Assembly (NCBI RefSeq): GCF_000002075.1
Contig: NW_004797520.1
Coordinates: forward strand, 304,072 to 368,071
Source: Aplysia californica
Taxonomy: Eukaryota
DNA length: 64,000 bases
Direction of reading: 5' to 3'
Shown: in pieces, positions 1-64,000 of the stretch
Layout: each line of letters opens with the position of its first letter
Position numbering within the stretch: position 1 is the first letter of the stretch
Notes under the pieces: generated by a model
Databases searched by the model: none
What the model was told of the DNA's origin: nothing
What the model saw: the letters and a program-made list of their open reading frames with translations, nothing else
Made by a program: the position numbers and the translations under genes

Positions 1-636
1 ACCCTACAAATTAATTTCCTTTATTAGGCCTATGTCACTCGCTGGATGTCTCATTCGGCTGATGACACCAAACTGGTGCGGGTTGATTCACCACTGCTGT
101 CCTGTAAAGATAGCTGATGATCCCATGAAAAAAGGTGTTTTCTGTAATACCAAGGAAAGAGAGCTGTTTGGTACTTTTACCATGGACCTCTCACTTCTCT
201 CACTAACCTCTACTTCGCAACGTTAACGCCCACCTGTTGCTTCCTCTACACTTGTGACCAACTTGTATTTCTTAAAGGAGAAGAGTTTCACAATACATAT
301 GTACTGTACTGTAAACACTACAAAGCAAGACTGTTTGCGCACCCAGACTTGCAATTTCGTTTTATATTTCATTGTCATTTCAACAATCAACCTTTTGAAT
401 ATTATGTTGACATCAAAACATAATTCTTATATACGTCAACATTTTGTGTAACTCCTGATAACAGCCTCTTTTTAAAAAGAGGGTTTTTTCCACGGTGAAC
501 GTATTTATTCAACCTTGACAGAGCCCCACGCCAGCTGCTGCGCCTGTTGTGAGTAAAGGAATCGGTGCTCACATTCAGAGAGCCACCCGCAGGTGCTGTG
601 CTCACTATCAGACCGAGGCTCAGAGAATGCACTAAT

Positions 637-743
637 ATGGCGGCGATCAGAACGAGTGGAGTGATGTCGCCGTCAAGTATACTCGTCATTTTTCTGTGTT
701 TCTTGCAATTTTCAGGAGGAAAAGAAACCCCAGATCTGAAAGA
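637..743 (+). CDS. CACNA2D: alpha2delta exon 1 (signal peptide)
   Basis: [35 protein letters not shown], donor GTGAGC, phase 2. Confidence 0.85.
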
Positions 744-3700
744 GTGAGCGCGCAACTTACCATTCTTTTGTTGATAAAAGTAAACGCGCATCGCCCAACT
801 CGCGGGCGTTTGGTTTGCACCGACTGTCGTACTCTAGCTAAAGTAAAAGAATAAAATAAAATAGATCTACTGGGTGATGAGGAGTACGTTTCTCTAGTGT
901 GTATCTCTTCATGAAAACGCACAACATAGAGTTTGGAATAATGTTTTATCCTTAGTAGGGTTTGGTAGCGGAGCAATGATTTATGCGTAAGCATGAATCG
1001 TGTCACATCTGATATTATTATTTTTCAATTATATTGACAGTTAAAATGGAATGCATTTTATTCGGGAGTAAATATCGTGGGTTTTATTATCTTGTAAATG
1101 TTTTCTCATGATTCTCTAGACCCAAGAAATGGATCCATCGTTCCAAATTTGGTTTTATTTCTGGTTGTTACAGAGTGGCTTATAAATTAGTTGGTCTATG
1201 CACTGATCTAAGTTATTTATTGTTTTAGATTTTATAATGTTAGGCCCTACTGGTAGGACGACCAACTTCTAAAGTTGTTTTTTTTCTCAGACAACTGGTA
1301 AATATCAGTGTAACTAGATTCTAGATCTATACTGGCTTAAGTTTTATCTCTATTATCAATTTTTGTGGAAAGAATTTCTGAAAGGTAAGCTTACATTAGC
1401 TTGGCTGACTGTTGTTTTTTTTTTTTTTAAATGAGAAAGATTGAAGGAATTAATGCAGAAATTTTTTATTCGTGCAAAATGAAAGATCTTTTTCTAGCTC
1501 ACACACTCTTGCACATTAGGCTACAATAACTGAGAAAGAAATAATAATCGTGAAGGTTTGGTGTTTTTTTTTGTATGCCTTCCAAATTAAATAAAAGAAT
1601 CAAAACTGAAAAGCTTACAAAAATCAACTGAAGGCAGATACTCATTCAACATTGTGCATGTTGACAGTATTGACAGACATGTAGTTTTTAGGAGAATCTT
1701 TCAACTTACAAGTAGTTGTGTATCTCTTCATTATATTCTAATTGAATACATATTTCTTTTTAATGGGTTTTTTTCAGTTTCTTCTTAACTTTTTTTTTGG
1801 TCCCATGTTCTGATTTTGGAGCCGATATTTGTAGGTTGCATAAAAATGTATATATGACTATATTTATGATAAATACCTGCTTGTGTCTGTTTCAGTGTGG
1901 AGGACTGGGCCAAAGAAGTTGACGACAAGCTGTGGAATTTCAACTATTTAGTGGATGTTGTGAGAGCTGTAAGTTTCGCAATAAGAAAATTTGGGAGGAC
2001 TTCTGTAACGAGCGACCACTATGAGACAGAGCAGAATTGAGGGCTTGGGGTAGGGGTAAGGTTAGGGTTAGGGGTAGGGGTAGGGGTAGGGGTAAGGGTA
2101 GGGGTAGGGGTAGGGGTAGGTCTAGGCCTCTTCTTTATTGTGTTTGATGGGGTGGTCGCTCGTTATGGAAGTCCTTCCGAAAATTTCTTGTTATAGCTGC
2201 GTTACAATTGCCCATTCAGTTTCTGCGGGTTTCCAGATAGAACTGTTTTTGTAATAAAGACACCAGGGGGCATCTTTATAGTTTCGTTTTTTGTTTCTTT
2301 ATTTCTTTCTTAGTTTTTGACTGAAAAATCATTTAAGTGCCGTCATTGTTCTGATTAGGAAGATCTCTTTTTCTTTAATAAAATTGTTCTCTCAAAACTA
2401 CTAAAAGCACGCAAAAAAACCCCAAATGACTTTAGCTCTTGTGGAATGATGCTGGTGATTGTGTTTAATTCAGCGAGATAATGATTAATGCTTACTGCTT
2501 TACTTAAAACTTACTTGCCATCCTTTGATTCAGTGTCATGAAGTGACAGTCACTGCTTTTCTGTAGCTCTGATGTTGCTTAGAGAACTGTTCGGACATGG
2601 AGTGAAAAAACCCCACAATTTAAGGAAAAAAAGGAATAGGTTTTGCTTTTTTAAAGAATAATAGGGCTGTTCGTTTTCTTGTTTTTTGTTTTTAAAAAAT
2701 AAAATAATTTTAATATGTTTGTCATGACTCATATTTCTATAATGAAAGAATGATAGTGAAATATTTGTTGATTTATAAAGAAGGTTGTTGGTGCTAAATT
2801 GTTTCAATTGTTTGTATTTCTGATTTACTTGGGAAAAAAACTTAGGTGTGGAAGTCTGAATGTTTTTTGTTCTTCAATTAATTTGCTTTTTCAGACTTAC
2901 AAAGAAAAAAGCACGGACGCGAATCCAGACCCAGGCATTCGCATGCAGTATGAGAAAGTTAACGAAGAAGAAATGGTTCAGACGATGGCAGACAGCCTTG
3001 CCCAAATGTTGAAGAAAAAAATGGATGCTTTGAAGGTATGATCGACACACCCTCAGCCTGTTCAGGCATGAATAGAAAGTTATAACATTGAAATTGCCCC
3101 AAGGTGTATTTCTTTTCCTTTGCATTTTGTCTAATTTGTTGTAAAAATTACGAGTTTTTTGGGGTTTTTTTGGTATTGCCATGGAAATTAAATCATTATG
3201 AAAAGCTTAACTATTTGCTTGGAGGCCTCAAATCGGACAAAGTACAGACACATATTGATGGTAACAGTCGCAAACCATGTTAGTCGGAAATTACGACTTT
3301 CAAGGAAAATAGTTTGTGAGTTATGAGTATGCGGGGAAATGAATATATTAAATGCATTTTGTGCCCGTGATGTATTTTGTAATTTTCGCTCTATTAACTC
3401 GCAATATGATGCAAGAGGCTTTCGAAGCGATCTTCTTTATCAAAAAAAGAACTTGATCTAATTTGTACTTGGACAGTTTGTGACAGTTATCGTCAATGTA
3501 AAATTTATGCTACTGAAATTTGGGGCTTGAATGGTAGTTTGTTAAGCTGTTTGATTCCCCTCTTAAATTGTCACGTTTGGGTTTTAGAAAATGAAAGGTA
3601 GAATTAGTGTACAGTAAACTTAATACTCTTACCTAAGGTTAATTCTTCAGTTTTGGTTCCACATGAGAAAAGAATATTGTCTTTGTGACTTTGTTTACTG

Positions 3701-6700
3701 AAGGTTTCAAAGGCTTTTATTATGATAAAAGTTTTATTCTAATAAAGATTGAGATGAATTTGTGCTGTTTTAAAAATGTATTGCCAATGTAATACTTTAT
3801 TTTCAGACTAATTAGATTAGTTGAATTTTGCATATATATCAAAGGGTATGAAGGATGATGTATGGCCACATGAATAAACCACTGGTCAAAGATCCAATCA
3901 ATGAGTTGAGGAGGGGAGATCAATCCATAATCTTCCAAATTAGAACACAACATGTACCCCTCAACCAACATCTCAACCAAATTGGAGTAAAGCAGTCTGC
4001 TGCCTGCCCACTATGTGACTACCCCTCAGAGACAGTGGAACATCATCTGTTCTTCTGTAGAAAACTAACTGATTTATGTTTTCTTCCCAAGCTACCCCAC
4101 ACATCTAATTGCCTCTAATCCTCAAGACTACAATTAGAACAGACATGCAGCTATTACCGAATAGCATCATGCAGAAGAGTTAACGCTCAGATGCTACTGG
4201 ATCGCTAACAACAACAACAACAATCAAAGGGTATTCTAAAATGTTTCAAGTTTTTTTATCACTTCTATAAACATGTGTGAGGTGGAAACCAATCTGTTCT
4301 TTTTGTTACTTAATAATGATGATGACAAATTTTTACTTTTTCAGCTGTCTGTTGAGAAAGCTGAAGAAGTGGCAGCTAATTATGAGTGGAACAAAAACCT
4401 GGTGGTAAGGCTTGTATTGTATTCTTTTTCAATGCTGTGTACGTTATCGGTGCTTTGTTGTGTAGGTTTTGCATTACAAAAATCTATAAGATGCAATGGA
4501 CTAATTCTGTGTTCAGGCTGATCTTTCTCCTCAGACAGGCCCGTGCACAAGTGCAATCGACACATATTCTTGCATTCTGCCTCTTTGTCTTTAAAGAAAT
4601 TTAACCATTTCATTCCAAAAGAAGTAACTAGACCTAGGCCTACAGATTATGCATTTAATGGGAAAAGTCAAGGAGACATTAGTCTTCCTGAATATAACCT
4701 GTAACGTTAAGAGCATGATTTTCAATTAATGTAAAATATTAGTTTGAGATTGTTAAACATTCATTATATAAATCAAGTAACTATGTACTGAAGCTTATTG
4801 GGAGGAGCACTCATAACTTCAGTGACGGTCACTTTACCTCAGCTGTGGGAGGCTATATGTATGTTCTATTCAGCAAGCCATTTTAGGAGATGGGGTATTC
4901 AATTGCTGTTTAGTTCTGCCTTTTGCTGCGATGTAATGATGGATTCGAAATTATTATATCTGAAGTAGAATTTACAATTGATTTTTTGTATTTCTGTTGC
5001 TATATTTTACAGAAAGATAATGTTCATTATGTGAACGCTAAAGAAATTCTAAGCAACGGGCTGGAACTGACGTATGATGAACGTTTTGGAAAAGGCGTTA
5101 ACTTGAACACTTCAAGTGTGCACATACCTGTGGAAATATATGACGGAAGTAAGTTAAATTCTTGATGTTATTTTTGTTGTATACAATTGCCTTAGAAGTG
5201 GTTTTTGAGCTTTGAATGAGCGGAACTTTGCTGTAATAATAAATGATCACTAAGAATGTTTGCTTTTTATTGCTGGTGTTTGCATATATAGTGACTGAGG
5301 CATTTTAGTACTGATATTTATGTATTGAATAACTGGAGCATTTTATTACTGATATTTATGTATTGAATAATTGGAGCATTTTATTACTGATATTTATGTA
5401 TTGAATAACTGGAGCATTTTATTACTGATATTTATGTATTGAATAACTGGAGCATTTTAGTACTGATATTTATGTATTGAATAACTGGAGCATTTTATTA
5501 CTGATATTTATGTATTGAATAACTGGAGCATTTTATTACTGATATTTATGTATTGAATAACTGGAGCATTTTATTACTGATATTTATGTATTGAATAACT
5601 GGAGCATTTTATTACTGATATTTATGTATTGAATAACTGGAGCATTTTATTACTGATATTTATGTATTGAATGACTGGAGCATTTTATTGGTGATGTTTA
5701 CATATTGAATGACCGGAGCATTTTTTGTACAGATATTTACATGTTGGAACCACTGGAGCATTTTTTGTACAGATATTTACATGTTGGAACCACTGGAGCA
5801 TTTTTTGTACAGATATTTACATGTTGGAACCACTGGAACATTTTTTGTACAGATATTTACATGTTGGAACCACTGGAGCATTTTTTGTACAGATATTTAC
5901 ATGTTGGAACCACTGGAGCATTCCTCTGTCATTCTTGAACCCTCCAAATAGTTGTGTTTTTATTGCAGATAATGACATATATCATATAGAACGGATTGAA
6001 TGTTCCACCGTCAATCATAACTGCTCAAAATATTTACTTCTTATCGCACATATTGACTTGACATATTGAATGGCTTGAACATTCCTCTGTTATATTCCAC
6101 TGCTAAATATGTTTGTACCCCTCGGAGCAGTGCTACTGACTGAAGTGTTTTTAGGCCATTCCCAAAGGGGGACATTAACATGTTCTTGTGGCTCATATGA
6201 TCTTATGCAGGTGCGAGTGCTGTAAAGACTCTACTAAAACTAAACTTAAAAATGTTTGTGTATATCTACTACAAGTATTGACATATTGAACGGCTTGAAC
6301 AATGTTTGTGTATATCTGCTGCAGATATTGATATATTGAACGGCTTGAACTGGTCTGCGGCCCTGGAGAAACAGTTTGAGCTGAACTACAAGGCTGATCC
6401 GGAGATCCAGTGGCAGTACTTTGGTTCCCAGACAGGCTTCATGAGGACATATCCTGGTTTGTTCAGTCGTTCGTGTATTCAGTAGAGAAAATATTTTTTT
6501 GCTTGTGCTTGGAAAAAAAAAGAGGGGAATAAAATGGCTTGATTTCTAAATGTCGTAATTACACAATGCCATGACAGACATTAGGCTCCCTAATGAAAAT
6601 GAAGTTTATCCACTCAAAACGCTTCAAGAAAATCCGTTTTTTGTCTCTCCTGTAAAATTTGAAAAAACGCGACTTACCATAGTTTACTTGGCAGCCCTCG

Positions 6701-9700
6701 ATATGTAAGTTTCTGAAAATGTAGTTGCTGTAGCTGCTTATGATCTCTTTGAAACTTTTTTTCACTGACTGTTGTATACACAAGTTATGAGTGATTGGTT
6801 TGGAATTGTTCCCTTTTTTAGACTGGTCACTTTTATTTTATTTTACTGGTAAAATGGAATAGAAAATTAATCTGAAGCTCGAATAGATGGTTATGAATTC
6901 TTGGGTTTATTTTTTTTTATTATCTGAAACTTTTTACTGATTATTAAATAGCATATTATGTGTAATAAGTGTTTTCAAATGGGTAAATCAAATTTGTCTT
7001 ATTTAGTTGGCTTGAAATTAGGCGTACAACTCTGTTGGAAGTAATCCTGATTTCGTGTGGTCGAGGAAAACAAATAGGTCAGCGGAGAATGAAAGTTTTC
7101 TTCCTGTTTCTATTTGATTGTAAAGAAATGCTGATAAGTTCCTTTATCTGTCTAATTTCTCGCAGCGACCCAGTGGCCTGGAAATGGAGTGGATCTTTAC
7201 GATGTGAGGAGACAATCTTGGTAAGTAATTGACTTCGAAAGTTGAGAAGGCAAAGAGCCGTTAGTTATTCTTCAGTTCAGCATCATTATCACTACTATCA
7301 TTTGTATTTTATCATCATCATCATCGTTATCTTCATCTAGTATAAGGCTCTAAGTATATTGACAATGGAGCGGAAAAAGAGCCTCGCTCTCGCTCTCGCT
7401 CAAAGATTTCTTCGTGGAGTCCACCAGGCCCTTTAAGGNNNNNNNNNNNNNNNNNNNNNNNNNNNNNNNNNNNNNNNNNNNNNNNNNNNNNNNNNNNNNN
7501 NNNNNNNNNNNNNNNNNNNNNNNNNNNNNNNNNNNNNNNNNNNNNNNNNNNNNNNNNNNNNNNNNNNNNNNNNNNNNNNNNNNNNNNNNNNNNNNNNNNN
7601 NNNNNNNNNNNNNNNNNNNNNNNNNNNNNNNNNNNNNNNNNNNNGTCTTGACACACACTTCAAGCTGCTGATGAGACTTCTTAAATTTCTAGTGCTTCAT
7701 GACAGGGTGAAATTGTGCTGATGATAAAGTGTAATATGTTCTATGATGAGACCTCTATATTTTTCTTAAAGAGAAGATAAGATAAGATAAGATACATCTT
7801 TATTGTCCAGATCATGGATGATGGTAAAAATGACTTTCTGTATCTTTCTTTGTTACAGATCAGAAGCCCAGGTCTTTTACTTCTGACTGATGTTTTTATT
7901 TGAGAGAACAAGGGATGTTTACTGTCCAAAGAGATGGAATTAATTTTTTTTTAGTGCAACCTGTAATGTACAATTCATCCAAGTTACAACTTTGTTAGTA
8001 TTCACCTGACTCCAGAGTTCTGTTGCTGACATGACCTATTTTTCACCGGTGCTCTCACTTCACTCGACAGGTACACGCAGGGCTCCAGCTCTCCCAAGGA
8101 CATGATGATCCTGATTGACACGTACGTTGTTTGTGCACCAATCTGTAAATGACTTGGTTGCTTTTAAAGACAAGCGGGCTAACCCAGATTTCGGGGGTTT
8201 TCGAGAAATCTTGACCAACACCAAAAGTGGGCATTGCCCTACCTTTAGGAGAAGTTTGGTTTCATTGGTGTGTATATTTGTTTTGGTTATAGAGAAAACT
8301 CTCCTTGTCTTTTAAAGAAATTGAATAAGGATCCAAAAATTTTACCATCGATTTTCTCAAAACAGCATTTTTCGGGATAGTCCCCTTGTGCTTAAAAGCG
8401 ACCATTTACGTTCTAAAGATTGTTTAGTGGGTAGTTGCTGGGTGCTGTGGTAAGGTTTGCTCCATCTTTCTTGTAAAAATCTATCATCCTTAGCTCTTTT
8501 TCTTTCTTTTTTTTTGGTATGTTTCTTTCTAATCTTTGGCACCTTAATGATCTGTTTGTGGTGCAAGTGCTGTAAAACTTTTACTAAAACTAAAATTTAA
8601 TCACTTTTTGTTCTCACTGTAACAGAGGTAAGGAGCTTTCAAATGCTAAAGGCTGAGCAGCTTTCAATGTCCAACATGTCTACCAGATGAATAAATGAGT
8701 AGTTTCTGTTTGGTGAAACCTAATGGACAGTAATGTTTGCAGGACTAGCCCAGTAGTTGTCTGCCCCTTAACTCTTTTATCTCCGACAAGCCGGGACTAG
8801 CCCAGTAGTTGTCTGCCCCTTAACTCTTTTATCTCCGACAAGCCGGGACTAGCCCAGTAGTTGTCTGCCCCTTAACTCTTTTATCTCCGGCAAGCCGCTT
8901 GCGGTCGGGCACATTCCTTTACCATTTTGAATTTAAATTATTTTTTGGCAATTGCCCAAAACAGGTCTCTTTTTATCGGGATTTCATCATGTTTTGATTT
9001 AAGTTCACTTGTTTTGATTTATTGACCCATTTAGTGGCTTTTTTGTCATTTTTAGATTTAATACGGTAGTGGGTTTGCCCTCTCGGAGATATAGAGTTGA
9101 ACAGTCTGATCTCCACTCAGTGGTTGATATGTTGTGACTGATTGTTGTGAACTTTGAAATGTGTGAGTTAAACAGTCTCACACCCCCCAGGGTAGCTCTA
9201 CTGACTGAAGTGTCTTTAGGCCATTCTCAAAGGGGGGACATTAACATGTTCTTATGCACAGTAGAATTCAGATGGGCTGATTCTTCAATGTCATGATCAT
9301 AACTGCCTGAACTGCAACAGGGAACTGCTGCTTTTTCTATCTTAATCCTTACTATCGTCATTTTTCCTCTACTTCTTTTGTATGTTTGTCACACTCTTGT
9401 GACCCGCTATTTCTGGGGTGCCTTGATAGTCGAAGCAGACTTTATGCTGTTGAAACTGGAGAGGTGAGCAGCGTGAGCATGATTTCCTGTAAGGACTTCT
9501 CTGTTGACATCCACCCCTTGGCGCTGATTGTTGTGAACTTTGAGATGTGTGAGTTAACTGATTGTGAACTTTGAGATGTGTGAATTAACTGATTGTGAAC
9601 TTTGCTGTTGGCAGGAGTGGCAGCACACACGGCCAGTCGCTGCAGCTGATGCAGAACGCGGTCAAGTCCATTCTGGATACGCTAGGGGAGAACGATTTTG

Positions 9701-12700
9701 TCAATATTGTTTCAGTAAGTAGTTGTCTTTGGAAACTTTGTTCAGTAAGTAGTTGTCTTTGGAGACTTTGTTCAGTAAGTAGTTGTCTTTGGAAACTTTG
9801 TTTACTCGGACCACTTGTCTAGACTTTGGAGAGATCTGAAGGAAATATTATAAATGCAAGAAATTGCATGCAAGACATTTTTTCCGTCGTTGGTCCCAAC
9901 AGAATTTTGAATTTTATGAAGGCCATTGGCCTTTATGGCAACTTGTAAAGTGAAACAATATTGTTAAAAAATTGTTTTTGTTATTTATACAAGTTGTTTT
10001 AAATCGTCAATATATTTACACCGAATTTTAGTATTTTAGCATTTTAAAGTCTAATTGTCGACCAACCGTGCAGTGAACTGTTGCGAATGCTACCAACTTG
10101 TGTTTCACAGTTGCGAGCGCCGTAAAACCCTATACTGTACTATACTTGGAAGGTTTGGATTATTTTTGTGTGGAGGGAAGGGCAGTGCTGGTAGGTCCTC
10201 CCTTTTTATTTTTTTAGATTTGTCATTTTTGTCCATTGCTTCATACTTTTCCTGCGCTAAATGGCCACAATTATGTTGATGTGCTTCTGTTGAAAGCTCG
10301 GAAGATGATAAAGTGTCTGTTCATCGTGTAATTAGATGGTGAAGTCATGACTTACACATATATGCATTTGGGTGGTTTGTGGCTGTTCTGGTGCTCCTTC
10401 TGTCCTGTCAAACGTCTGTCTTCCTTATCTCTCCTCCTTCTGTCCTATCAAACGTCTGTCTTCCTTATCTCTCCTCTTTCTGTCTTATCAAACGTCTGTC
10501 TTCCTTATCTCTCCTCCTTCTGTCCTATCAAACGTCTGTCTTCCTTATCTCTCCTTCTGTCCTATCAAACGTCTGTCTTCCTTATCTCTCCTCCTTCTGT
10601 CCTATCAAACGTCTGTCTTCCTTATCTCTCCTCCTTCTGTCCTATCAAACATCTGTCTTCCTTATCTCTCCTCCTTCTGTCCTATCAAACGTCTGTCTTC
10701 CTTATCTCTCCTCCATTTCTTTGTATGCTAATCTCTTGTAACACCTCTTGTCTTCAGCACTTACATGACCTGTTTGTCATGGAAGTTCCGTGAAACTTTT
10801 ACTGAACTAAAACTTGCAGCTTTCAGGGTTGATGGTTTTTCCTTCCTCAACTTAAGATGCGTGTCTATGGTAATGAATGACTTAAATAATCAAGTCTAGC
10901 TCTTTTTTTTAAAATGCGCATAAAAATGTGAGAGGGGAGAGACCCAGCACATCTCACATGGCAGGTAGTGAAGGAATTTTCTTGCATTCTTTCCTCTTCA
11001 TTGTTTTTTGTGACCCTCCAGAATTTGAACATCAAAAATGGAAGAAGAAATTTTTCTTACGTTCAAGATGCATTTTAATTTTGTAATTCCACAGTTTGCA
11101 GAAAAAGCGACATTTGTCAGCAAATGCTTGAACCATACGGCCTTTGTGCAAGCTAACTACAGAAACAAGAAGGTAAAGTTAAATTTCGTTGGTGGTTGGT
11201 GGGTGCTCTGGGGTGGTTTGCTTCTTTTTTCCTATGAAACATCTATGGTCTTTATCTCCCCTCCTTTTTTTTTGGTGTTTGTTACTCTCATGTGACACCT
11301 CTAATCTTCGGCACTTGTATGACCTTATTGTGGGGCAAGTGTCGTAAAACTTTTACTAAAACTAAATTTAAATTGTACTCAGTGCATTATATAAATTTAC
11401 GGAATGCCTCGTTCACTGAGTATCTTTCTTTTACTTTGTAGCTGGTAACACAGCCTTTTTTTCTAGATTGACAGGAGATGTGTTTTAGTTGTGTGGGTTT
11501 TTTTCTTTCAGTTGCTATCTTTCCGTGGTTGTTGTCCTTGTACGACTTCATCTGGAATGAGGGGTTCACAGGAAAAACGGGCATAGTCACAAGATGGAAA
11601 TTGGAAGGCTTTCAATTTTTAAAAGGATGTGTCGCTGAAATTTCAATCAATCTTGTTTAGAGTCACTTTTTGGGTTCTGAAAAATTTTAATGTGTCCCAC
11701 ACGCTCATATATGACCTTATGCAGTTGCGAGCACCGTAAAACACTTACCAAAAATATAAAGAAAACTTCTTTGGGTGGATTGTTCTTTATACTCGTAGTA
11801 TACATTTGGTTGTTGGTTGTTCTGTTGTGCTTGATTTCACCGTCTGTATTTCACCAGTTGTAAGGGAGCATGTTATTCTGTCACCTAGGGATATTTTTCT
11901 CCCTGTAAAAGAACAATCTACCCAGAAAGCGAAGATAGACAAGATGTCCTGAAACTTTTCAGGCCGGCTGAAAGGTGTTCGAATCCCTGACTTCTTTAGA
12001 GATGCCCAAACTCCTTAACTTTAATGATCACTAATGTTTGAAATTAAATTGCCTTCGCTAGTTTTCATTTGAAAAAGAGCAGCTTTACTTATTAAATCAT
12101 GTTTGCACTGAAAGTGCAACTTTTTGATTGCTTATCCATGGATCATATTTGATTTTTAAACTGCTTCTGTCTTCGCAGCAACTGGAAAGAGACGTCGACC
12201 GTCTCAAAGCGCTCGGACAAGCAGACTTCAGCGAAGCTATCAAATTTGCCTTTGAAAAGTTCATTGAGGTCAGTGAAGCTGGTTGCTACATGTAAGAGTA
12301 ATGGTGTTTCTGTCAGTATCGTGGGCTCGTCTGGAAGGGGAAAAAACGGTTTATGCTCTGTAATGGTTTTCCCCTTACACGGGGTGCCCGCCCATTACGG
12401 CTGGATTGGGCATATCACCCGACTCGGTCGCCTGAAACTGAAAACAAACGCGTTATTTGTTTTTTTAGGCGACCGAATCTGGCGATCGGCCGGACCCAAC
12501 GATCCCATCCGTAATGGGCACCCCGTATTTCCTATCACACATTTATTATCCTTATCTCCCCTTTCTTCCTGTTACTCTCTAGTAAAACCTCTAATCTTAG
12601 GCACTGGTATCGCCTATTTGTGTTGCTAGTGCTTATAAGCTCTTATTGAAAAAGCTCTTATTGAAACTAATACATAGGTGGTTGGTGGGTGCTCTGGTGT

Positions 12701-15700
12701 GGTTTGCTTCTTCTTTCCTATCAAACATCTATTGCTTTTATCTCCCCTCCTTCTTTTTTGTGTTTGTTACTCTCTTGTAACACCTCTAATCTTCGGCACT
12801 TATATGACAACCTTATCGTGTTGCAAGTGCCGTAAAACTTTTACTGAAACTAAACTCCCCTTTCTTCTTTTTTTTGTCTGTTAGTCTTTAGTAAAACCTC
12901 TTCTAGGGGGCTCTAATGGCCTAGAGGTTAAGGTGTTGGCCTCTCAATCAAAGGTCCCGGGTTCGAATCCGGGTAACGACTGAAAAATTTTCTTCTCTAA
13001 AATTGTCTCCTTTCACCTCCTTTCCTGCTCTCTAACAATGTTCTGTTGTCTGCTTTCATTTCCACTTTCTGCCCCCACCCCCTCACCTCCTTTGCCCCCT
13101 CCTCTGGGCTCCTGACTCTTTCTGCAGCCTTTCTACTGCTACTCCTTGGCTCCTCCTTACTGCTGTCTTTCTGCCACACCCCTGATCTTCTGGTAGGAAA
13201 GATCTACACCTAGCCTTCTCGGACAAGGGCGAAAAATCTCGGAGGGCCCGTGTGCAAGTTGCGCACGTTAAAGATCCCTTGGTGGTCTAAAATCGATAAG
13301 AGTAGGCTTCGGCCGCCACCCGGGCAAAATTCAAAATTTCCTACCAACTGAAAATATTAGGTGTGTCCCGCGCGCTCATATGACCTTATGCAGTTGCGAG
13401 CGCCGTAAAACACTTTACAAAAACAAACAAAAAAACCTCTAATCTTAGGCACTAGTATTACCTAACAGTGTAGCAAGTGCCTTGAAGCTCTTTATTGAAG
13501 TGGGTGGTTGGCGGGTGCTCTGGTGTGGTTTGCTTCTTCTTTCCTATCAAACATCTATCGTCCTTATCTCCCCTTCTTCTTTTTTTTGTTTGTTGCTCTC
13601 TTGTAACACCTCTAATCTTCTGGCGCTCATATGACTTTATGCAGTTGCGAGCGCCGTAAAACCTCTACTAAAACTAAAAGTCTTTATTAAAACTAATACA
13701 AGACTGAACAAAGACAACGTTTGTGGTTGACAGTTCAGCCAGAATGAGACGAACGACGAGAACAACATCGGCGCCAACTGCAACAAGGTGATCATGTTGT
13801 TGACCGACGGAGGCACCGACAACGCCAGGGACGTGTTCAAGAAGTACAACTGGGACAATAACAACAAAACGGTGAGTGAGTTGTCCCCCTTGCCTTGACA
13901 CTTTGCCGATCACAAGGCTCATATAGTAAAAACCTTTTGCCATCAAAGACCAAGGCATTTTGGGGAAAATTCCAAAGAAACTGGGTGATAAACATCGCCG
14001 ATCGGCGAGATGTTTGGAAGTTGGGAATATTGGCAGCCCTGATTTGTAAAGCAACAACTAAAACTGAAACCTAATAGTAAAATGTTTGTCATCATAGAAG
14101 CCATTCTCAAAGTGGGAACATAAACATGTTCTTGTGCTCAGTAGAATTGTAAATGGGCTGATTCATCAATGTCATGCTCACAACTGTGCCTGATCTACAA
14201 CAGGGAACTGCTGCTTTTTCTTTCCTAATCCTTACTATCGTCATTTTCCTCTACTTCTTTTGTTTGTCACACTCTTGTGACCTGCTATTACCGGGGTGCC
14301 TTGATAGTCTAAGCAGACCTTGTCCTGTTGAAGCTAGAGAGGTGAGAGGAATAAGCTTGATTCCGTGTATGGACTTCTCTGTTGACATCCACTCCTTAGC
14401 ACTCATATGACCTTATGCAGTTGCGAGCGCCGTAAAACCTTACTAAAACTAAACCAAAACACTCTGGCATACGTATTACTATTCAGTTTTTGTTCTTCAA
14501 CTTGAATTCGGCTATTGTTTTCTATATTCTAGTTCATACCTTGCTGTTCTATAAGTTTTATCCGAACAAAGTCATCTGTGATGTGTTGAATATTTTCTTT
14601 ATTGCTTCTCTGAGTGTGCTCATTTATGGTCTCCCCACCAGGTCCGTGTGTTTACCTACGCTGTGGGACCCACCCCAAACCCAATCACAGCGGTCAGGTG
14701 GATGGCCTGTGCAAACAGAGGTGAGGAAATGATATGAGTGCTGTGGTTTTGGTACCATCTCTTCCGCAGACTAAAATCCAATCTTTTATTTCTTTGTGAT
14801 CTTTAGTATGTTACAGATAATCTAAGTGATAATAATAATAATGATATTAATAATAATAATAATAATAATATGTAATAATTATATTAATAATAATGATAAT
14901 AATAATTAATATTTAATAATAATTGCATTTAACACTTTGCCATCATATTTTGGGGAATATCCAAAGAAACTGGGTGGTAAACAGGCGAGATGAGGCGGCA
15001 AAGTGGTAAATTGGCTTTTAGAGCCAACAGGTGGCTGTTGGAGCAGGTGTGACTGTACTTTTCCCTGTGTTGTCCTCTCGGCCAGGTTACTTCTCTCAGA
15101 TTCCTGCCATGGGAGCCATCCGAGCCAGAGTCCAGGTAACATCTCTCTATGTGTGCTCTATGTGTGTACTATGTGTGCTCTGTGTGCTCTGTGTGTGTAC
15201 TATGTGTTCTCTGTGTGTTGTGTGTGCTGTGTGTACTCTGGACGTCTGTGTACTACAGACGTTTGTGTGATGACTTTGTTTGTGGTTAAAACAGGGGGTG
15301 GGTGGGTTGTTGTGGGGGGGGGAGGGGTAGATGAACATCAGTGGTTAGAAAAGAGTGTGTGTGTGGGGGGGGGGGGGAAGGGGTATGTGATCACGAGAAA
15401 GGGGAAGGACTCTTTGTGCTGTGGGAACAACAGCAGTAATGGTTATATTTTGTTGCTGTGTGCGTTGGAGAACGTTCAGTGGACTCAATATGAGATGTGG
15501 GGGGGGGGGGGGGGGGAACGAAGAAATGGAAACTTACCCCTAATGTCGGTTGAATCTGACCACGCAGGCTCTTGCTTCGTCCCTCGTTTTTGAGTTGATG
15601 AAAAAGTTGCACTATGATATTTCTTGTGTTGTAAGGATGAACACAATTATTATAGATTCCTTGACTGATGGGATGCAGCAATTGATTTTTTTCCGCTCAT

Positions 15701-18700
15701 ATTAGGAACAGATGGGTCTGGGTTTTTTGGTTTATTCATTAATGGGGTTGTTTTATTTTTTTCTTAAACTGAGAAGATGACAGAGTTGTCGAATAATTGT
15801 CGCAAGCAAGATCACAGAAATCTGTTGCTTTATGTGTTTTTAATTAATAATCATTGGAAAATGCTAGATAGTCCATTTTATGCATATTTTCCTCCATCCA
15901 ACTGTCCTATTTCAAACTTATTCACTCTGTGAACCCAGTAAATATAAATCAAGTATTTTAGTTCAGCTCTCATGTAGTCGATGTTTGAAAAGTTCGTACT
16001 CCGAGATCCCTTGCACGATTAATTTTTAAAAACACATTTTGTCGTGGTTTTGATTTGATTAAACAGCTGTAAATATAAATAGTTATAGGTGATGCTAATG
16101 TTTAATGATGATGATTCTTATTTTCAGCGCAGCGTCATGTGTGAACTCAAATTTCATGATCGTACCTTGTTTCAGAAATGAGTATCATATAACTTGTTGG
16201 TGGGTGGTTGGTGGGTGCTCTGGTGTGGCTCGCTCCTTCTTTCAAGTCAAACATCTCACCTATCGTCCTGATCTCTCCTTTTTTTGTGTGTGTTATTCTC
16301 ATATAAAACCTGTAATCTTTGACACTTTTGACCTCTTTGTGTTTCAAGTGCTGTTCAACTCTAACTAAAACTAAAACTAAACTGGGTTGATGACCCTCTG
16401 TGGTATTTATGTCAACTCATGAGTCTATCTTTTTGTCTGTTTCATTTGTTCTTTTTCGTGGGTGGTTGGCGGGTGCTCTGGTATGGTTTGCTCGCTCCTT
16501 CTTTCCTACCAAACATCTATCGTCCTGATCTCTCCTCCTTTTTTGTGTTTGTTAATCTCTTGTAACACATCTATTCTTCTGCACTTGTATGACCTTATTT
16601 TGTGTTGCAAGTGCTGTAAAACTCTTACTAAAACTAAACCTCTTCTTTTTCATCTTTCTTTACCTGTATAATGCCAGCAGTCGTTGTTGTGCTTTCCCAG
16701 TAAGCTTTTAACATATTATTATCCAGTGGGTGGTTGGTGGGTGCAGCGATGCAGCTTGTAACTTGTACCTTTGTTCTGTGTTTCTGTTAATGCTTCTGTT
16801 ACTGTTTCTATTATTCTTATCTGCTCCTGGCCACTATGGCTGTCATGAAGCTGACTTTGTGACAACTGCCTCTCGGCTCTCTGACTGTGGGCGTTAGGTG
16901 GACACTCTGGTCTGGTTCGCTACTTCTTTCTATCATGCATCTATCATCCTTATCTCTCCTCCTTCTTTCCGTCGTATGTTACTCTCCAGTAAAACATCTA
17001 ATCTTATTTGTTTTGCAAATGCCATAAAACTCCAACAAAAATTAAATTAGACTTGTCACTGGTTCATAGCTTCTCTGGTCGCAATCATTGTATTGGCCAA
17101 TGATGTGTACATCAAAGCGGCATTTTATTGCAATGTTCGGGGTCCATAAAATATCGTCTGGATAAGATTCAGTGAGGGTCTGAACAGAGGAAAGCTGTGT
17201 TCTAGCTGACACGATGCCATCATGTTATTGTGACTTCAAGTATTTGGATATGTTTGTGTGGGTTGTTCGTGGATGTTCTGGTGTGGTTTGCTTGTTCTTC
17301 TTTCCTATCAAACATCTATCGTCTTTATCTCCCCTCCTTTTTTTTGTGTTTGTTACTCTCTTGTAACACCTCTAATCTTTGGCACTTATATGACTTTATA
17401 GTGTTGCAAGTGCCGTAAAACTCTTACTAAAACTAAAAATTGGACATGTTTGTCACTTGTGAATTTAATGTTAATCTTCTGCAATGTTTGAACTGAAGAG
17501 TTCCAAGAAAATAGTGTTGCCGACACTGTAGAACTGTAAACAAATTGATTCCTTGTTATATTTCTTTCCACATTCCGAAAAATTAAGTCCATTGATGCTT
17601 TGCATTATATCTAACCCTGCATTAACATAGGGACTGATGCTACCAGCATTCTCTGTAGTTTCAGACGGTTACAAAGTATTTACTGAAGTTACAAAGTATT
17701 CACAGAAGGTTACAAAGCATTCACAAAAGTTATAAAGCATTCACAAAAGTTATAAAGTTACAAAGTATTTACTGAAGTTACAAAGTATTCACAGAAGGTT
17801 ACAAAATATTCACAGAAGGTTACAACGTATTCACAGAAGGTTACAGAAGGTTACACAGTATTCACAGAAGGTTACAAAGTATTCACAGAAGGTTACAAAG
17901 TATTCACCGAAAGTTACAAAGTATTCACAGAAATGGAACCTGCAAGGGAATGGGGATGACGCTTTATGAATTTTTTTTTTTGGTTTTAGTCTCTTCTGAG
18001 ATTCCATATGAGCAGAATCCGACCGTATTGTAAGTCAGAACTATTATGAGATTATATTTTTTATGGTGACTTTCATGTAATTTATTTCTCAGAAAAGATG
18101 AGTAAGTACAATACATAGTGTCAGGGGCACCTTTACACCATTGTCCTTGTAGGAAAGAAGCAAAATCTATTTTTCAAAAAGGTGGACACTTTGATTTCAC
18201 TGTGGATATGTACATGACTTTTGTCACCGAATGTGCGGATTGGTATTTGGATGGATGAGTGAGTGGATGGTGATCGTGGATGTGTAAAGACTGAATGAAC
18301 AAAAGTCATAGCTTTATATCATGCTACAGGATCTTGTCCATACCTGGAATTTGGGTGTTCTTTTAGAGAGAGTTATGTACTCCATTTTGTCTGAAAATTG
18401 GTATTTGTGAACTTCAGGTTTATTCTAGAAATAGATGAGAGGAGAGAATAACAGTTTATAACAAAGAGTGAGCTTAAGAAGAAGTCACATTTTCAATGTT
18501 TAAAAAAATGGAGATGCGAGTAGAAAGCACCGAGGTGGCGATTTGTATAACTCTTCTGTAAGACTAAGAAAAGATTGAAACAGTTAGTGCTAACATTGGA
18601 TAATGAAGATGTGAGATTCAGGATGTTGTACAAATAAGAGATGAGAATAGAATAATGCTATGGCACTTCCATGAAAGTGATTTTTCTTGCATGAACATTT

Positions 18701-21003
18701 GTATAACTTTTCTTTACGTGTTGTAAAAGATTTATAGTGCAATTACGCGTAACTGAAGATGTGAGATTCAGAATGTTGTATAAATATGTGAAGAGAATAG
18801 AGTACTGCTATAGCACTTCAATGAAAGTGCTTCTTCTTGCATGTAAATTCGTATATTTTTTCTTTAAGTGTCATTAAAGATTTATAGTGCAAACCTGACG
18901 TGTAAATGAAGATATGAGCTTCAGGATGTTTGTATGAATATGAGTATGAGTCATTATTTAGTCCAAATATGGTTCTGGGAGAATTCTTAAGAATCAAGAT
19001 GTGTGGTTCCCTTGTGGTGTTTGTGTGCAGAACTGCGATGTTGAAGCTTTCTCGCTCTCTCTCTGTTTCCCTTCTACGCTGCTTGAAATGTGCAAAATGG
19101 CAGGACTATGTCCTCGTTCTAGAGCGGCCCCTGGCCTTGGCCCACATAGAACATGAAATGTGGACCAGTAGCCACAAAAATGTGTACTACGCAAAAGGCC
19201 AGAACCCGGTATAACCTTCCTCCCATCTCGGTTCATCACTCGTCTTCTTCTCTTTGCTTGACTTTAATCGTTTCTATTGGGCTGTTCATCTTGGATTGCT
19301 TCAGTTTTGGTTCTTTATCTCTACAATACCTACAATATTATTATGCTATTTTCATTCAAAGTTGAAGGAGAAAGTGAACAACAGAATTGTTTTTATTCAG
19401 AACGAAACAAATGTAATCATAATGAAGTTTGGTTGTTCTCGAGAACAACAGGACATTTTGTAGCCCTTGCTAATGAATCATATTTTGGCAAGAAGGAAAC
19501 ACAGACATACTCACTGTCCCCTCCCCTTCCCCATCTCACACACACCCAAACAGAAAACAGACGAAGTCATGGAATGATGAAAAGGTTAGGAATATATCCA
19601 AATCTCAATAACAGTGGCACCCAAAGAGGTGTTTCAGTTGCACACATGCTTTTCAATGAGAAAAATGTAAGATTTATTAACTTAACAGGTTTTTTTGGTA
19701 GGCAAATGTCCTTTTTTTAAGATAAGAGCTTGTCTAGAAGGATGCGTGTAGTATTGCTGTCCAGCTTGCTTTACGTGTATCATCATATACCTAGTTATTT
19801 GAGGGAGTAGCATGGTATTTTTTGTCGGTGGGTTTCCAGATTGCGTATCTTTTGATGATTGGGTGCAGTTAATCATGCTATGCGTATAATATATTTATGT
19901 ATTATATATATTATATATATCTATATATATACTTATTTGAATATATCCTCTCTTTTTTTTTTCTCAAGCGTACATGGTACATATTTTTTTTTTCTTCTCA
20001 TTTTGGTCCATACAGGATAAGGATGCTTTTATGGGAGTTGTTGCTTCTTCATGATGCTCATTGCGGTTCTTTCAGTAAATACAGCTCTCCATAACTATAC
20101 ATATATATATAATATACATTATATATACACTTTCCTTTTTTTCCTTCTCTTTTCCTCTAAGCCTGAGACTCTCCTCTTCTGTGCCTGTCGCTGAGCATAA
20201 CCACTGCCTGACAAAAGCACACAGCAGACTCTGCAAACGCTGGCTCACACTGCACCAGTTTGACTGTCACTTGCTCTTTTCACCACGATGCAGTGCTTTG
20301 TCCAGTCATAAAAAAGAAAAAAATAGTGAAGGTTATGAAGAGGCCTTTGCCGTCCTGTAAATGAAATTTCAGACTTTGAAAATGGTTTTGATTACCTCCT
20401 TATGGCTGCCTCTGTCTGTCAACAGAATTTGAGGAAAAATTGTCTTGCTCTCAAAAAAATTTCACCTGGGCAAGAAACATCAGCAGAAAGAAGAACAATT
20501 TTTTTTTTTCTTATTTTTTGTTCTGAACTAATAATTATTCATTTTGGGGAATTATTCAAGATGAACTTTAACCTGTTGCCATATTTTTGTTTCATTTGTA
20601 CCTTCTTGTTTTGTATGTTTTTTGTGGGTTTTTTTGTCAGTATAATGGTTTCCCATTTTGGCAGTCTTAACATCCGACTGAGGCAGTTGTACAGGCTCTT
20701 TAGGCTGTGGTTCTTCTCGTCAGTCAAGTGGTGTAAATTGTTTTTGGTGGCGCGTTGCGAGTGTGTGCCATGATGTGACCCCATGTGATATGTGCTTGTC
20801 CAATCTCCCAGGGCTACACGGACTACTTGAGAGCCACTCTAGAAAGTTATGGCGTGCAGGAAGAAAATTGGGAAGCGACCTATGACCCTAGGGTATGAAG
20901 GCCTGAACTAATCTCCCCACACCAGGCCTCGTGGCTGGGGAAGCTCAGTTGCTGAAGGCACTAACTCAATCCCTTTCTTTTGAGCGTTTTTTTTTTTGTT
21001 GAA

Positions 21004-21034
<31 letters not shown>

Positions 21035-24000
21035 CTGGCATCGGTCTTGATTTCTCACTTAATGAATTGACAAGGACTTGGAATAATGCTTTTGCTTTTT
21101 GAGTTTGAAGAAATAACAACAGCTTTCATAAGTTTTTGTTTTACGCACGGCATTTGATATTGGCAGAAACATCAGAAATACTCTTTTTGTTGTAATGATA
21201 GAACAATATTTAAATAAAATAATTACATAACAATGTAAAATAATTACATAACAATGTTTTGTTAAGGTATAGGCTACTTAATTTTTATTTAAAAAAAAAA
21301 AAGCCATGACTGTATTGTCACGAAATTTTCCTAAATTTTTATCGTGTTATTATTATATCACAGTATTCTGAAACTAGAAAGAATGTAGGTTACCTGTGTG
21401 GGTTTGAGTGCTATTTTCAGGATGGAAAGTTTTAGCACCCATTGATATAGAAGTTATTGAGTAGCACTTTAGTCAAGCATTTGTTGTTGAGATTATTCCA
21501 AGTCTAGCAGTTTCTCCATAGCATTTGATGCATTCTTTTTGGTTTTATCTTGCCTTTTAATCTTTAACTTTTGCAATATCACATCATCCAGCTAAATTAA
21601 CACCACTAAAACCACTCATTCTTGTTTGCTATTCAGTCCATGGTACAAGTAAAGAAGAGAGATTTGGGATGGATCTAATCCCAAATTTGTTGGATCAGTG
21701 ATTATTCCTAGATTGTAGTGAAACATCTTATGCAAGGAAATCATTTGAATGTCGTATTGCCAGGGTATTCTTGGAGGAAAGATAACTTTGAAAACATTCT
21801 TTGTGATGTTGAAGAATTTACGTCTTCCTTCTTTATTTGGTGTAGGGTTGTCAACTGTAATTTTTTAAAAAGTAAATGGTTAGAACAGACCAGCATAATA
21901 GGGTTGTTCTGTGAGCATCTGAACAGAGAAATCGAGTAGCAAACCAAAATCACCTCACAATGTCTGTACAAAATCTGGCACTTGAAGAAGAAGAAAGAAA
22001 TCATAAGTAATCTATCTGTATGTCTCTTGATTTTAATTTCTCTATTAGAGACTAAAAAAATGTTCTTTTTTTTTTATTGCACTTCTTTTGTTAAGGTAAA
22101 TTGGTCAGCTGGAAATTTTTCTTTGACTTTGATCACCCTCAGTTTAAAAGGATTTTTGTCATGATTTAGAAAATTGATTGCCTCTAGGGTGGTGTTCATT
22201 TTTTTCATCCTTATTTCTGAATTAATTTTATTCAGTCTCATTTCATGTGCCGAAAGATCTGAAGGTTGTTACTTTGGCCTGGTTTTGGTGGGAAGGGGCC
22301 GGGGAGTGCCCTGGTTAAATTTTTCTATTGCCAAGATCTGGTTCACTTACTTATTCTGTCCTTCCGTCGTTTTAGTTCTTCTCCAAGACATTTTCTGTTT
22401 GATTATCCTTTTCATTTTTCTTTTGGAGCCGCTAGCATTGCAGCTTTTCTTTGAACTGACGACATGTTTGATGCTGTTCCTTGACCGCTTCTCTCCCTCT
22501 GCTTGGGATTGCCGCAAGCGTTTGACCTCTGTCTGCTGAGTGTGTGGGCTGGAATGTCCCTTTTGCTTCTGTTTTCTTCTTTGAGATCTCCAGAAACTTA
22601 AGGGGGAGGAGGAGGAGGAGGAGAGAGTATGTAGGAGGCAAAAAGAGACAGTGAATAAACAATGGAGGAGAGATTATAGGAGGCAAAGAGAGACAGTGAA
22701 CAAACAATAGAAGAGATTATAGGAGGCAAAGAGAGACAGTGAACAAACAATAGAAGAGATTATAGGAGGCAAAGAGAGACAGTGAACAAACAATGGAGGA
22801 GAGAGATTATAGGAGGCAAAGAGAGACGGTGAACAAACAATAGAGAAGAGATTATAGGAGGCAAAGAGAGACGGTGAACAAACAATGGAGGAGAGAGATT
22901 ATAGGAGGCAAAGAGAGACGGTGAACAAACAATGGATGAGATAAAAAGGTTGGGGGGAGAGTGGCAGTCTTTGGAAGTGCAAGAGTAAAGGAGTAACAAA
23001 TACAAGAGGAAAGGAGTAACAAATACAAGAGGAAAGGAGTGACTTTTCTGAAAAGAAGCACTAGTTTAAACGTTCCTTCCACATGATATGTTGCGTCTGT
23101 ATCTATCTGTCGGTCTCTTGGTTTTTCAATAAGGCGAAGTCCTGCTACTGGTGACTATGAATATACTGTTCCAGCCGCGCTAACAAAGCCGAGGATTTTT
23201 CTGTTCTGAAGCCCTACATTCACAAATGGGAATTATATCAGTGTCTTTTTTTAGATGTTGAGGAGTAGGGACTCTGAGGGCTGGGAAAAAGGTTGGTGGG
23301 GGCAGACACATTCTCCTCTCACATGTTGTCTCCCGTGTGACAAGACAGGCTAAACTTTGTGGAGTAAAGTTTTCAGGAGTGGCAAAAAACCTGTTTTGTT
23401 TTATTATGTGGCTGGTGGGTTCTTCGGCTTTATTTCTAATGTTTGAGGAGAATTCCTAGTCAAAAGTCAGACCTGTTTCTGACTGAGCATAAGAAAAAGA
23501 TCGTTTACTATCAAACTCGTCAAATTAGAAAGGAAAAAAAAATTGTGCGGGTTATCGAGTCTTGTCACAGGACAATGATGTTGTGTTTGACATGTGGGTA
23601 TCCAGTTTTTGATGTGAAGGAGGGAAGAATAGATTGAAAGTTTTAAATAAGTTAAACTGGCAGACTGAGACTAGTTGGTCAAAAGTTGAGATGGCAGAAC
23701 TGGAGTAAATAAAAGGCTGAAAGACAAGTGTGCCAGGGGAGAGGAAGGAAGGAATTCACGCCAGGTTCACCATAGGAATGAGTGGAAAGAGGGGATTTAA
23801 GCCTATGTTCCTCTTGTTTTCATGTAGGCATATACACACACATACACATGCACGTGAGTGCGTGCACACAAATACACAGTTGCACACGGGAGCACATACA
23901 TACAAATATGTGTACACACTCGTACACACACACACACTTCACACACACACACTCAAATCAACTTGAGCACACACACTCTTGTAGAAATAAGCCTCATTCT

Positions 24001-27000
24001 ACCAACATGATCATTTTCCAACTCTTTCTTGAGCACATCTGAACATGCTCACATTTTTATGAACACATATTAATAAAATATGACATAACGTAAATGGAAC
24101 AGGCTACAGGATCCTCAGATGCTGACGACATATTTCCAAAAATCTGATAACTTCTTTAGGAGAATTCTGCCTCGTGTGTCGTGCCATTCTCTCTCTGTAG
24201 TGCCTTGTTCAGAATGGAGAACAGTAAATCTTTTCAATACCATTGTTCGTTGTTAGCTCTGTCCTATTTGGCACGCCTAATCTCTCTATACTCTCTTGAG
24301 AGATGAAAACCGAGAATGCCTTTACTTTAATTTGTCTTGAAGCGATTTTTTTTTTCACCTGCTATTCACAAATGTAGCATGCGTACGTCATGTTTTTATA
24401 CAATAATTTTTTTCTCCCGTATTTTTGAGTTTTGATATTGCTGGCTGACCACGTCAGTTTTGTCATTGTGCTGCCCTGTGGGACTGACCTATTGCAGTGA
24501 CCGTAGCAGCTTACAGTCTGTCACTGTGTGTCTGGAAGGTGCATTGGCCATTTTTTCCCTAGCTAGAGGAACTGAGGACAAAGGACGTAGACAGTTATAA
24601 CTCACTTGTTTGATTCATTTTCAGCAATGGCAGGGGACTGTTTGGTGTCAGAGGCAGAGGGCTCATGACTGGAACTAATTTTTTTCCTTCATGTTGTATA
24701 TAGGTTTTTTTGTGGTTAAAAGGACGATGTGTTGCTGAATCCCATTTGGTGGCGGGAAGAAAGTATGCACTATGTGTGTGTTTTATTTTTGTTGATTCTT
24801 TCAGAAGTCGGTGTTTAAGGGGTGTTTCTTCCTTGTGTATGAATGTATTGAAGGTTCTGCCTCCTGTGTTTGTCCGTGCCAACCAGGTGGATGGGAATGT
24901 GTTCTTACACGTTTGTGTCTTCAATGTGTAGTGTGTTCTCTTCCCCTTCATGAGGTGGATGGGAATGTGTTCTTACATGTGTGTGTCTTCAGTGTGTAGT
25001 GTGTTCTCTTCCGCTTCATAAGGTGGATGGGAATGTGTCCTTACATGTTTGTGTCTTCAATGTGGTGGATGGGAATGTCTCTTTACACGTGTGTGTCTTC
25101 AGTGAGGTGGATGGGAATGTCTTCTTACACGTGTGTGTCTTCAATGTGTAGTGTGTTCTCTTCCCCTTCACTTCAAGGAGTATATCCCTGTCCTGAGTCG
25201 GCCGCAGGTCATCAAAAACAAGAAAACCTTTGAGTGGGGCAACATTTATGAGGACACTTTGGTATTTGCACATTTTGCCTCATGCTGGTCATTGACTATT
25301 GATATTGTCACTTTGCTTTTTATTCATTGTATTTATTTCAGACGTCATGTAGGCTGTTGTAGATTCTCAAACGTTAATAATTAGATCAATACTTGTCTGT
25401 TTTACATTTTCTTTTTAAAGATCGTATGAAATGAAGGTTAAGATATGTTTATAATATTTATATCTGAAACATAATTTTTCAAAAGGATAGAATAACTGTA
25501 AATATTATGTTGATAGAGCAAATTGTTTGCTATGCATTCTAAGAAAAATAATCATGATCATTGAAGATGAAAATCTAGCAGCTAGTGGAAGGAAATGTAG
25601 TACCAGGATAAGTTGTCACCAAAGAAATCAGCCAACAGATGTCGTTAAAAAGTTGACGGAGCTTGAACTGGAAAATTTGAAGCTAAACAACGTTAGAAAG
25701 TAAGCAAGTAGTAAGAGATATCCCCAAGGTAACCGAATTCTAAGGAGAACATCACATCAAAATTAAATATAACAAATAAAGATTAAGAAAGAGAACATTG
25801 CAATTATTGGACGCAGTTTGTTAGATTGCGATGTCTCATAGAGTAGATAGGGCGGACATCGCTAGCAACTAGCAGTTGGTGTTGCGTGTGAGAGATGTTG
25901 GACATGATGTGTAGCTGCGTGTCCATGTCACTGTTGTGTCTCCTGCCTACCCGCCCCCCCCCCACTTTGTTTCAGCGTCTCTGACATTATGTGCTTAGTC
26001 GAGCGTCGGAAAATTTATTTTTGGACGTGTCACACTTGTCTATGTAGTTTAGAATGCAGTGCACAGTCATTGACACTGGTGTTTTGACCATAGCTCATTA
26101 GCTGTATGTCCTTCTGTTGTGAAAGTTCTTGATTCTTTGAGTTGGATCAAGACTTTGTAACATGCTGTGAATGACTCATTGTTTGGTAAAGATCGTAAAC
26201 CTTGCAATGTTCCTGACATAAATGCTAGTAGAAAAATAAGAAGAATGATATCAAGAAATGAGCTCCTGGCATAAATTTAGGAGTATTGGACATATTATTG
26301 TTCCGTTTAAAGATTGATGTTAATATAATTCAATGTCCCAGAATATATTCCCAGGCATCAGAATGTATACACTGCTAAACTGTTTCATTGGTGCCGATCT
26401 GTTTTAGCTGTTTGTGCTACGTCAGTTTGATCACATTCCAAATAGTTGACTTATGAGAGAGAAAGATTCTTCAACACGGCTGTGTTGTTGTGAGGTGTAT
26501 GGCTTGGTGTGACCAAAAAGAAACCGTAGACGTCCCTGTGTTGTGTCCCTGGTACTTCGCTGTAGAGCACTCGTGGCGTGTGACTACCCTTGCACCTTTT
26601 GCTTCAACAAATTATCTCCTTTGTTGGGTATTTTGTTAGTCGTCCGTTCTTTCTTCAGTGTCTCAGCTGTTGCAGTAAAGTAAATATTGGCCAACACTCT
26701 TTGTATATATTTGTGTGTACTTAAACAATGATATACTTATATTATAATAAAGATAAGCTTTGTAATCTCTTTCTTTTTTACTCGGGACTAGGGAAGCTAG
26801 CAAATCCTCTAGTGCGTCATTTGGTTTGTGCTGATTAAAACCTGTAATTTCTTTGCCATATCGACTGACCGAAGAGCTAGAACCCAAATGACCGCTGGAT
26901 CGGAAAAGTAAAGTAAAAGTAAAGTTTGGGCAGTTTCCTGTTCTGTGTACAGTGGTCTCCGTCTAAGAACACAGCATTTATGAACCTGGTCAGTGAAAGA

Positions 27001-28953
27001 GCCTGTTTTTCTCTGCAAAGGAATGTTTTGTCTCTAATTTACCTGCCCTAGAATCCATTGTAAAAAAAAAAAATTCTCCTGAGAACCCCATTTGAATTAG
27101 GGAAAAACTTGTAAAAGCGGCGTGCTTCATCACACTTTGCTGTAACTGCTAGGACGTCATTTTTAATGGAGGCGAAGGAAATGGGTGGAAAGTGAGGTTG
27201 GGGAGAAGGGAGTGAGGGTGGGGTGGACTAAGTAGGGGTTGAGCTGTGGCCTGCGAAGGTTTTGTTTTGTCTCCCGATGACCAGATTCTTAGACGGAAAC
27301 CATTGTACCTACACTAGCGTCTGTGGTGGAAGGGTTAGGTTCCCTGTCTAGCTCACAGAGGATGTTCTGTTTTGTAAGTGGGAAATATAGTGTATACAAG
27401 CGTCTGTGGTCTAGTGCCAGTTCAACATCTGCTGCTGATGGTGAGAACATACGACACTGGCGGCAGATTTTGTGTCTCTCTCTCATTGCCTTGTCCTTCT
27501 GTTGTGATGGACATTCTCGTGGCGATGTAGGACCGGTTTCCTCCTGCGAGTCCGTTGTCTTAATCCTCCCTTGTCAGTTTTCTCTTGTTCCGGTGACGAC
27601 CTTTATGTTGAAGTGCAAGTCTGCGAGTCGACAAAATTTACTGGAGGCCGAGCAAATTAGGTGTCATAGTGGAGAATCACTTTATTTGTGTTATAGATGT
27701 ACCATGTCCTTTACCGTAACTGCTTATTTTATGTTATCCTCTCCGAATTAACCATGCTGTAGGTGTTCTATTTTTATTTTGGTTTTATTTGTTTGAATTT
27801 TTGTTCGCAAATTACATTTGTATTGAAGAATATTTCCTGCTTTTCGTTTTGTATTCTCCCAAAAGTTTTCAAGTATATGGTATCCATAAATATAGTATGT
27901 ATGTGTATGTGTATCCTACATACATGTTACCAATGCTTCTTTTTTCATAAAACATATAACATGCATCTGTTCCCCCCATCTTTTCAAGCTCATAATGAAC
28001 TTGGTTTCCTTTATTTCCAAGATGGAACAGCTTGTGTCGATGGAGTAAGCACTGTTTATGAGTGTGCCCATGTCTCAAAATGTCACTCGACGCACACCTC
28101 AATTCTAAAATCCTATTTTTTCAGGTTCCCAGCTTGAAGTGTGGTATTGCTTGACATTTGTTTCTTCATAATCTTTGGTTCAAATGCTGATTCCTGCAAA
28201 CTCTTTCGTTGTATTGGAAAGTTGTGTCCCCTTTCGCCAATATCGCTTCAGTTTATACACACTTTGCATTTTCACAGGAATTTATGTTTTTTTGGTAATG
28301 TCTGTGTTAAAAAAAAAAAAGAAAGAGAAATCGCAAGACTTTTAAAGATGATTTTGATACTTGTCTGATAGCCTTGAATCGGTTTATGAAACATTTCTTT
28401 CAATGCACTGCCATGCTAGCATTTGTGTTGTAGAGCACACAGTCATTATCTTGTCTCGGCTGTTGTTGCAACTTTGACGGCTGCTACCTGGATTATGCAA
28501 TCAGGCCAAAGGTGGCAGCAGAAGCCTCATGTTCGGTGGAGGAATCCCAGGGCTACTCTGAGGCCGCGGGTCCAGATAATTGCCTGAGCTCATAATTCGG
28601 CTTTTGTATGACCTTATTGTGTTGCAAGTGCCATAAAGCTCTTATTAAAACTAAACTGAGCCCGTAAGAAAGACATTTTGTCAAAACTTTCCTCAAAGTC
28701 AATTCACCCAGTGGAGAATGAATCCTCAGCTAACACATGGAGAGATCTAGGCAGTATATACAACATGTATGTTTGAGCTCCTGTAAAAAAGGTTGATTTA
28801 TTCTAACGTTTCTCAGGAAGTTGAGTATGTTTTGGGTTATTACAATAAAACATTATCATCCTTCAGGGTATTAATAGAATGTAAGAGGCAGAGGGCCTAC
28901 TGTCAAATTGGATACAAAATTCAATCAGTTGTTATTATTGTGATTATGGTTAA

Positions 28954-28987
<34 letters not shown>

Positions 28988-31900
28988 ACTATCATTATCA
29001 TTTGTGGTAGTACTTTTTTGTTAAGTATTTATTCTATAAGTGTTGGAAAATTTGAGACAGTCGCGCAAACGTGAAGCCATCGTTTCCCTCTGCTTGATGC
29101 TGAGGTGCCGTTAGTTGAGGGAATTCCTCCAACACGCAGAGTTGCTCTGTTTGAATTGTGTAATGGAATCTGAATGTTCTTTGCTAAGGTAGAGCAATTT
29201 CCCTTACAGCTTGTTGTCCTGGTTTGAGACTTATTAAAGTAGTTTGATTTGTGTCTAATTCTAATTGGACGCAATGTTTCCTATTTTTGAAAATGTTGCA
29301 AAGGATAGTGTGCTGTTCTTGAAACAGAAGTAATTCAACGGAGGCGTCAAAGCCATGACGACAGGGAGACTTAGAAAAGTTTATAGTGGAAAACTTTTTA
29401 CTAGTGTTTTTGATAACAGAGAGAATAAATGTGTTTTTTACAAACTGGCAACCTTTTTAAAGATGCTTTAGAGAGCAGAGAGAATTTGTGTTTTTTACAA
29501 ACTGCTATCCATCTAGGTCTATATATTGTGACCTATACCAGAGGTTTGGTCACTTGTTTTCTCAGTTTCTGCATCGACACAGTTGTAATTGCTGTTTACT
29601 TTACTTTGTCTGTTAAATTTACAAGTTCTAGAATGCTCAAGCTGTTAAATATTCCCTCTATGTGACTCAAACTGCTGTGTTTTTGTGAGCGCTGTAGTGT
29701 TTTAGCGTGCATGCGTGCCTGTCGTCAAGTGGCCTCATCTATTGTATCTTTTGCTTGCTGCATGCGCATGGCCATTTTGCTCCGCAGAGTTGCCTTAGTT
29801 TCTGACTCACAATGTTTTTATCACCCTAGCACGGACAGTTATGTAGATACCTTTTTAGAAGATTATGATTATGAAATTTTAAAATCTTATGTTTAATTAA
29901 ATAGTTATCAATTTTACATCTCTTTATAATATATTTTACTGTACAGGACTTGGTAAGATTTAGCGTTATTGTTACTAATACTAAAGTTGCTTTTACTTTT
30001 ATTAATACAATTATTATTGTTGCAGTTGGTGATTTTTATAACGGTTTCTTTTTTTAGCAGTAAAATTGTTACAGATTCAGTTTTACCATCCATTGTAGTG
30101 GAAATTCTTGCTGTTGATGATTGTAAAAGGAATAATTTGTAACATGAAAAGATTTCATTGCAGTATTTGGAATTCCTTGTTTTATAGTTTTGAAACAGAT
30201 TTCCTTATTAAAAAAGTACTTGAACTTAAAATTAATTTTCTCCAATAATCAAGCTAGAGTGCTATTTTTCCATGTGTATATTATTTTGTGTGGATTTCAA
30301 GTTTCACTCCATGTTGTTTGTAAACTTCCATCGTTCACAGTTGTATGAAAATTTTGTTCCTAATCCAGGGGCTTGGCATGATGACTACAGTGACTTTGCC
30401 GGTCTACAACCGCAGCGCGGGATCTGTACGTGAACTCTCTTTTCTTTTATGAGAAAGACTTTTTTCTTCTTTTTTTTTTCTTTTTTCTTTTTTTTTTTTT
30501 TAAAGATATGCCTGTATTTGGTTGGAGTGCACCCCTGGGAGGTCCTACTTCTTTTCTTTCTGTCAGTTGTTTCTGTCTGTCTATCTTGCTTCTTCCCTGC
30601 ACTATATATATGCCTACTTCTGATGTTGATGTGTTTCTCTTTACTCCAACATTTCTTTTGATAATGACAAGATGTTAGTGTGTAGACAAAATATTTATTA
30701 AGGCCTAAGAGTATGAGCAGAATGACTTGTCACCTAGAAGCAGAAGCAAATAGAAGTGAGACGTGATGAATCTGCCTTCCTCTTGAGATAAAGCAGTTAT
30801 CTCAAGTTATAGTCAAATTTATACATAGGTAACGGTTTTCAACCCACCCCCCCCATTGTAAAATTTGTACATCTTTATTTCTTGATAGCCTGTAGTCTGT
30901 ATAAGCTGGTGTTGTGTCAAATAACAGCTGCTGCGTGAACTGTTTGTGATTATATACATATGTGAATTGTTTGTGAATATACCTGTGCTGTGTGTGAACT
31001 TGCAGTCGAACCAGACCATCCTGGGAGTAATGGGGGTTGATGTGACCACGGCTGAGCTGGAGTCCAAGTCGCCGTTTTCTAAGGTCTGTGGCCTTGTCAA
31101 ATTTGACTTAATTTGAATTTCTCAATGTGTTATTGCTCAATTCTGTACAACTATTGGAAAGCAGTGAAAAGAATTTGTTCATTGTTTCAGAAAGCAACAT
31201 CCCAGCATTCCGGACATATCATTTGATGCTCCGTTGCTCCCTCCAAAATGTCGCTGAGGGTCTTTCTAGAGAGAAAAGAAAAGAAAGATAAAATTCTTAA
31301 CTAAGAATTGAAAGTGTTTGGAGAGGAGGTTTCCTGATTGAATTGTCAGAGACAGGACTTCATTTTATAAAATAAAATTGACTTTTTTTCCATCTATATT
31401 CAATTTCCTCAGTTTCTGTAAAAACTTTGACTGTAATAATTGTTTCATTTTTTGTGTGCTTTTAATCATTGTTCAAAACTTAAGTGTATTTTCAGATGTT
31501 TTTTTTTTAACTTGCAGTTTTAACTTTTTTCAAAGTAAGGGAAAAGTTAGTCACATGAATATGATTTATAAACTGTTAACTAATTTTTTATTGTATCCTT
31601 TCCATCCAGATGGGGCCAAACGGATACACATTTGCTATTAACCCAAATGGCTATGTGGTGTTTCATCCTAACCTGAAGACAGGGGTGAGTTCAACAATTG
31701 GTCAGCTCATCAAGCTTAGAAATAAATGCACATAATCTACATGGTTTCTACAAGAATGAAAGCATCAGAAACGGTCTCTGTTATCAATGTTTAAAATATC
31801 ATGTTTTTATGAATTTCAAGTAACGTTATGTTTAAAGTTAAATTTGTTTACAAAAGTTCAAGATTTTTTATTTCTTGCCCTATCGGAGCTCTGGTATGTA

Positions 31901-34900
31901 AAGCTGCCATGAATGTTACATTGAGGAAAATATTTCCTGATCGTTATGTTTTTGTAAGTACTCTTTTGCAGTGTATCTATCTTTATTGTAAGATGCTACT
32001 TGATGTCTTTATTCGAATGACTTGCTTGCCATATCTGAATTTGATCTGGATGACAGTAGAATGGTGCTGACGATGTCTTTTGAATGTCGGAAATTGTGTG
32101 ATGTTGTTCCTTTATCTGTGCAGGGCACCTTCATGAAAGAACCGCCCAATGTGGACATCATGGAGTTGGAGGTTCACAGGGAAGACAAGGATGATGCGAT
32201 TAATTCGGTATGTACCTTATTGAGGGAAGATAACTAAGTTCTTTATGAAGACAAGGATGATGCGATAAATTCGGTATGTATATCGTTGTAGGAAGATAAC
32301 TATGTTCTTTATGAAGACAAGGATGATGTGATAAATTCGGTATGTATATCGTCGTAGGAAGATAACTAAGTTCTTTATGAAGACAAGGATGATGCGATAA
32401 ATTCGGTATGTATATCATCGTAGGAAGATAACTAATTTCTTTACGAAAACAAAGATAATGCAATAAATTAATTATGTAAGGTGTACACAAACGCTGAAAT
32501 ATTTAGCTTTTTATTTACTAAAGAATTGTAATTTCACATCATGGGAAGTAGGAAAAATAGTGTGAGAAGAAAGGGGACAGAAAGAAGGAGAAATTTAGAG
32601 AAGATACGTCTTAACTTGCTCCTATTACCTTTGATAGTCACTGTTTGCTGACTTGTATTTTCCATTTCTACAGTTACGGAACAGCATGATAGAAGGCAAT
32701 CGAGGCAAGAAAGTGATCACCACCTTGTTCTTATCTCCTGACCAAGTAAGTGACAGACTGAGACCGGGTGGGGAGTGGGTGGTTGGAGGGTGCTCTGGTG
32801 TGGTTTGCTTCTTGTTTGCTCCTTTTTTCCTATCAAACATCTATTGTCTTTATCTCCCCTCCTCCTTTTTTATGTTAGTTACTCTCTTGTAACGCCTCTA
32901 ATCTTCGGCACTTATATGACCTTATTGTGTTGCAAGTACCGTAAAACTCGTACGTACCAAAATTTTTTAAAAAACTGGACATGATGTGGTTAGTTTTGAA
33001 GGCGATTATCTAGGATTAGTGGCCGTTGCAGAATTTTGACTGCTTTAATTTGTTGTTCTTGTCACAGAAAAGAAGTAAGTCATTTTTTTGCATATTGTGA
33101 AAGATAGTTGAAAATATCTGTTCTCTGTGGGTGGTTGGTGGGTGCTCAGGTGTGGTTTGCTCCTTCTTTTCTATCGAACGTCTATCATCCTTATCTCCCC
33201 TCCTCCTTTTTTATGTTTGTTACTCTCTTGTAACACCTCTAATCTTCTGGCGCTCATATGACCTTATGCAGTTGCGAGTGCCATAAAACCTCTACTTTAA
33301 AAAAATATAAAAATCCGTTCTCTTGTGCCTTGCAGAGATATGTGACTGAGAGCCAGGCTCGCTACGCCTTCACGCCGATCGAAAACACAACCTTCAGGTG
33401 AGAAATATACATTGATCTTTTTTGTTTCAGTTTTACAACAATTCTGCTGTTATGCATGCTGCAATTTTGGTTGGAGATATTAAACTCCTTTTGTGGGTGG
33501 TTGATGGGTGCACTGGTGTGGTTTTTCTTCTTCTGTCCTATCAAACATTTACCGTCCTTATCTCCCCTCCTTCTTTTTTATGTATGTTACTCTCTTGTAA
33601 CACTTCTATTCTTTAGCACTTATATGACCTTATTGTGTTGTGAGCACTGTAAAACCTCTACTAAAACAAAACAAACTCTTATTAAAGAGAAAAAAACCTT
33701 TTTTCATCTTTAGGGCTTTTTGAATGAACATTTACAAAAACAAATGTTTCTCAAGAAGCTGAGAATGTTTTAAAACATTGAAGGGTAAGGTCAGGATAAT
33801 GATTAATTGTAAAGTGTGTCCAGCCATCTTTTTATAGGGATATAAGCTGTATACATGTGAATTATCATTATTATTATAAGTGCTGCAGTACATCTTCTGC
33901 AAAGACTGTTGTCTTTATTTCGTTGTAAGGTGACATGTTTTTTGTCATCATGTTGAGTCTCTGAAGTGTTGAGATTGATTGAAACTTTTTTTTACTTTAT
34001 TTAAATTGAAGCCCATTTCGAACTGTCAATGAGTGCCTTCAAACATAATGCACTGTAGAAGAAAATAGGTCTTTGGAGATAAGTTCATTTGAGAAAGCAG
34101 TCTCCATCTCCAAATATGGGCATTTTTTTGGCCATTGGCTTTGTTCTCATGTTTGCCGTCTACCAGTGCCATTGCATCTGTCCATGGCAGAAATAAAAGT
34201 GCTGCCGACCTATTTAGAAGTTGCCCTGTGGTAATTCCTAAGAATGATGATGCTATTTCAACACAATATTTGACAAAAAAACAAGTAACGTGGCAATTTT
34301 TCTTTTTTGTTAATTAATTTTTCTTCTCATTAACTCATTCGCTACGTATTATTTTCGGCTTGTGGAAGAATTTTTTTCGGGAGGGCGAAATGAGATGATG
34401 ACTAGTGCGCAGTTCACAGGTCTTGGGGGCCATAAATTCAAATAAATATCAACATATTATATACCAACATTTTCAGTATGGTTTGTAGAGTACATCTGTA
34501 TCGTTTATTTGAGTATTTTTAAACTTTGGTTCCTGTAAGAGGCGATTATGCAACACAATTGTGATTGGCTGCGGATAAAATTTGAAAACAAAAAATTTAT
34601 AATCTCAGCTGAAACTCAAAAAATATGTTTGCACCTAGTCAAATTATACTTCAAAATAACCATAACTGTATATAGAACAGGAAAATATTGAAAAATGAGC
34701 AGTTATTTACATACATTCCATAATATTTGTACATTTGGATCATAACCTCAGATATTGGAAAAAAAAAAAAAATTTAAAATAATTTTGAAAAAGAAGGATC
34801 CCAAACAGAAAAAAACACTCGTATCTTATATGGAATTATTCTGAATTGCATTTGCAATAAACCTATACATGTCTTGGGTGGTACTTTTTGAGTAAATTCA

Positions 34901-37900
34901 CCAAAAAGTAGTGATTTTGGGGCGGAAAAAAATATTTTGACTATTTAGATCTAGGCTTAGATCTAGATATATAGATCCCGCACTCAAAAATATTGATTTC
35001 TCAATTACAGTGCACTGGCAATTTGAGTCCAGTAGTATCAATATTATAAAGAAGAGTCCTACACTTCTTTAGTGAGCAAAATAATGATACATTTTGTTGT
35101 GTAAAAGTACTAAGACTGGTGTCTGGGCTATAATTTGGGCTTCGCATAAACTTCGAAATCGTGTTTCAAAACTGAATCAAAACTTCCGATTTTAGGTGGA
35201 AACGCTTGACCCGGAAGTCAACTTTATATTGTGACCTTTATTTTAACATGGATATGTGGATTGGAATAGAAACCAAGCTAAAATTGAACGTCGATTCTCG
35301 AGCCGCGGGGGGTGGCTTAGCGTACTGACGACACTTTAGCCGTGCCGCCCCCCACGGCTCGGCTTAGCGAATGAGTTAATACCATCTGCAAAGTAGGAAT
35401 GTATTCAAATCTGATGTTTGCCTTATGTTTTTTCTTCTCAGATTGGGCATCAGCGTTCCTCTCTATCAAAAGATGTACCCAAAATTTGAGGGATCCATAC
35501 CTGCCTTAAGTAATTCTCTTTTTTGTCTTTATTGCAATGTTTTTCATGTCCACACCTGCCTTAAGAAATCCTCTTTTGTGTTTGTAATACGTTTTTCATA
35601 TCTTTAACTGCCGTAAGAAAATCACTTTTCTTCTATTACACAATAAACCTTTTTTGTCATTACATGCCTTCCCTCCTCCCCCCCCCCCCCTAACTGGGTT
35701 TTTATTAAACTTGGTAACACTACTGTGTATTTATTGGTCAGGTCTTGAGGAGAGCCTCTCAACATGTGCACAGTAGGGTAAAGGAGGATGCTGAGGAAAG
35801 TTTATTGCCCTCAGCTCAGTGTGTTTGTCGGTGGATGTATATTTTTAGAACAGGCTTTTAAGGATGTAAATGATATGGGAAGACTATTGCTGCACAGATC
35901 CAGGCTAGGCCTTTAGGTACACCGGTTTTGTATGGACTATGTTCATTGTCAGAGATAAATATGTGAAGCCTCTTTTGTGTGAACCGAATGCTCTGGATCG
36001 ATAACGACAACATGAACCGAATGCTCTGAAATTCACTGCCTTGTATTCTGCTTTTTCTTTCAGGATGGAAGAATCTGGAATCTGATTTCTACAGCATTTT
36101 GGTTGCCCCCTGGTAAGTTGTGGAATGGCAGTTTGCCATGCTTTGGAACTTGTGAGAAGGAATTGATGGAACTTTGAAATAATGTTTGTTAAGTTCTAAT
36201 CTCGTCCAAGGTTGTCTGATACTGAAGAAGATCATTTTGGCTTTCTCAAAACTCTTCATTTTTTATTTAGTTTATTTTGATTGTTTTTGTGTTTACGAAA
36301 ACAAGAAAAATGAGGATAATTGGGATGCTAGATTACTAGTACCGCCACCGCTGCCCCCCCCCCCCCATATTTTTTATACTGCAGAATGCACCTAGCAAGT
36401 TTTTAAGGTGTATATGTGTAAAAGATGAGTTGCAGCATTATATTTGTCCCACATTATAGGGAAATATAAGGGAGTTGAGAGGGTGTAGCTGGTGTTGTCC
36501 TCTCTACAAGGGACACACGGAGACAGTTTTGTTTCTGTTACATTATTCTGTACGTCCTCCACTGTCACGTGTGAGTTTTACGTACTCACGCTTCGTAACT
36601 CTCAGTGCAATGCCTTTTTGCCTTCTCTGCTACACTGAAATGTGGAACATTGTGCAGTTCTATAATTGCACCAGGTGGATGTCTATACGGTTTTGAAGAG
36701 ATTGACCTAGAAAAGTAGAGTCACTGATTCCTGATTCTGGAACGTTTTGCAGTTCCGTGATGCACCCGGTAGATTCGATAAGGTTTTTAAAAGATTGACC
36801 CAGAAAAGTAGAGTCGTTGATTCCTGATTCTCTTCTTTATTCCCGTATCAGGAACTACTACAAAAATGCAACACATCCAGAGAAACAGACGATGGACGAT
36901 CTTCAAACTTGGCTCAGCAATGACCCAAACCCTGACCACTGTAAGAAGCTTTGCTCTCAATAGACGGATTATATGGATATTAGAAACACTTGAACCCAAA
37001 CTGTTTTCCGATTTGCTATTTATTTGTATTTGTAACTGTTCTCTTTTTAACTTACTTAAACTGAGATCAAATGATGAATTGAACCCTATGAAAAGCTGCT
37101 GTTGTTTTTCTTTTGTGTGTTTTTTGTAGTGCAGTCAGGTTGCTCTGTTTTTCTTCTTTGCAAGTGCAGTTGAATGATTGTGTTTCAGTCAAAAGTTACG
37201 TTTTTAATTAATTTTAGAAGGACAAAAAGGTCAATTTGGGTTTCTGGATAAATATTTTGCTGTTGTTGTTCCTGGACTTTGATTTGAATTGTTATGCTTA
37301 GCTTGTGTCTGTGATATGATCTAGACCTAGAAATCGTGTACTGGGTACTAGATACGATTAGATGTGACAAGATAAGATAATACTTTATTATCCCAGATGT
37401 ACACGTAAATCTCATAGAGTATTGTACGTCCACTAAATTCATCTATATGTGCAAAATGGGATCCAGGTCTGTGGGAAATCTGATCAAGAGCCATCTTGTG
37501 TTGTTTGGTATGTTGTCAAAGTTTAAACATCTATTGTCCTTATCTCCCCTCCTTCTTTTTGGTGTTTGTTACTCCCTTGTAACACCTCTGATCTTTGGCA
37601 CTTATATGACCTTATTGTGTTTCAAGTGCAGCAAAACTCCTATGCAAAAGAAATAAAAATGAAAAAATGAAAAATGACTCATCCCCCCTTCCCCCTCCCC
37701 CTCTCAGGGAACCTGGACCTGCTGTACCACCTGTACTGGGACACCCACATCCTGGAGTCAGGGCTCATCACCTTCCTCAGGAACAACATGTAAGGGACAC
37801 GACACGTTCTTGCAGGACACGTTTTGAGTCTATCTTGCTGTACACGTTCTGTTGGTCAGGACACATGACACTTTCTGTTGGACAGGAGCCGTTCTAGGAC

Positions 37901-40900
37901 ACAATCTGTCGGTCAGGACATGTTCTGTTGTCAGGACACGTTCTGTTGGTTGGACGCGTTCTCGTGACACCAGTGCTTTCTTGTCAGATCTCCATTTTTA
38001 ATAACAGTGAAAACAGTTCATAACAAAGAGTGAGCTGAAGAAGAAGTCACATTTTCATTGTTTATAAGAATGGAGATATGACAAGAAAGCAAAGAGGTCG
38101 TGTTCTGTTGGTCAGGACATGTTCTGTTGTCAGGACATGTCTGTAGGTCTGTTGGTCAATCTTGCTGTAAACAGATTTACAATACGGCCAAAAATACTCT
38201 GTTAGTTTTACGAAGAATTGAGTTAGGGGTAGGATTTATAAACCATGTATGCTTTTGAGGTCTTTTAGGCCTACGTACTCTAGATTTCAGTTGTGAGTTT
38301 TGTCTTATAGCTCCTTATCGTGAACCTAGTATATGTTTCCAAGTTTCAGTTGCTGTCAAAATAGGTTTCCTAATTCTAAACATTTCCTGGAGTCCAAAGG
38401 GGCTCAGGACAGATAAGCGTAGCGTCGACTTCTCTCCGTCTTATATACCTGACAGTATAGGGAGAGAGTAAGTAAGTAAATTTACCAAGCCATGCCGTTG
38501 ATAAGGAGCTGGAATCGGTGGACCTGAGTCTGAAAGTTGACAGCTTTTATCTTGTATTGACCACCGTCAATGGATAGGCTGTTTCACCAGGGTAGTAACC
38601 TCGGCGGCTCACATTAGAATATACGATATGGAACTTTACTTGTCCTGTTCAGGAAATTGTTTCTGACATGCTGTAGTTATTGAGAGGAATGTGTGGGTGT
38701 ATGACGGGTGCTCTGGTGTGGTTTGCTTCTTTTTTTCCTATCAAACATCTATCATCTTTATCTCTGCTTCTTTTTTGTGTTTGTTACTCTCTTGTAACTC
38801 CTCTAGTCTTCAGCACTTATGTGACCTTATTGTGTTGCAAGTGCCGTAAAACTCTTACTAAAACTGAACTATCTCTCCTCCTTCTTTTTTGTGTTTGTTA
38901 CTCTCTTGTAACACCTCTAATCTTCGACACTTATATGACCTTATTGTGTTGCAAGTGCCGTAAAACACTTACAAAAGCTAAAATGAGAGGAATGTGAGGG
39001 AATGAAATGGGTTCAATCCGGGCCGAGTAATGGGACAAGACACGACTTTCTCACCCAGCTCATGCCATTTTGCTTCTGCAGAAATAATAGCACAAACGCG
39101 TCGGACACTGGCGTGTTCTCTCCCCTTGATGATGATGATGAGTAAGAGTTGCTTTTCTTTTCACTGCTGCTGGTGGAGGTTTATGAAGCATGAGGGATTG
39201 TACGGTTTATTGAAATAATAAGAGCATGGTTAGAACTAACCCAAATTAGGTCAAGATTTCGAGTTTGTTTGCTGATCACATAGGTGGTTAGCTGGTGCTC
39301 TGGTGTGGTTTGCTCTTTCTTTCCTATTAGATTAAACATATATCATTCTCATCTTTCCGTCTGTGCTAAAGTATAACTATTGAGTTACACCTCTAACCTT
39401 TGACGATGAAATGACCTATCTGTGTGGCAAGTGCCATAAAACTCGTACTAAAACTAAACTCTCCGACCTGTCTTTGCATTTTCTTTTTTTGCATCCGTGG
39501 TGATGGGTTTTGACGCATGGTTTCACATAGACAGCCTTCAGCATTGAATGATAGCAGATTATTATCTTTGTTGAAAGAATCTGCTGGTCTTTCAACATAC
39601 AAAGAGTCTCACTCATGCCCAACTCGTTTTTAACCCTTTTGATAGGACATGTTTTCCATTCCCTGATACGTCAAGATGTCGAAAATTGTGTACGTCCAAT
39701 AAGGCATTGAAGTGGTTAATACTTTACCATAAAATTTTTGGGGAAAATCCAAAGAAACTGAGTGGTAAACATCGCCAATCGGCGAGATGATGCGGCCAAG
39801 TGTTTATTAATGAAGGACCATCGGACCAGAGTTGGAGCTCTGGATCATGGAACAGTTACTCTAATTTTTAAAAATTCTGGTACTCGTTTGTTGAATTAAC
39901 TGTTAAAACTCTCTGGGTGCTTGGTTAGGGCTTTGGTGCGGTCTGCTGCTGCTTGTTCTTTTTGATAATGGTATTGTTCTGATTGCTACAGATTTCGTAC
40001 TTTAAAAAATAAGGTGGTGGTTTTTTAACCCCAGTTTAACGAAACAAACAGACACTAATGAATAAAAAGTTTTGTTTTTAAATAAAGACAGTTATTCCTT
40101 TGCTCAGCGGTACTTATTGAATTTCCCACTGCAGCAGCATGCACACAACACTTAAGGATATGTTTTTGTTCTACATACATATATATATATATATATATAT
40201 ACTAAGCCTGTTATAAAGAACTCTGTTATTTATTCATTTCACCTCTGGGAAAGGTATCTGGTGCATGGTTCGAACAAACAACCTTTGGGAGTGGCAATTC
40301 ACCCAAATTGTACTATAGTTTGGGCAAGGAAACATCTTCACTTTTTCAACATGCTGCTTTTCTTAGTTTTTCTGCACCCGCGGGGCGAGAGTCCAATAGA
40401 GCATGTGTGGTTGGTTGGCGGGTGTTCTGGTGTGGTTTGCTTCTTCTTTCCTATCAAAAATCGATCGTTTCTATCTTCCGTCCTTCTTTTTTGTGTTTGT
40501 TACACTCTTGTAACACCTCTAATCTTCAGCACTCATATTACCGTATTGTGTTGCAAATGCAGTAAAACTCTTACTAAAACTAATAAAAAGAGCATGTGAT
40601 TGTTAAGGGGTAATAGGATAACACATGGCATGGCATGTTTCTTTTACGCCAATGTCGCGACAGATGGAAGGTAAGGAGTAAGGAGGGGGTGTGAACAGAG
40701 CTTTTCCCAGGGCACTTACTTATATGACCTTATTGTGTTGCAAGTGCCGTAAAACTCTTACTAAAACTAAAACGATAAGGGGTTCTGAATGGGGAGGAAT
40801 GACTGATTGCAGACTGCATGAATGATTCGTCTCAATCCCAGTCAAGCTTGAGTTTATCATTTCTGGATACCATAGAATCTGAGTGCATTTTTGACGGCCC

Positions 40901-49900: not shown

Positions 49901-51532
49901 CACAAAGTATTGTATATATTTGTACTTTCCTTTTGTTTCACACAGCGGAGGAGGATGGGGAGGATGAGGAGAAGCCGTGCGTTGAAGCGATGCAGCAATA
50001 TTATCTGGAGCAGCGGGACCCCCGGCCGATGACTTTTGGCGTCCAGTGTCAGAACTGTACCAGGTAATTACGGTTTTCATCTATCGTGGGATGTGGGTGT
50101 TTGGCGGGTGCTCTGGTGTGGTTTGCTTCTTCTTTCCTATCAGACATCTATCGTCCTTATCTCCCCTTCTTCTTTTTTATGTTTGTTACTCTCTTGTAAC
50201 ACCTCTAATCTTCTGGCACTCATATGACCTTATGCAGTTGCGAGCGCCGTAAAACCTCTACAAAAACAAAAACAAACCAGGGTTTTGGTCAATCGTGCGA
50301 TGCTGAATGTTGTTCTGACTTCAGCTGTCTTCTTTTGATATCTTTGTACCTCACCTTCCTTTCACATCCCATGTGTCTTTAGGCCATTCCAAAAGGGGGG
50401 GGCATTACCATGTTCTGTTGCACAGTAAAATTTTTAATGGGCTGATTCATCGATGTCATGCTCATACCTGAGCCTGAACTGCAACAGCGAACTGCTGCTT
50501 TTTCTTTCCTCATCCTTACTATCGTCTTTTTTTCCTTAACTTCTTTTGTATGTTTGTCACACTCTTGTTACCCACTATTTCCGGGGTGCCTTGATAGTGG
50601 AAGCAGACTTTGTGCTGTTGAAGCTAGAGAGGTGAGCAGAGTAAGCCTGATTCCCTGTAGGGACTTCTCTGTTGACATCCAAGTTGCGAACACCGTAAAA
50701 ACTTACTAAAACTAAAACTAACTATCCTGGGCTATATGCTCACCTCTTTCCAACGATATCCCATGTGTTAGTTCACAATCAAAGTCACTTTTCCAAGCAC
50801 TTTTAGACCCCTTCCTCTCTTTCTCTTTCCTTGTGGCCCATACCCTGAGACCGGTGTGACTTCATGTGTTGAATGTGTGTTGTTGTGCTGTCTCTGATCA
50901 CCAGGAATTACACAGTGGTGAAGATGAGGCACACCAACCTGCTGTTCATCGTCACCGACCCCATGTGCGAGGAGTGCACGGAGGAGTATCCCCCACTATC
51001 CCAGGCTCCCCGGGAGGTGTCGGAGGAAGAGGAGGAGAGCATCATCTGTGAGCTGGCGCAGAATCCACGCAAGAGACTCCAGCCTTTTGGGTGCTATCAC
51101 GCTGACCCCAGGGTGAGTACATTGGGTCGATAGCGCCGTAAAACACTTACTCAATCAATCTATCAAAAACCAGGATGAGTGCTGGGGAAGGAGGTGGGAC
51201 CCAAAGCTTCTTTTCTGGTTATTAACCCCTTCAGTGTGGGTGGTTTGCGGGTGCTCTGGTGTGGTTTGCTTCTTCTTTCCTATCAAATGTCTATCGTCCT
51301 TATCTCCCCTTCTTCTTTTTTGTGTTTGTTACGTTCTTGTAACTCCTCTAATCTTCGGCACTTATATGACCTTATTGTGTTGCAAGTACCGTAAAACTTC
51401 CTAAAACTTAAACTTTTTTCTCCACAGGAGAACAGCAAACAGTGTGGCTGTGCCGCCCTCCGGGTTTCCTATTTGTCGATATTCCTAGTATGTTTATCTG
51501 TCGTGCGGAGTTATCTATCGGACAGTCGGTGA
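637..51532 (+). CDS. CACNA2D: Voltage-dependent calcium channel subunit alpha-2/delta (37 coding exons, ~1081 aa)
   Basis: Phase-consistent GT-AG exon chain giving signal peptide, VWA_N ([27 protein letters not shown]), VWA ([32 protein letters not shown]), Cache segments ([40 protein letters not shown]), YDFQAAC, delta region (TNLLFIV) and a hydrophobic GPI-type C-terminus. Needs a -1 correction in G7 at 43713-43719. Paralogue number not assignable by eye. Confidence 0.96.
1896..1968 (+). CDS. CACNA2D: alpha2delta exon 2
   Basis: ttcag|(D)[24 protein letters not shown]|gtaagt. Confidence 0.88.
1969..2207. mobile_element. Foldback/MITE-like element with ~40-50 bp imperfect inverted arms around a (GGGGTA/GGGTTA)n core
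   Basis: aagaaaatttgggaggacttctgtaacgagcgaccac (1983-2019) is the imperfect reverse complement of 2152-2189; hexamer array 2047-2120. Confidence 0.65.
2895..3035 (+). CDS. CACNA2D: alpha2delta exon 3
   Basis: TYKEK...[17 protein letters not shown]|gtatga. Confidence 0.9.
3850..4222 (+). mobile_element. 5'-truncated non-LTR retrotransposon 3' end (I-group-like ORF2 CCHC zinc knuckle)
   Basis: [19 protein letters not shown]...[18 protein letters not shown]; (AAC)n tail; 12-bp TSD atcaaagggtat at 3838-3849 and 4223-4234. Confidence 0.88.
4345..4404 (+). CDS. CACNA2D: alpha2delta exon 4
   Basis: [20 protein letters not shown]|gtaagg. Confidence 0.9.
5013..5148 (+). CDS. CACNA2D: alpha2delta exon 5
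   Basis: [10 protein letters not shown]...[12 protein letters not shown]|gtaagt. Confidence 0.93.
5297..5920. repeat. Minisatellite: ~11 x 38 bp followed by ~5 x 40 bp related unit
   Basis: actgatatttatgtattgaataactggagcattttatt, then acagatatttacatgttggaaccactggagcattttttgt. Confidence 0.95.
6325..6456 (+). CDS. CACNA2D: alpha2delta exon 6
   Basis: [43 protein letters not shown]. Confidence 0.95.
7166..7220 (+). CDS. CACNA2D: alpha2delta exon 7
   Basis: [17 protein letters not shown](W)|gtaagt. Confidence 0.93.
8071..8121 (+). CDS. CACNA2D: alpha2delta exon 8
   Basis: [16 protein letters not shown](T)|gtacgt. Confidence 0.95.
8164..8396. mobile_element. ~235-bp non-autonomous DNA element, TTAA-flanked (Kolobok-like); further copies at 42746-42976 and inverted at 52641-52870
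   Basis: Three dispersed copies; termini (a/g)gacaagcgggcta ... tagccccttgtgct next to TTAA-like sites. Confidence 0.75.
8742..9101. mobile_element. TTAA-type MITE whose left junction is triplicated (3 x 52 bp)
   Basis: ttaa-ctcttttatctccga ... tcggagatatagag-ttgaa inverted termini; 52-bp unit starting at 8742, 8794, 8846. Confidence 0.65.
9190..9520 (+). mobile_element. ~330-bp interspersed repeat family (other copies 14099-14455, 50375-50720, 59807-60062, internally deleted copy 6128-6245)
   Basis: Shared ggccattc.caaagggggg...ggaactgctgctttttct...ggacttctctgttgacatcca; three copies end in the gccgtaaaac-type tail. Confidence 0.85.
9615..9714 (+). CDS. CACNA2D: alpha2delta exon 9 (VWA, MIDAS SGS)
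   Basis: [33 protein letters not shown]|gtaagt. Confidence 0.95.
9709..9800 (+). repeat. 3 x 30-bp tandem repeat containing the exon 9 donor
   Basis: ttcagtaagtagttgtctttggaaactttg; GT at 9715, 9745, 9775. Confidence 0.95.
10368..10815 (+). mobile_element. SINE-like element copy with internal ~42-bp tandem expansion
   Basis: ctccttctgtcctatcaaacgtctgtcttccttatctctc repeated about 8 times between the element head and tail. Confidence 0.85.
11095..11172 (+). CDS. CACNA2D: alpha2delta exon 10
   Basis: [26 protein letters not shown]|gtaaag. Confidence 0.93.
12179..12268 (+). CDS. CACNA2D: alpha2delta exon 11
   Basis: [30 protein letters not shown]|gtcagt. Confidence 0.92.
12905..13434 (+). 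mobile_element. tRNA-derived SINE with Meta-like central domain
   Basis: A box tggcctagagg, B box ggttcgaatcc, core ggcccgtgtg...gcacgttaaagatccc, tail gcgctcatatgaccttatgcagttgcgagcgccgtaaaac plus A-rich end; aaaacctct on both flanks; pyrimidine-rich insert at ~12998-13190. Confidence 0.8.
13500..13679 (+). mobile_element. Representative copy of the dominant ~175-bp SINE-like family (gtgggtggttgg...gccgtaaaac-(taaaac)n)
   Basis: Other + copies start at about 8427, 10368, 11188, 12677, 16200, 16458, 16893, 17257, 32775, 33127, 33494, 37525, 38692, 39282, 40407, 41025, 41796, 43437, 44347, 47371, 49381, 50093, 51235; variable-length TSDs visible for several. Confidence 0.9.
13734..13871 (+). 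CDS. CACNA2D: alpha2delta exon 12
   Basis: ...[34 protein letters not shown]|gtgagt. Confidence 0.95.
14642..14720 (+). CDS. CACNA2D: alpha2delta exon 13
   Basis: [26 protein letters not shown]|gtgagg. Confidence 0.95.
15086..15135 (+). CDS. CACNA2D: alpha2delta exon 14
   Basis: (G)[16 protein letters not shown]|gtaaca, phase 0. Confidence 0.93.
17665..17932. repeat. ~21-bp minisatellite
   Basis: ggttacaaagtattcacagaa repeated. Confidence 0.9.
19104..19208 (+). CDS. CACNA2D: candidate mutually exclusive exon 15a
   Basis: ggcag|[35 protein letters not shown]|gtataa; 105 nt, phase 0-0; Y2, V5, L6, R8, P9, W20 shared with 15c. Confidence 0.8.
20812..20892 (+). CDS. CACNA2D: candidate mutually exclusive exon 15b
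   Basis: cccag|[27 protein letters not shown]|gtatga; 81 nt, phase 0-0; Y2, L6, W20, Y24 shared with 15c. Confidence 0.7.
22630..22937. repeat. ~40-46 bp purine-rich minisatellite
   Basis: gagattataggaggcaaagagagacagtgaacaaacaat repeated about 7 times. Confidence 0.9.
24885..25170. repeat. Tandem repeat ending in the polypyrimidine tract of exon 15c
   Basis: ggtggatgggaatgtg..cttacacgtgtgtgtcttca(atgtgtagtgtgttctcttccccttca) x5. Confidence 0.9.
25178..25261 (+). CDS. CACNA2D: alpha2delta exon 15c (most family-like variant)
   Basis: tcaag|[28 protein letters not shown]|gtattt; matches the family pattern EYLxVLxRPMV...WTNxYxD. Confidence 0.92.
28817..28867 (+). CDS. candidate alternative exon resembling exon 16
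   Basis: tctcag|[17 protein letters not shown]|gtatta; 51 nt, phase 0-0; LxxYN[KR][TS]xxS shared with exon 16. Confidence 0.35.
29947..29952 (+). CDS. candidate 6-nt microexon (Asp-Leu)
   Basis: ttttactgtacag|GACTTG|gtaaga, frame-preserving. Confidence 0.45.
30369..30425 (+). CDS. CACNA2D: alpha2delta exon 16
   Basis: [19 protein letters not shown]|gtacgt. Confidence 0.93.
31006..31083 (+). CDS. CACNA2D: alpha2delta exon 17
   Basis: [26 protein letters not shown]|gtctgt. Confidence 0.93.
31610..31684 (+). CDS. CACNA2D: alpha2delta exon 18
   Basis: [25 protein letters not shown]|gtgagt. Confidence 0.95.
32124..32207 (+). CDS. CACNA2D: alpha2delta exon 19
   Basis: [28 protein letters not shown]|gtatgt. 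Confidence 0.9.
32180..32475 (+). repeat. ~4.5 x 66-bp tandem repeat of exon 19 3' end plus donor
   Basis: gaagacaaggatgatgcgat.aattcg|gtatgta; GT at 32208, 32274, 32340, 32406. Confidence 0.95.
32674..32745 (+). CDS. CACNA2D: alpha2delta exon 20
   Basis: [24 protein letters not shown]|gtaagt. Confidence 0.92.
33336..33397 (+). CDS. CACNA2D: alpha2delta exon 21
   Basis: [20 protein letters not shown](R)|gtgaga. Confidence 0.92.
34334..35375. mobile_element. ~1.04-kb non-autonomous DNA transposon, TTAA TSD (piggyBac-like)
   Basis: ttaa-ctcattcgcta ... tagcgaatgag-ttaa, perfect 11-bp TIR; no transposase ORF. Confidence 0.8.
35442..35509 (+). CDS. CACNA2D: alpha2delta exon 22
   Basis: [22 protein letters not shown]|gtaatt. 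Confidence 0.87.
36064..36112 (+). CDS. CACNA2D: alpha2delta exon 23
   Basis: [15 protein letters not shown](W)|gtaagt. Confidence 0.87.
36852..36940 (+). CDS. CACNA2D: alpha2delta exon 24
   Basis: [29 protein letters not shown]|gtaaga. Confidence 0.85.
37708..37789 (+). CDS. CACNA2D: alpha2delta exon 25
   Basis: (W)[26 protein letters not shown]|gtaagg. Confidence 0.87.
41730..41795 (+). CDS. CACNA2D: alpha2delta exon 26
   Basis: [21 protein letters not shown]|gtgggt. Confidence 0.88.
41796..41972 (+). mobile_element. SINE-like copy inserted at the exon 26 donor
   Basis: TSD agtcccaaaaggt (41785-41797) / agtcccgaaaggt (41973-41985). Confidence 0.85.
42366..42469 (+). CDS. CACNA2D: alpha2delta exon 27
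   Basis: [34 protein letters not shown]|gtatgt. Confidence 0.9.
42562..42728. repeat. 11-bp tandem repeat
   Basis: catgtgttcta repeated about 15 times. Confidence 0.95.
43166..43270 (+). CDS. CACNA2D: alpha2delta exon 28
   Basis: [34 protein letters not shown]|gtaagg. Confidence 0.88.
43579..43758 (+). CDS. CACNA2D: alpha2delta exon 29 (apparent +1 frameshift in G7)
   Basis: [15 protein letters not shown]...[23 protein letters not shown]|gtgtgt. Confidence 0.88.
44004..44074 (+). CDS. CACNA2D: alpha2delta exon 30
   Basis: [23 protein letters not shown]|gtaagt. Confidence 0.93.
44100..45022. repeat. ~59-bp minisatellite interrupted by a SINE-like copy (44347-44695) with a multiplied tail
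   Basis: tgtaacacacagggctatcaggaccattgcctgctcattgctgtactgtctc units. Confidence 0.9.
45573..45651 (+). CDS. CACNA2D: alpha2delta exon 31
   Basis: [26 protein letters not shown]|gtaagt. Confidence 0.93.
46190..46660. repeat. ~40-bp minisatellite
   Basis: ttattttcaaggtgacttcctgattactaagaagcatatg repeated about 11 times, decaying toward the exon 32 acceptor. Confidence 0.95.
46826..46887 (+). CDS. CACNA2D: alpha2delta exon 32
   Basis: [20 protein letters not shown](W)|gtgcgt. Confidence 0.9.
46942..46988 (+). CDS. candidate alternative exon replacing exons 33+34
   Basis: ctgcag|[15 protein letters not shown]|gtgagg; phase 2 to 1 like exons 33+34; FDLCEWFL resembles FNLYSWLF. Confidence 0.4.
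47963..47989 (+). CDS. CACNA2D: alpha2delta exon 33 (27 nt)
   Basis: ccacag|AFVNFNLY|gtatgt. Confidence 0.82.
49325..49356 (+). CDS. CACNA2D: alpha2delta exon 34 (32 nt, predicted alpha2/delta cleavage region)
   Basis: ttcag|[10 protein letters not shown](A)|gtaagt, phase 2 to 1. Confidence 0.8.
49946..50063 (+). CDS. CACNA2D: alpha2delta exon 35
   Basis: [38 protein letters not shown](R)|gtaatt. Confidence 0.92.
50905..51112 (+). CDS. CACNA2D: alpha2delta exon 36
   Basis: [24 protein letters not shown]...CYHADPR|gtgagt. Confidence 0.95.
51428..51532 (+). CDS. CACNA2D: alpha2delta exon 37 (last coding; GPI-signal-like tail)
   Basis: [34 protein letters not shown]. Confidence 0.9.
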   Translation, partial: ENSKQCGCAALRVSYLSIFLVCLSVVRSYLSDSR

Positions 51533-54500
51533 TGGCTGAGTCCGCTGTGGCCATGGCAACGACAATATTCATCAAAGCAAAGACAAGTTTTGAATCAACG
51601 CAACAGGACTGTGCTGGCCAGCTAAAAGCATACAGTGATCGGTTTTCAACCCCCTGCTCTGTCCCGAGATGACCTTCAGATGTATGGATTGACCTGTGAC
51701 CTTGTCACTTTCCTTCATGGAGATCATATTTGAAAGTTGTTAGTGATTGTTAGCGTTTAGTACAGGAAAGTTATTGAAACATGTTACAAAGTTTTTGGTG
51801 AAGCTTAATTAAGGTGTACCGTACCTAAATTTTCTGGATGTAACTTTGGAAAGTTTGAGGTGTGCAAAATCATGTCATGCTGAATTTTTCTGTATGTCAT
51901 TGTATTCTAAGATTTGTGGCAACTGCCAATATTTCTGATGCCAGAAAGTTCTGTCATTTAATTGCTTTTAGTTAGGATGTGGGTTAAGGCGGGAAGGAAT
52001 GTGGCCTATTTGGTTTCGTTTTGTTTTTTTCCCCACCTTTCTCGTGGTTTTCACTACCTGATCCTTGTTCTTGAGATCACCGCTATTTATATCAATAATT
52101 GTTATTTTGAATGAGATTTATGAGCCTGGTGTTGTTTTATGCTGAAGTGAGCAGGAACTATTTTGTTGTACGCCATGACCTGTGAAATGGTTGTGTGTTG
52201 TTTTTGGTGCAACCGGACTTGATTCCTTGATTTTGTTTGCTGGCTTGATATTGTGTGTTTCTTTTGTCTTCTCACAGGTGCACTAAATCTATGTTCTGAA
52301 TGTCAACCTTTTGTGCCATTTGAGTCGGGGGGAGAATTGCTACACCAGAAGAACTCACGCTGGACATTTGTGGGGAAATGTTGAGTTATAATAGGATGAC
52401 GTGAACATGAATGCGGAGAGATTTTTGTCTATCAGTTTTTCTCTCATTTTTGGAGGGTGAAGGTTCAGGGAGTTTTTGAGAAGGCATAGGTTTTTATTGA
52501 GCATGGCTGATTCACAGAGGCTGGGAATTTTGGTTCCTTTTGAGTTCTCAATAGAAGTGATGTATCATCTTCCAAGATTGATTTTCAACTTTGTCATGGA
52601 CATGGAGTTAAAAAGAAATCAAGTGTGACATTTGGCCACTTTCAAGCACAAGGGGCTATCCCAAAATATGTTGTTTTGAGAAAACCAAAGGTTAAGTTTT
52701 TGTCCCTTGTTCAGTTTCTTTAAAAGACAAGGAGAGTTTTCTCTATACTCAAACAAATATACACTCCAATGAAACCAAACTTTTCCTATAGGTAGGACAA
52801 TGCCCACTTTTGGTGTAGGTCAAGATTTCTGGAAACCCCTGAACTTTGGGTTAGCCCGTTTGTCCTTAAAAGCAACCATTTATTCTAAAATCAACTTTTG
52901 TGTTATGAAAAGATGGCCTGGTTTTACGATTGCTGCTGTGTTACAATGTGACTGAGGGCTGAGTGTGTCTGTGAGACTATTGCAACACGTTACTGCTCCT
53001 TCGCTGATGTTGCTAGACTTTTTTAGTTCTCTGTCTTCAGCCACGGTCCACACTGTTGTTGGTCAAAAAGTAAATGGCACTGTTTTTATTCACATTTTTG
53101 TAGTGTTAGGGTTTTCTGTAACTGATGGACAAATCGAAGGAGAACAGAAAAAGTACAAAATGGGGTTAACGTTTGGGTTTTTTGTTTGTGGGTTTGGTGA
53201 GATTTTGTAAAATCTCAAGTGGGCGGGGCTTTGTATTTGGGTGAGAAAGTCTCTTTTATTGGGAAATGTCTCTTCATAATAATTTGTTTTAGCTGTACCC
53301 ATTTTGTGCTGTTTCATTTTTATTTATTTTTAAATTGTTGTGATGTAATTTCAGTTTGTTTTTGTTTTATTATGAATCTCAGTTCTTTGATGTTTTTATT
53401 TCAGATTTTCTTTCCTGCTTTGATGTATTTTCATAAATGTAGCCTCATGCTGAACAAGATTTTTCTCATAGTTGATTCAAGTATGAAAAAAAATTGCTAA
53501 TGTTATTGATGGATTCACCAAAATCAAGTGTACACTTTATGTAGTAACATCAAACTGGGCAAATTTGATTTTTGAAACATTTTTTATAGTTTCCTAAACA
53601 ACTGAACTTTTTTTTGGGTTTGGTTTTCAAGGGAAAAACTGTTGGGAGTTAATAACTTTTTGAAGCCCTTGGTGGAAAATCGTTCGGTGTACATGTTAAT
53701 TTTCACCATATTTTGTTTCCCGTGGAGGCTGTGACTGGATTACCCTTGTGTTGCGTTTTGTCGTGTTTATGAAAAGCTCATTTTAGAAATCGCTGTCCAT
53801 GCCGTGAGAATGCTCAAAATCAGCCGCTTCCACCGAGCGCTGAAACAAAAGGTTATGGTTTATTTCTTGCTGCCCGTGTTTTGGATAGGAAAATGACCAA
53901 CGACCTCCAGGAGTGGGAGTGTAGCCGTGGTTGGGATGTAGCTTTAAGATGGTCTCTGTATACGACGTCGTTTTACACTTTAAAAAAAGATATATGTCAT
54001 TTAATTGATCCCAGAAGGGCAGTTTGGTTTACAATGGCAAACATACATACACACACACATAAATACATAATTATAAATGCATCCTCACATTAATACATAC
54101 ACATAAACATTCATAAATGCACAATATGACGCTAATACAGAACATGCCATAGCTGGTCGCCACTGTGCAGCGCCCTGTTTGTTGAACTAGGGTTGTCGTG
54201 TCTTGATTCTATTTCTCTAGATATCCGCTGTTTTATTATTCTTTGAAAATTGTACTTTGCGTGGGAATTACATGTGCAGCAAGTGAGACTAATGAGGTAG
54301 TTTTGTCCATTTAGAAAAAATATCTAGGCCTACGTTTTGGGGGTGGTGGAGGACTGATTTTGAGACAAAGTCAATATTTTAACAGTTCGGACTACATTAG
54401 AGCCAAATTGTCCCACATATATATATCTATGTCAGTTTGAGTGGTGTTCTTATTGTTTACCTCTTTCCCTGCCATTATAAAAACAATATACATCAGGAAG

Positions 54501-54919
54501 ACTTTATTTTGGTAGGGGTACTACTGCTGGTGTCAGTTTTTGAGATTTATACATTTGATGTACTTGTACATTTTAGGTTTTTTTAAAAATAGGTTAAGTT
54601 GTAACAAAGATTTTTATTCTCACCTCTTGAGATCTCTTGGGTGGAAGAATCAATATTTGTATTCAGTTTCAGAAACTTTGTTTATGACGAAACAAAACGT
54701 TTGTCCTGCATAATCACGGTTCATGTGTCCCTCCTGTTGTAAATACTTTTTTTTCCCCCTCACCATAAGATGACGCTAGTCGATGTGATATGTGATAAGA
54801 AGAGGCCACATTCCCTGTGTGTGTGTGTGAACCACAATTATGCACAAACCTGCTGCTTGTTCTCCCCCCCCCCCCCCCCTCGTGATCTTGTATATACTTG
54901 ATATGTGGCTCGCGTAGAT

Positions 54920-55530
54920 GGCTGCTGGGATGTATGTCTGTACGTCTGACGTAAATAGCTTGCTGTGATGTATATCTGAAGTAAATAGAAACAGCTGCTG
55001 TGATGTATGTCTGGCGTAAACAGCTGCTGTGATGTATGTCTGACGTAAACAGCACAGAAACAGCTGCTGTGATGTATGTCTGGCGTAAACAGCGCAGAAA
55101 CAGCTGCATGTATGTCTGAGTTAAACAGCTTGCTGTGATGTTTGTCTGATGTAAACAGCTGCTGTGATGTTTGTCTGATTTAAACAGCACAGAAACAGCT
55201 GCTGTGATGTATGTCTGAGTTAAACAGCACAGAAACAGCTGCTGTGATGTATGTCTGAGTTAAACAGTACAGAAACAGCTGCTGTGATGTATGTCTGAGT
55301 TAAACAGCTTGCTGTGATGTATGTCTGAGTTAAACAGTACAGAAACAGCTGCTGTGATGTATGTCTGAGTTAAACAGCTTGCTGTGATGTATATCTGACG
55401 TAAACAGCATGTAAACAGCTGCTGTGATGTATGTCTGTACGTCTGACGCAAACAGCTGCTGTGATGTATGTGAGACGTAAACAGCTGCTGTGATGTATGT
55501 GAGACGTAAACAGCTGCTGTGAGCTGCTGG
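54920..55530. repeat. Compound minisatellite in the putative 3' UTR
   Basis: aaacagctgctgtgatgtatgtctga(g/c).t units of ~29-39 bp. Confidence 0.92.
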
Positions 55531-55789
55531 CACAAACACTAAACTTGCTGCAGTACGGAAGAAACTACTGTGAAGACAAGAACTGATTGTCCTGTGTGCG
55601 TGTTTGAGTTTTTCTGCTCACTCTATTGTGGTTGGGGAAAAAGTAGTGAGACATTTAAACAATATTTATGCGAGTGTGTGCAATAGTTTGTGAGTACGCC
55701 TGTGCTGAGGAACTGGGGGAAAGCTGTTTGTAAAAAATGTACCTGCTGTTTGATGTTGTGTGAGCCGCCTCAAAATGTGAATAGTCCGA

Positions 55790-56045
55790 TGCATCGGTTT
55801 GATTGTTAGAATAGTACTATGTGTCAGTTTGATTGTCTGAATAGTACAATGTGTTGTTGATTGTCTGAATAGTGTGATGTGTTGGTTTGATTGTCTGAAT
55901 AGTGTGATGTGTTGGTTTGATTGTCTGAATAGTACAATGTGTCGGTTTGATTGTCTGAATAGTACAATCAGTCGGTTTGGTTGTCTGAATAGTTCAATGT
56001 GTCTGTTTGATTGTCTGAATAATCCGATGTGTTGCTTTGATTGTC
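55790..56045. repeat. 30-bp minisatellite
   Basis: ggtttgattgtctgaatagt.caatgtgt repeated about 8 times. Confidence 0.9.
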
Positions 56046-56628
56046 AGTCTCCTTGCCAGTTCTACAGAGACTCGAATCATTTTGTTTTTATTTGAATGTT
56101 TAACTCCCTTATAGACACAAACTGGTCTCTGCCTGCAAGGAAAGAAAAATAGAAGATGGCTGAAATGATACATGCTGGTAAATATCTTGCATGTACTCAT
56201 CACAGTATAGGTACTTGTGTGTGACATTTCACCATTGAAGGGTTTGCACAGGTGCGCAGTGAGTATATTTATTGTTTTGCAACCCACTCAAAGAGAATAC
56301 CGGTAATTCAGATTTTCCTCAATTTTTTGTCTTTCAGTGGCAATGGAGATTTTTTGGACTTTGTAGGGAGATTTATTTGAGATCTGAATGTACCTGTAGT
56401 AGTATTTGGAAAAGTGAACTTTTTTTCTTTTTTTTTACTAATCCTTGGAAATATTTTTTGAGATTTTACTTTCTTGCTCTCCTNNNNNNNNNNNNNNNNN
56501 NNNNNNNNNNNNNNNNNNNNNNNNNNNNNNNNNNNNNNNNNNNNNNNNNNNNNNNNNNNNNNNNNNNNNNNNNNNNNNNNNNNNNNNNNNNNNNNNNNNN
56601 NNNNNNNNNNNNNNNNNNNNNNNNNNNN

Positions 56629-56900
56629 TTGTCTCTCTTTGTCTCTGTTTGTCTCTCTCTTTGTCTCTCTCTTTGTCTCTCTCTTTGTCTCTCTTTGTCT
56701 CTCTCTTTATCTCTCTCTCTTTGTCTCTGTGTGTCTCTCTCTTTGTCTCTGTGTGTCTCTCTCTTTGTCTCTCTTTGTCTCTCTCTTTATCTCTCTCTCT
56801 TTGTCTCTCTTTGTCTCTCTCTTTGTCTCTGTGTGTCTCTCTCTTTGTCTCTGTGTGTCTCTCTCTTTGTCTCTGTGTGTCTCTCTCTTTGTCTCTCTCT
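56629..56900. repeat. CT-rich compound microsatellite beside an assembly gap
   Basis: (ttgtctctctct)n. Confidence 0.95.
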
Positions 56901-58392
56901 TTCCCTACCCTGAAATAATCCTTCATGTTGATGTGATGTGGTTTTTTCCCTCCTTTGCTACTCGCGAACTGAGTCTGTCTTGTTCTAACTCCCAATCTCT
57001 GACTTTTGGAAGTTCTTGTCACGGCTGTCATGGCTGATGAAAAAAAAAAATGTTTTCTTTCAGCCCCAAATTATTACAGTTCATGCCCATGTTCTGTAGA
57101 ATTTAAGTTTCATTTTGTACCAATACCTATTTTCGTGAATGACATTCAGTACTTTCAAATCATTTCGTTCAGAATCTGAAAAATGGAGGAAGTACGAGAT
57201 ACGACTAAGTTTGCGAGCGATTCAAATTTTCCCATTTGCAATATTTATGGAGATAGGAGTTTGAACCTAGCAATGAGAAGTTTAACAATCCCAAGATAAA
57301 GCCTTGTGAAACCAGTGAAAGTAAAATGCGACCACCTATTTATATCTTTGGTGCATGGCACCATGATGACCCAAATGTGGCCAGACGGGGAGAAGAACCC
57401 CTGGATGTGTGTCGTAAGTCAAGTAAGTGCTGAATGGAGGGGCTAAAGTTTACTTTTACCATGAAACTTTACATGTATTCCAGTGTGGCTGAATTTAAAG
57501 GAAGAACTCTTCATTACAACGCATATCAAGTGAAAAGCTTTTTAATTATAATTGTTTATTTTGATGCATACAATTTTTGGTATGAGAGTATTGAGAGAGA
57601 GTGCGTTGTATGGAATGGTGCTTTTATTTTTGTATTACCATAGTAATTTGTCACTGATTGTTGTGCACACATTGTTCATGCGCCGGTCAGACCTGTCCCT
57701 TGAATGTGATTGTTTCGTATTGTTTCAAAAGTCGTGCAGATTGTTCGCAGACAACATATGAGGAGTCCACTGAAAAAATGGGTTTAGTCACAAACTGGAA
57801 ATTGTGAGGGTGCCAATTTTAAAAGCTTGTGGACTCATAACTTCATATTTGTTTGATTGGTGGTTTATTTTATATGTTTGTTGGATGGGAAATCTAACAA
57901 CAGTAATCGGCCAACAGTTGAACAGAAATACTGTTATGAGTCAACAAGCGTTCAAAATTGGTACCCTCCCGATTTTCAGTTTGACTACTGTCGTTTTTTT
58001 CCTTGTAGCCTTCATGTGTTTTCAGTGATTATATCAAAAGTTTGTGGTTGGCAATGGTGAACTGATACATAGCCAAAATACTGTGCCGTATTTACGGTAG
58101 TTCATTTTATTGCATAGACATGCATATATGGCTATGCCTATCAGATTTTTTTTATAGAATACATCTGACTCTTTTTCTATAATTTAAATGTTTCAGTGTT
58201 TGAAGAGGAAAGCTGTGTGTCAGTTTAGGCATCTATCTTGGTTGAAACAGTGGATGTGCTGCAATAAGATTATATTGTTAGTTTCTTTCTTACGCCTTTG
58301 ATCAGTCATTATATACCCAAGACATACCCTCTATACTCAGCTAGTCTCTGGAAATATGCCTCTTATATAATTATATAGATGTGATGTCTACA

Positions 58393-58398
58393 AATAAA
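58393..58398 (+). terminator. Candidate polyadenylation signal of the alpha2delta transcript
   Basis: First AATAAA I could find after the stop codon, followed by U/GU-rich sequence; a second lies at 59632-59637. Confidence 0.35.
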
Positions 58399-58524
58399 AT
58401 TATAAGACGTAGAAGTTGATTTCTCTCTCTATAAAAAGTATTATAGATATTCGTGTAAAAGTAATCTCTGGTATGGTTGTTTTTCCTTTTACTGCAGTTA
58501 GTTCCACTGCCTTAATGGGTCTCA

Positions 58525-58533
58525 TGTGTGTGC

Positions 58534-58608
<75 letters not shown>
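58525..58608. repeat. (GT)n microsatellite
   Basis: Direct observation. Confidence 0.97.
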
Positions 58609-58611
<3 letters not shown>

Positions 58612-60194
58612 AGTGAGCTGTGGTTTAGCTGTGTGATATATACAATTAATGTGTTACCTTTTCCCCTAATCATTAATGTTTAAAAATTGCTCTTTGTTTC
58701 CAACATTCATCTTTTCCTTGTTTTGTGGCAATATCAATTTAACAATTTATTCACTTTTTATTCGTATATTTGACTTTGTAACTAATATTTTTCACTGTGC
58801 ATTTTGGGTTGTTGTTTTTTCACAGTAGTTTTCAATTACAACAGATGTTGAATTATTTTAAAGATTTTTTAAGCAAGAAATGTTGAGACTTATGATGGAA
58901 TTTAAATATTGCTTGTCACGGCGCAGGCTGCATAATTTATTGGGACAATATTTAAGGGGGGAAAATTGGTTTCAAGGTTACAGTTGAAGTTGAGGGCATT
59001 CTGTGTTCATTTGTTTTACGAAATAATGAATAGTAATACACAGTAACAACTTTGGTCTACGCGATAAGAAATAGTAGTAGTAATACACATTGACAACTTG
59101 GTCATCCAATTGGACAGCCTTGCCTGTCAGTGTCAACGTTCTTGATTACTCTTTGAAGAGAACAAAATCCAGATTTTAGTTTTGTTTTGAAGCACTTGTG
59201 CTGTGGCTTACTGGGGTGAAGTTAAGAGAGAAAGTAGACTGAGATAAAGTAGACTGAGATAAAGTCGACTTTCTTTTAATTTTATGTTGAAAGAAACTGT
59301 TTTTTAAGTTTTATGCTTTAAAAAAAAAAAATTGTTCTAAAGGTTTTTTATCATTAGAGTGCAATGTTTGTTATTTTTACACCTCACCCGTGTGCAATAA
59401 TTGTGTGATGCACCCCACTATTTATATTTATGAAATAACAATATACTTGGGGTTGTCTTTGCCCGTTTGTGTACAAGATTCCTCAGTCTAAGTCACTTTT
59501 ATTGCCTTTTGTTGGGCAGATGTGTACCTGGCATGCATACAAAGCCTCTTCTTCTCATTATTTCTTCACACGGATTGCTCCCTCCCCCCTCCCCTCTCCC
59601 TCCATTCATCCACCCTATTTCCAATTCCATGAATAAACTGTTATTCATGTTTTTCTTTCACTGTGTTGAGTTTTATTTCTTGTTTTGTTGGTATTGTGTT
59701 GACGAAGAGAAGTTAATAAGAATAGCCTTTTTTTTGTTTCGTGATTTAATACAGCCAGAAATTTTTGTGAAACTCAAACAGAGTGAGTCCCCCCCCCCCA
59801 ATCAGGGCAGTGCTACTGACTGAAGTTGTCTTTAGGCCATTTCCAAAGGGGGGATATTAACACGTTGTTATGCACAGTAGAATTGTAAATGGGCTGATTT
59901 ATCAATGCCGTGCTCATACTGTGCCGAAACAACATAGGGGGAACTGCTGCTTTTTCTGTCCTCATCCTTACTATCGTCATTTTTCCTCTACTTCTTTTTG
60001 TATGTTTGTCACTCTCGTCGACTGCTATTTCCGGGGTGCCTTGATAGTTGAAGCAGACTTTACTTACGTATTTCAACAGCACTTAAGAAACGGATAACAG
60101 TAAATAACACTGTTGTTGCTTAGGCCAAATAGAAACAGTTTTTTTTTGTCCGTCAGTGTCTGAAGTTGATCACTGTTCCTGCAGAGTATTGTTT

Positions 60195-60369
60195 TCGTTT
60201 TAGAAAGAGTTTTACGGCACCTGCAACACAATAAGGTCATATAAGTGCCGAAGAATAGATTTGTTACAAGAGAGTAACATACTCAAAAAAGAAGGAGGAT
60301 CGATAAGGACGATAGATGTTTGATAGGAAAGAAGGGGCAAACTGCACCAGACCACCTGCCAACCACCCA
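60195..60369 (-). mobile_element. Only minus-strand copy seen of the ~175-bp SINE-like family
   Basis: Reverse complement of the consensus; TSD cagagtattgttt / cagaatattgttt. Confidence 0.88.
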
Positions 60370-60789
60370 CAGAATATTGTTTGAAGAGAAATTGAAGCAA
60401 TAAGGATGAAGATGACCTGTGGTCTCATTCTGGCCCAGATTTTGAGTAGGCCTATTTTTTTAAAATGCTTCATTTCTACTTGTGGTACGGACTCGAGAAT
60501 CAGTTATCCCTTAGCACTAATAGTAATAGTAGGCCTACCTTACTACCACCACTATAGGTGGCAATATCAGGAACAACACCAATATCTCTTCATGTAACAG
60601 ACACACGTAGGTCTACTGTTTTACAACTATGTAAATACCCCCCCCACACACACACACACATACGTACACATACACACACATAATGCACTGTCCCTACACC
60701 CATGTGGTCACAATTTAGATCATTTAAGTGATGAATGATGAACTGGGCTGTTTTGACCCAGCCTGTCAGAGCCAACAACAGGGGCTGAG

Positions 60790-63700
60790 ATATTCTTGCT
60801 CATCCCTTATTTTTTCTAGCTCAACCAAGTATTTTCTAGCTCATCCCCAGTATTCCTCAGTATTTTGCAGATCATTCTCAGTATTTTTCTAGCTGATCCC
60901 CAAAATTTGCCAGTATTTTCTAGCTCATCCACAATATTCTCTGGCTTATCCCAAATATTCCCCACTATTTTCTAGCTCATCTTCAACAATTTTTAGCTCA
61001 ACCCTAATATTTTTTTAGCTTAATTATTTCTAGTATTTTCTAGCTCAACACTGATATTTTTCAGATCATCCCCTGCTTTGTCTAGATCATCCCCACCATT
61101 TTTTCAAGTCTTTCCCAAGTATTTTCTAGCTCATCCCCAGTATTTTATAGCTCAACCTTAAAAGTTTCTAGCTTATCGCCCCCACTCTTTTCTAGCTCAA
61201 CCACATTATTTTCTAGCTCATCACCAATATTTTTCACATCTTCACAAATATATTCTAACTCATGCCTAATATTATCTAGTTCATTACAAATATTTTCTAA
61301 CTCATGCCTAATATTATCTAGTTCATTACAAATATTTTCTATCACTTCCCCAATATTTTTTTACCTCATCCCGAATATTCCCCAGACTTTAAAAAAAATC
61401 TCATACCCTATGCTTTTTCAAACCCATCCACAATATTTTGTAGCTCACCCCCAGTATTTTATAACTCAGCCTTAAATTTTTCTAACTCATCCCCACTATT
61501 TTCTAGCTCAACCACAGTATTTTCTTGCTCATCCTTAATATTTTCTAGCTCGTCCCCAGTATTTTCTAGCTTAACCTCAATATTTTCTAGCTTATCCCCA
61601 GTATTTCTGAGTATTTTCTATATCCTTTCCAGTATTTTCTAGCTCATCCCCAGTATTTTCTGGCGTTTCCACAGTATTCCCCAGTACTAGATAATTCCCA
61701 GTATTTTCTAGCTGATCCCCAAAATGTCCAGTAAAATTTTCTTGCCCATCTCCAATATTTTCTGGCTTATCCCAAATATTCTCCAGTATATTCTAACTCA
61801 TCTCCAACATTTTCAAGCTCAACCAAAATATTTTCTAGCTCAACCAAAATATTTTCTAGCTCATCCCCACTATTTTTCTAGCTCAACCACAGTATTTTAT
61901 AGCTCATCACTATAATTTTTCACCTTATCACAAATATTTTCAAGCTCATTCCTATTATTTTCTAGCTCATCCCAATTATTTTCTAGCTCATCCCTGATAT
62001 TTTCTAGCAAATCCCCATGACTTTTTTTTAGCTCATCCCCAGAGTTCCTCGGTATTTTTTAAGCTTATCCCGAATATTCCCCAGTATTTTCTAGCTCATC
62101 CCCAGTATTTTCTAGCTCATCCCCAGTATTTTATAGCTCAACCTTTACATTTTCTGGCTCATCTCCATTATTTCCCTGATTTTTCTATCTCAACCCCAAT
62201 ATTTTTTTTCTTTTCCAATATTTTCTAGCTCATCCCCAATATTTTTTTTTGTCTATCCCTAATATTTTCTAGCTTATTCTAAGTATATACTAGATCAACC
62301 CGAATATTGTCTAGCTCATTCCCAATATTTTCTAGCTTAACCACATTTTTTTCTAGCTCATCCCTAATATTTTCTAGCTCGTCCCAAGTATTTTCTAGGT
62401 TTTCCCTAATATTTTCTAGCTCCATCACCAATATTTTCTAGCTTAAACCTAATATTTTTTTTAGCTTATTCAAAGTATACTCTAGATCAACCCAAATATT
62501 TTCTAGCTCATACCCAATATTTTCTAGCATAACCACAATATTTTCTAGCTCATCCCTAATATTTTCTAGCTCCATCACCAATATTTTCTGGCTCAACCCT
62601 AACATTTTCTAGCTTATTCCCAGTATATTCTAGATCATCCCTAATATTTTCTAACTCAGCCCCAGTACTTTATAGCTCAACCCTAATAATTTCTAGCGCA
62701 TCCCCAATATTCCTCAGTATTTTCTAGATAATTCCCAGTATTTTTTTTTAGCCCATCTCTAATATTTTCTATCTCATGCTCATTGCTTTCTGGCTAATCT
62801 CCAGCATTTTCTAAATCAACCTCACTATCTTTTAGTTTATCTCCAGTATTTTCTATATCATACCCAGTATTTTCTAGCTCATCCCAATTTTTTTTAGCTC
62901 ATTCATTATATTTTCTAGCTCATCCCCAGTATTTTCTAGCTCATTCACACTATTTTCTAGCTCAACCACAGTATTTTCCAGGTCATCCTTAATATTTTCT
63001 AGCTCATCCCGACTATTTTTAAAAATTTCAATGGTGCCCATACTTTTCTATCTCGTCTCTTATATTTTCTAGCTCGTACAATTTTCATCTCATCCCAAAT
63101 ATTTTCTAGCTCATCCCCAATATTTTTTTTAGTCTATCCCTAATATTTTCTAGCTTATTCTAAGTATATACTAGATCAAACTGAATATTTTCTAGCTCAT
63201 TCCCAATATTTTCTAGCTTAATCACATTTTTTTCTAGCTCATCCCTAATATTTTCTAGCTCGTCCCAAGTATTTTGTAGGTCTTCCCTAATATTTTCTAG
63301 CTCCATCACCAACATTTTTTTAGCTTAACCCTAATATTTTTTAGCTTATTCCAAGTATATTCTAGATCAACCCAAATATTTTCTAGCTCATTCCCAATAT
63401 TTTCTAGCATAACCACAATATTTTCTAGCTCATCCCTAATATTTTCTAGCTCATCACCAATATTTTCTGGCTCAACCCTAATATTTTCTAGCTTATTCCC
63501 AGTATATTCTAGATTATCCCTAATATTTTCTAACTCAGCCCCAGTACTTTATAGCTCAACCCTAATAATTTCTAGCGCATCCCCAGTATTCTTCAGTATC
63601 TTCTAGATAATTCCCAGTATTTTTTTTAGCTCATCTCTAATATTTTCTATCTCATGCTCATTGCTTTCTAGCTAATCTCCAGCATTTTCTAAATCAACCT

Positions 63701-64000
63701 CCCTATTTTTTAGTTTATCTCCAGCATTTTCTAGATTATACCCAGTATTTTCTAGCTCATCCCAATTTTTTAAAGCTCATTCATTATATTTTCTAGCTCA
63801 TCCCCAGTATTTTCTAGCTCATTCACACTATTTTCTAGCTCAACCACAGTATTTTCCAGGTCATCTCTAATATTTTCTAGCTCATCCCGACTATTTAAAA
63901 AAATTTCAATGGTGCCCATACTTTTCTATCTCGTCTCTTATATTTTCTAGCTCGTCTCAGAACAATTTTCATCTCATCCCAAATATTTTCTAGCTCAACC
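60790..64000. repeat. 21-bp satellite with ~880-bp higher-order repeat, running off the window end
   Basis: tattttctagctcatccccag monomers; diagnostic variants recur at 62281/63162 and 63021/63899. Confidence 0.93.

Follow-up and report, generated by a model that had tools for sequence, protein, structure and literature searches.

Sense-strand bias of a LINE-tailed retroposon family in Aplysia californica genes and its possible link to transcription-coupled insertion

Why do all copies of one short element point in the same direction within a gene? In a stretch of 64,000 nucleotides from Aplysia californica (the window), we identified a + strand gene for a voltage-gated calcium channel alpha2/delta subunit by its Pfam domains VWA_N and VGCC_alpha2. 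A homologue search with the host protein returned no match, and a PDB search with one exon was uninformative; the exon model was therefore built from Pfam, reading frame and splice signals. The introns of this gene hold 27 insertion events of the element, here called family A (19 of them near full length), all in the sense (+) orientation (Table 1). An earlier note had described the in-gene copies as uniformly + and the sole minus copy as lying beyond the polyA signals, and both descriptions held, as did its element length of about 175 bp (177 bp, with a GTGGGT start) and all of its coordinates. The strand skew switches near the minus copy, as expected for a convergent next gene. In the next 20 kb, 7 out of 7 family A matches are minus, and the gene following the alpha2/delta gene is likely convergent.

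Table 1. Host gene and repeat copies in the window.
Feature	Position	Strand	Remarks
Host gene, alpha2/delta	637..51532	+	~37 coding exons, one early exon ambiguous
Family A, old copy	8427..8595	+	21% diverged
Family A	10369..10812	+	internal tandem expansion
Family A	11188..11366	+	15 nt from donor
Family A, two adjoining copies	12521..12854	+	one partial, one full
Family A, young copy	13500..13679	+	subfamily A2, differing from majority by 1.8%; near-identity of its tail with that of the NimbA LINE
Family A, four copies	16200..17440	+	at 16200, 16458, 16886, 17258
Family A, tail only	28596..28655	+	5'-truncated
Family A, three copies	32775..33671	+	at 32775, 33127, 33493
Family A, six events	37525..41180	+	at 37525, 38693, 39282, 40407, 40718, 41028
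Family A	41796..41973	+	exactly at splice donor, leaving GTGGGT as the sole good one (predicted score 9.1; displaced donor -1.7)
Family A, three events	43430..47516	+	at 43430; 44347, with tandem tails; 47379
Family A, three events	49381..51412	+	at 49381 (compound), 50093, 51236
Family A, sole minus copy	60193..60370	-	past AATAAA at 58393 and 59632
Family B	9185..9530	+	~400 bp; head with C-run, middle part homologous to that of A, tail as in A
Family B, further copies	near 6117-6244, 14105-14453, 50372-50717, 59786-60062		
Family C	12905..13430	+	tRNA-headed SINE with same tail as A; unbiased control
Family E	47656..47785 (approximate)	+	G-rich head as in A, other tail
Partner Nimb-like LINE	9816..10130	+	5'-truncated 3' end

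Family A is a 177-bp non-autonomous retroposon with a sharp 5' start, no conserved base upstream of it, and a tail formed by a 3' stem-loop and a (CTAAAA)n simple repeat. Extrapolation from 18 full copies in 213 kb gives roughly 80,000 genome-wide. Target-site duplications (TSDs) were detected for 47 of the 111 full-length copies, with a modal length of 11-13 bp. The variable TSDs, the simple-repeat tail and a 3' end in common with an intact LINE identify family A as a LINE-mobilised non-autonomous retroposon. The earlier note had also reported TSDs ending in GT or TGT; the copy at 17257 indeed has a 14-bp TSD, and terminal bases lean to T or G (0.43 and 0.34), but 30 of the 47 TSDs do not overlap the GT start, and the 22 bp that match at 49381 seem to be a tandem duplicate that predates the insertion and adjoins a 13-bp TSD. 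Searched with Pol III box patterns drawn from general knowledge of such promoters, family A gave a best B box candidate with at least three mismatches, compared with none in the tRNA SINE, in line with the boxes reported as absent. With no tRNA, 5S or 7SL head and no internal boxes, it was rejected as a classical Pol III SINE, and because its match to LINE 3' ends is limited to the last 55-60 nt, it was also rejected as a 5'-truncated LINE 3' UTR. An Rfam scan of the window returned nothing at gathering score, with a tRNA match confined to family C, and testing for a snoRNA or ribozyme head gave no Rfam match and a fold z-score of -0.4. A two-tier G-quadruplex is predicted in the head, and the 5' end may represent a new ribozyme class. 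Two polyA RNA runs contained almost no reads on the host exon bins; element reads had mixed flanks and no start pile-up listed, and unstranded 101-nt polyA reads cannot reveal a 177-nt RNA.

The tail points to a partner. Subfamily A2 is 87% identical over 60 nt (E=1e-11) to the 3' end of NimbA, and 2 of the 7 stem pairs in the common stem-loop are compensatory. The LINE encodes an ORF1 of about 500 aa and an ORF2 (1226 aa) that combines endonuclease, RT and RNase H, as expected of the Nimb clade; its probable placement there follows from domain order and end structure, and our tree comprised this genome's sequences only. Intact copies are young, with 150 out of 150 scored matches at 92-100% protein identity. 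Ingi-like, AAC-tailed and RTE families were rejected as partners of family A, having different tails among the matches listed. Published Nimb clade (I group) LINEs are alike in their ~500-aa ORF1, ORF2 domains and SINE-shared 3' stem-loop, and the available parts of those reports mention no sense bias for them or their tRNA-SINE partners (PMC4758252, PMC11481361). The LP-SINEs of gastropods and bivalves, in the portion available of Matetovici 2016 (PMC4758252), are likewise short, TSD-flanked, LINE-mobilised and without a tRNA head, and those of pectinoids resemble family A in a CT-rich tract after the head. In its layout (C-run, stem, G-rich loop), the 5' end of this LINE agrees with published LP-SINE heads, whereas the C-run is missing from family A, whose match to the LINE 5' UTR is weak and of low complexity (p=0.03 and 0.24). 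For family B the corresponding match is 13 nt long and non-significant; two Nimb families were sampled. The words "orientation" and "intron" are absent from the main text of PMC4758252, and our literature search, with most subscription journals outside its reach, found no report of sense-biased Nimb elements.

Orientation was scored in 60 independent gene stretches, from kinesins and myosins, whose direction was given by Pfam. Family A had 84 sense and 14 antisense copies, far from the near-equal split that would have spoken against a strand bias. The bias is strong, not strict: the word "strictly" used in the earlier note fits the window gene (27/27) but not genes elsewhere (84/98, or about 6 in 7). 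In these Pfam-oriented genes, family B (17 sense to 1 antisense) and the partner LINE (4:0) also lay in the sense direction, whereas family C, with the same tail as A, was unbiased (8:9; A versus C, p=0.001). Family E stood at 21:1, a second tRNA-like SINE at 4:6, and MITE-like families at 35:32 and 3:7. A flank classifier of gene direction, correct in 57 of 60 cases at 10 kb and 139 of 152 at 3 kb, gave 20:2 and 22:1 for family A, 24:3 for B, 17:2 for young LINE copies and 12:9 for young C. Pfam scans of the flanks provided a direction for only 3 of 20 LINE loci, all three sense, and for 1 of 28 C loci. An L2/CR1-like family leaned sense (14:2, with weak flank scores), as did one RTE family (8:2); other RTE sets stood at 2:2 and 3:3 and Ingi-like elements at 5:3, and the effect may not be specific to Nimb. 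The target motif predicts just 48% sense and local composition at most 64%, and we rejected both as causes of the lean; since LINE ORF2 is A-rich, a rule that the T-rich strand faces sense fails. Local hopping within one gene was also rejected, same-gene copies sharing rare changes at chance level (261 pairs, p=0.27).

Intronic retroelements usually show an antisense bias, which is taken as a trace of selection. The bias described here is sense and strong, extends to the youngest copies and divides by RNA head type among elements with one LINE tail. This split offers a natural test of whether transcriptional direction is sensed by a LINE complex, and the young intact LINE copies make the question directly testable. 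In target-primed reverse transcription, a sense copy would correspond to a first nick and priming on the template strand. We give even chances to the reading that family A leans sense because the LINE complex couples its insertion to transcription and inserts in a strand-specific manner; among the explanations offered in the earlier note, this one is best supported here. Family A, carrying the 3' stem-loop of Nimb/I-like LINEs, would be mobilised by their complex. RNAs without tRNA heads would travel in ORF1p-containing complexes drawn to Pol II during elongation or to the splicing machinery associated with it, and Pol III SINE RNAs would use ORF2p alone and insert in either direction. Because family C has the same tail and is unbiased, the model requires this putative ORF1p step, and recruitment of this kind would also yield a mild excess of copies just upstream of acceptors. 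The A RNA could owe its sharp 5' end to internal initiation by Pol II, to cleavage at a 5' splice site, or to a G-rich head that stops an exonuclease. More tentatively, ORF1p might steer a widespread animal LINE clade to nick active Pol II genes on their template strand; the clade would in this way feed promoter-less, G-rich-headed retroposons that are freed from pre-mRNA at the GUGGGU end and reinserted into introns in the sole orientation that keeps them transcribed.

Known systems offer partial parallels. According to the available text of PMC3287187, Alu moves without ORF1p, whereas SVA and pseudogenes require it; in humans a Pol III SINE shares one LINE, L1, with a non-Pol III passenger, as here. 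In Dictyostelium, the ORF1p of TRE5-A binds TFIIIB and is proposed to choose the insertion site, making this non-LTR element, placed through contact between ORF1p and the transcription machinery, a model for the mechanism proposed here; however, TRE5-A takes a fixed site upstream of tRNA genes via TFIIIB, whereas family A sites are spread across Pol II introns (PMC3159450, in part). Human elements lean antisense (template-strand) in genes in the sections available of PMC10030826, whereas the lean here is sense, by about 6:1.

It is possible, though we doubt it, that insertion prefers genes without favouring either direction and that selection purges antisense copies at once, through cryptic exons that GAA enhancers raise in A, through AATAAA and acceptors on the antisense side of the LINE 3' end, or through dsRNA formed with abundant sense copies. 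GAA enhancer-like motifs are frequent in antisense A (2.8-4.4 per 100 nt versus 0.8 in C), the antisense LINE 3' UTR has one AATAAA, and acceptors in the antisense LINE end score 11.1 and 9.7. In 110 kb of random genic DNA there were no antisense A copies (p=0.03), which suggests some loss, and because only surviving insertions are observed, fast purging could have occurred. However, the splice signals of antisense A, which reach no more than 3.1 for acceptors and 4.8 for donors, are weaker than those of sense A and of tolerated antisense C (donor 10.3), family B is biased although poor in enhancer motifs, and each family would require a separate reason. Antisense A copies are also older rather than younger (17% versus 9% divergence, p=0.04): copies below 7% divergence are sense in 20 out of 20 cases, with a borderline comparison of young and old by category (p=0.053). 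Moreover, purging requires a three- to fivefold genic preference, which is absent from C. Relative to per-strand density in DNA classed as non-genic by weak skew alone, a class into which 20% of true gene stretches fall, family A density in genes is 4.7-fold in sense (2.9-fold with random stretches only, n=27) and 0.8-fold in antisense. Selection against the purine-rich orientation, which the earlier note had offered, is weakened too: the unbiased tRNA SINE is equally purine-rich in antisense (0.58 versus 0.59 for A) and carries stronger antisense splice signals.

An improbable explanation is that the endonuclease acts preferentially on one of the two replication strands, a preference reported for human L1 in the available part of PMC10030826, with genes co-oriented with forks; this would explain several LINE families together, but family C, which would share the endonuclease, is unbiased, and orientation flips within a few kilobases at the gene end.

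Least probable of all is that the spliceosome aims the element at splice sites through its donor-like head and branch-point-like tail. The crowding of splice sites reported earlier stood within the window, in its distances and as an excess (7 of 27 events no farther than 30 nt from a splice site, compared with 3.1 under a same-intron null; p=0.02), but at donors it failed twice, with 0 of 43 copies within 30 nt of predicted exons' donors outside the window and 4 of 80 pooled versus 4.7 expected. What survives of splicing-coupled targeting is a mild acceptor-side excess: of 80 pooled sense copies, 27 have their end no more than 100 nt upstream of an acceptor, against an expectation of 15.4 (1.7-fold, p=0.0006), at a cut-off that is one among several tried. 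This excess is not significant in the third set alone (11/39 versus 8.2, p=0.14) or in the window (7/27 versus 5.0), nor is it seen for the LINE and family C (small n), and two thirds of family A copies lie mid-intron. Two copies, at window position 41796 and at locus L087, sit at a donor and each rebuilds it. Family A is large, its orientation indicates the direction of genes, and it can take the place of splice donors.

All 27 family A insertion events that a profile search of the window found in the introns of the alpha2/delta calcium channel gene (+ strand) were themselves on the + strand. The earlier note had described this element (~175 bp there, 177 bp here) as strictly sense-oriented within the gene, with its single minus copy beyond the candidate polyA signals, and both points held here (see table). 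Past the window end, the strand skew became negative and 7 out of 7 further hits were minus, so family A direction tracks the local transcription unit. Elsewhere in the 927-Mb genome, "strictly" proved too strong.

We counted orientations in 60 kinesin and myosin gene stretches (~519 kb readable), picked irrespective of the element and oriented by Pfam exon hits. Sense:antisense counts were 84:14 for family A, 17:1 for family B, 21:1 for family E, 4:0 for the LINE and 8:9 for family C. A second tRNA-like SINE gave 4:6, MITE-like families 35:32 and 3:7, and RTE 8:2 and 3:3. Because the final Pfam exon is not always the end of the stretch, a small number of these "antisense" copies may lie outside the gene. 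A strand classifier based on 4-mers, run with repeats masked, was correct in 57 out of 60 stretches and 139 out of 152 3-kb pieces. Applied to new loci, with only scores beyond 5 counted, it gave 20:2 (of 29) and 22:1 (of 29) for family A, 24:3 (of 29) for family B, 17:2 (of 20) for the young LINE and 12:9 (of 28) for young family C. By flank score, an L2/CR1-like family (L252-L280) leaned sense at 14:2 (of 25, weak scores); Ingi-like elements gave 5:3 and RTE 2:2. The orientation of family A relative to host genes outside the window was not near 50:50.

Family A comprises a G-rich head and a CT-rich body, followed by a stem-loop and a (CTAAAA)n tail. As previously claimed, it starts at GTGGGT, and a search for a B box in it found none; the start is sharp, with no conservation of upstream bases, and an Rfam search gave no match. 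TSDs, mostly 11-13 bp with weak base preferences, were found in 47 out of 111 full copies. The head is predicted to be able to fold as a two-tier G-quadruplex. RNA-seq provided no clue to the way in which family A RNA arises. Family B (~400 bp) has a discrete C-run head, an A-homologous middle and the tail of A; family C has a tRNA head and ends in the same tail; family E combines the head of A with a different tail. An element at window 16727-16880 has a GTGGGTGGTTGG head with body and tail both different, which suggests that more families may belong to the clan. Tandem arrays were often seeded by the family A middle (~40-52 bp unit) or tail (43 bp unit).

A search for RT and RNase H hits yielded two intact LINE families with ORF1 and a 1226-aa ORF2 (endonuclease-RT-RNase H), which appear Nimb-like from their domain order and a 5' end layout like that of published Nimb-derived heads. 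The tail of A2 (a family A subfamily), B and C is the 3' end of one of them, copies of which are young; 2 out of 7 pairs in the shared tail stem are compensatory. LINE 5' ends (L151-L160) consist of a C-run, a stem and then a loop with a G-run and TATAAAT, and may, judged by eye, form an H-type pseudoknot. Tandem 5' modules occur at L151 and L158, those of L151 being from both LINE families.

Judging from the tail, a Nimb-like ORF2p would copy family A via the common stem-loop. In target-primed reverse transcription, if the copy is sense, the template strand served for priming. ORF1p is not needed by Alu but is needed by SVA and pseudogenes, a split that tRNA-headed versus other passengers here resemble (PMC3287187), and TRE5-A ORF1p is able to contact host transcription factors (PMC3159450). 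This parallel and these contacts favor ORF1p-linked, transcription-coupled insertion as the putative source of the sense bias, a reading that we rank first and give about an even chance.

Fast selection removing antisense copies ranks second, as a possible but less probable origin. Among 71 full family A copies in oriented genes, 20 out of 20 below 7% divergence were sense and the 10 antisense copies were older than the sense copies (p = 0.04), an age pattern that is the opposite of slow purging. In oriented genes, each 100 kb contained 15.8 sense copies of family A and 2.7 antisense ones, compared with ~3.4 per strand in weak-skew DNA; the genic shift was mostly a gain of sense copies. The predicted sense share was 48% from the target motif and at most 64% from local composition, versus 88% observed. 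GAA motifs are abundant in antisense family A and random genic stretches contained no antisense copy, both of which favor fast selection; moreover, every copy observed is a survivor, so immediate selection is possible. However, splice signals are poorer in antisense A than in antisense C, which is tolerated.

A replication-strand preference, ranked third, is improbable. Targeting by the spliceosome ranks last and is more doubtful still; the pooled donor counts argue against it and the acceptor counts favor it. In the window, the start of 5 out of 27 copies lay no more than 30 nt from a donor, where the null gave 1.5 (p = 0.012). An exon predictor, with the window left out of training, recovered 34/35 acceptors and 32/35 donors there, with 7 extra calls. 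In introns of the 60 stretches with <50 N, covering 43 of 71 sense events, 0 out of 43 lay within 30 nt of a donor, but for 16 the distance from the end of the copy to an acceptor was no more than 100 nt, versus 7.3 expected (p = 0.0004); a third set gave 11 out of 39 versus 8.2 (p = 0.14). The pooled acceptor count, 27 out of 80 versus 15.4 expected (p = 0.0006), indicates a modest excess that relies on predicted exons and one cut-off picked among several; pooled donors (4 out of 80 versus 4.7 expected) showed no excess. Of the splice-site crowding reported earlier, the donor side is therefore confined to this alpha2/delta gene. Two copies, at window 41796 and at another locus (L087), sit on a donor and restore it via their own GTGGGT; with ~1 expected by chance, we read them as rescued survivors.

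The closest described kind is the LP-SINE (PMC4758252): family A behaves similarly and may be a member, but its head matches the LINE 5' UTR only weakly. Human L1 and Alu lean antisense (PMC10030826), whereas family A leans sense. A bivalve SINE survey describes genic accumulation, with strand analysis absent from the text examined (PMC11481361), and among the literature-search results listed there was no report of such a sense bias. This unusual insertion polarity, in an otherwise known kind of element, is open to experimental test.

Features located in the window and at other loci
Feature	Location	Strand	Remark
Minus family A copy	window 60193-60370	-	beyond two AATAAA signals
In-frame exon candidate	window 20812-20892
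In-frame exon candidate	window 26953-26988
5'-truncated I-group LINE end, (AAC)n tail	window 3850-4165		Pfam zf-RVT; family other than partner LINE
Family A tandem arrays	L055, L065, L066; window 10369-10812, 44346-44693

We built the alpha2/delta exon model from reading frames and splice signals. An extra G within a G-run at window 43713 disrupts an exon reading frame; it was absent from contigs of two other sequencing runs and is thus likely an assembly error or variant. Two exon-like stretches, 19104-19208 and 25178-25261, start alike and are possibly duplicated alternative exons. Within window 17440-28590, 11 kb of the two longest introns is free of family A, whereas shorter introns are crowded.

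What the first reader, a model, noticed from the sequence alone, without database searches (positions are those of the whole stretch)
19104..25261. Cluster of three paralogous, probably mutually exclusive exons that swap the post-VWA / dCache pocket segment of alpha2delta
Seen: the 15-kb interval between exons 14 and 16 holds three open, AG/GT-bounded, phase 0-0 cassettes: [35 protein letters not shown] (19104-19208), [27 protein letters not shown] (20812-20892) and [28 protein letters not shown] (25178-25261). All have Tyr at 2, Leu at 6 and Trp at exactly 20 despite little DNA similarity, which suggests old duplicates kept at the protein level. Known: this segment returns from the VWA domain into the first dCache domain and carries the W-x3-Y-x-D part of the amino-acid/gabapentinoid pocket. 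Inference: exon choice gives pocket variants YED, YDP or HKN, i.e. splice-switched ligand or partner specificity. I am not aware of such a cassette in vertebrate CACNA2D genes.
Basis: partly seen in the sequence, partly recalled or inferred. Interest (0 to 1): 0.88.

Follow-up and report, generated by a model that had tools for sequence, protein, structure and literature searches.

The report
Three alternative exons in Aplysia alpha2delta
A calcium-channel helper gene of the sea hare Aplysia carries three interchangeable versions of one small exon that lines the protein's amino-acid/gabapentin pocket; the arrangement is real and ancient, but it was already reported in 2018.

Summary

**What the window is.** It is the Aplysia californica CaV alpha2delta gene: two published cloning primers match it exactly.

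**The three exons.** Between exon 14 (ends 15135) and exon 16 (starts 30369) lie three AG/GT-bounded, phase 0-0 exons: 15a, 15b and 15c.
- Profiles built only from other species' proteins pick out exactly these three in the 15-kb intron (E 1e-15, 1e-5, 1e-21).
- The order a-b-c recurs in Lymnaea, Biomphalaria and an oyster.
- RefSeq isoforms of many molluscs carry one type each.

**Prior publication.** Dunn et al. [quoted passage not shown] They show Aplysia transcripts 14-15c-16 (the clone) and 14-15a-16.

**What is new here.**
- Their third sequence is not 15b and has no genomic match, so 15b is the real third exon.
- Similar clusters occur in a brachiopod and an annelid.
- The exon encodes the AA_motif Tyr and three more of the 13 pocket-lining residues.
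- Gastropods have lost the motif's key Arg (RRQ).

**Limits.** Strict exclusivity and any ligand switch remain unproven.

The parts
15087..15135 (+). Constitutive exon 14 (..[16 protein letters not shown]). It ends in phase 0 and has donor gtaaca.
   Evidence: Sequence; tblastn of Lymnaea protein P0008; DNA conserved with Lymnaea.
19104..19208 (+). Alternative exon 15a (35 codons, type a). It keeps the VL.RPLALA..W motif. The pocket Tyr position is His, the Asp position is Asn, and it is 7 codons longer than 15c.
   Evidence: Type-a profile E 1.1e-15. Orthologous unannotated exon in Lymnaea L004 13474-13581 and Biomphalaria L005 20076-20183. Published Aplysia transcript joins RVQ + this exact peptide + GLGMM. 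Third-codon-position excess of differences against Lymnaea, 7/4/13.
20812..20892 (+). Alternative exon 15b (27 codons, type b). It has no VLSRP motif, ends in ..YDPR, and keeps the Asp while the motif Tyr position is Thr.
   Evidence: Type-b profile E 1.1e-5, the only hit in the interval. Same length, phase and position as b exons of Lymnaea, Biomphalaria and Saccostrea. The 3' end and donor region are 83% identical to Lymnaea DNA. b-only RefSeq isoforms exist in other molluscs. No Aplysia transcript evidence was obtained.
25178..25261 (+). Alternative exon 15c (28 codons, type c, canonical). It has EYIPVLSRP...W.NIY.D.L and is the variant nearest the single vertebrate exon.
   Evidence: Type-c profile E 9.5e-22. 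25/28 residues identical to Lymnaea and Biomphalaria, with differences mostly at third codon positions. It is the variant in the cloned Aplysia cDNA KY705238, which gave currents with CaV2 in HEK cells.
30369..30425 (+). Constitutive exon 16 ([19 protein letters not shown]). It starts in phase 0.
7166..7220 (+). Exon with the N-terminal half of the dCache_1 amino-acid motif (..[10 protein letters not shown]). The Gln codon at 7213-7215 stands where alpha2delta-1 has the ligand-carboxylate Arg243.
   Evidence: RRQ is present in all gastropods examined except Candidula; RRR is present in bivalves, cephalopods, a chiton, annelids, a brachiopod and nemerteans.
31006..31083 (+). Exon 17 ([13 protein letters not shown]..). 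The Asp codon at 31039-31041 corresponds to alpha2delta-1 Asp493, the ligand-amine partner.
   Evidence: The column is invariant in alignment A1.

Best explanation
The window holds the Aplysia californica CaV alpha2delta gene on the + strand. Exon 15 exists in three tandem, homologous, in-frame versions (a, b, c). As a rule one of them is spliced between exons 14 and 16. This gives three protein isoforms that differ only in a 27-35-residue segment.

That segment leaves the VWA domain and re-enters the distal module of the first dCache_1 domain. In alpha2delta-1 it supplies the 'third Tyr' of the amino-acid-binding motif and the pocket-lining residues Asp454, Ala455 and Leu456.
- 15c is the ancestral, canonical version (Y-x-D-x-L).
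- 15a replaces Tyr with His and Asp with Asn, and adds a 7-residue tail.
- 15b lacks the VLSRP helix motif and the Tyr, but keeps the Asp (DPR).

The triplet predates the split of gastropods, bivalves and cephalopods.

Shown: the exons, their homology, their conservation, transcripts for a and c, and the mapping onto pocket residues.
Inferred: use of 15b in Aplysia, predominance of single inclusion, and that exon choice retunes or disables the pocket or another surface of this module.
For: **Identity of the gene.**
- Two published Aplysia alpha2delta primers match the window with 0 mismatches (primers).
- The exons are collinear with Lymnaea alpha2delta P0008 over residues 60-1077.
- An orthologue hits PDB alpha2delta-1 at E 1e-101.

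**The exons are real.**
- Profile E-values as above.
- All have canonical splice sites.
- Against Lymnaea, collinear DNA conservation in the 15-kb interval is confined to exon 14, a, the 3' end of b, and c; the only other match was a 24-nt reverse-strand hit (E 0.003).
- Differences are biased to the third codon position in c and a.

**Conservation of the cluster.**
- The order a-b-c holds in Lymnaea L004, Biomphalaria L005 and Saccostrea L006 (a-d-b-c). The chiton L007 has a and c.
- A tree of the units groups them by type, not by species: b 98/100, c 94/90, with c next to the vertebrate exon.

**Alternative use.**
- Published Aplysia transcripts show 14-c-16 and 14-a-16, and the table row reads 'three mutually exclusive exons'.
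- The three Saccostrea echinata isoforms differ only at this site.
- Single-variant isoforms are listed for Haliotis, Biomphalaria, Physella, Pomacea, Ostrea, Crassostrea, Mytilus and Octopus.
- Full-length products of Logan run assemblies whose variant segments equal or closely match the Octopus RefSeq ones carry a or c singly.

**Pocket mapping.**
- Chen et al. list the pocket residues.
- HMMER alignments of a- and b-type proteins to solved alpha2delta-1 place the variants on YLDAL.
- The 73-sequence alignment shows the same.
- The AA_motif is described by Gumerov et al..
Against:
- 15b was not among the three Aplysia sequences reported in 2018. It is the least constrained variant: 44-48% identity to other heterobranchs and only a weak third-position bias.
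- RefSeq/Gnomon and other models in several molluscs contain two variants in tandem (a+c, b+c, a+b, a+d), all three, or none. All lengths are multiples of 3, so neither frame nor NMD enforces exclusivity.
- No docking/selector RNA pairing was found.
- The gastropod protein has Gln at the Arg243 position. An R-to-A change at that position abolishes gabapentinoid binding in mammals. A classical amino-acid ligand is therefore doubtful for any Aplysia isoform.
- AlphaFold models of a-only and b-only Biomphalaria isoforms have pLDDT 30-55 in the variant segment.
Confidence: 0.8

Rival explanations
1. The three exons are independent cassette exons rather than a strictly mutually exclusive set. Transcripts with two variants in tandem, or with none, are normal products.
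For: - Database models contain a+c (Haliotis X1/X2, Physella X1/X3, C. gigas X2, Saccostrea X1), b+c (Biomphalaria X1/X2, Ostrea X1/X3/X4), a+b (Pomacea X1, C. virginica X1/X2), all three (Elysia crispata P0141, Biomphalaria P0279), and none (Biomphalaria X6, Ostrea X10, Pomacea X6, Octopus X6).
- All three lengths are multiples of 3 and the flanks are phase 0, so every combination stays in frame.
Against: - The double forms are the longest (X1/X2) automatic Gnomon or ab initio models. These can chain every supported exon without a read that joins two variants.
- The transcripts that can be inspected all carry exactly one variant: the Aplysia clone, the Aplysia transcriptome contig, and seven full-length products of Logan assemblies with Octopus-like segments.
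- A duplicated or missing strand in the dCache_1 distal module is unlikely to fold. This last point is an inference.
Confidence: 0.15
2. In Aplysia only 15a and 15c are used. 15b is a decaying or silent relic of an exon that is still active in other molluscs.
For: - Dunn et al. found a and c in the transcriptomes but not the 15b sequence.
- 15b has the lowest profile score (20.5 bits), the longest tree branch (0.84), and little third-position bias.
Against: - The frame is open for exactly 27 codons.
- The acceptor has a pyrimidine tract, and the donor region is conserved with Lymnaea, including intron bases.
- The terminal DPR and Trp20 are kept.
- b-type is evolving fast in every lineage yet is retained and annotated as b-only isoforms in Biomphalaria, Physella, Pomacea, Haliotis, oysters, a scallop and freshwater mussels.
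- The published third Aplysia sequence has no genomic counterpart: its best match is 15c at 65%. That transcriptome survey was therefore imperfect.
Confidence: 0.12
3. 15a and 15b are chance open reading frames in a long intron, and only 15c is an exon.
For: 394 open AG/GT phase 0-0 cassettes exist in the interval, and the pairwise scores of 15a and 15b to 15c are at background level.
Against: - Profile E-values are 1e-15 and 1e-5.
- Orthologous exons lie at the same relative place in three other genomes.
- An exact published transcript exists for 15a.
Confidence: 0.01

Closest known systems
Aplysia CaV alpha2delta 'Alternative Splice 7' (Dunn, Fan, Ase, Seguela & Sossin 2018, Sci Rep 8:3263, PMC5818475)
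   Same: It is the same gene and the same site. [quoted passage not shown] Their clone carries 15c and a transcriptome contig carries exactly 15a.
   Different: - Their third Aplysia sequence (contig CL815Contig1) is not 15b and is not encoded in this genome. It reads like an a/c hybrid of an assembly.
- The genomic exon 15b, the exon coordinates, the link to the ligand pocket (solved later) and the spread beyond molluscs are not in that paper.
Automatic RefSeq isoform sets of mollusc alpha2delta genes (e.g. Saccostrea echinata X1-X3, Haliotis cracherodii X2-X5, Biomphalaria glabrata X1-X6, Octopus bimaculoides X1-X6)
   Same: They carry orthologous a, b and c (and, in oysters and mussels, a fourth 25-residue d) variants between identical flanks.
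   Different: They are annotation only, with no description. They mix single, double and zero inclusion. In Lymnaea and in one Biomphalaria annotation the a exon is missed altogether.
Vertebrate CACNA2D1-4
   Same: The protein architecture is the same and there is a single c-like exon (EYLDVLGRPMVL..WTNVY.DAL). Gabapentin and L-Leu bind in the pocket that this exon lines.
   Different: No variant cluster was seen at this position in the vertebrate, amphioxus, hemichordate or spider proteins examined. The amphioxus locus has one exon 15. The known vertebrate alpha2delta-1 splice regions A/B/C lie elsewhere; this last point is from my own knowledge and was not tested.
Mutually exclusive exon clusters with competing RNA pairing (insect Dscam1, 14-3-3zeta type)
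   Same: Both are tandem arrays of homologous, equal-phase exons of which one is chosen.
   Different: No docking or selector complementarity beyond chance was found in the window. No intronic block is conserved between Aplysia and Lymnaea. The mechanism is unknown.
dCache_1AA amino-acid sensor motif (Gumerov et al. 2022 PNAS, PMC8915833)
   Same: The motif has two parts, Y....R.WY before the VWA insertion and Y[x27-34]D after it. The second-part Tyr lies in exon 15 and is present in 15c.
   Different: The motif Arg is Gln in Aplysia and in all other gastropods examined except Candidula. 15a and 15b lack the Tyr at the aligned position.

Membership tests
Voltage-gated calcium channel alpha2delta subunit | VWA_N, VWA, dCache_1 and VGCC_alpha2 domains in this order; sequence similarity to solved alpha2delta-1 | tested here: met
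   Window exons are collinear with Lymnaea P0008 (residues 60-1077), whose precomputed Pfam set is VWA_N, VWA, dCache_1 and VGCC_alpha2. Orthologue P0007 hits PDB alpha2delta-1 at E 1e-101. Published Aplysia alpha2delta primers match exactly.
Mutually exclusive exon cluster | Tandem exons that are homologous to each other, in the same phase and of similar length | tested here: met
   Lengths are 105, 81 and 84 nt, all phase 0-0. The exons share Tyr2, Leu6 and Trp20. A general profile of all types hits all three (E 1.8e-12, 1.9e-6, 1.7e-3) and nothing else.
Mutually exclusive exon cluster | Exactly one member in each mature mRNA | tested here: inconclusive
   Single inclusion is seen in the Aplysia clone and contig, in products of Logan assemblies with Octopus-like segments, and in many RefSeq isoforms. 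Automatic models with two, three or no variants also exist.
Mutually exclusive exon cluster | A known enforcing mechanism (steric hindrance by a short intron, U2/U12 incompatibility, frame shift plus NMD, or docking/selector RNA pairing) | tested here: not met
   The introns between variants are 1603 and 4285 nt. All sites are GT-AG with no U12-like donor. All lengths are multiples of 3. No complementarity beyond chance was found. That search was crude, so a pairing with bulges or G-U pairs is not excluded.
dCache_1AA amino-acid-binding motif | N-terminal part Y....R.WY, with the Arg binding the ligand carboxylate | tested here: not met
   The window encodes Y-D-V-R-R-Q-S-W-Y, with Gln at 7213-7215. 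The same holds in all gastropods examined except Candidula. Arg is kept in the other lophotrochozoans examined.
dCache_1AA amino-acid-binding motif | C-terminal part Tyr ... Asp (rabbit alpha2delta-1 Tyr452 and Asp493) | tested here: met
   It is met for 15c only: Tyr in ..NIYED.., and Asp at 31039-31041 in exon 17. 15a has His at the Tyr position. In 15b the aligned position is Thr, with a Tyr one residue later.
dCache_1AA amino-acid-binding motif | Actual binding of an amino acid or gabapentinoid | not testable with these tools
   This needs binding assays or a structure of the mollusc isoforms.

The most novel reading that the evidence does not exclude
The exon-15 cluster is a lophotrochozoan-wide splice switch on the alpha2delta ligand pocket and is more than 500 million years old. 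Variants that keep the motif Tyr and Asp (c, d, and the cephalopod and chiton a) would give an amino-acid-sensing subunit. The b variants, and the gastropod and oyster a variants, would give a subunit with a disabled or retargeted pocket. Neurons would thus choose by splicing whether their calcium channels respond to an endogenous pocket ligand. Gastropods, which lost the Arg but kept all three exons, would then point to a second, ligand-independent role of this segment.
Probability: 0.3. Interest if true: 0.65.

Novelty: already known. Interest (0 to 1): 0.35.

Why it matters
The physiological role of the alpha2delta dCache_1 pocket, the gabapentin and L-leucine site, is still open. Natural isoforms that differ only in four pocket-lining residues and their neighbours would be a ready-made experiment on that question.

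Several points make the system usable for such an experiment:
- It is available in Aplysia, a classic model of synaptic plasticity, where the c isoform is already cloned and functional.
- It is also available in oysters and octopus, which keep the full binding motif.

For annotation, the work shows three things:
- The real third exon in Aplysia is 15b.
- The third sequence published in 2018 is not genomic.
- Several mollusc gene models wrongly chain or miss these exons.

Tried and rejected
- **PDB search with the bare exon peptides.** phmmer found nothing, because the queries are too short.
- **Read laying on 19050-25049.** There is therefore no junction, depth or sister-species evidence.
- **The search for homologous proteins for short transcript fragments containing 15a.** There were no candidates.
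- **The window's own annotated proteins.** They did not appear among the homologues, so own-species isoform models could not be inspected.
- **Pairwise similarity of the three exons as proof of paralogy.** Rejected as insufficient and replaced by profile searches.
- **A fourth (oyster-type d) variant in the window.** Not found. The weak hit at 15236-15265 lies in a low-complexity tract.
- **The published third Aplysia variant.** It is not in the genome.
- **Docking/selector RNA pairing.** blastn of the interval against its reverse complement gave only poly-A/T and chance matches (E >= 0.18). RNAduplex energies were within about 2.7 sd of shuffles (one search timed out).
- **The Lymnaea/Biomphalaria conserved intronic block.** It is absent from the window.
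- **AlphaFold2 of natural a-only and b-only Biomphalaria isoforms.** Overall pLDDT was 77, but the variant segment scored 30-55, so no structural inference was drawn.
- **Other loci.** The Elysia, Haliotis, Lineus and millipede loci were not on record, and the Ptychodera gene was too long to fetch.
- **Spliced model.** Exons were searched one by one by reference and the joined step was left out. Local scripts used only short typed anchors to find the segment in database proteins: an exon 13-14 anchor that spans that junction, and an exon 16 anchor.


Full report
**Observation.**
- Each is flanked by AG and GT.
- Exon 14 is 15087-15135 and ends in phase 0. Exon 16 begins at 30369 in phase 0. 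Any single variant therefore keeps the frame.
- Each peptide occurs once in the 927-Mb genome, so none belongs to a repeat.

By itself the similarity among the three is weak. The 15,233-nt interval contains 394 open AG/GT phase 0-0 cassettes of 60-150 nt. 15a against 15c scores 32 (BLOSUM62 local) beside background scores of 27-28, and 15b is not distinguishable from background.

**What the gene is.**
- A search of 1.84 billion representative proteins with the neighbouring exon 13734-13871 returned alpha2delta proteins. The named top hits are molluscan.
- tblastn of the Lymnaea protein P0008 lays out the whole gene on the + strand, from about 2.9 kb to 51 kb.
- Dunn et al. 2018 (PMC5818475) cloned Aplysia californica CaV alpha2delta. 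Two of their primers match the window without mismatch, at 636-655 and 11134-11152.

**The three exons are real and old.**

*Protein evidence.* Between identical flanks (..[12 protein letters not shown] | x | [14 protein letters not shown]..), proteins of other molluscs carry one of three recognisable segment types:
- type a: VL.RPLALA..WTS, with a C-terminal extension;
- type b: 27-30 residues ending in DPR;
- type c: EY[IV]PVLSRP..W.NIY.D.L.

Profile HMMs were built from those segments without the window. They hit the window's interval only at 19104 (a, E 1.1e-15), 20812 (b, E 1.1e-5) and 25178 (c, E 9.5e-22).

*Genomic evidence.* In the loci that could be fetched, the same order recurs with canonical splice sites:
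- Lymnaea L004: a 13474, b 15092, c 17667;
- Biomphalaria L005: a 20076, b 22025, c 23693;
- the oyster Saccostrea L006: a 20803, a fourth 25-codon variant d at 22460, b 23587, c 24507;
- a chiton (L007): a and c.

The a exon of Lymnaea is not in its annotated protein, yet it is 53% identical to 15a.

*DNA evidence.* Between Aplysia and Lymnaea the only collinear conserved blocks in the interval are exon 14, 15a, the 3' end of 15b with its donor, and 15c; the one other match is a 24-nt reverse-strand hit at E 0.003. Differences by codon position (1st/2nd/3rd) are 3/2/11 for c, 7/4/13 for a and 7/12/15 for b. Thus c and a show clear coding-type constraint, and b shows a weaker one.

*Tree.* A tree of 50 units is short (28 columns), so it is only indicative. 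It groups units by type rather than by species: b 98/100, c 94/90 next to the vertebrate exon, and a as a grade. The duplications therefore predate the gastropod-bivalve-cephalopod split.

*Beyond molluscs.* Clusters of four 84-nt variants, all AG/GT bounded, also lie between the equivalent exons of the brachiopod Lingula (L010). Four variants of 84-90 nt lie there in the annelid Capitella (L009). The amphioxus locus L011 has a single exon 15.

**Alternative use.** Direct evidence for Aplysia comes from the literature.
- The supplement of Dunn et al. ('Alternative Splice 7') shows the cloned cDNA KY705238 with RVQ + 15c + GLGMM.
- It also shows a transcriptome contig with RVQ + the exact 35 residues of 15a + GLGMM.
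- The c isoform gave CaV2 currents in HEK cells.

Their third Aplysia sequence (contig CL815Contig1) is not 15b. Its best match in the whole genome is 15c at 65% identity, and it reads like a mixture of a and c. I take it for an assembly artefact and 15b for the true third member.

In other molluscs:
- The three RefSeq isoforms of Saccostrea echinata differ only here: a, b, and a+c.
- Single-variant isoforms of each type are listed for Haliotis, Biomphalaria, Physella, Pomacea, Ostrea, Crassostrea (with d), Mytilus and Octopus.
- Seven full-length proteins from Logan run assemblies, whose variant segments equal or closely match the Octopus RefSeq ones, carry a or c singly.

Against strict exclusivity, the longest automatic models in several species chain two or three variants, and some skip all. 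No combination breaks the frame, so this cannot be dismissed on sequence grounds.

**What the segment does in the protein.**
- Chen et al. (bioRxiv 2022.12.05.519047) list the residues lining the gabapentin/L-Leu pocket of rabbit alpha2delta-1: Trp207, Val209, Tyr219, Trp225, Tyr238, Arg243, Trp245, Tyr452, Asp454, Ala455, Leu456, Thr463 and Asp493.
- HMMER alignments of an a-type protein (P0007) and a b-type fragment (P0082) to solved alpha2delta-1 chains place the variant exon on ..WTNVYLDAL...
- Chains that start two residues later in numbering (7jpk/8fd7) reproduce the rabbit numbers. Tyr452-Leu-Asp454-Ala455-Leu456 therefore belong to exon 15, and Thr463 belongs to exon 16.
- Gumerov et al. 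(PMC8915833) describe the same Tyr as the third Tyr of the universal amino-acid motif, Y....R.WY before the VWA insertion and Y[x27-34]D after it.

The 73-sequence alignment A1 shows how the variants treat these positions:

| Variant | Tyr452 position | Asp454 position | Other features |
|---|---|---|---|
| c and d variants, and every non-lophotrochozoan exon in the set | Tyr | Asp | canonical W...Y.D.. pattern |
| Aplysia 15a | His | Asn | 7 extra residues |
| a in bivalves | Tyr | Gly in oysters | - |
| a in cephalopods and the chiton | Tyr | Asp | - |
| b variants | variable (Thr in 15b, with a Tyr one residue later) | Asp (DPR) | no VLSRP motif |

The exon 7166-7220 encodes ..[10 protein letters not shown]. 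The Arg that binds the ligand carboxylate (Arg243) is Gln here, with its codon at 7213-7215. An alanine substitution at this position abolishes gabapentinoid binding.

This RRQ is shared by all gastropods examined except Candidula. Bivalves, cephalopods, the chiton, annelids, the brachiopod and nemerteans keep RRR. The Asp493 equivalent is kept (31039-31041; invariant in A1).

So in Aplysia a classical amino-acid ligand is doubtful for every isoform. All three exons are nevertheless retained in gastropods. This suggests that the segment also matters for something other than canonical ligand binding, such as folding or trafficking, another ligand, or a partner surface.

AlphaFold2 models of the natural a-only and b-only Biomphalaria isoforms are good overall (pLDDT 77). 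They are unreliable in exactly this segment (pLDDT 30-55). They show a helix through the exon 14/15 junction and, for a, a short strand at the Trp. I draw no conclusion from them.

**Mechanism of choice.**
- The introns between variants are 1603 and 4285 nt, so steric exclusion does not apply.
- All sites are GT-AG.
- The variant donors (gtataa, gtatga, gtattt) depart from the GTRAGT consensus, as is usual for regulated exons.
- Frame or NMD cannot act.
- No docking or selector complementarity above chance was found.
- No intronic block is shared with Lymnaea.

How single inclusion is enforced is unknown.

**Verdict.** The feature is already known: Dunn et al. 2018 for Aplysia, and automatic isoform annotation in many molluscs. 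A search of the held literature found no other paper on it.

The following seem new:
- the genomic identity of the third exon (15b), and the non-genomic nature of the published third sequence;
- the a-(d)-b-c order across classes;
- comparable clusters in a brachiopod and an annelid;
- the mapping onto four pocket residues;
- the gastropod loss of the motif Arg.

Exons were searched singly by reference.

Noticed in passing
window 39082-39141 (+): A 60-nt AG/GT cassette encodes ..[20 protein letters not shown]. It equals 'Alternative Splice 8' of Dunn et al. 2018, a cassette exon between the Cache region and the C-terminus.
   Followed up: partly
window 7213-7215 (+): There is a Gln codon at the position of the ligand-binding Arg243 of alpha2delta-1 (RRQ instead of RRR). 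It is shared by all gastropods examined except Candidula and not by other lophotrochozoans.
   Followed up: partly
L011 (Branchiostoma) 44770-44818 and 44911-44959: In amphioxus the 49-nt exon 14 equivalent is present twice in tandem, both copies AG/GT bounded. Exon 15 is single. Because 49 is not a multiple of 3, this looks like a classical mutually exclusive pair one exon upstream.
   Followed up: no
L004 (Lymnaea) 15745-15835 and L005 (Biomphalaria) 23007-23104: A roughly 100-nt non-coding block is conserved between the two snails in the intron between the b and c exons. It contains the palindrome TGATGCATCA and is absent from the Aplysia window. It may be a lineage-specific splicing regulator.
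   Followed up: partly
L006 (Saccostrea) 22460-22534; proteins P0167, P0321, P0288, P0261: Oysters and mussels have a fourth, 25-residue variant (..VLSGSY.TELPLWTSVY.D.L) between a and b. It keeps the pocket Tyr and Asp but lacks the RP motif.
   Followed up: partly
L010 (Lingula) 15458-15541, 16543-16626, 17911-17994, 20426-20509; L009 (Capitella) about 1089-1172, 1522-1605, 1816-1899, 2033-2122: Four variant exons in each lie between the exon 14 and exon 16 equivalents. Only one (Lingula) or a read-through chain (Capitella) is in the annotated protein.
   Followed up: partly
window 15140-15290 (+): A TG-rich low-complexity tract, (TGTGTGCTC)n-like, lies directly after the exon 14 donor. It gives spurious weak profile and duplex hits.
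   Followed up: no
window, many introns (e.g. 10332-10790, 12601-12881, 16099-17415, 33101-33710, 38667-38994): There are numerous copies of one short interspersed repeat. Its translation reads ..[26 protein letters not shown].. in the ORF lists.
   Followed up: no
They lie in the intron between 15a and 15b and were left out of all later searches.
   Followed up: no
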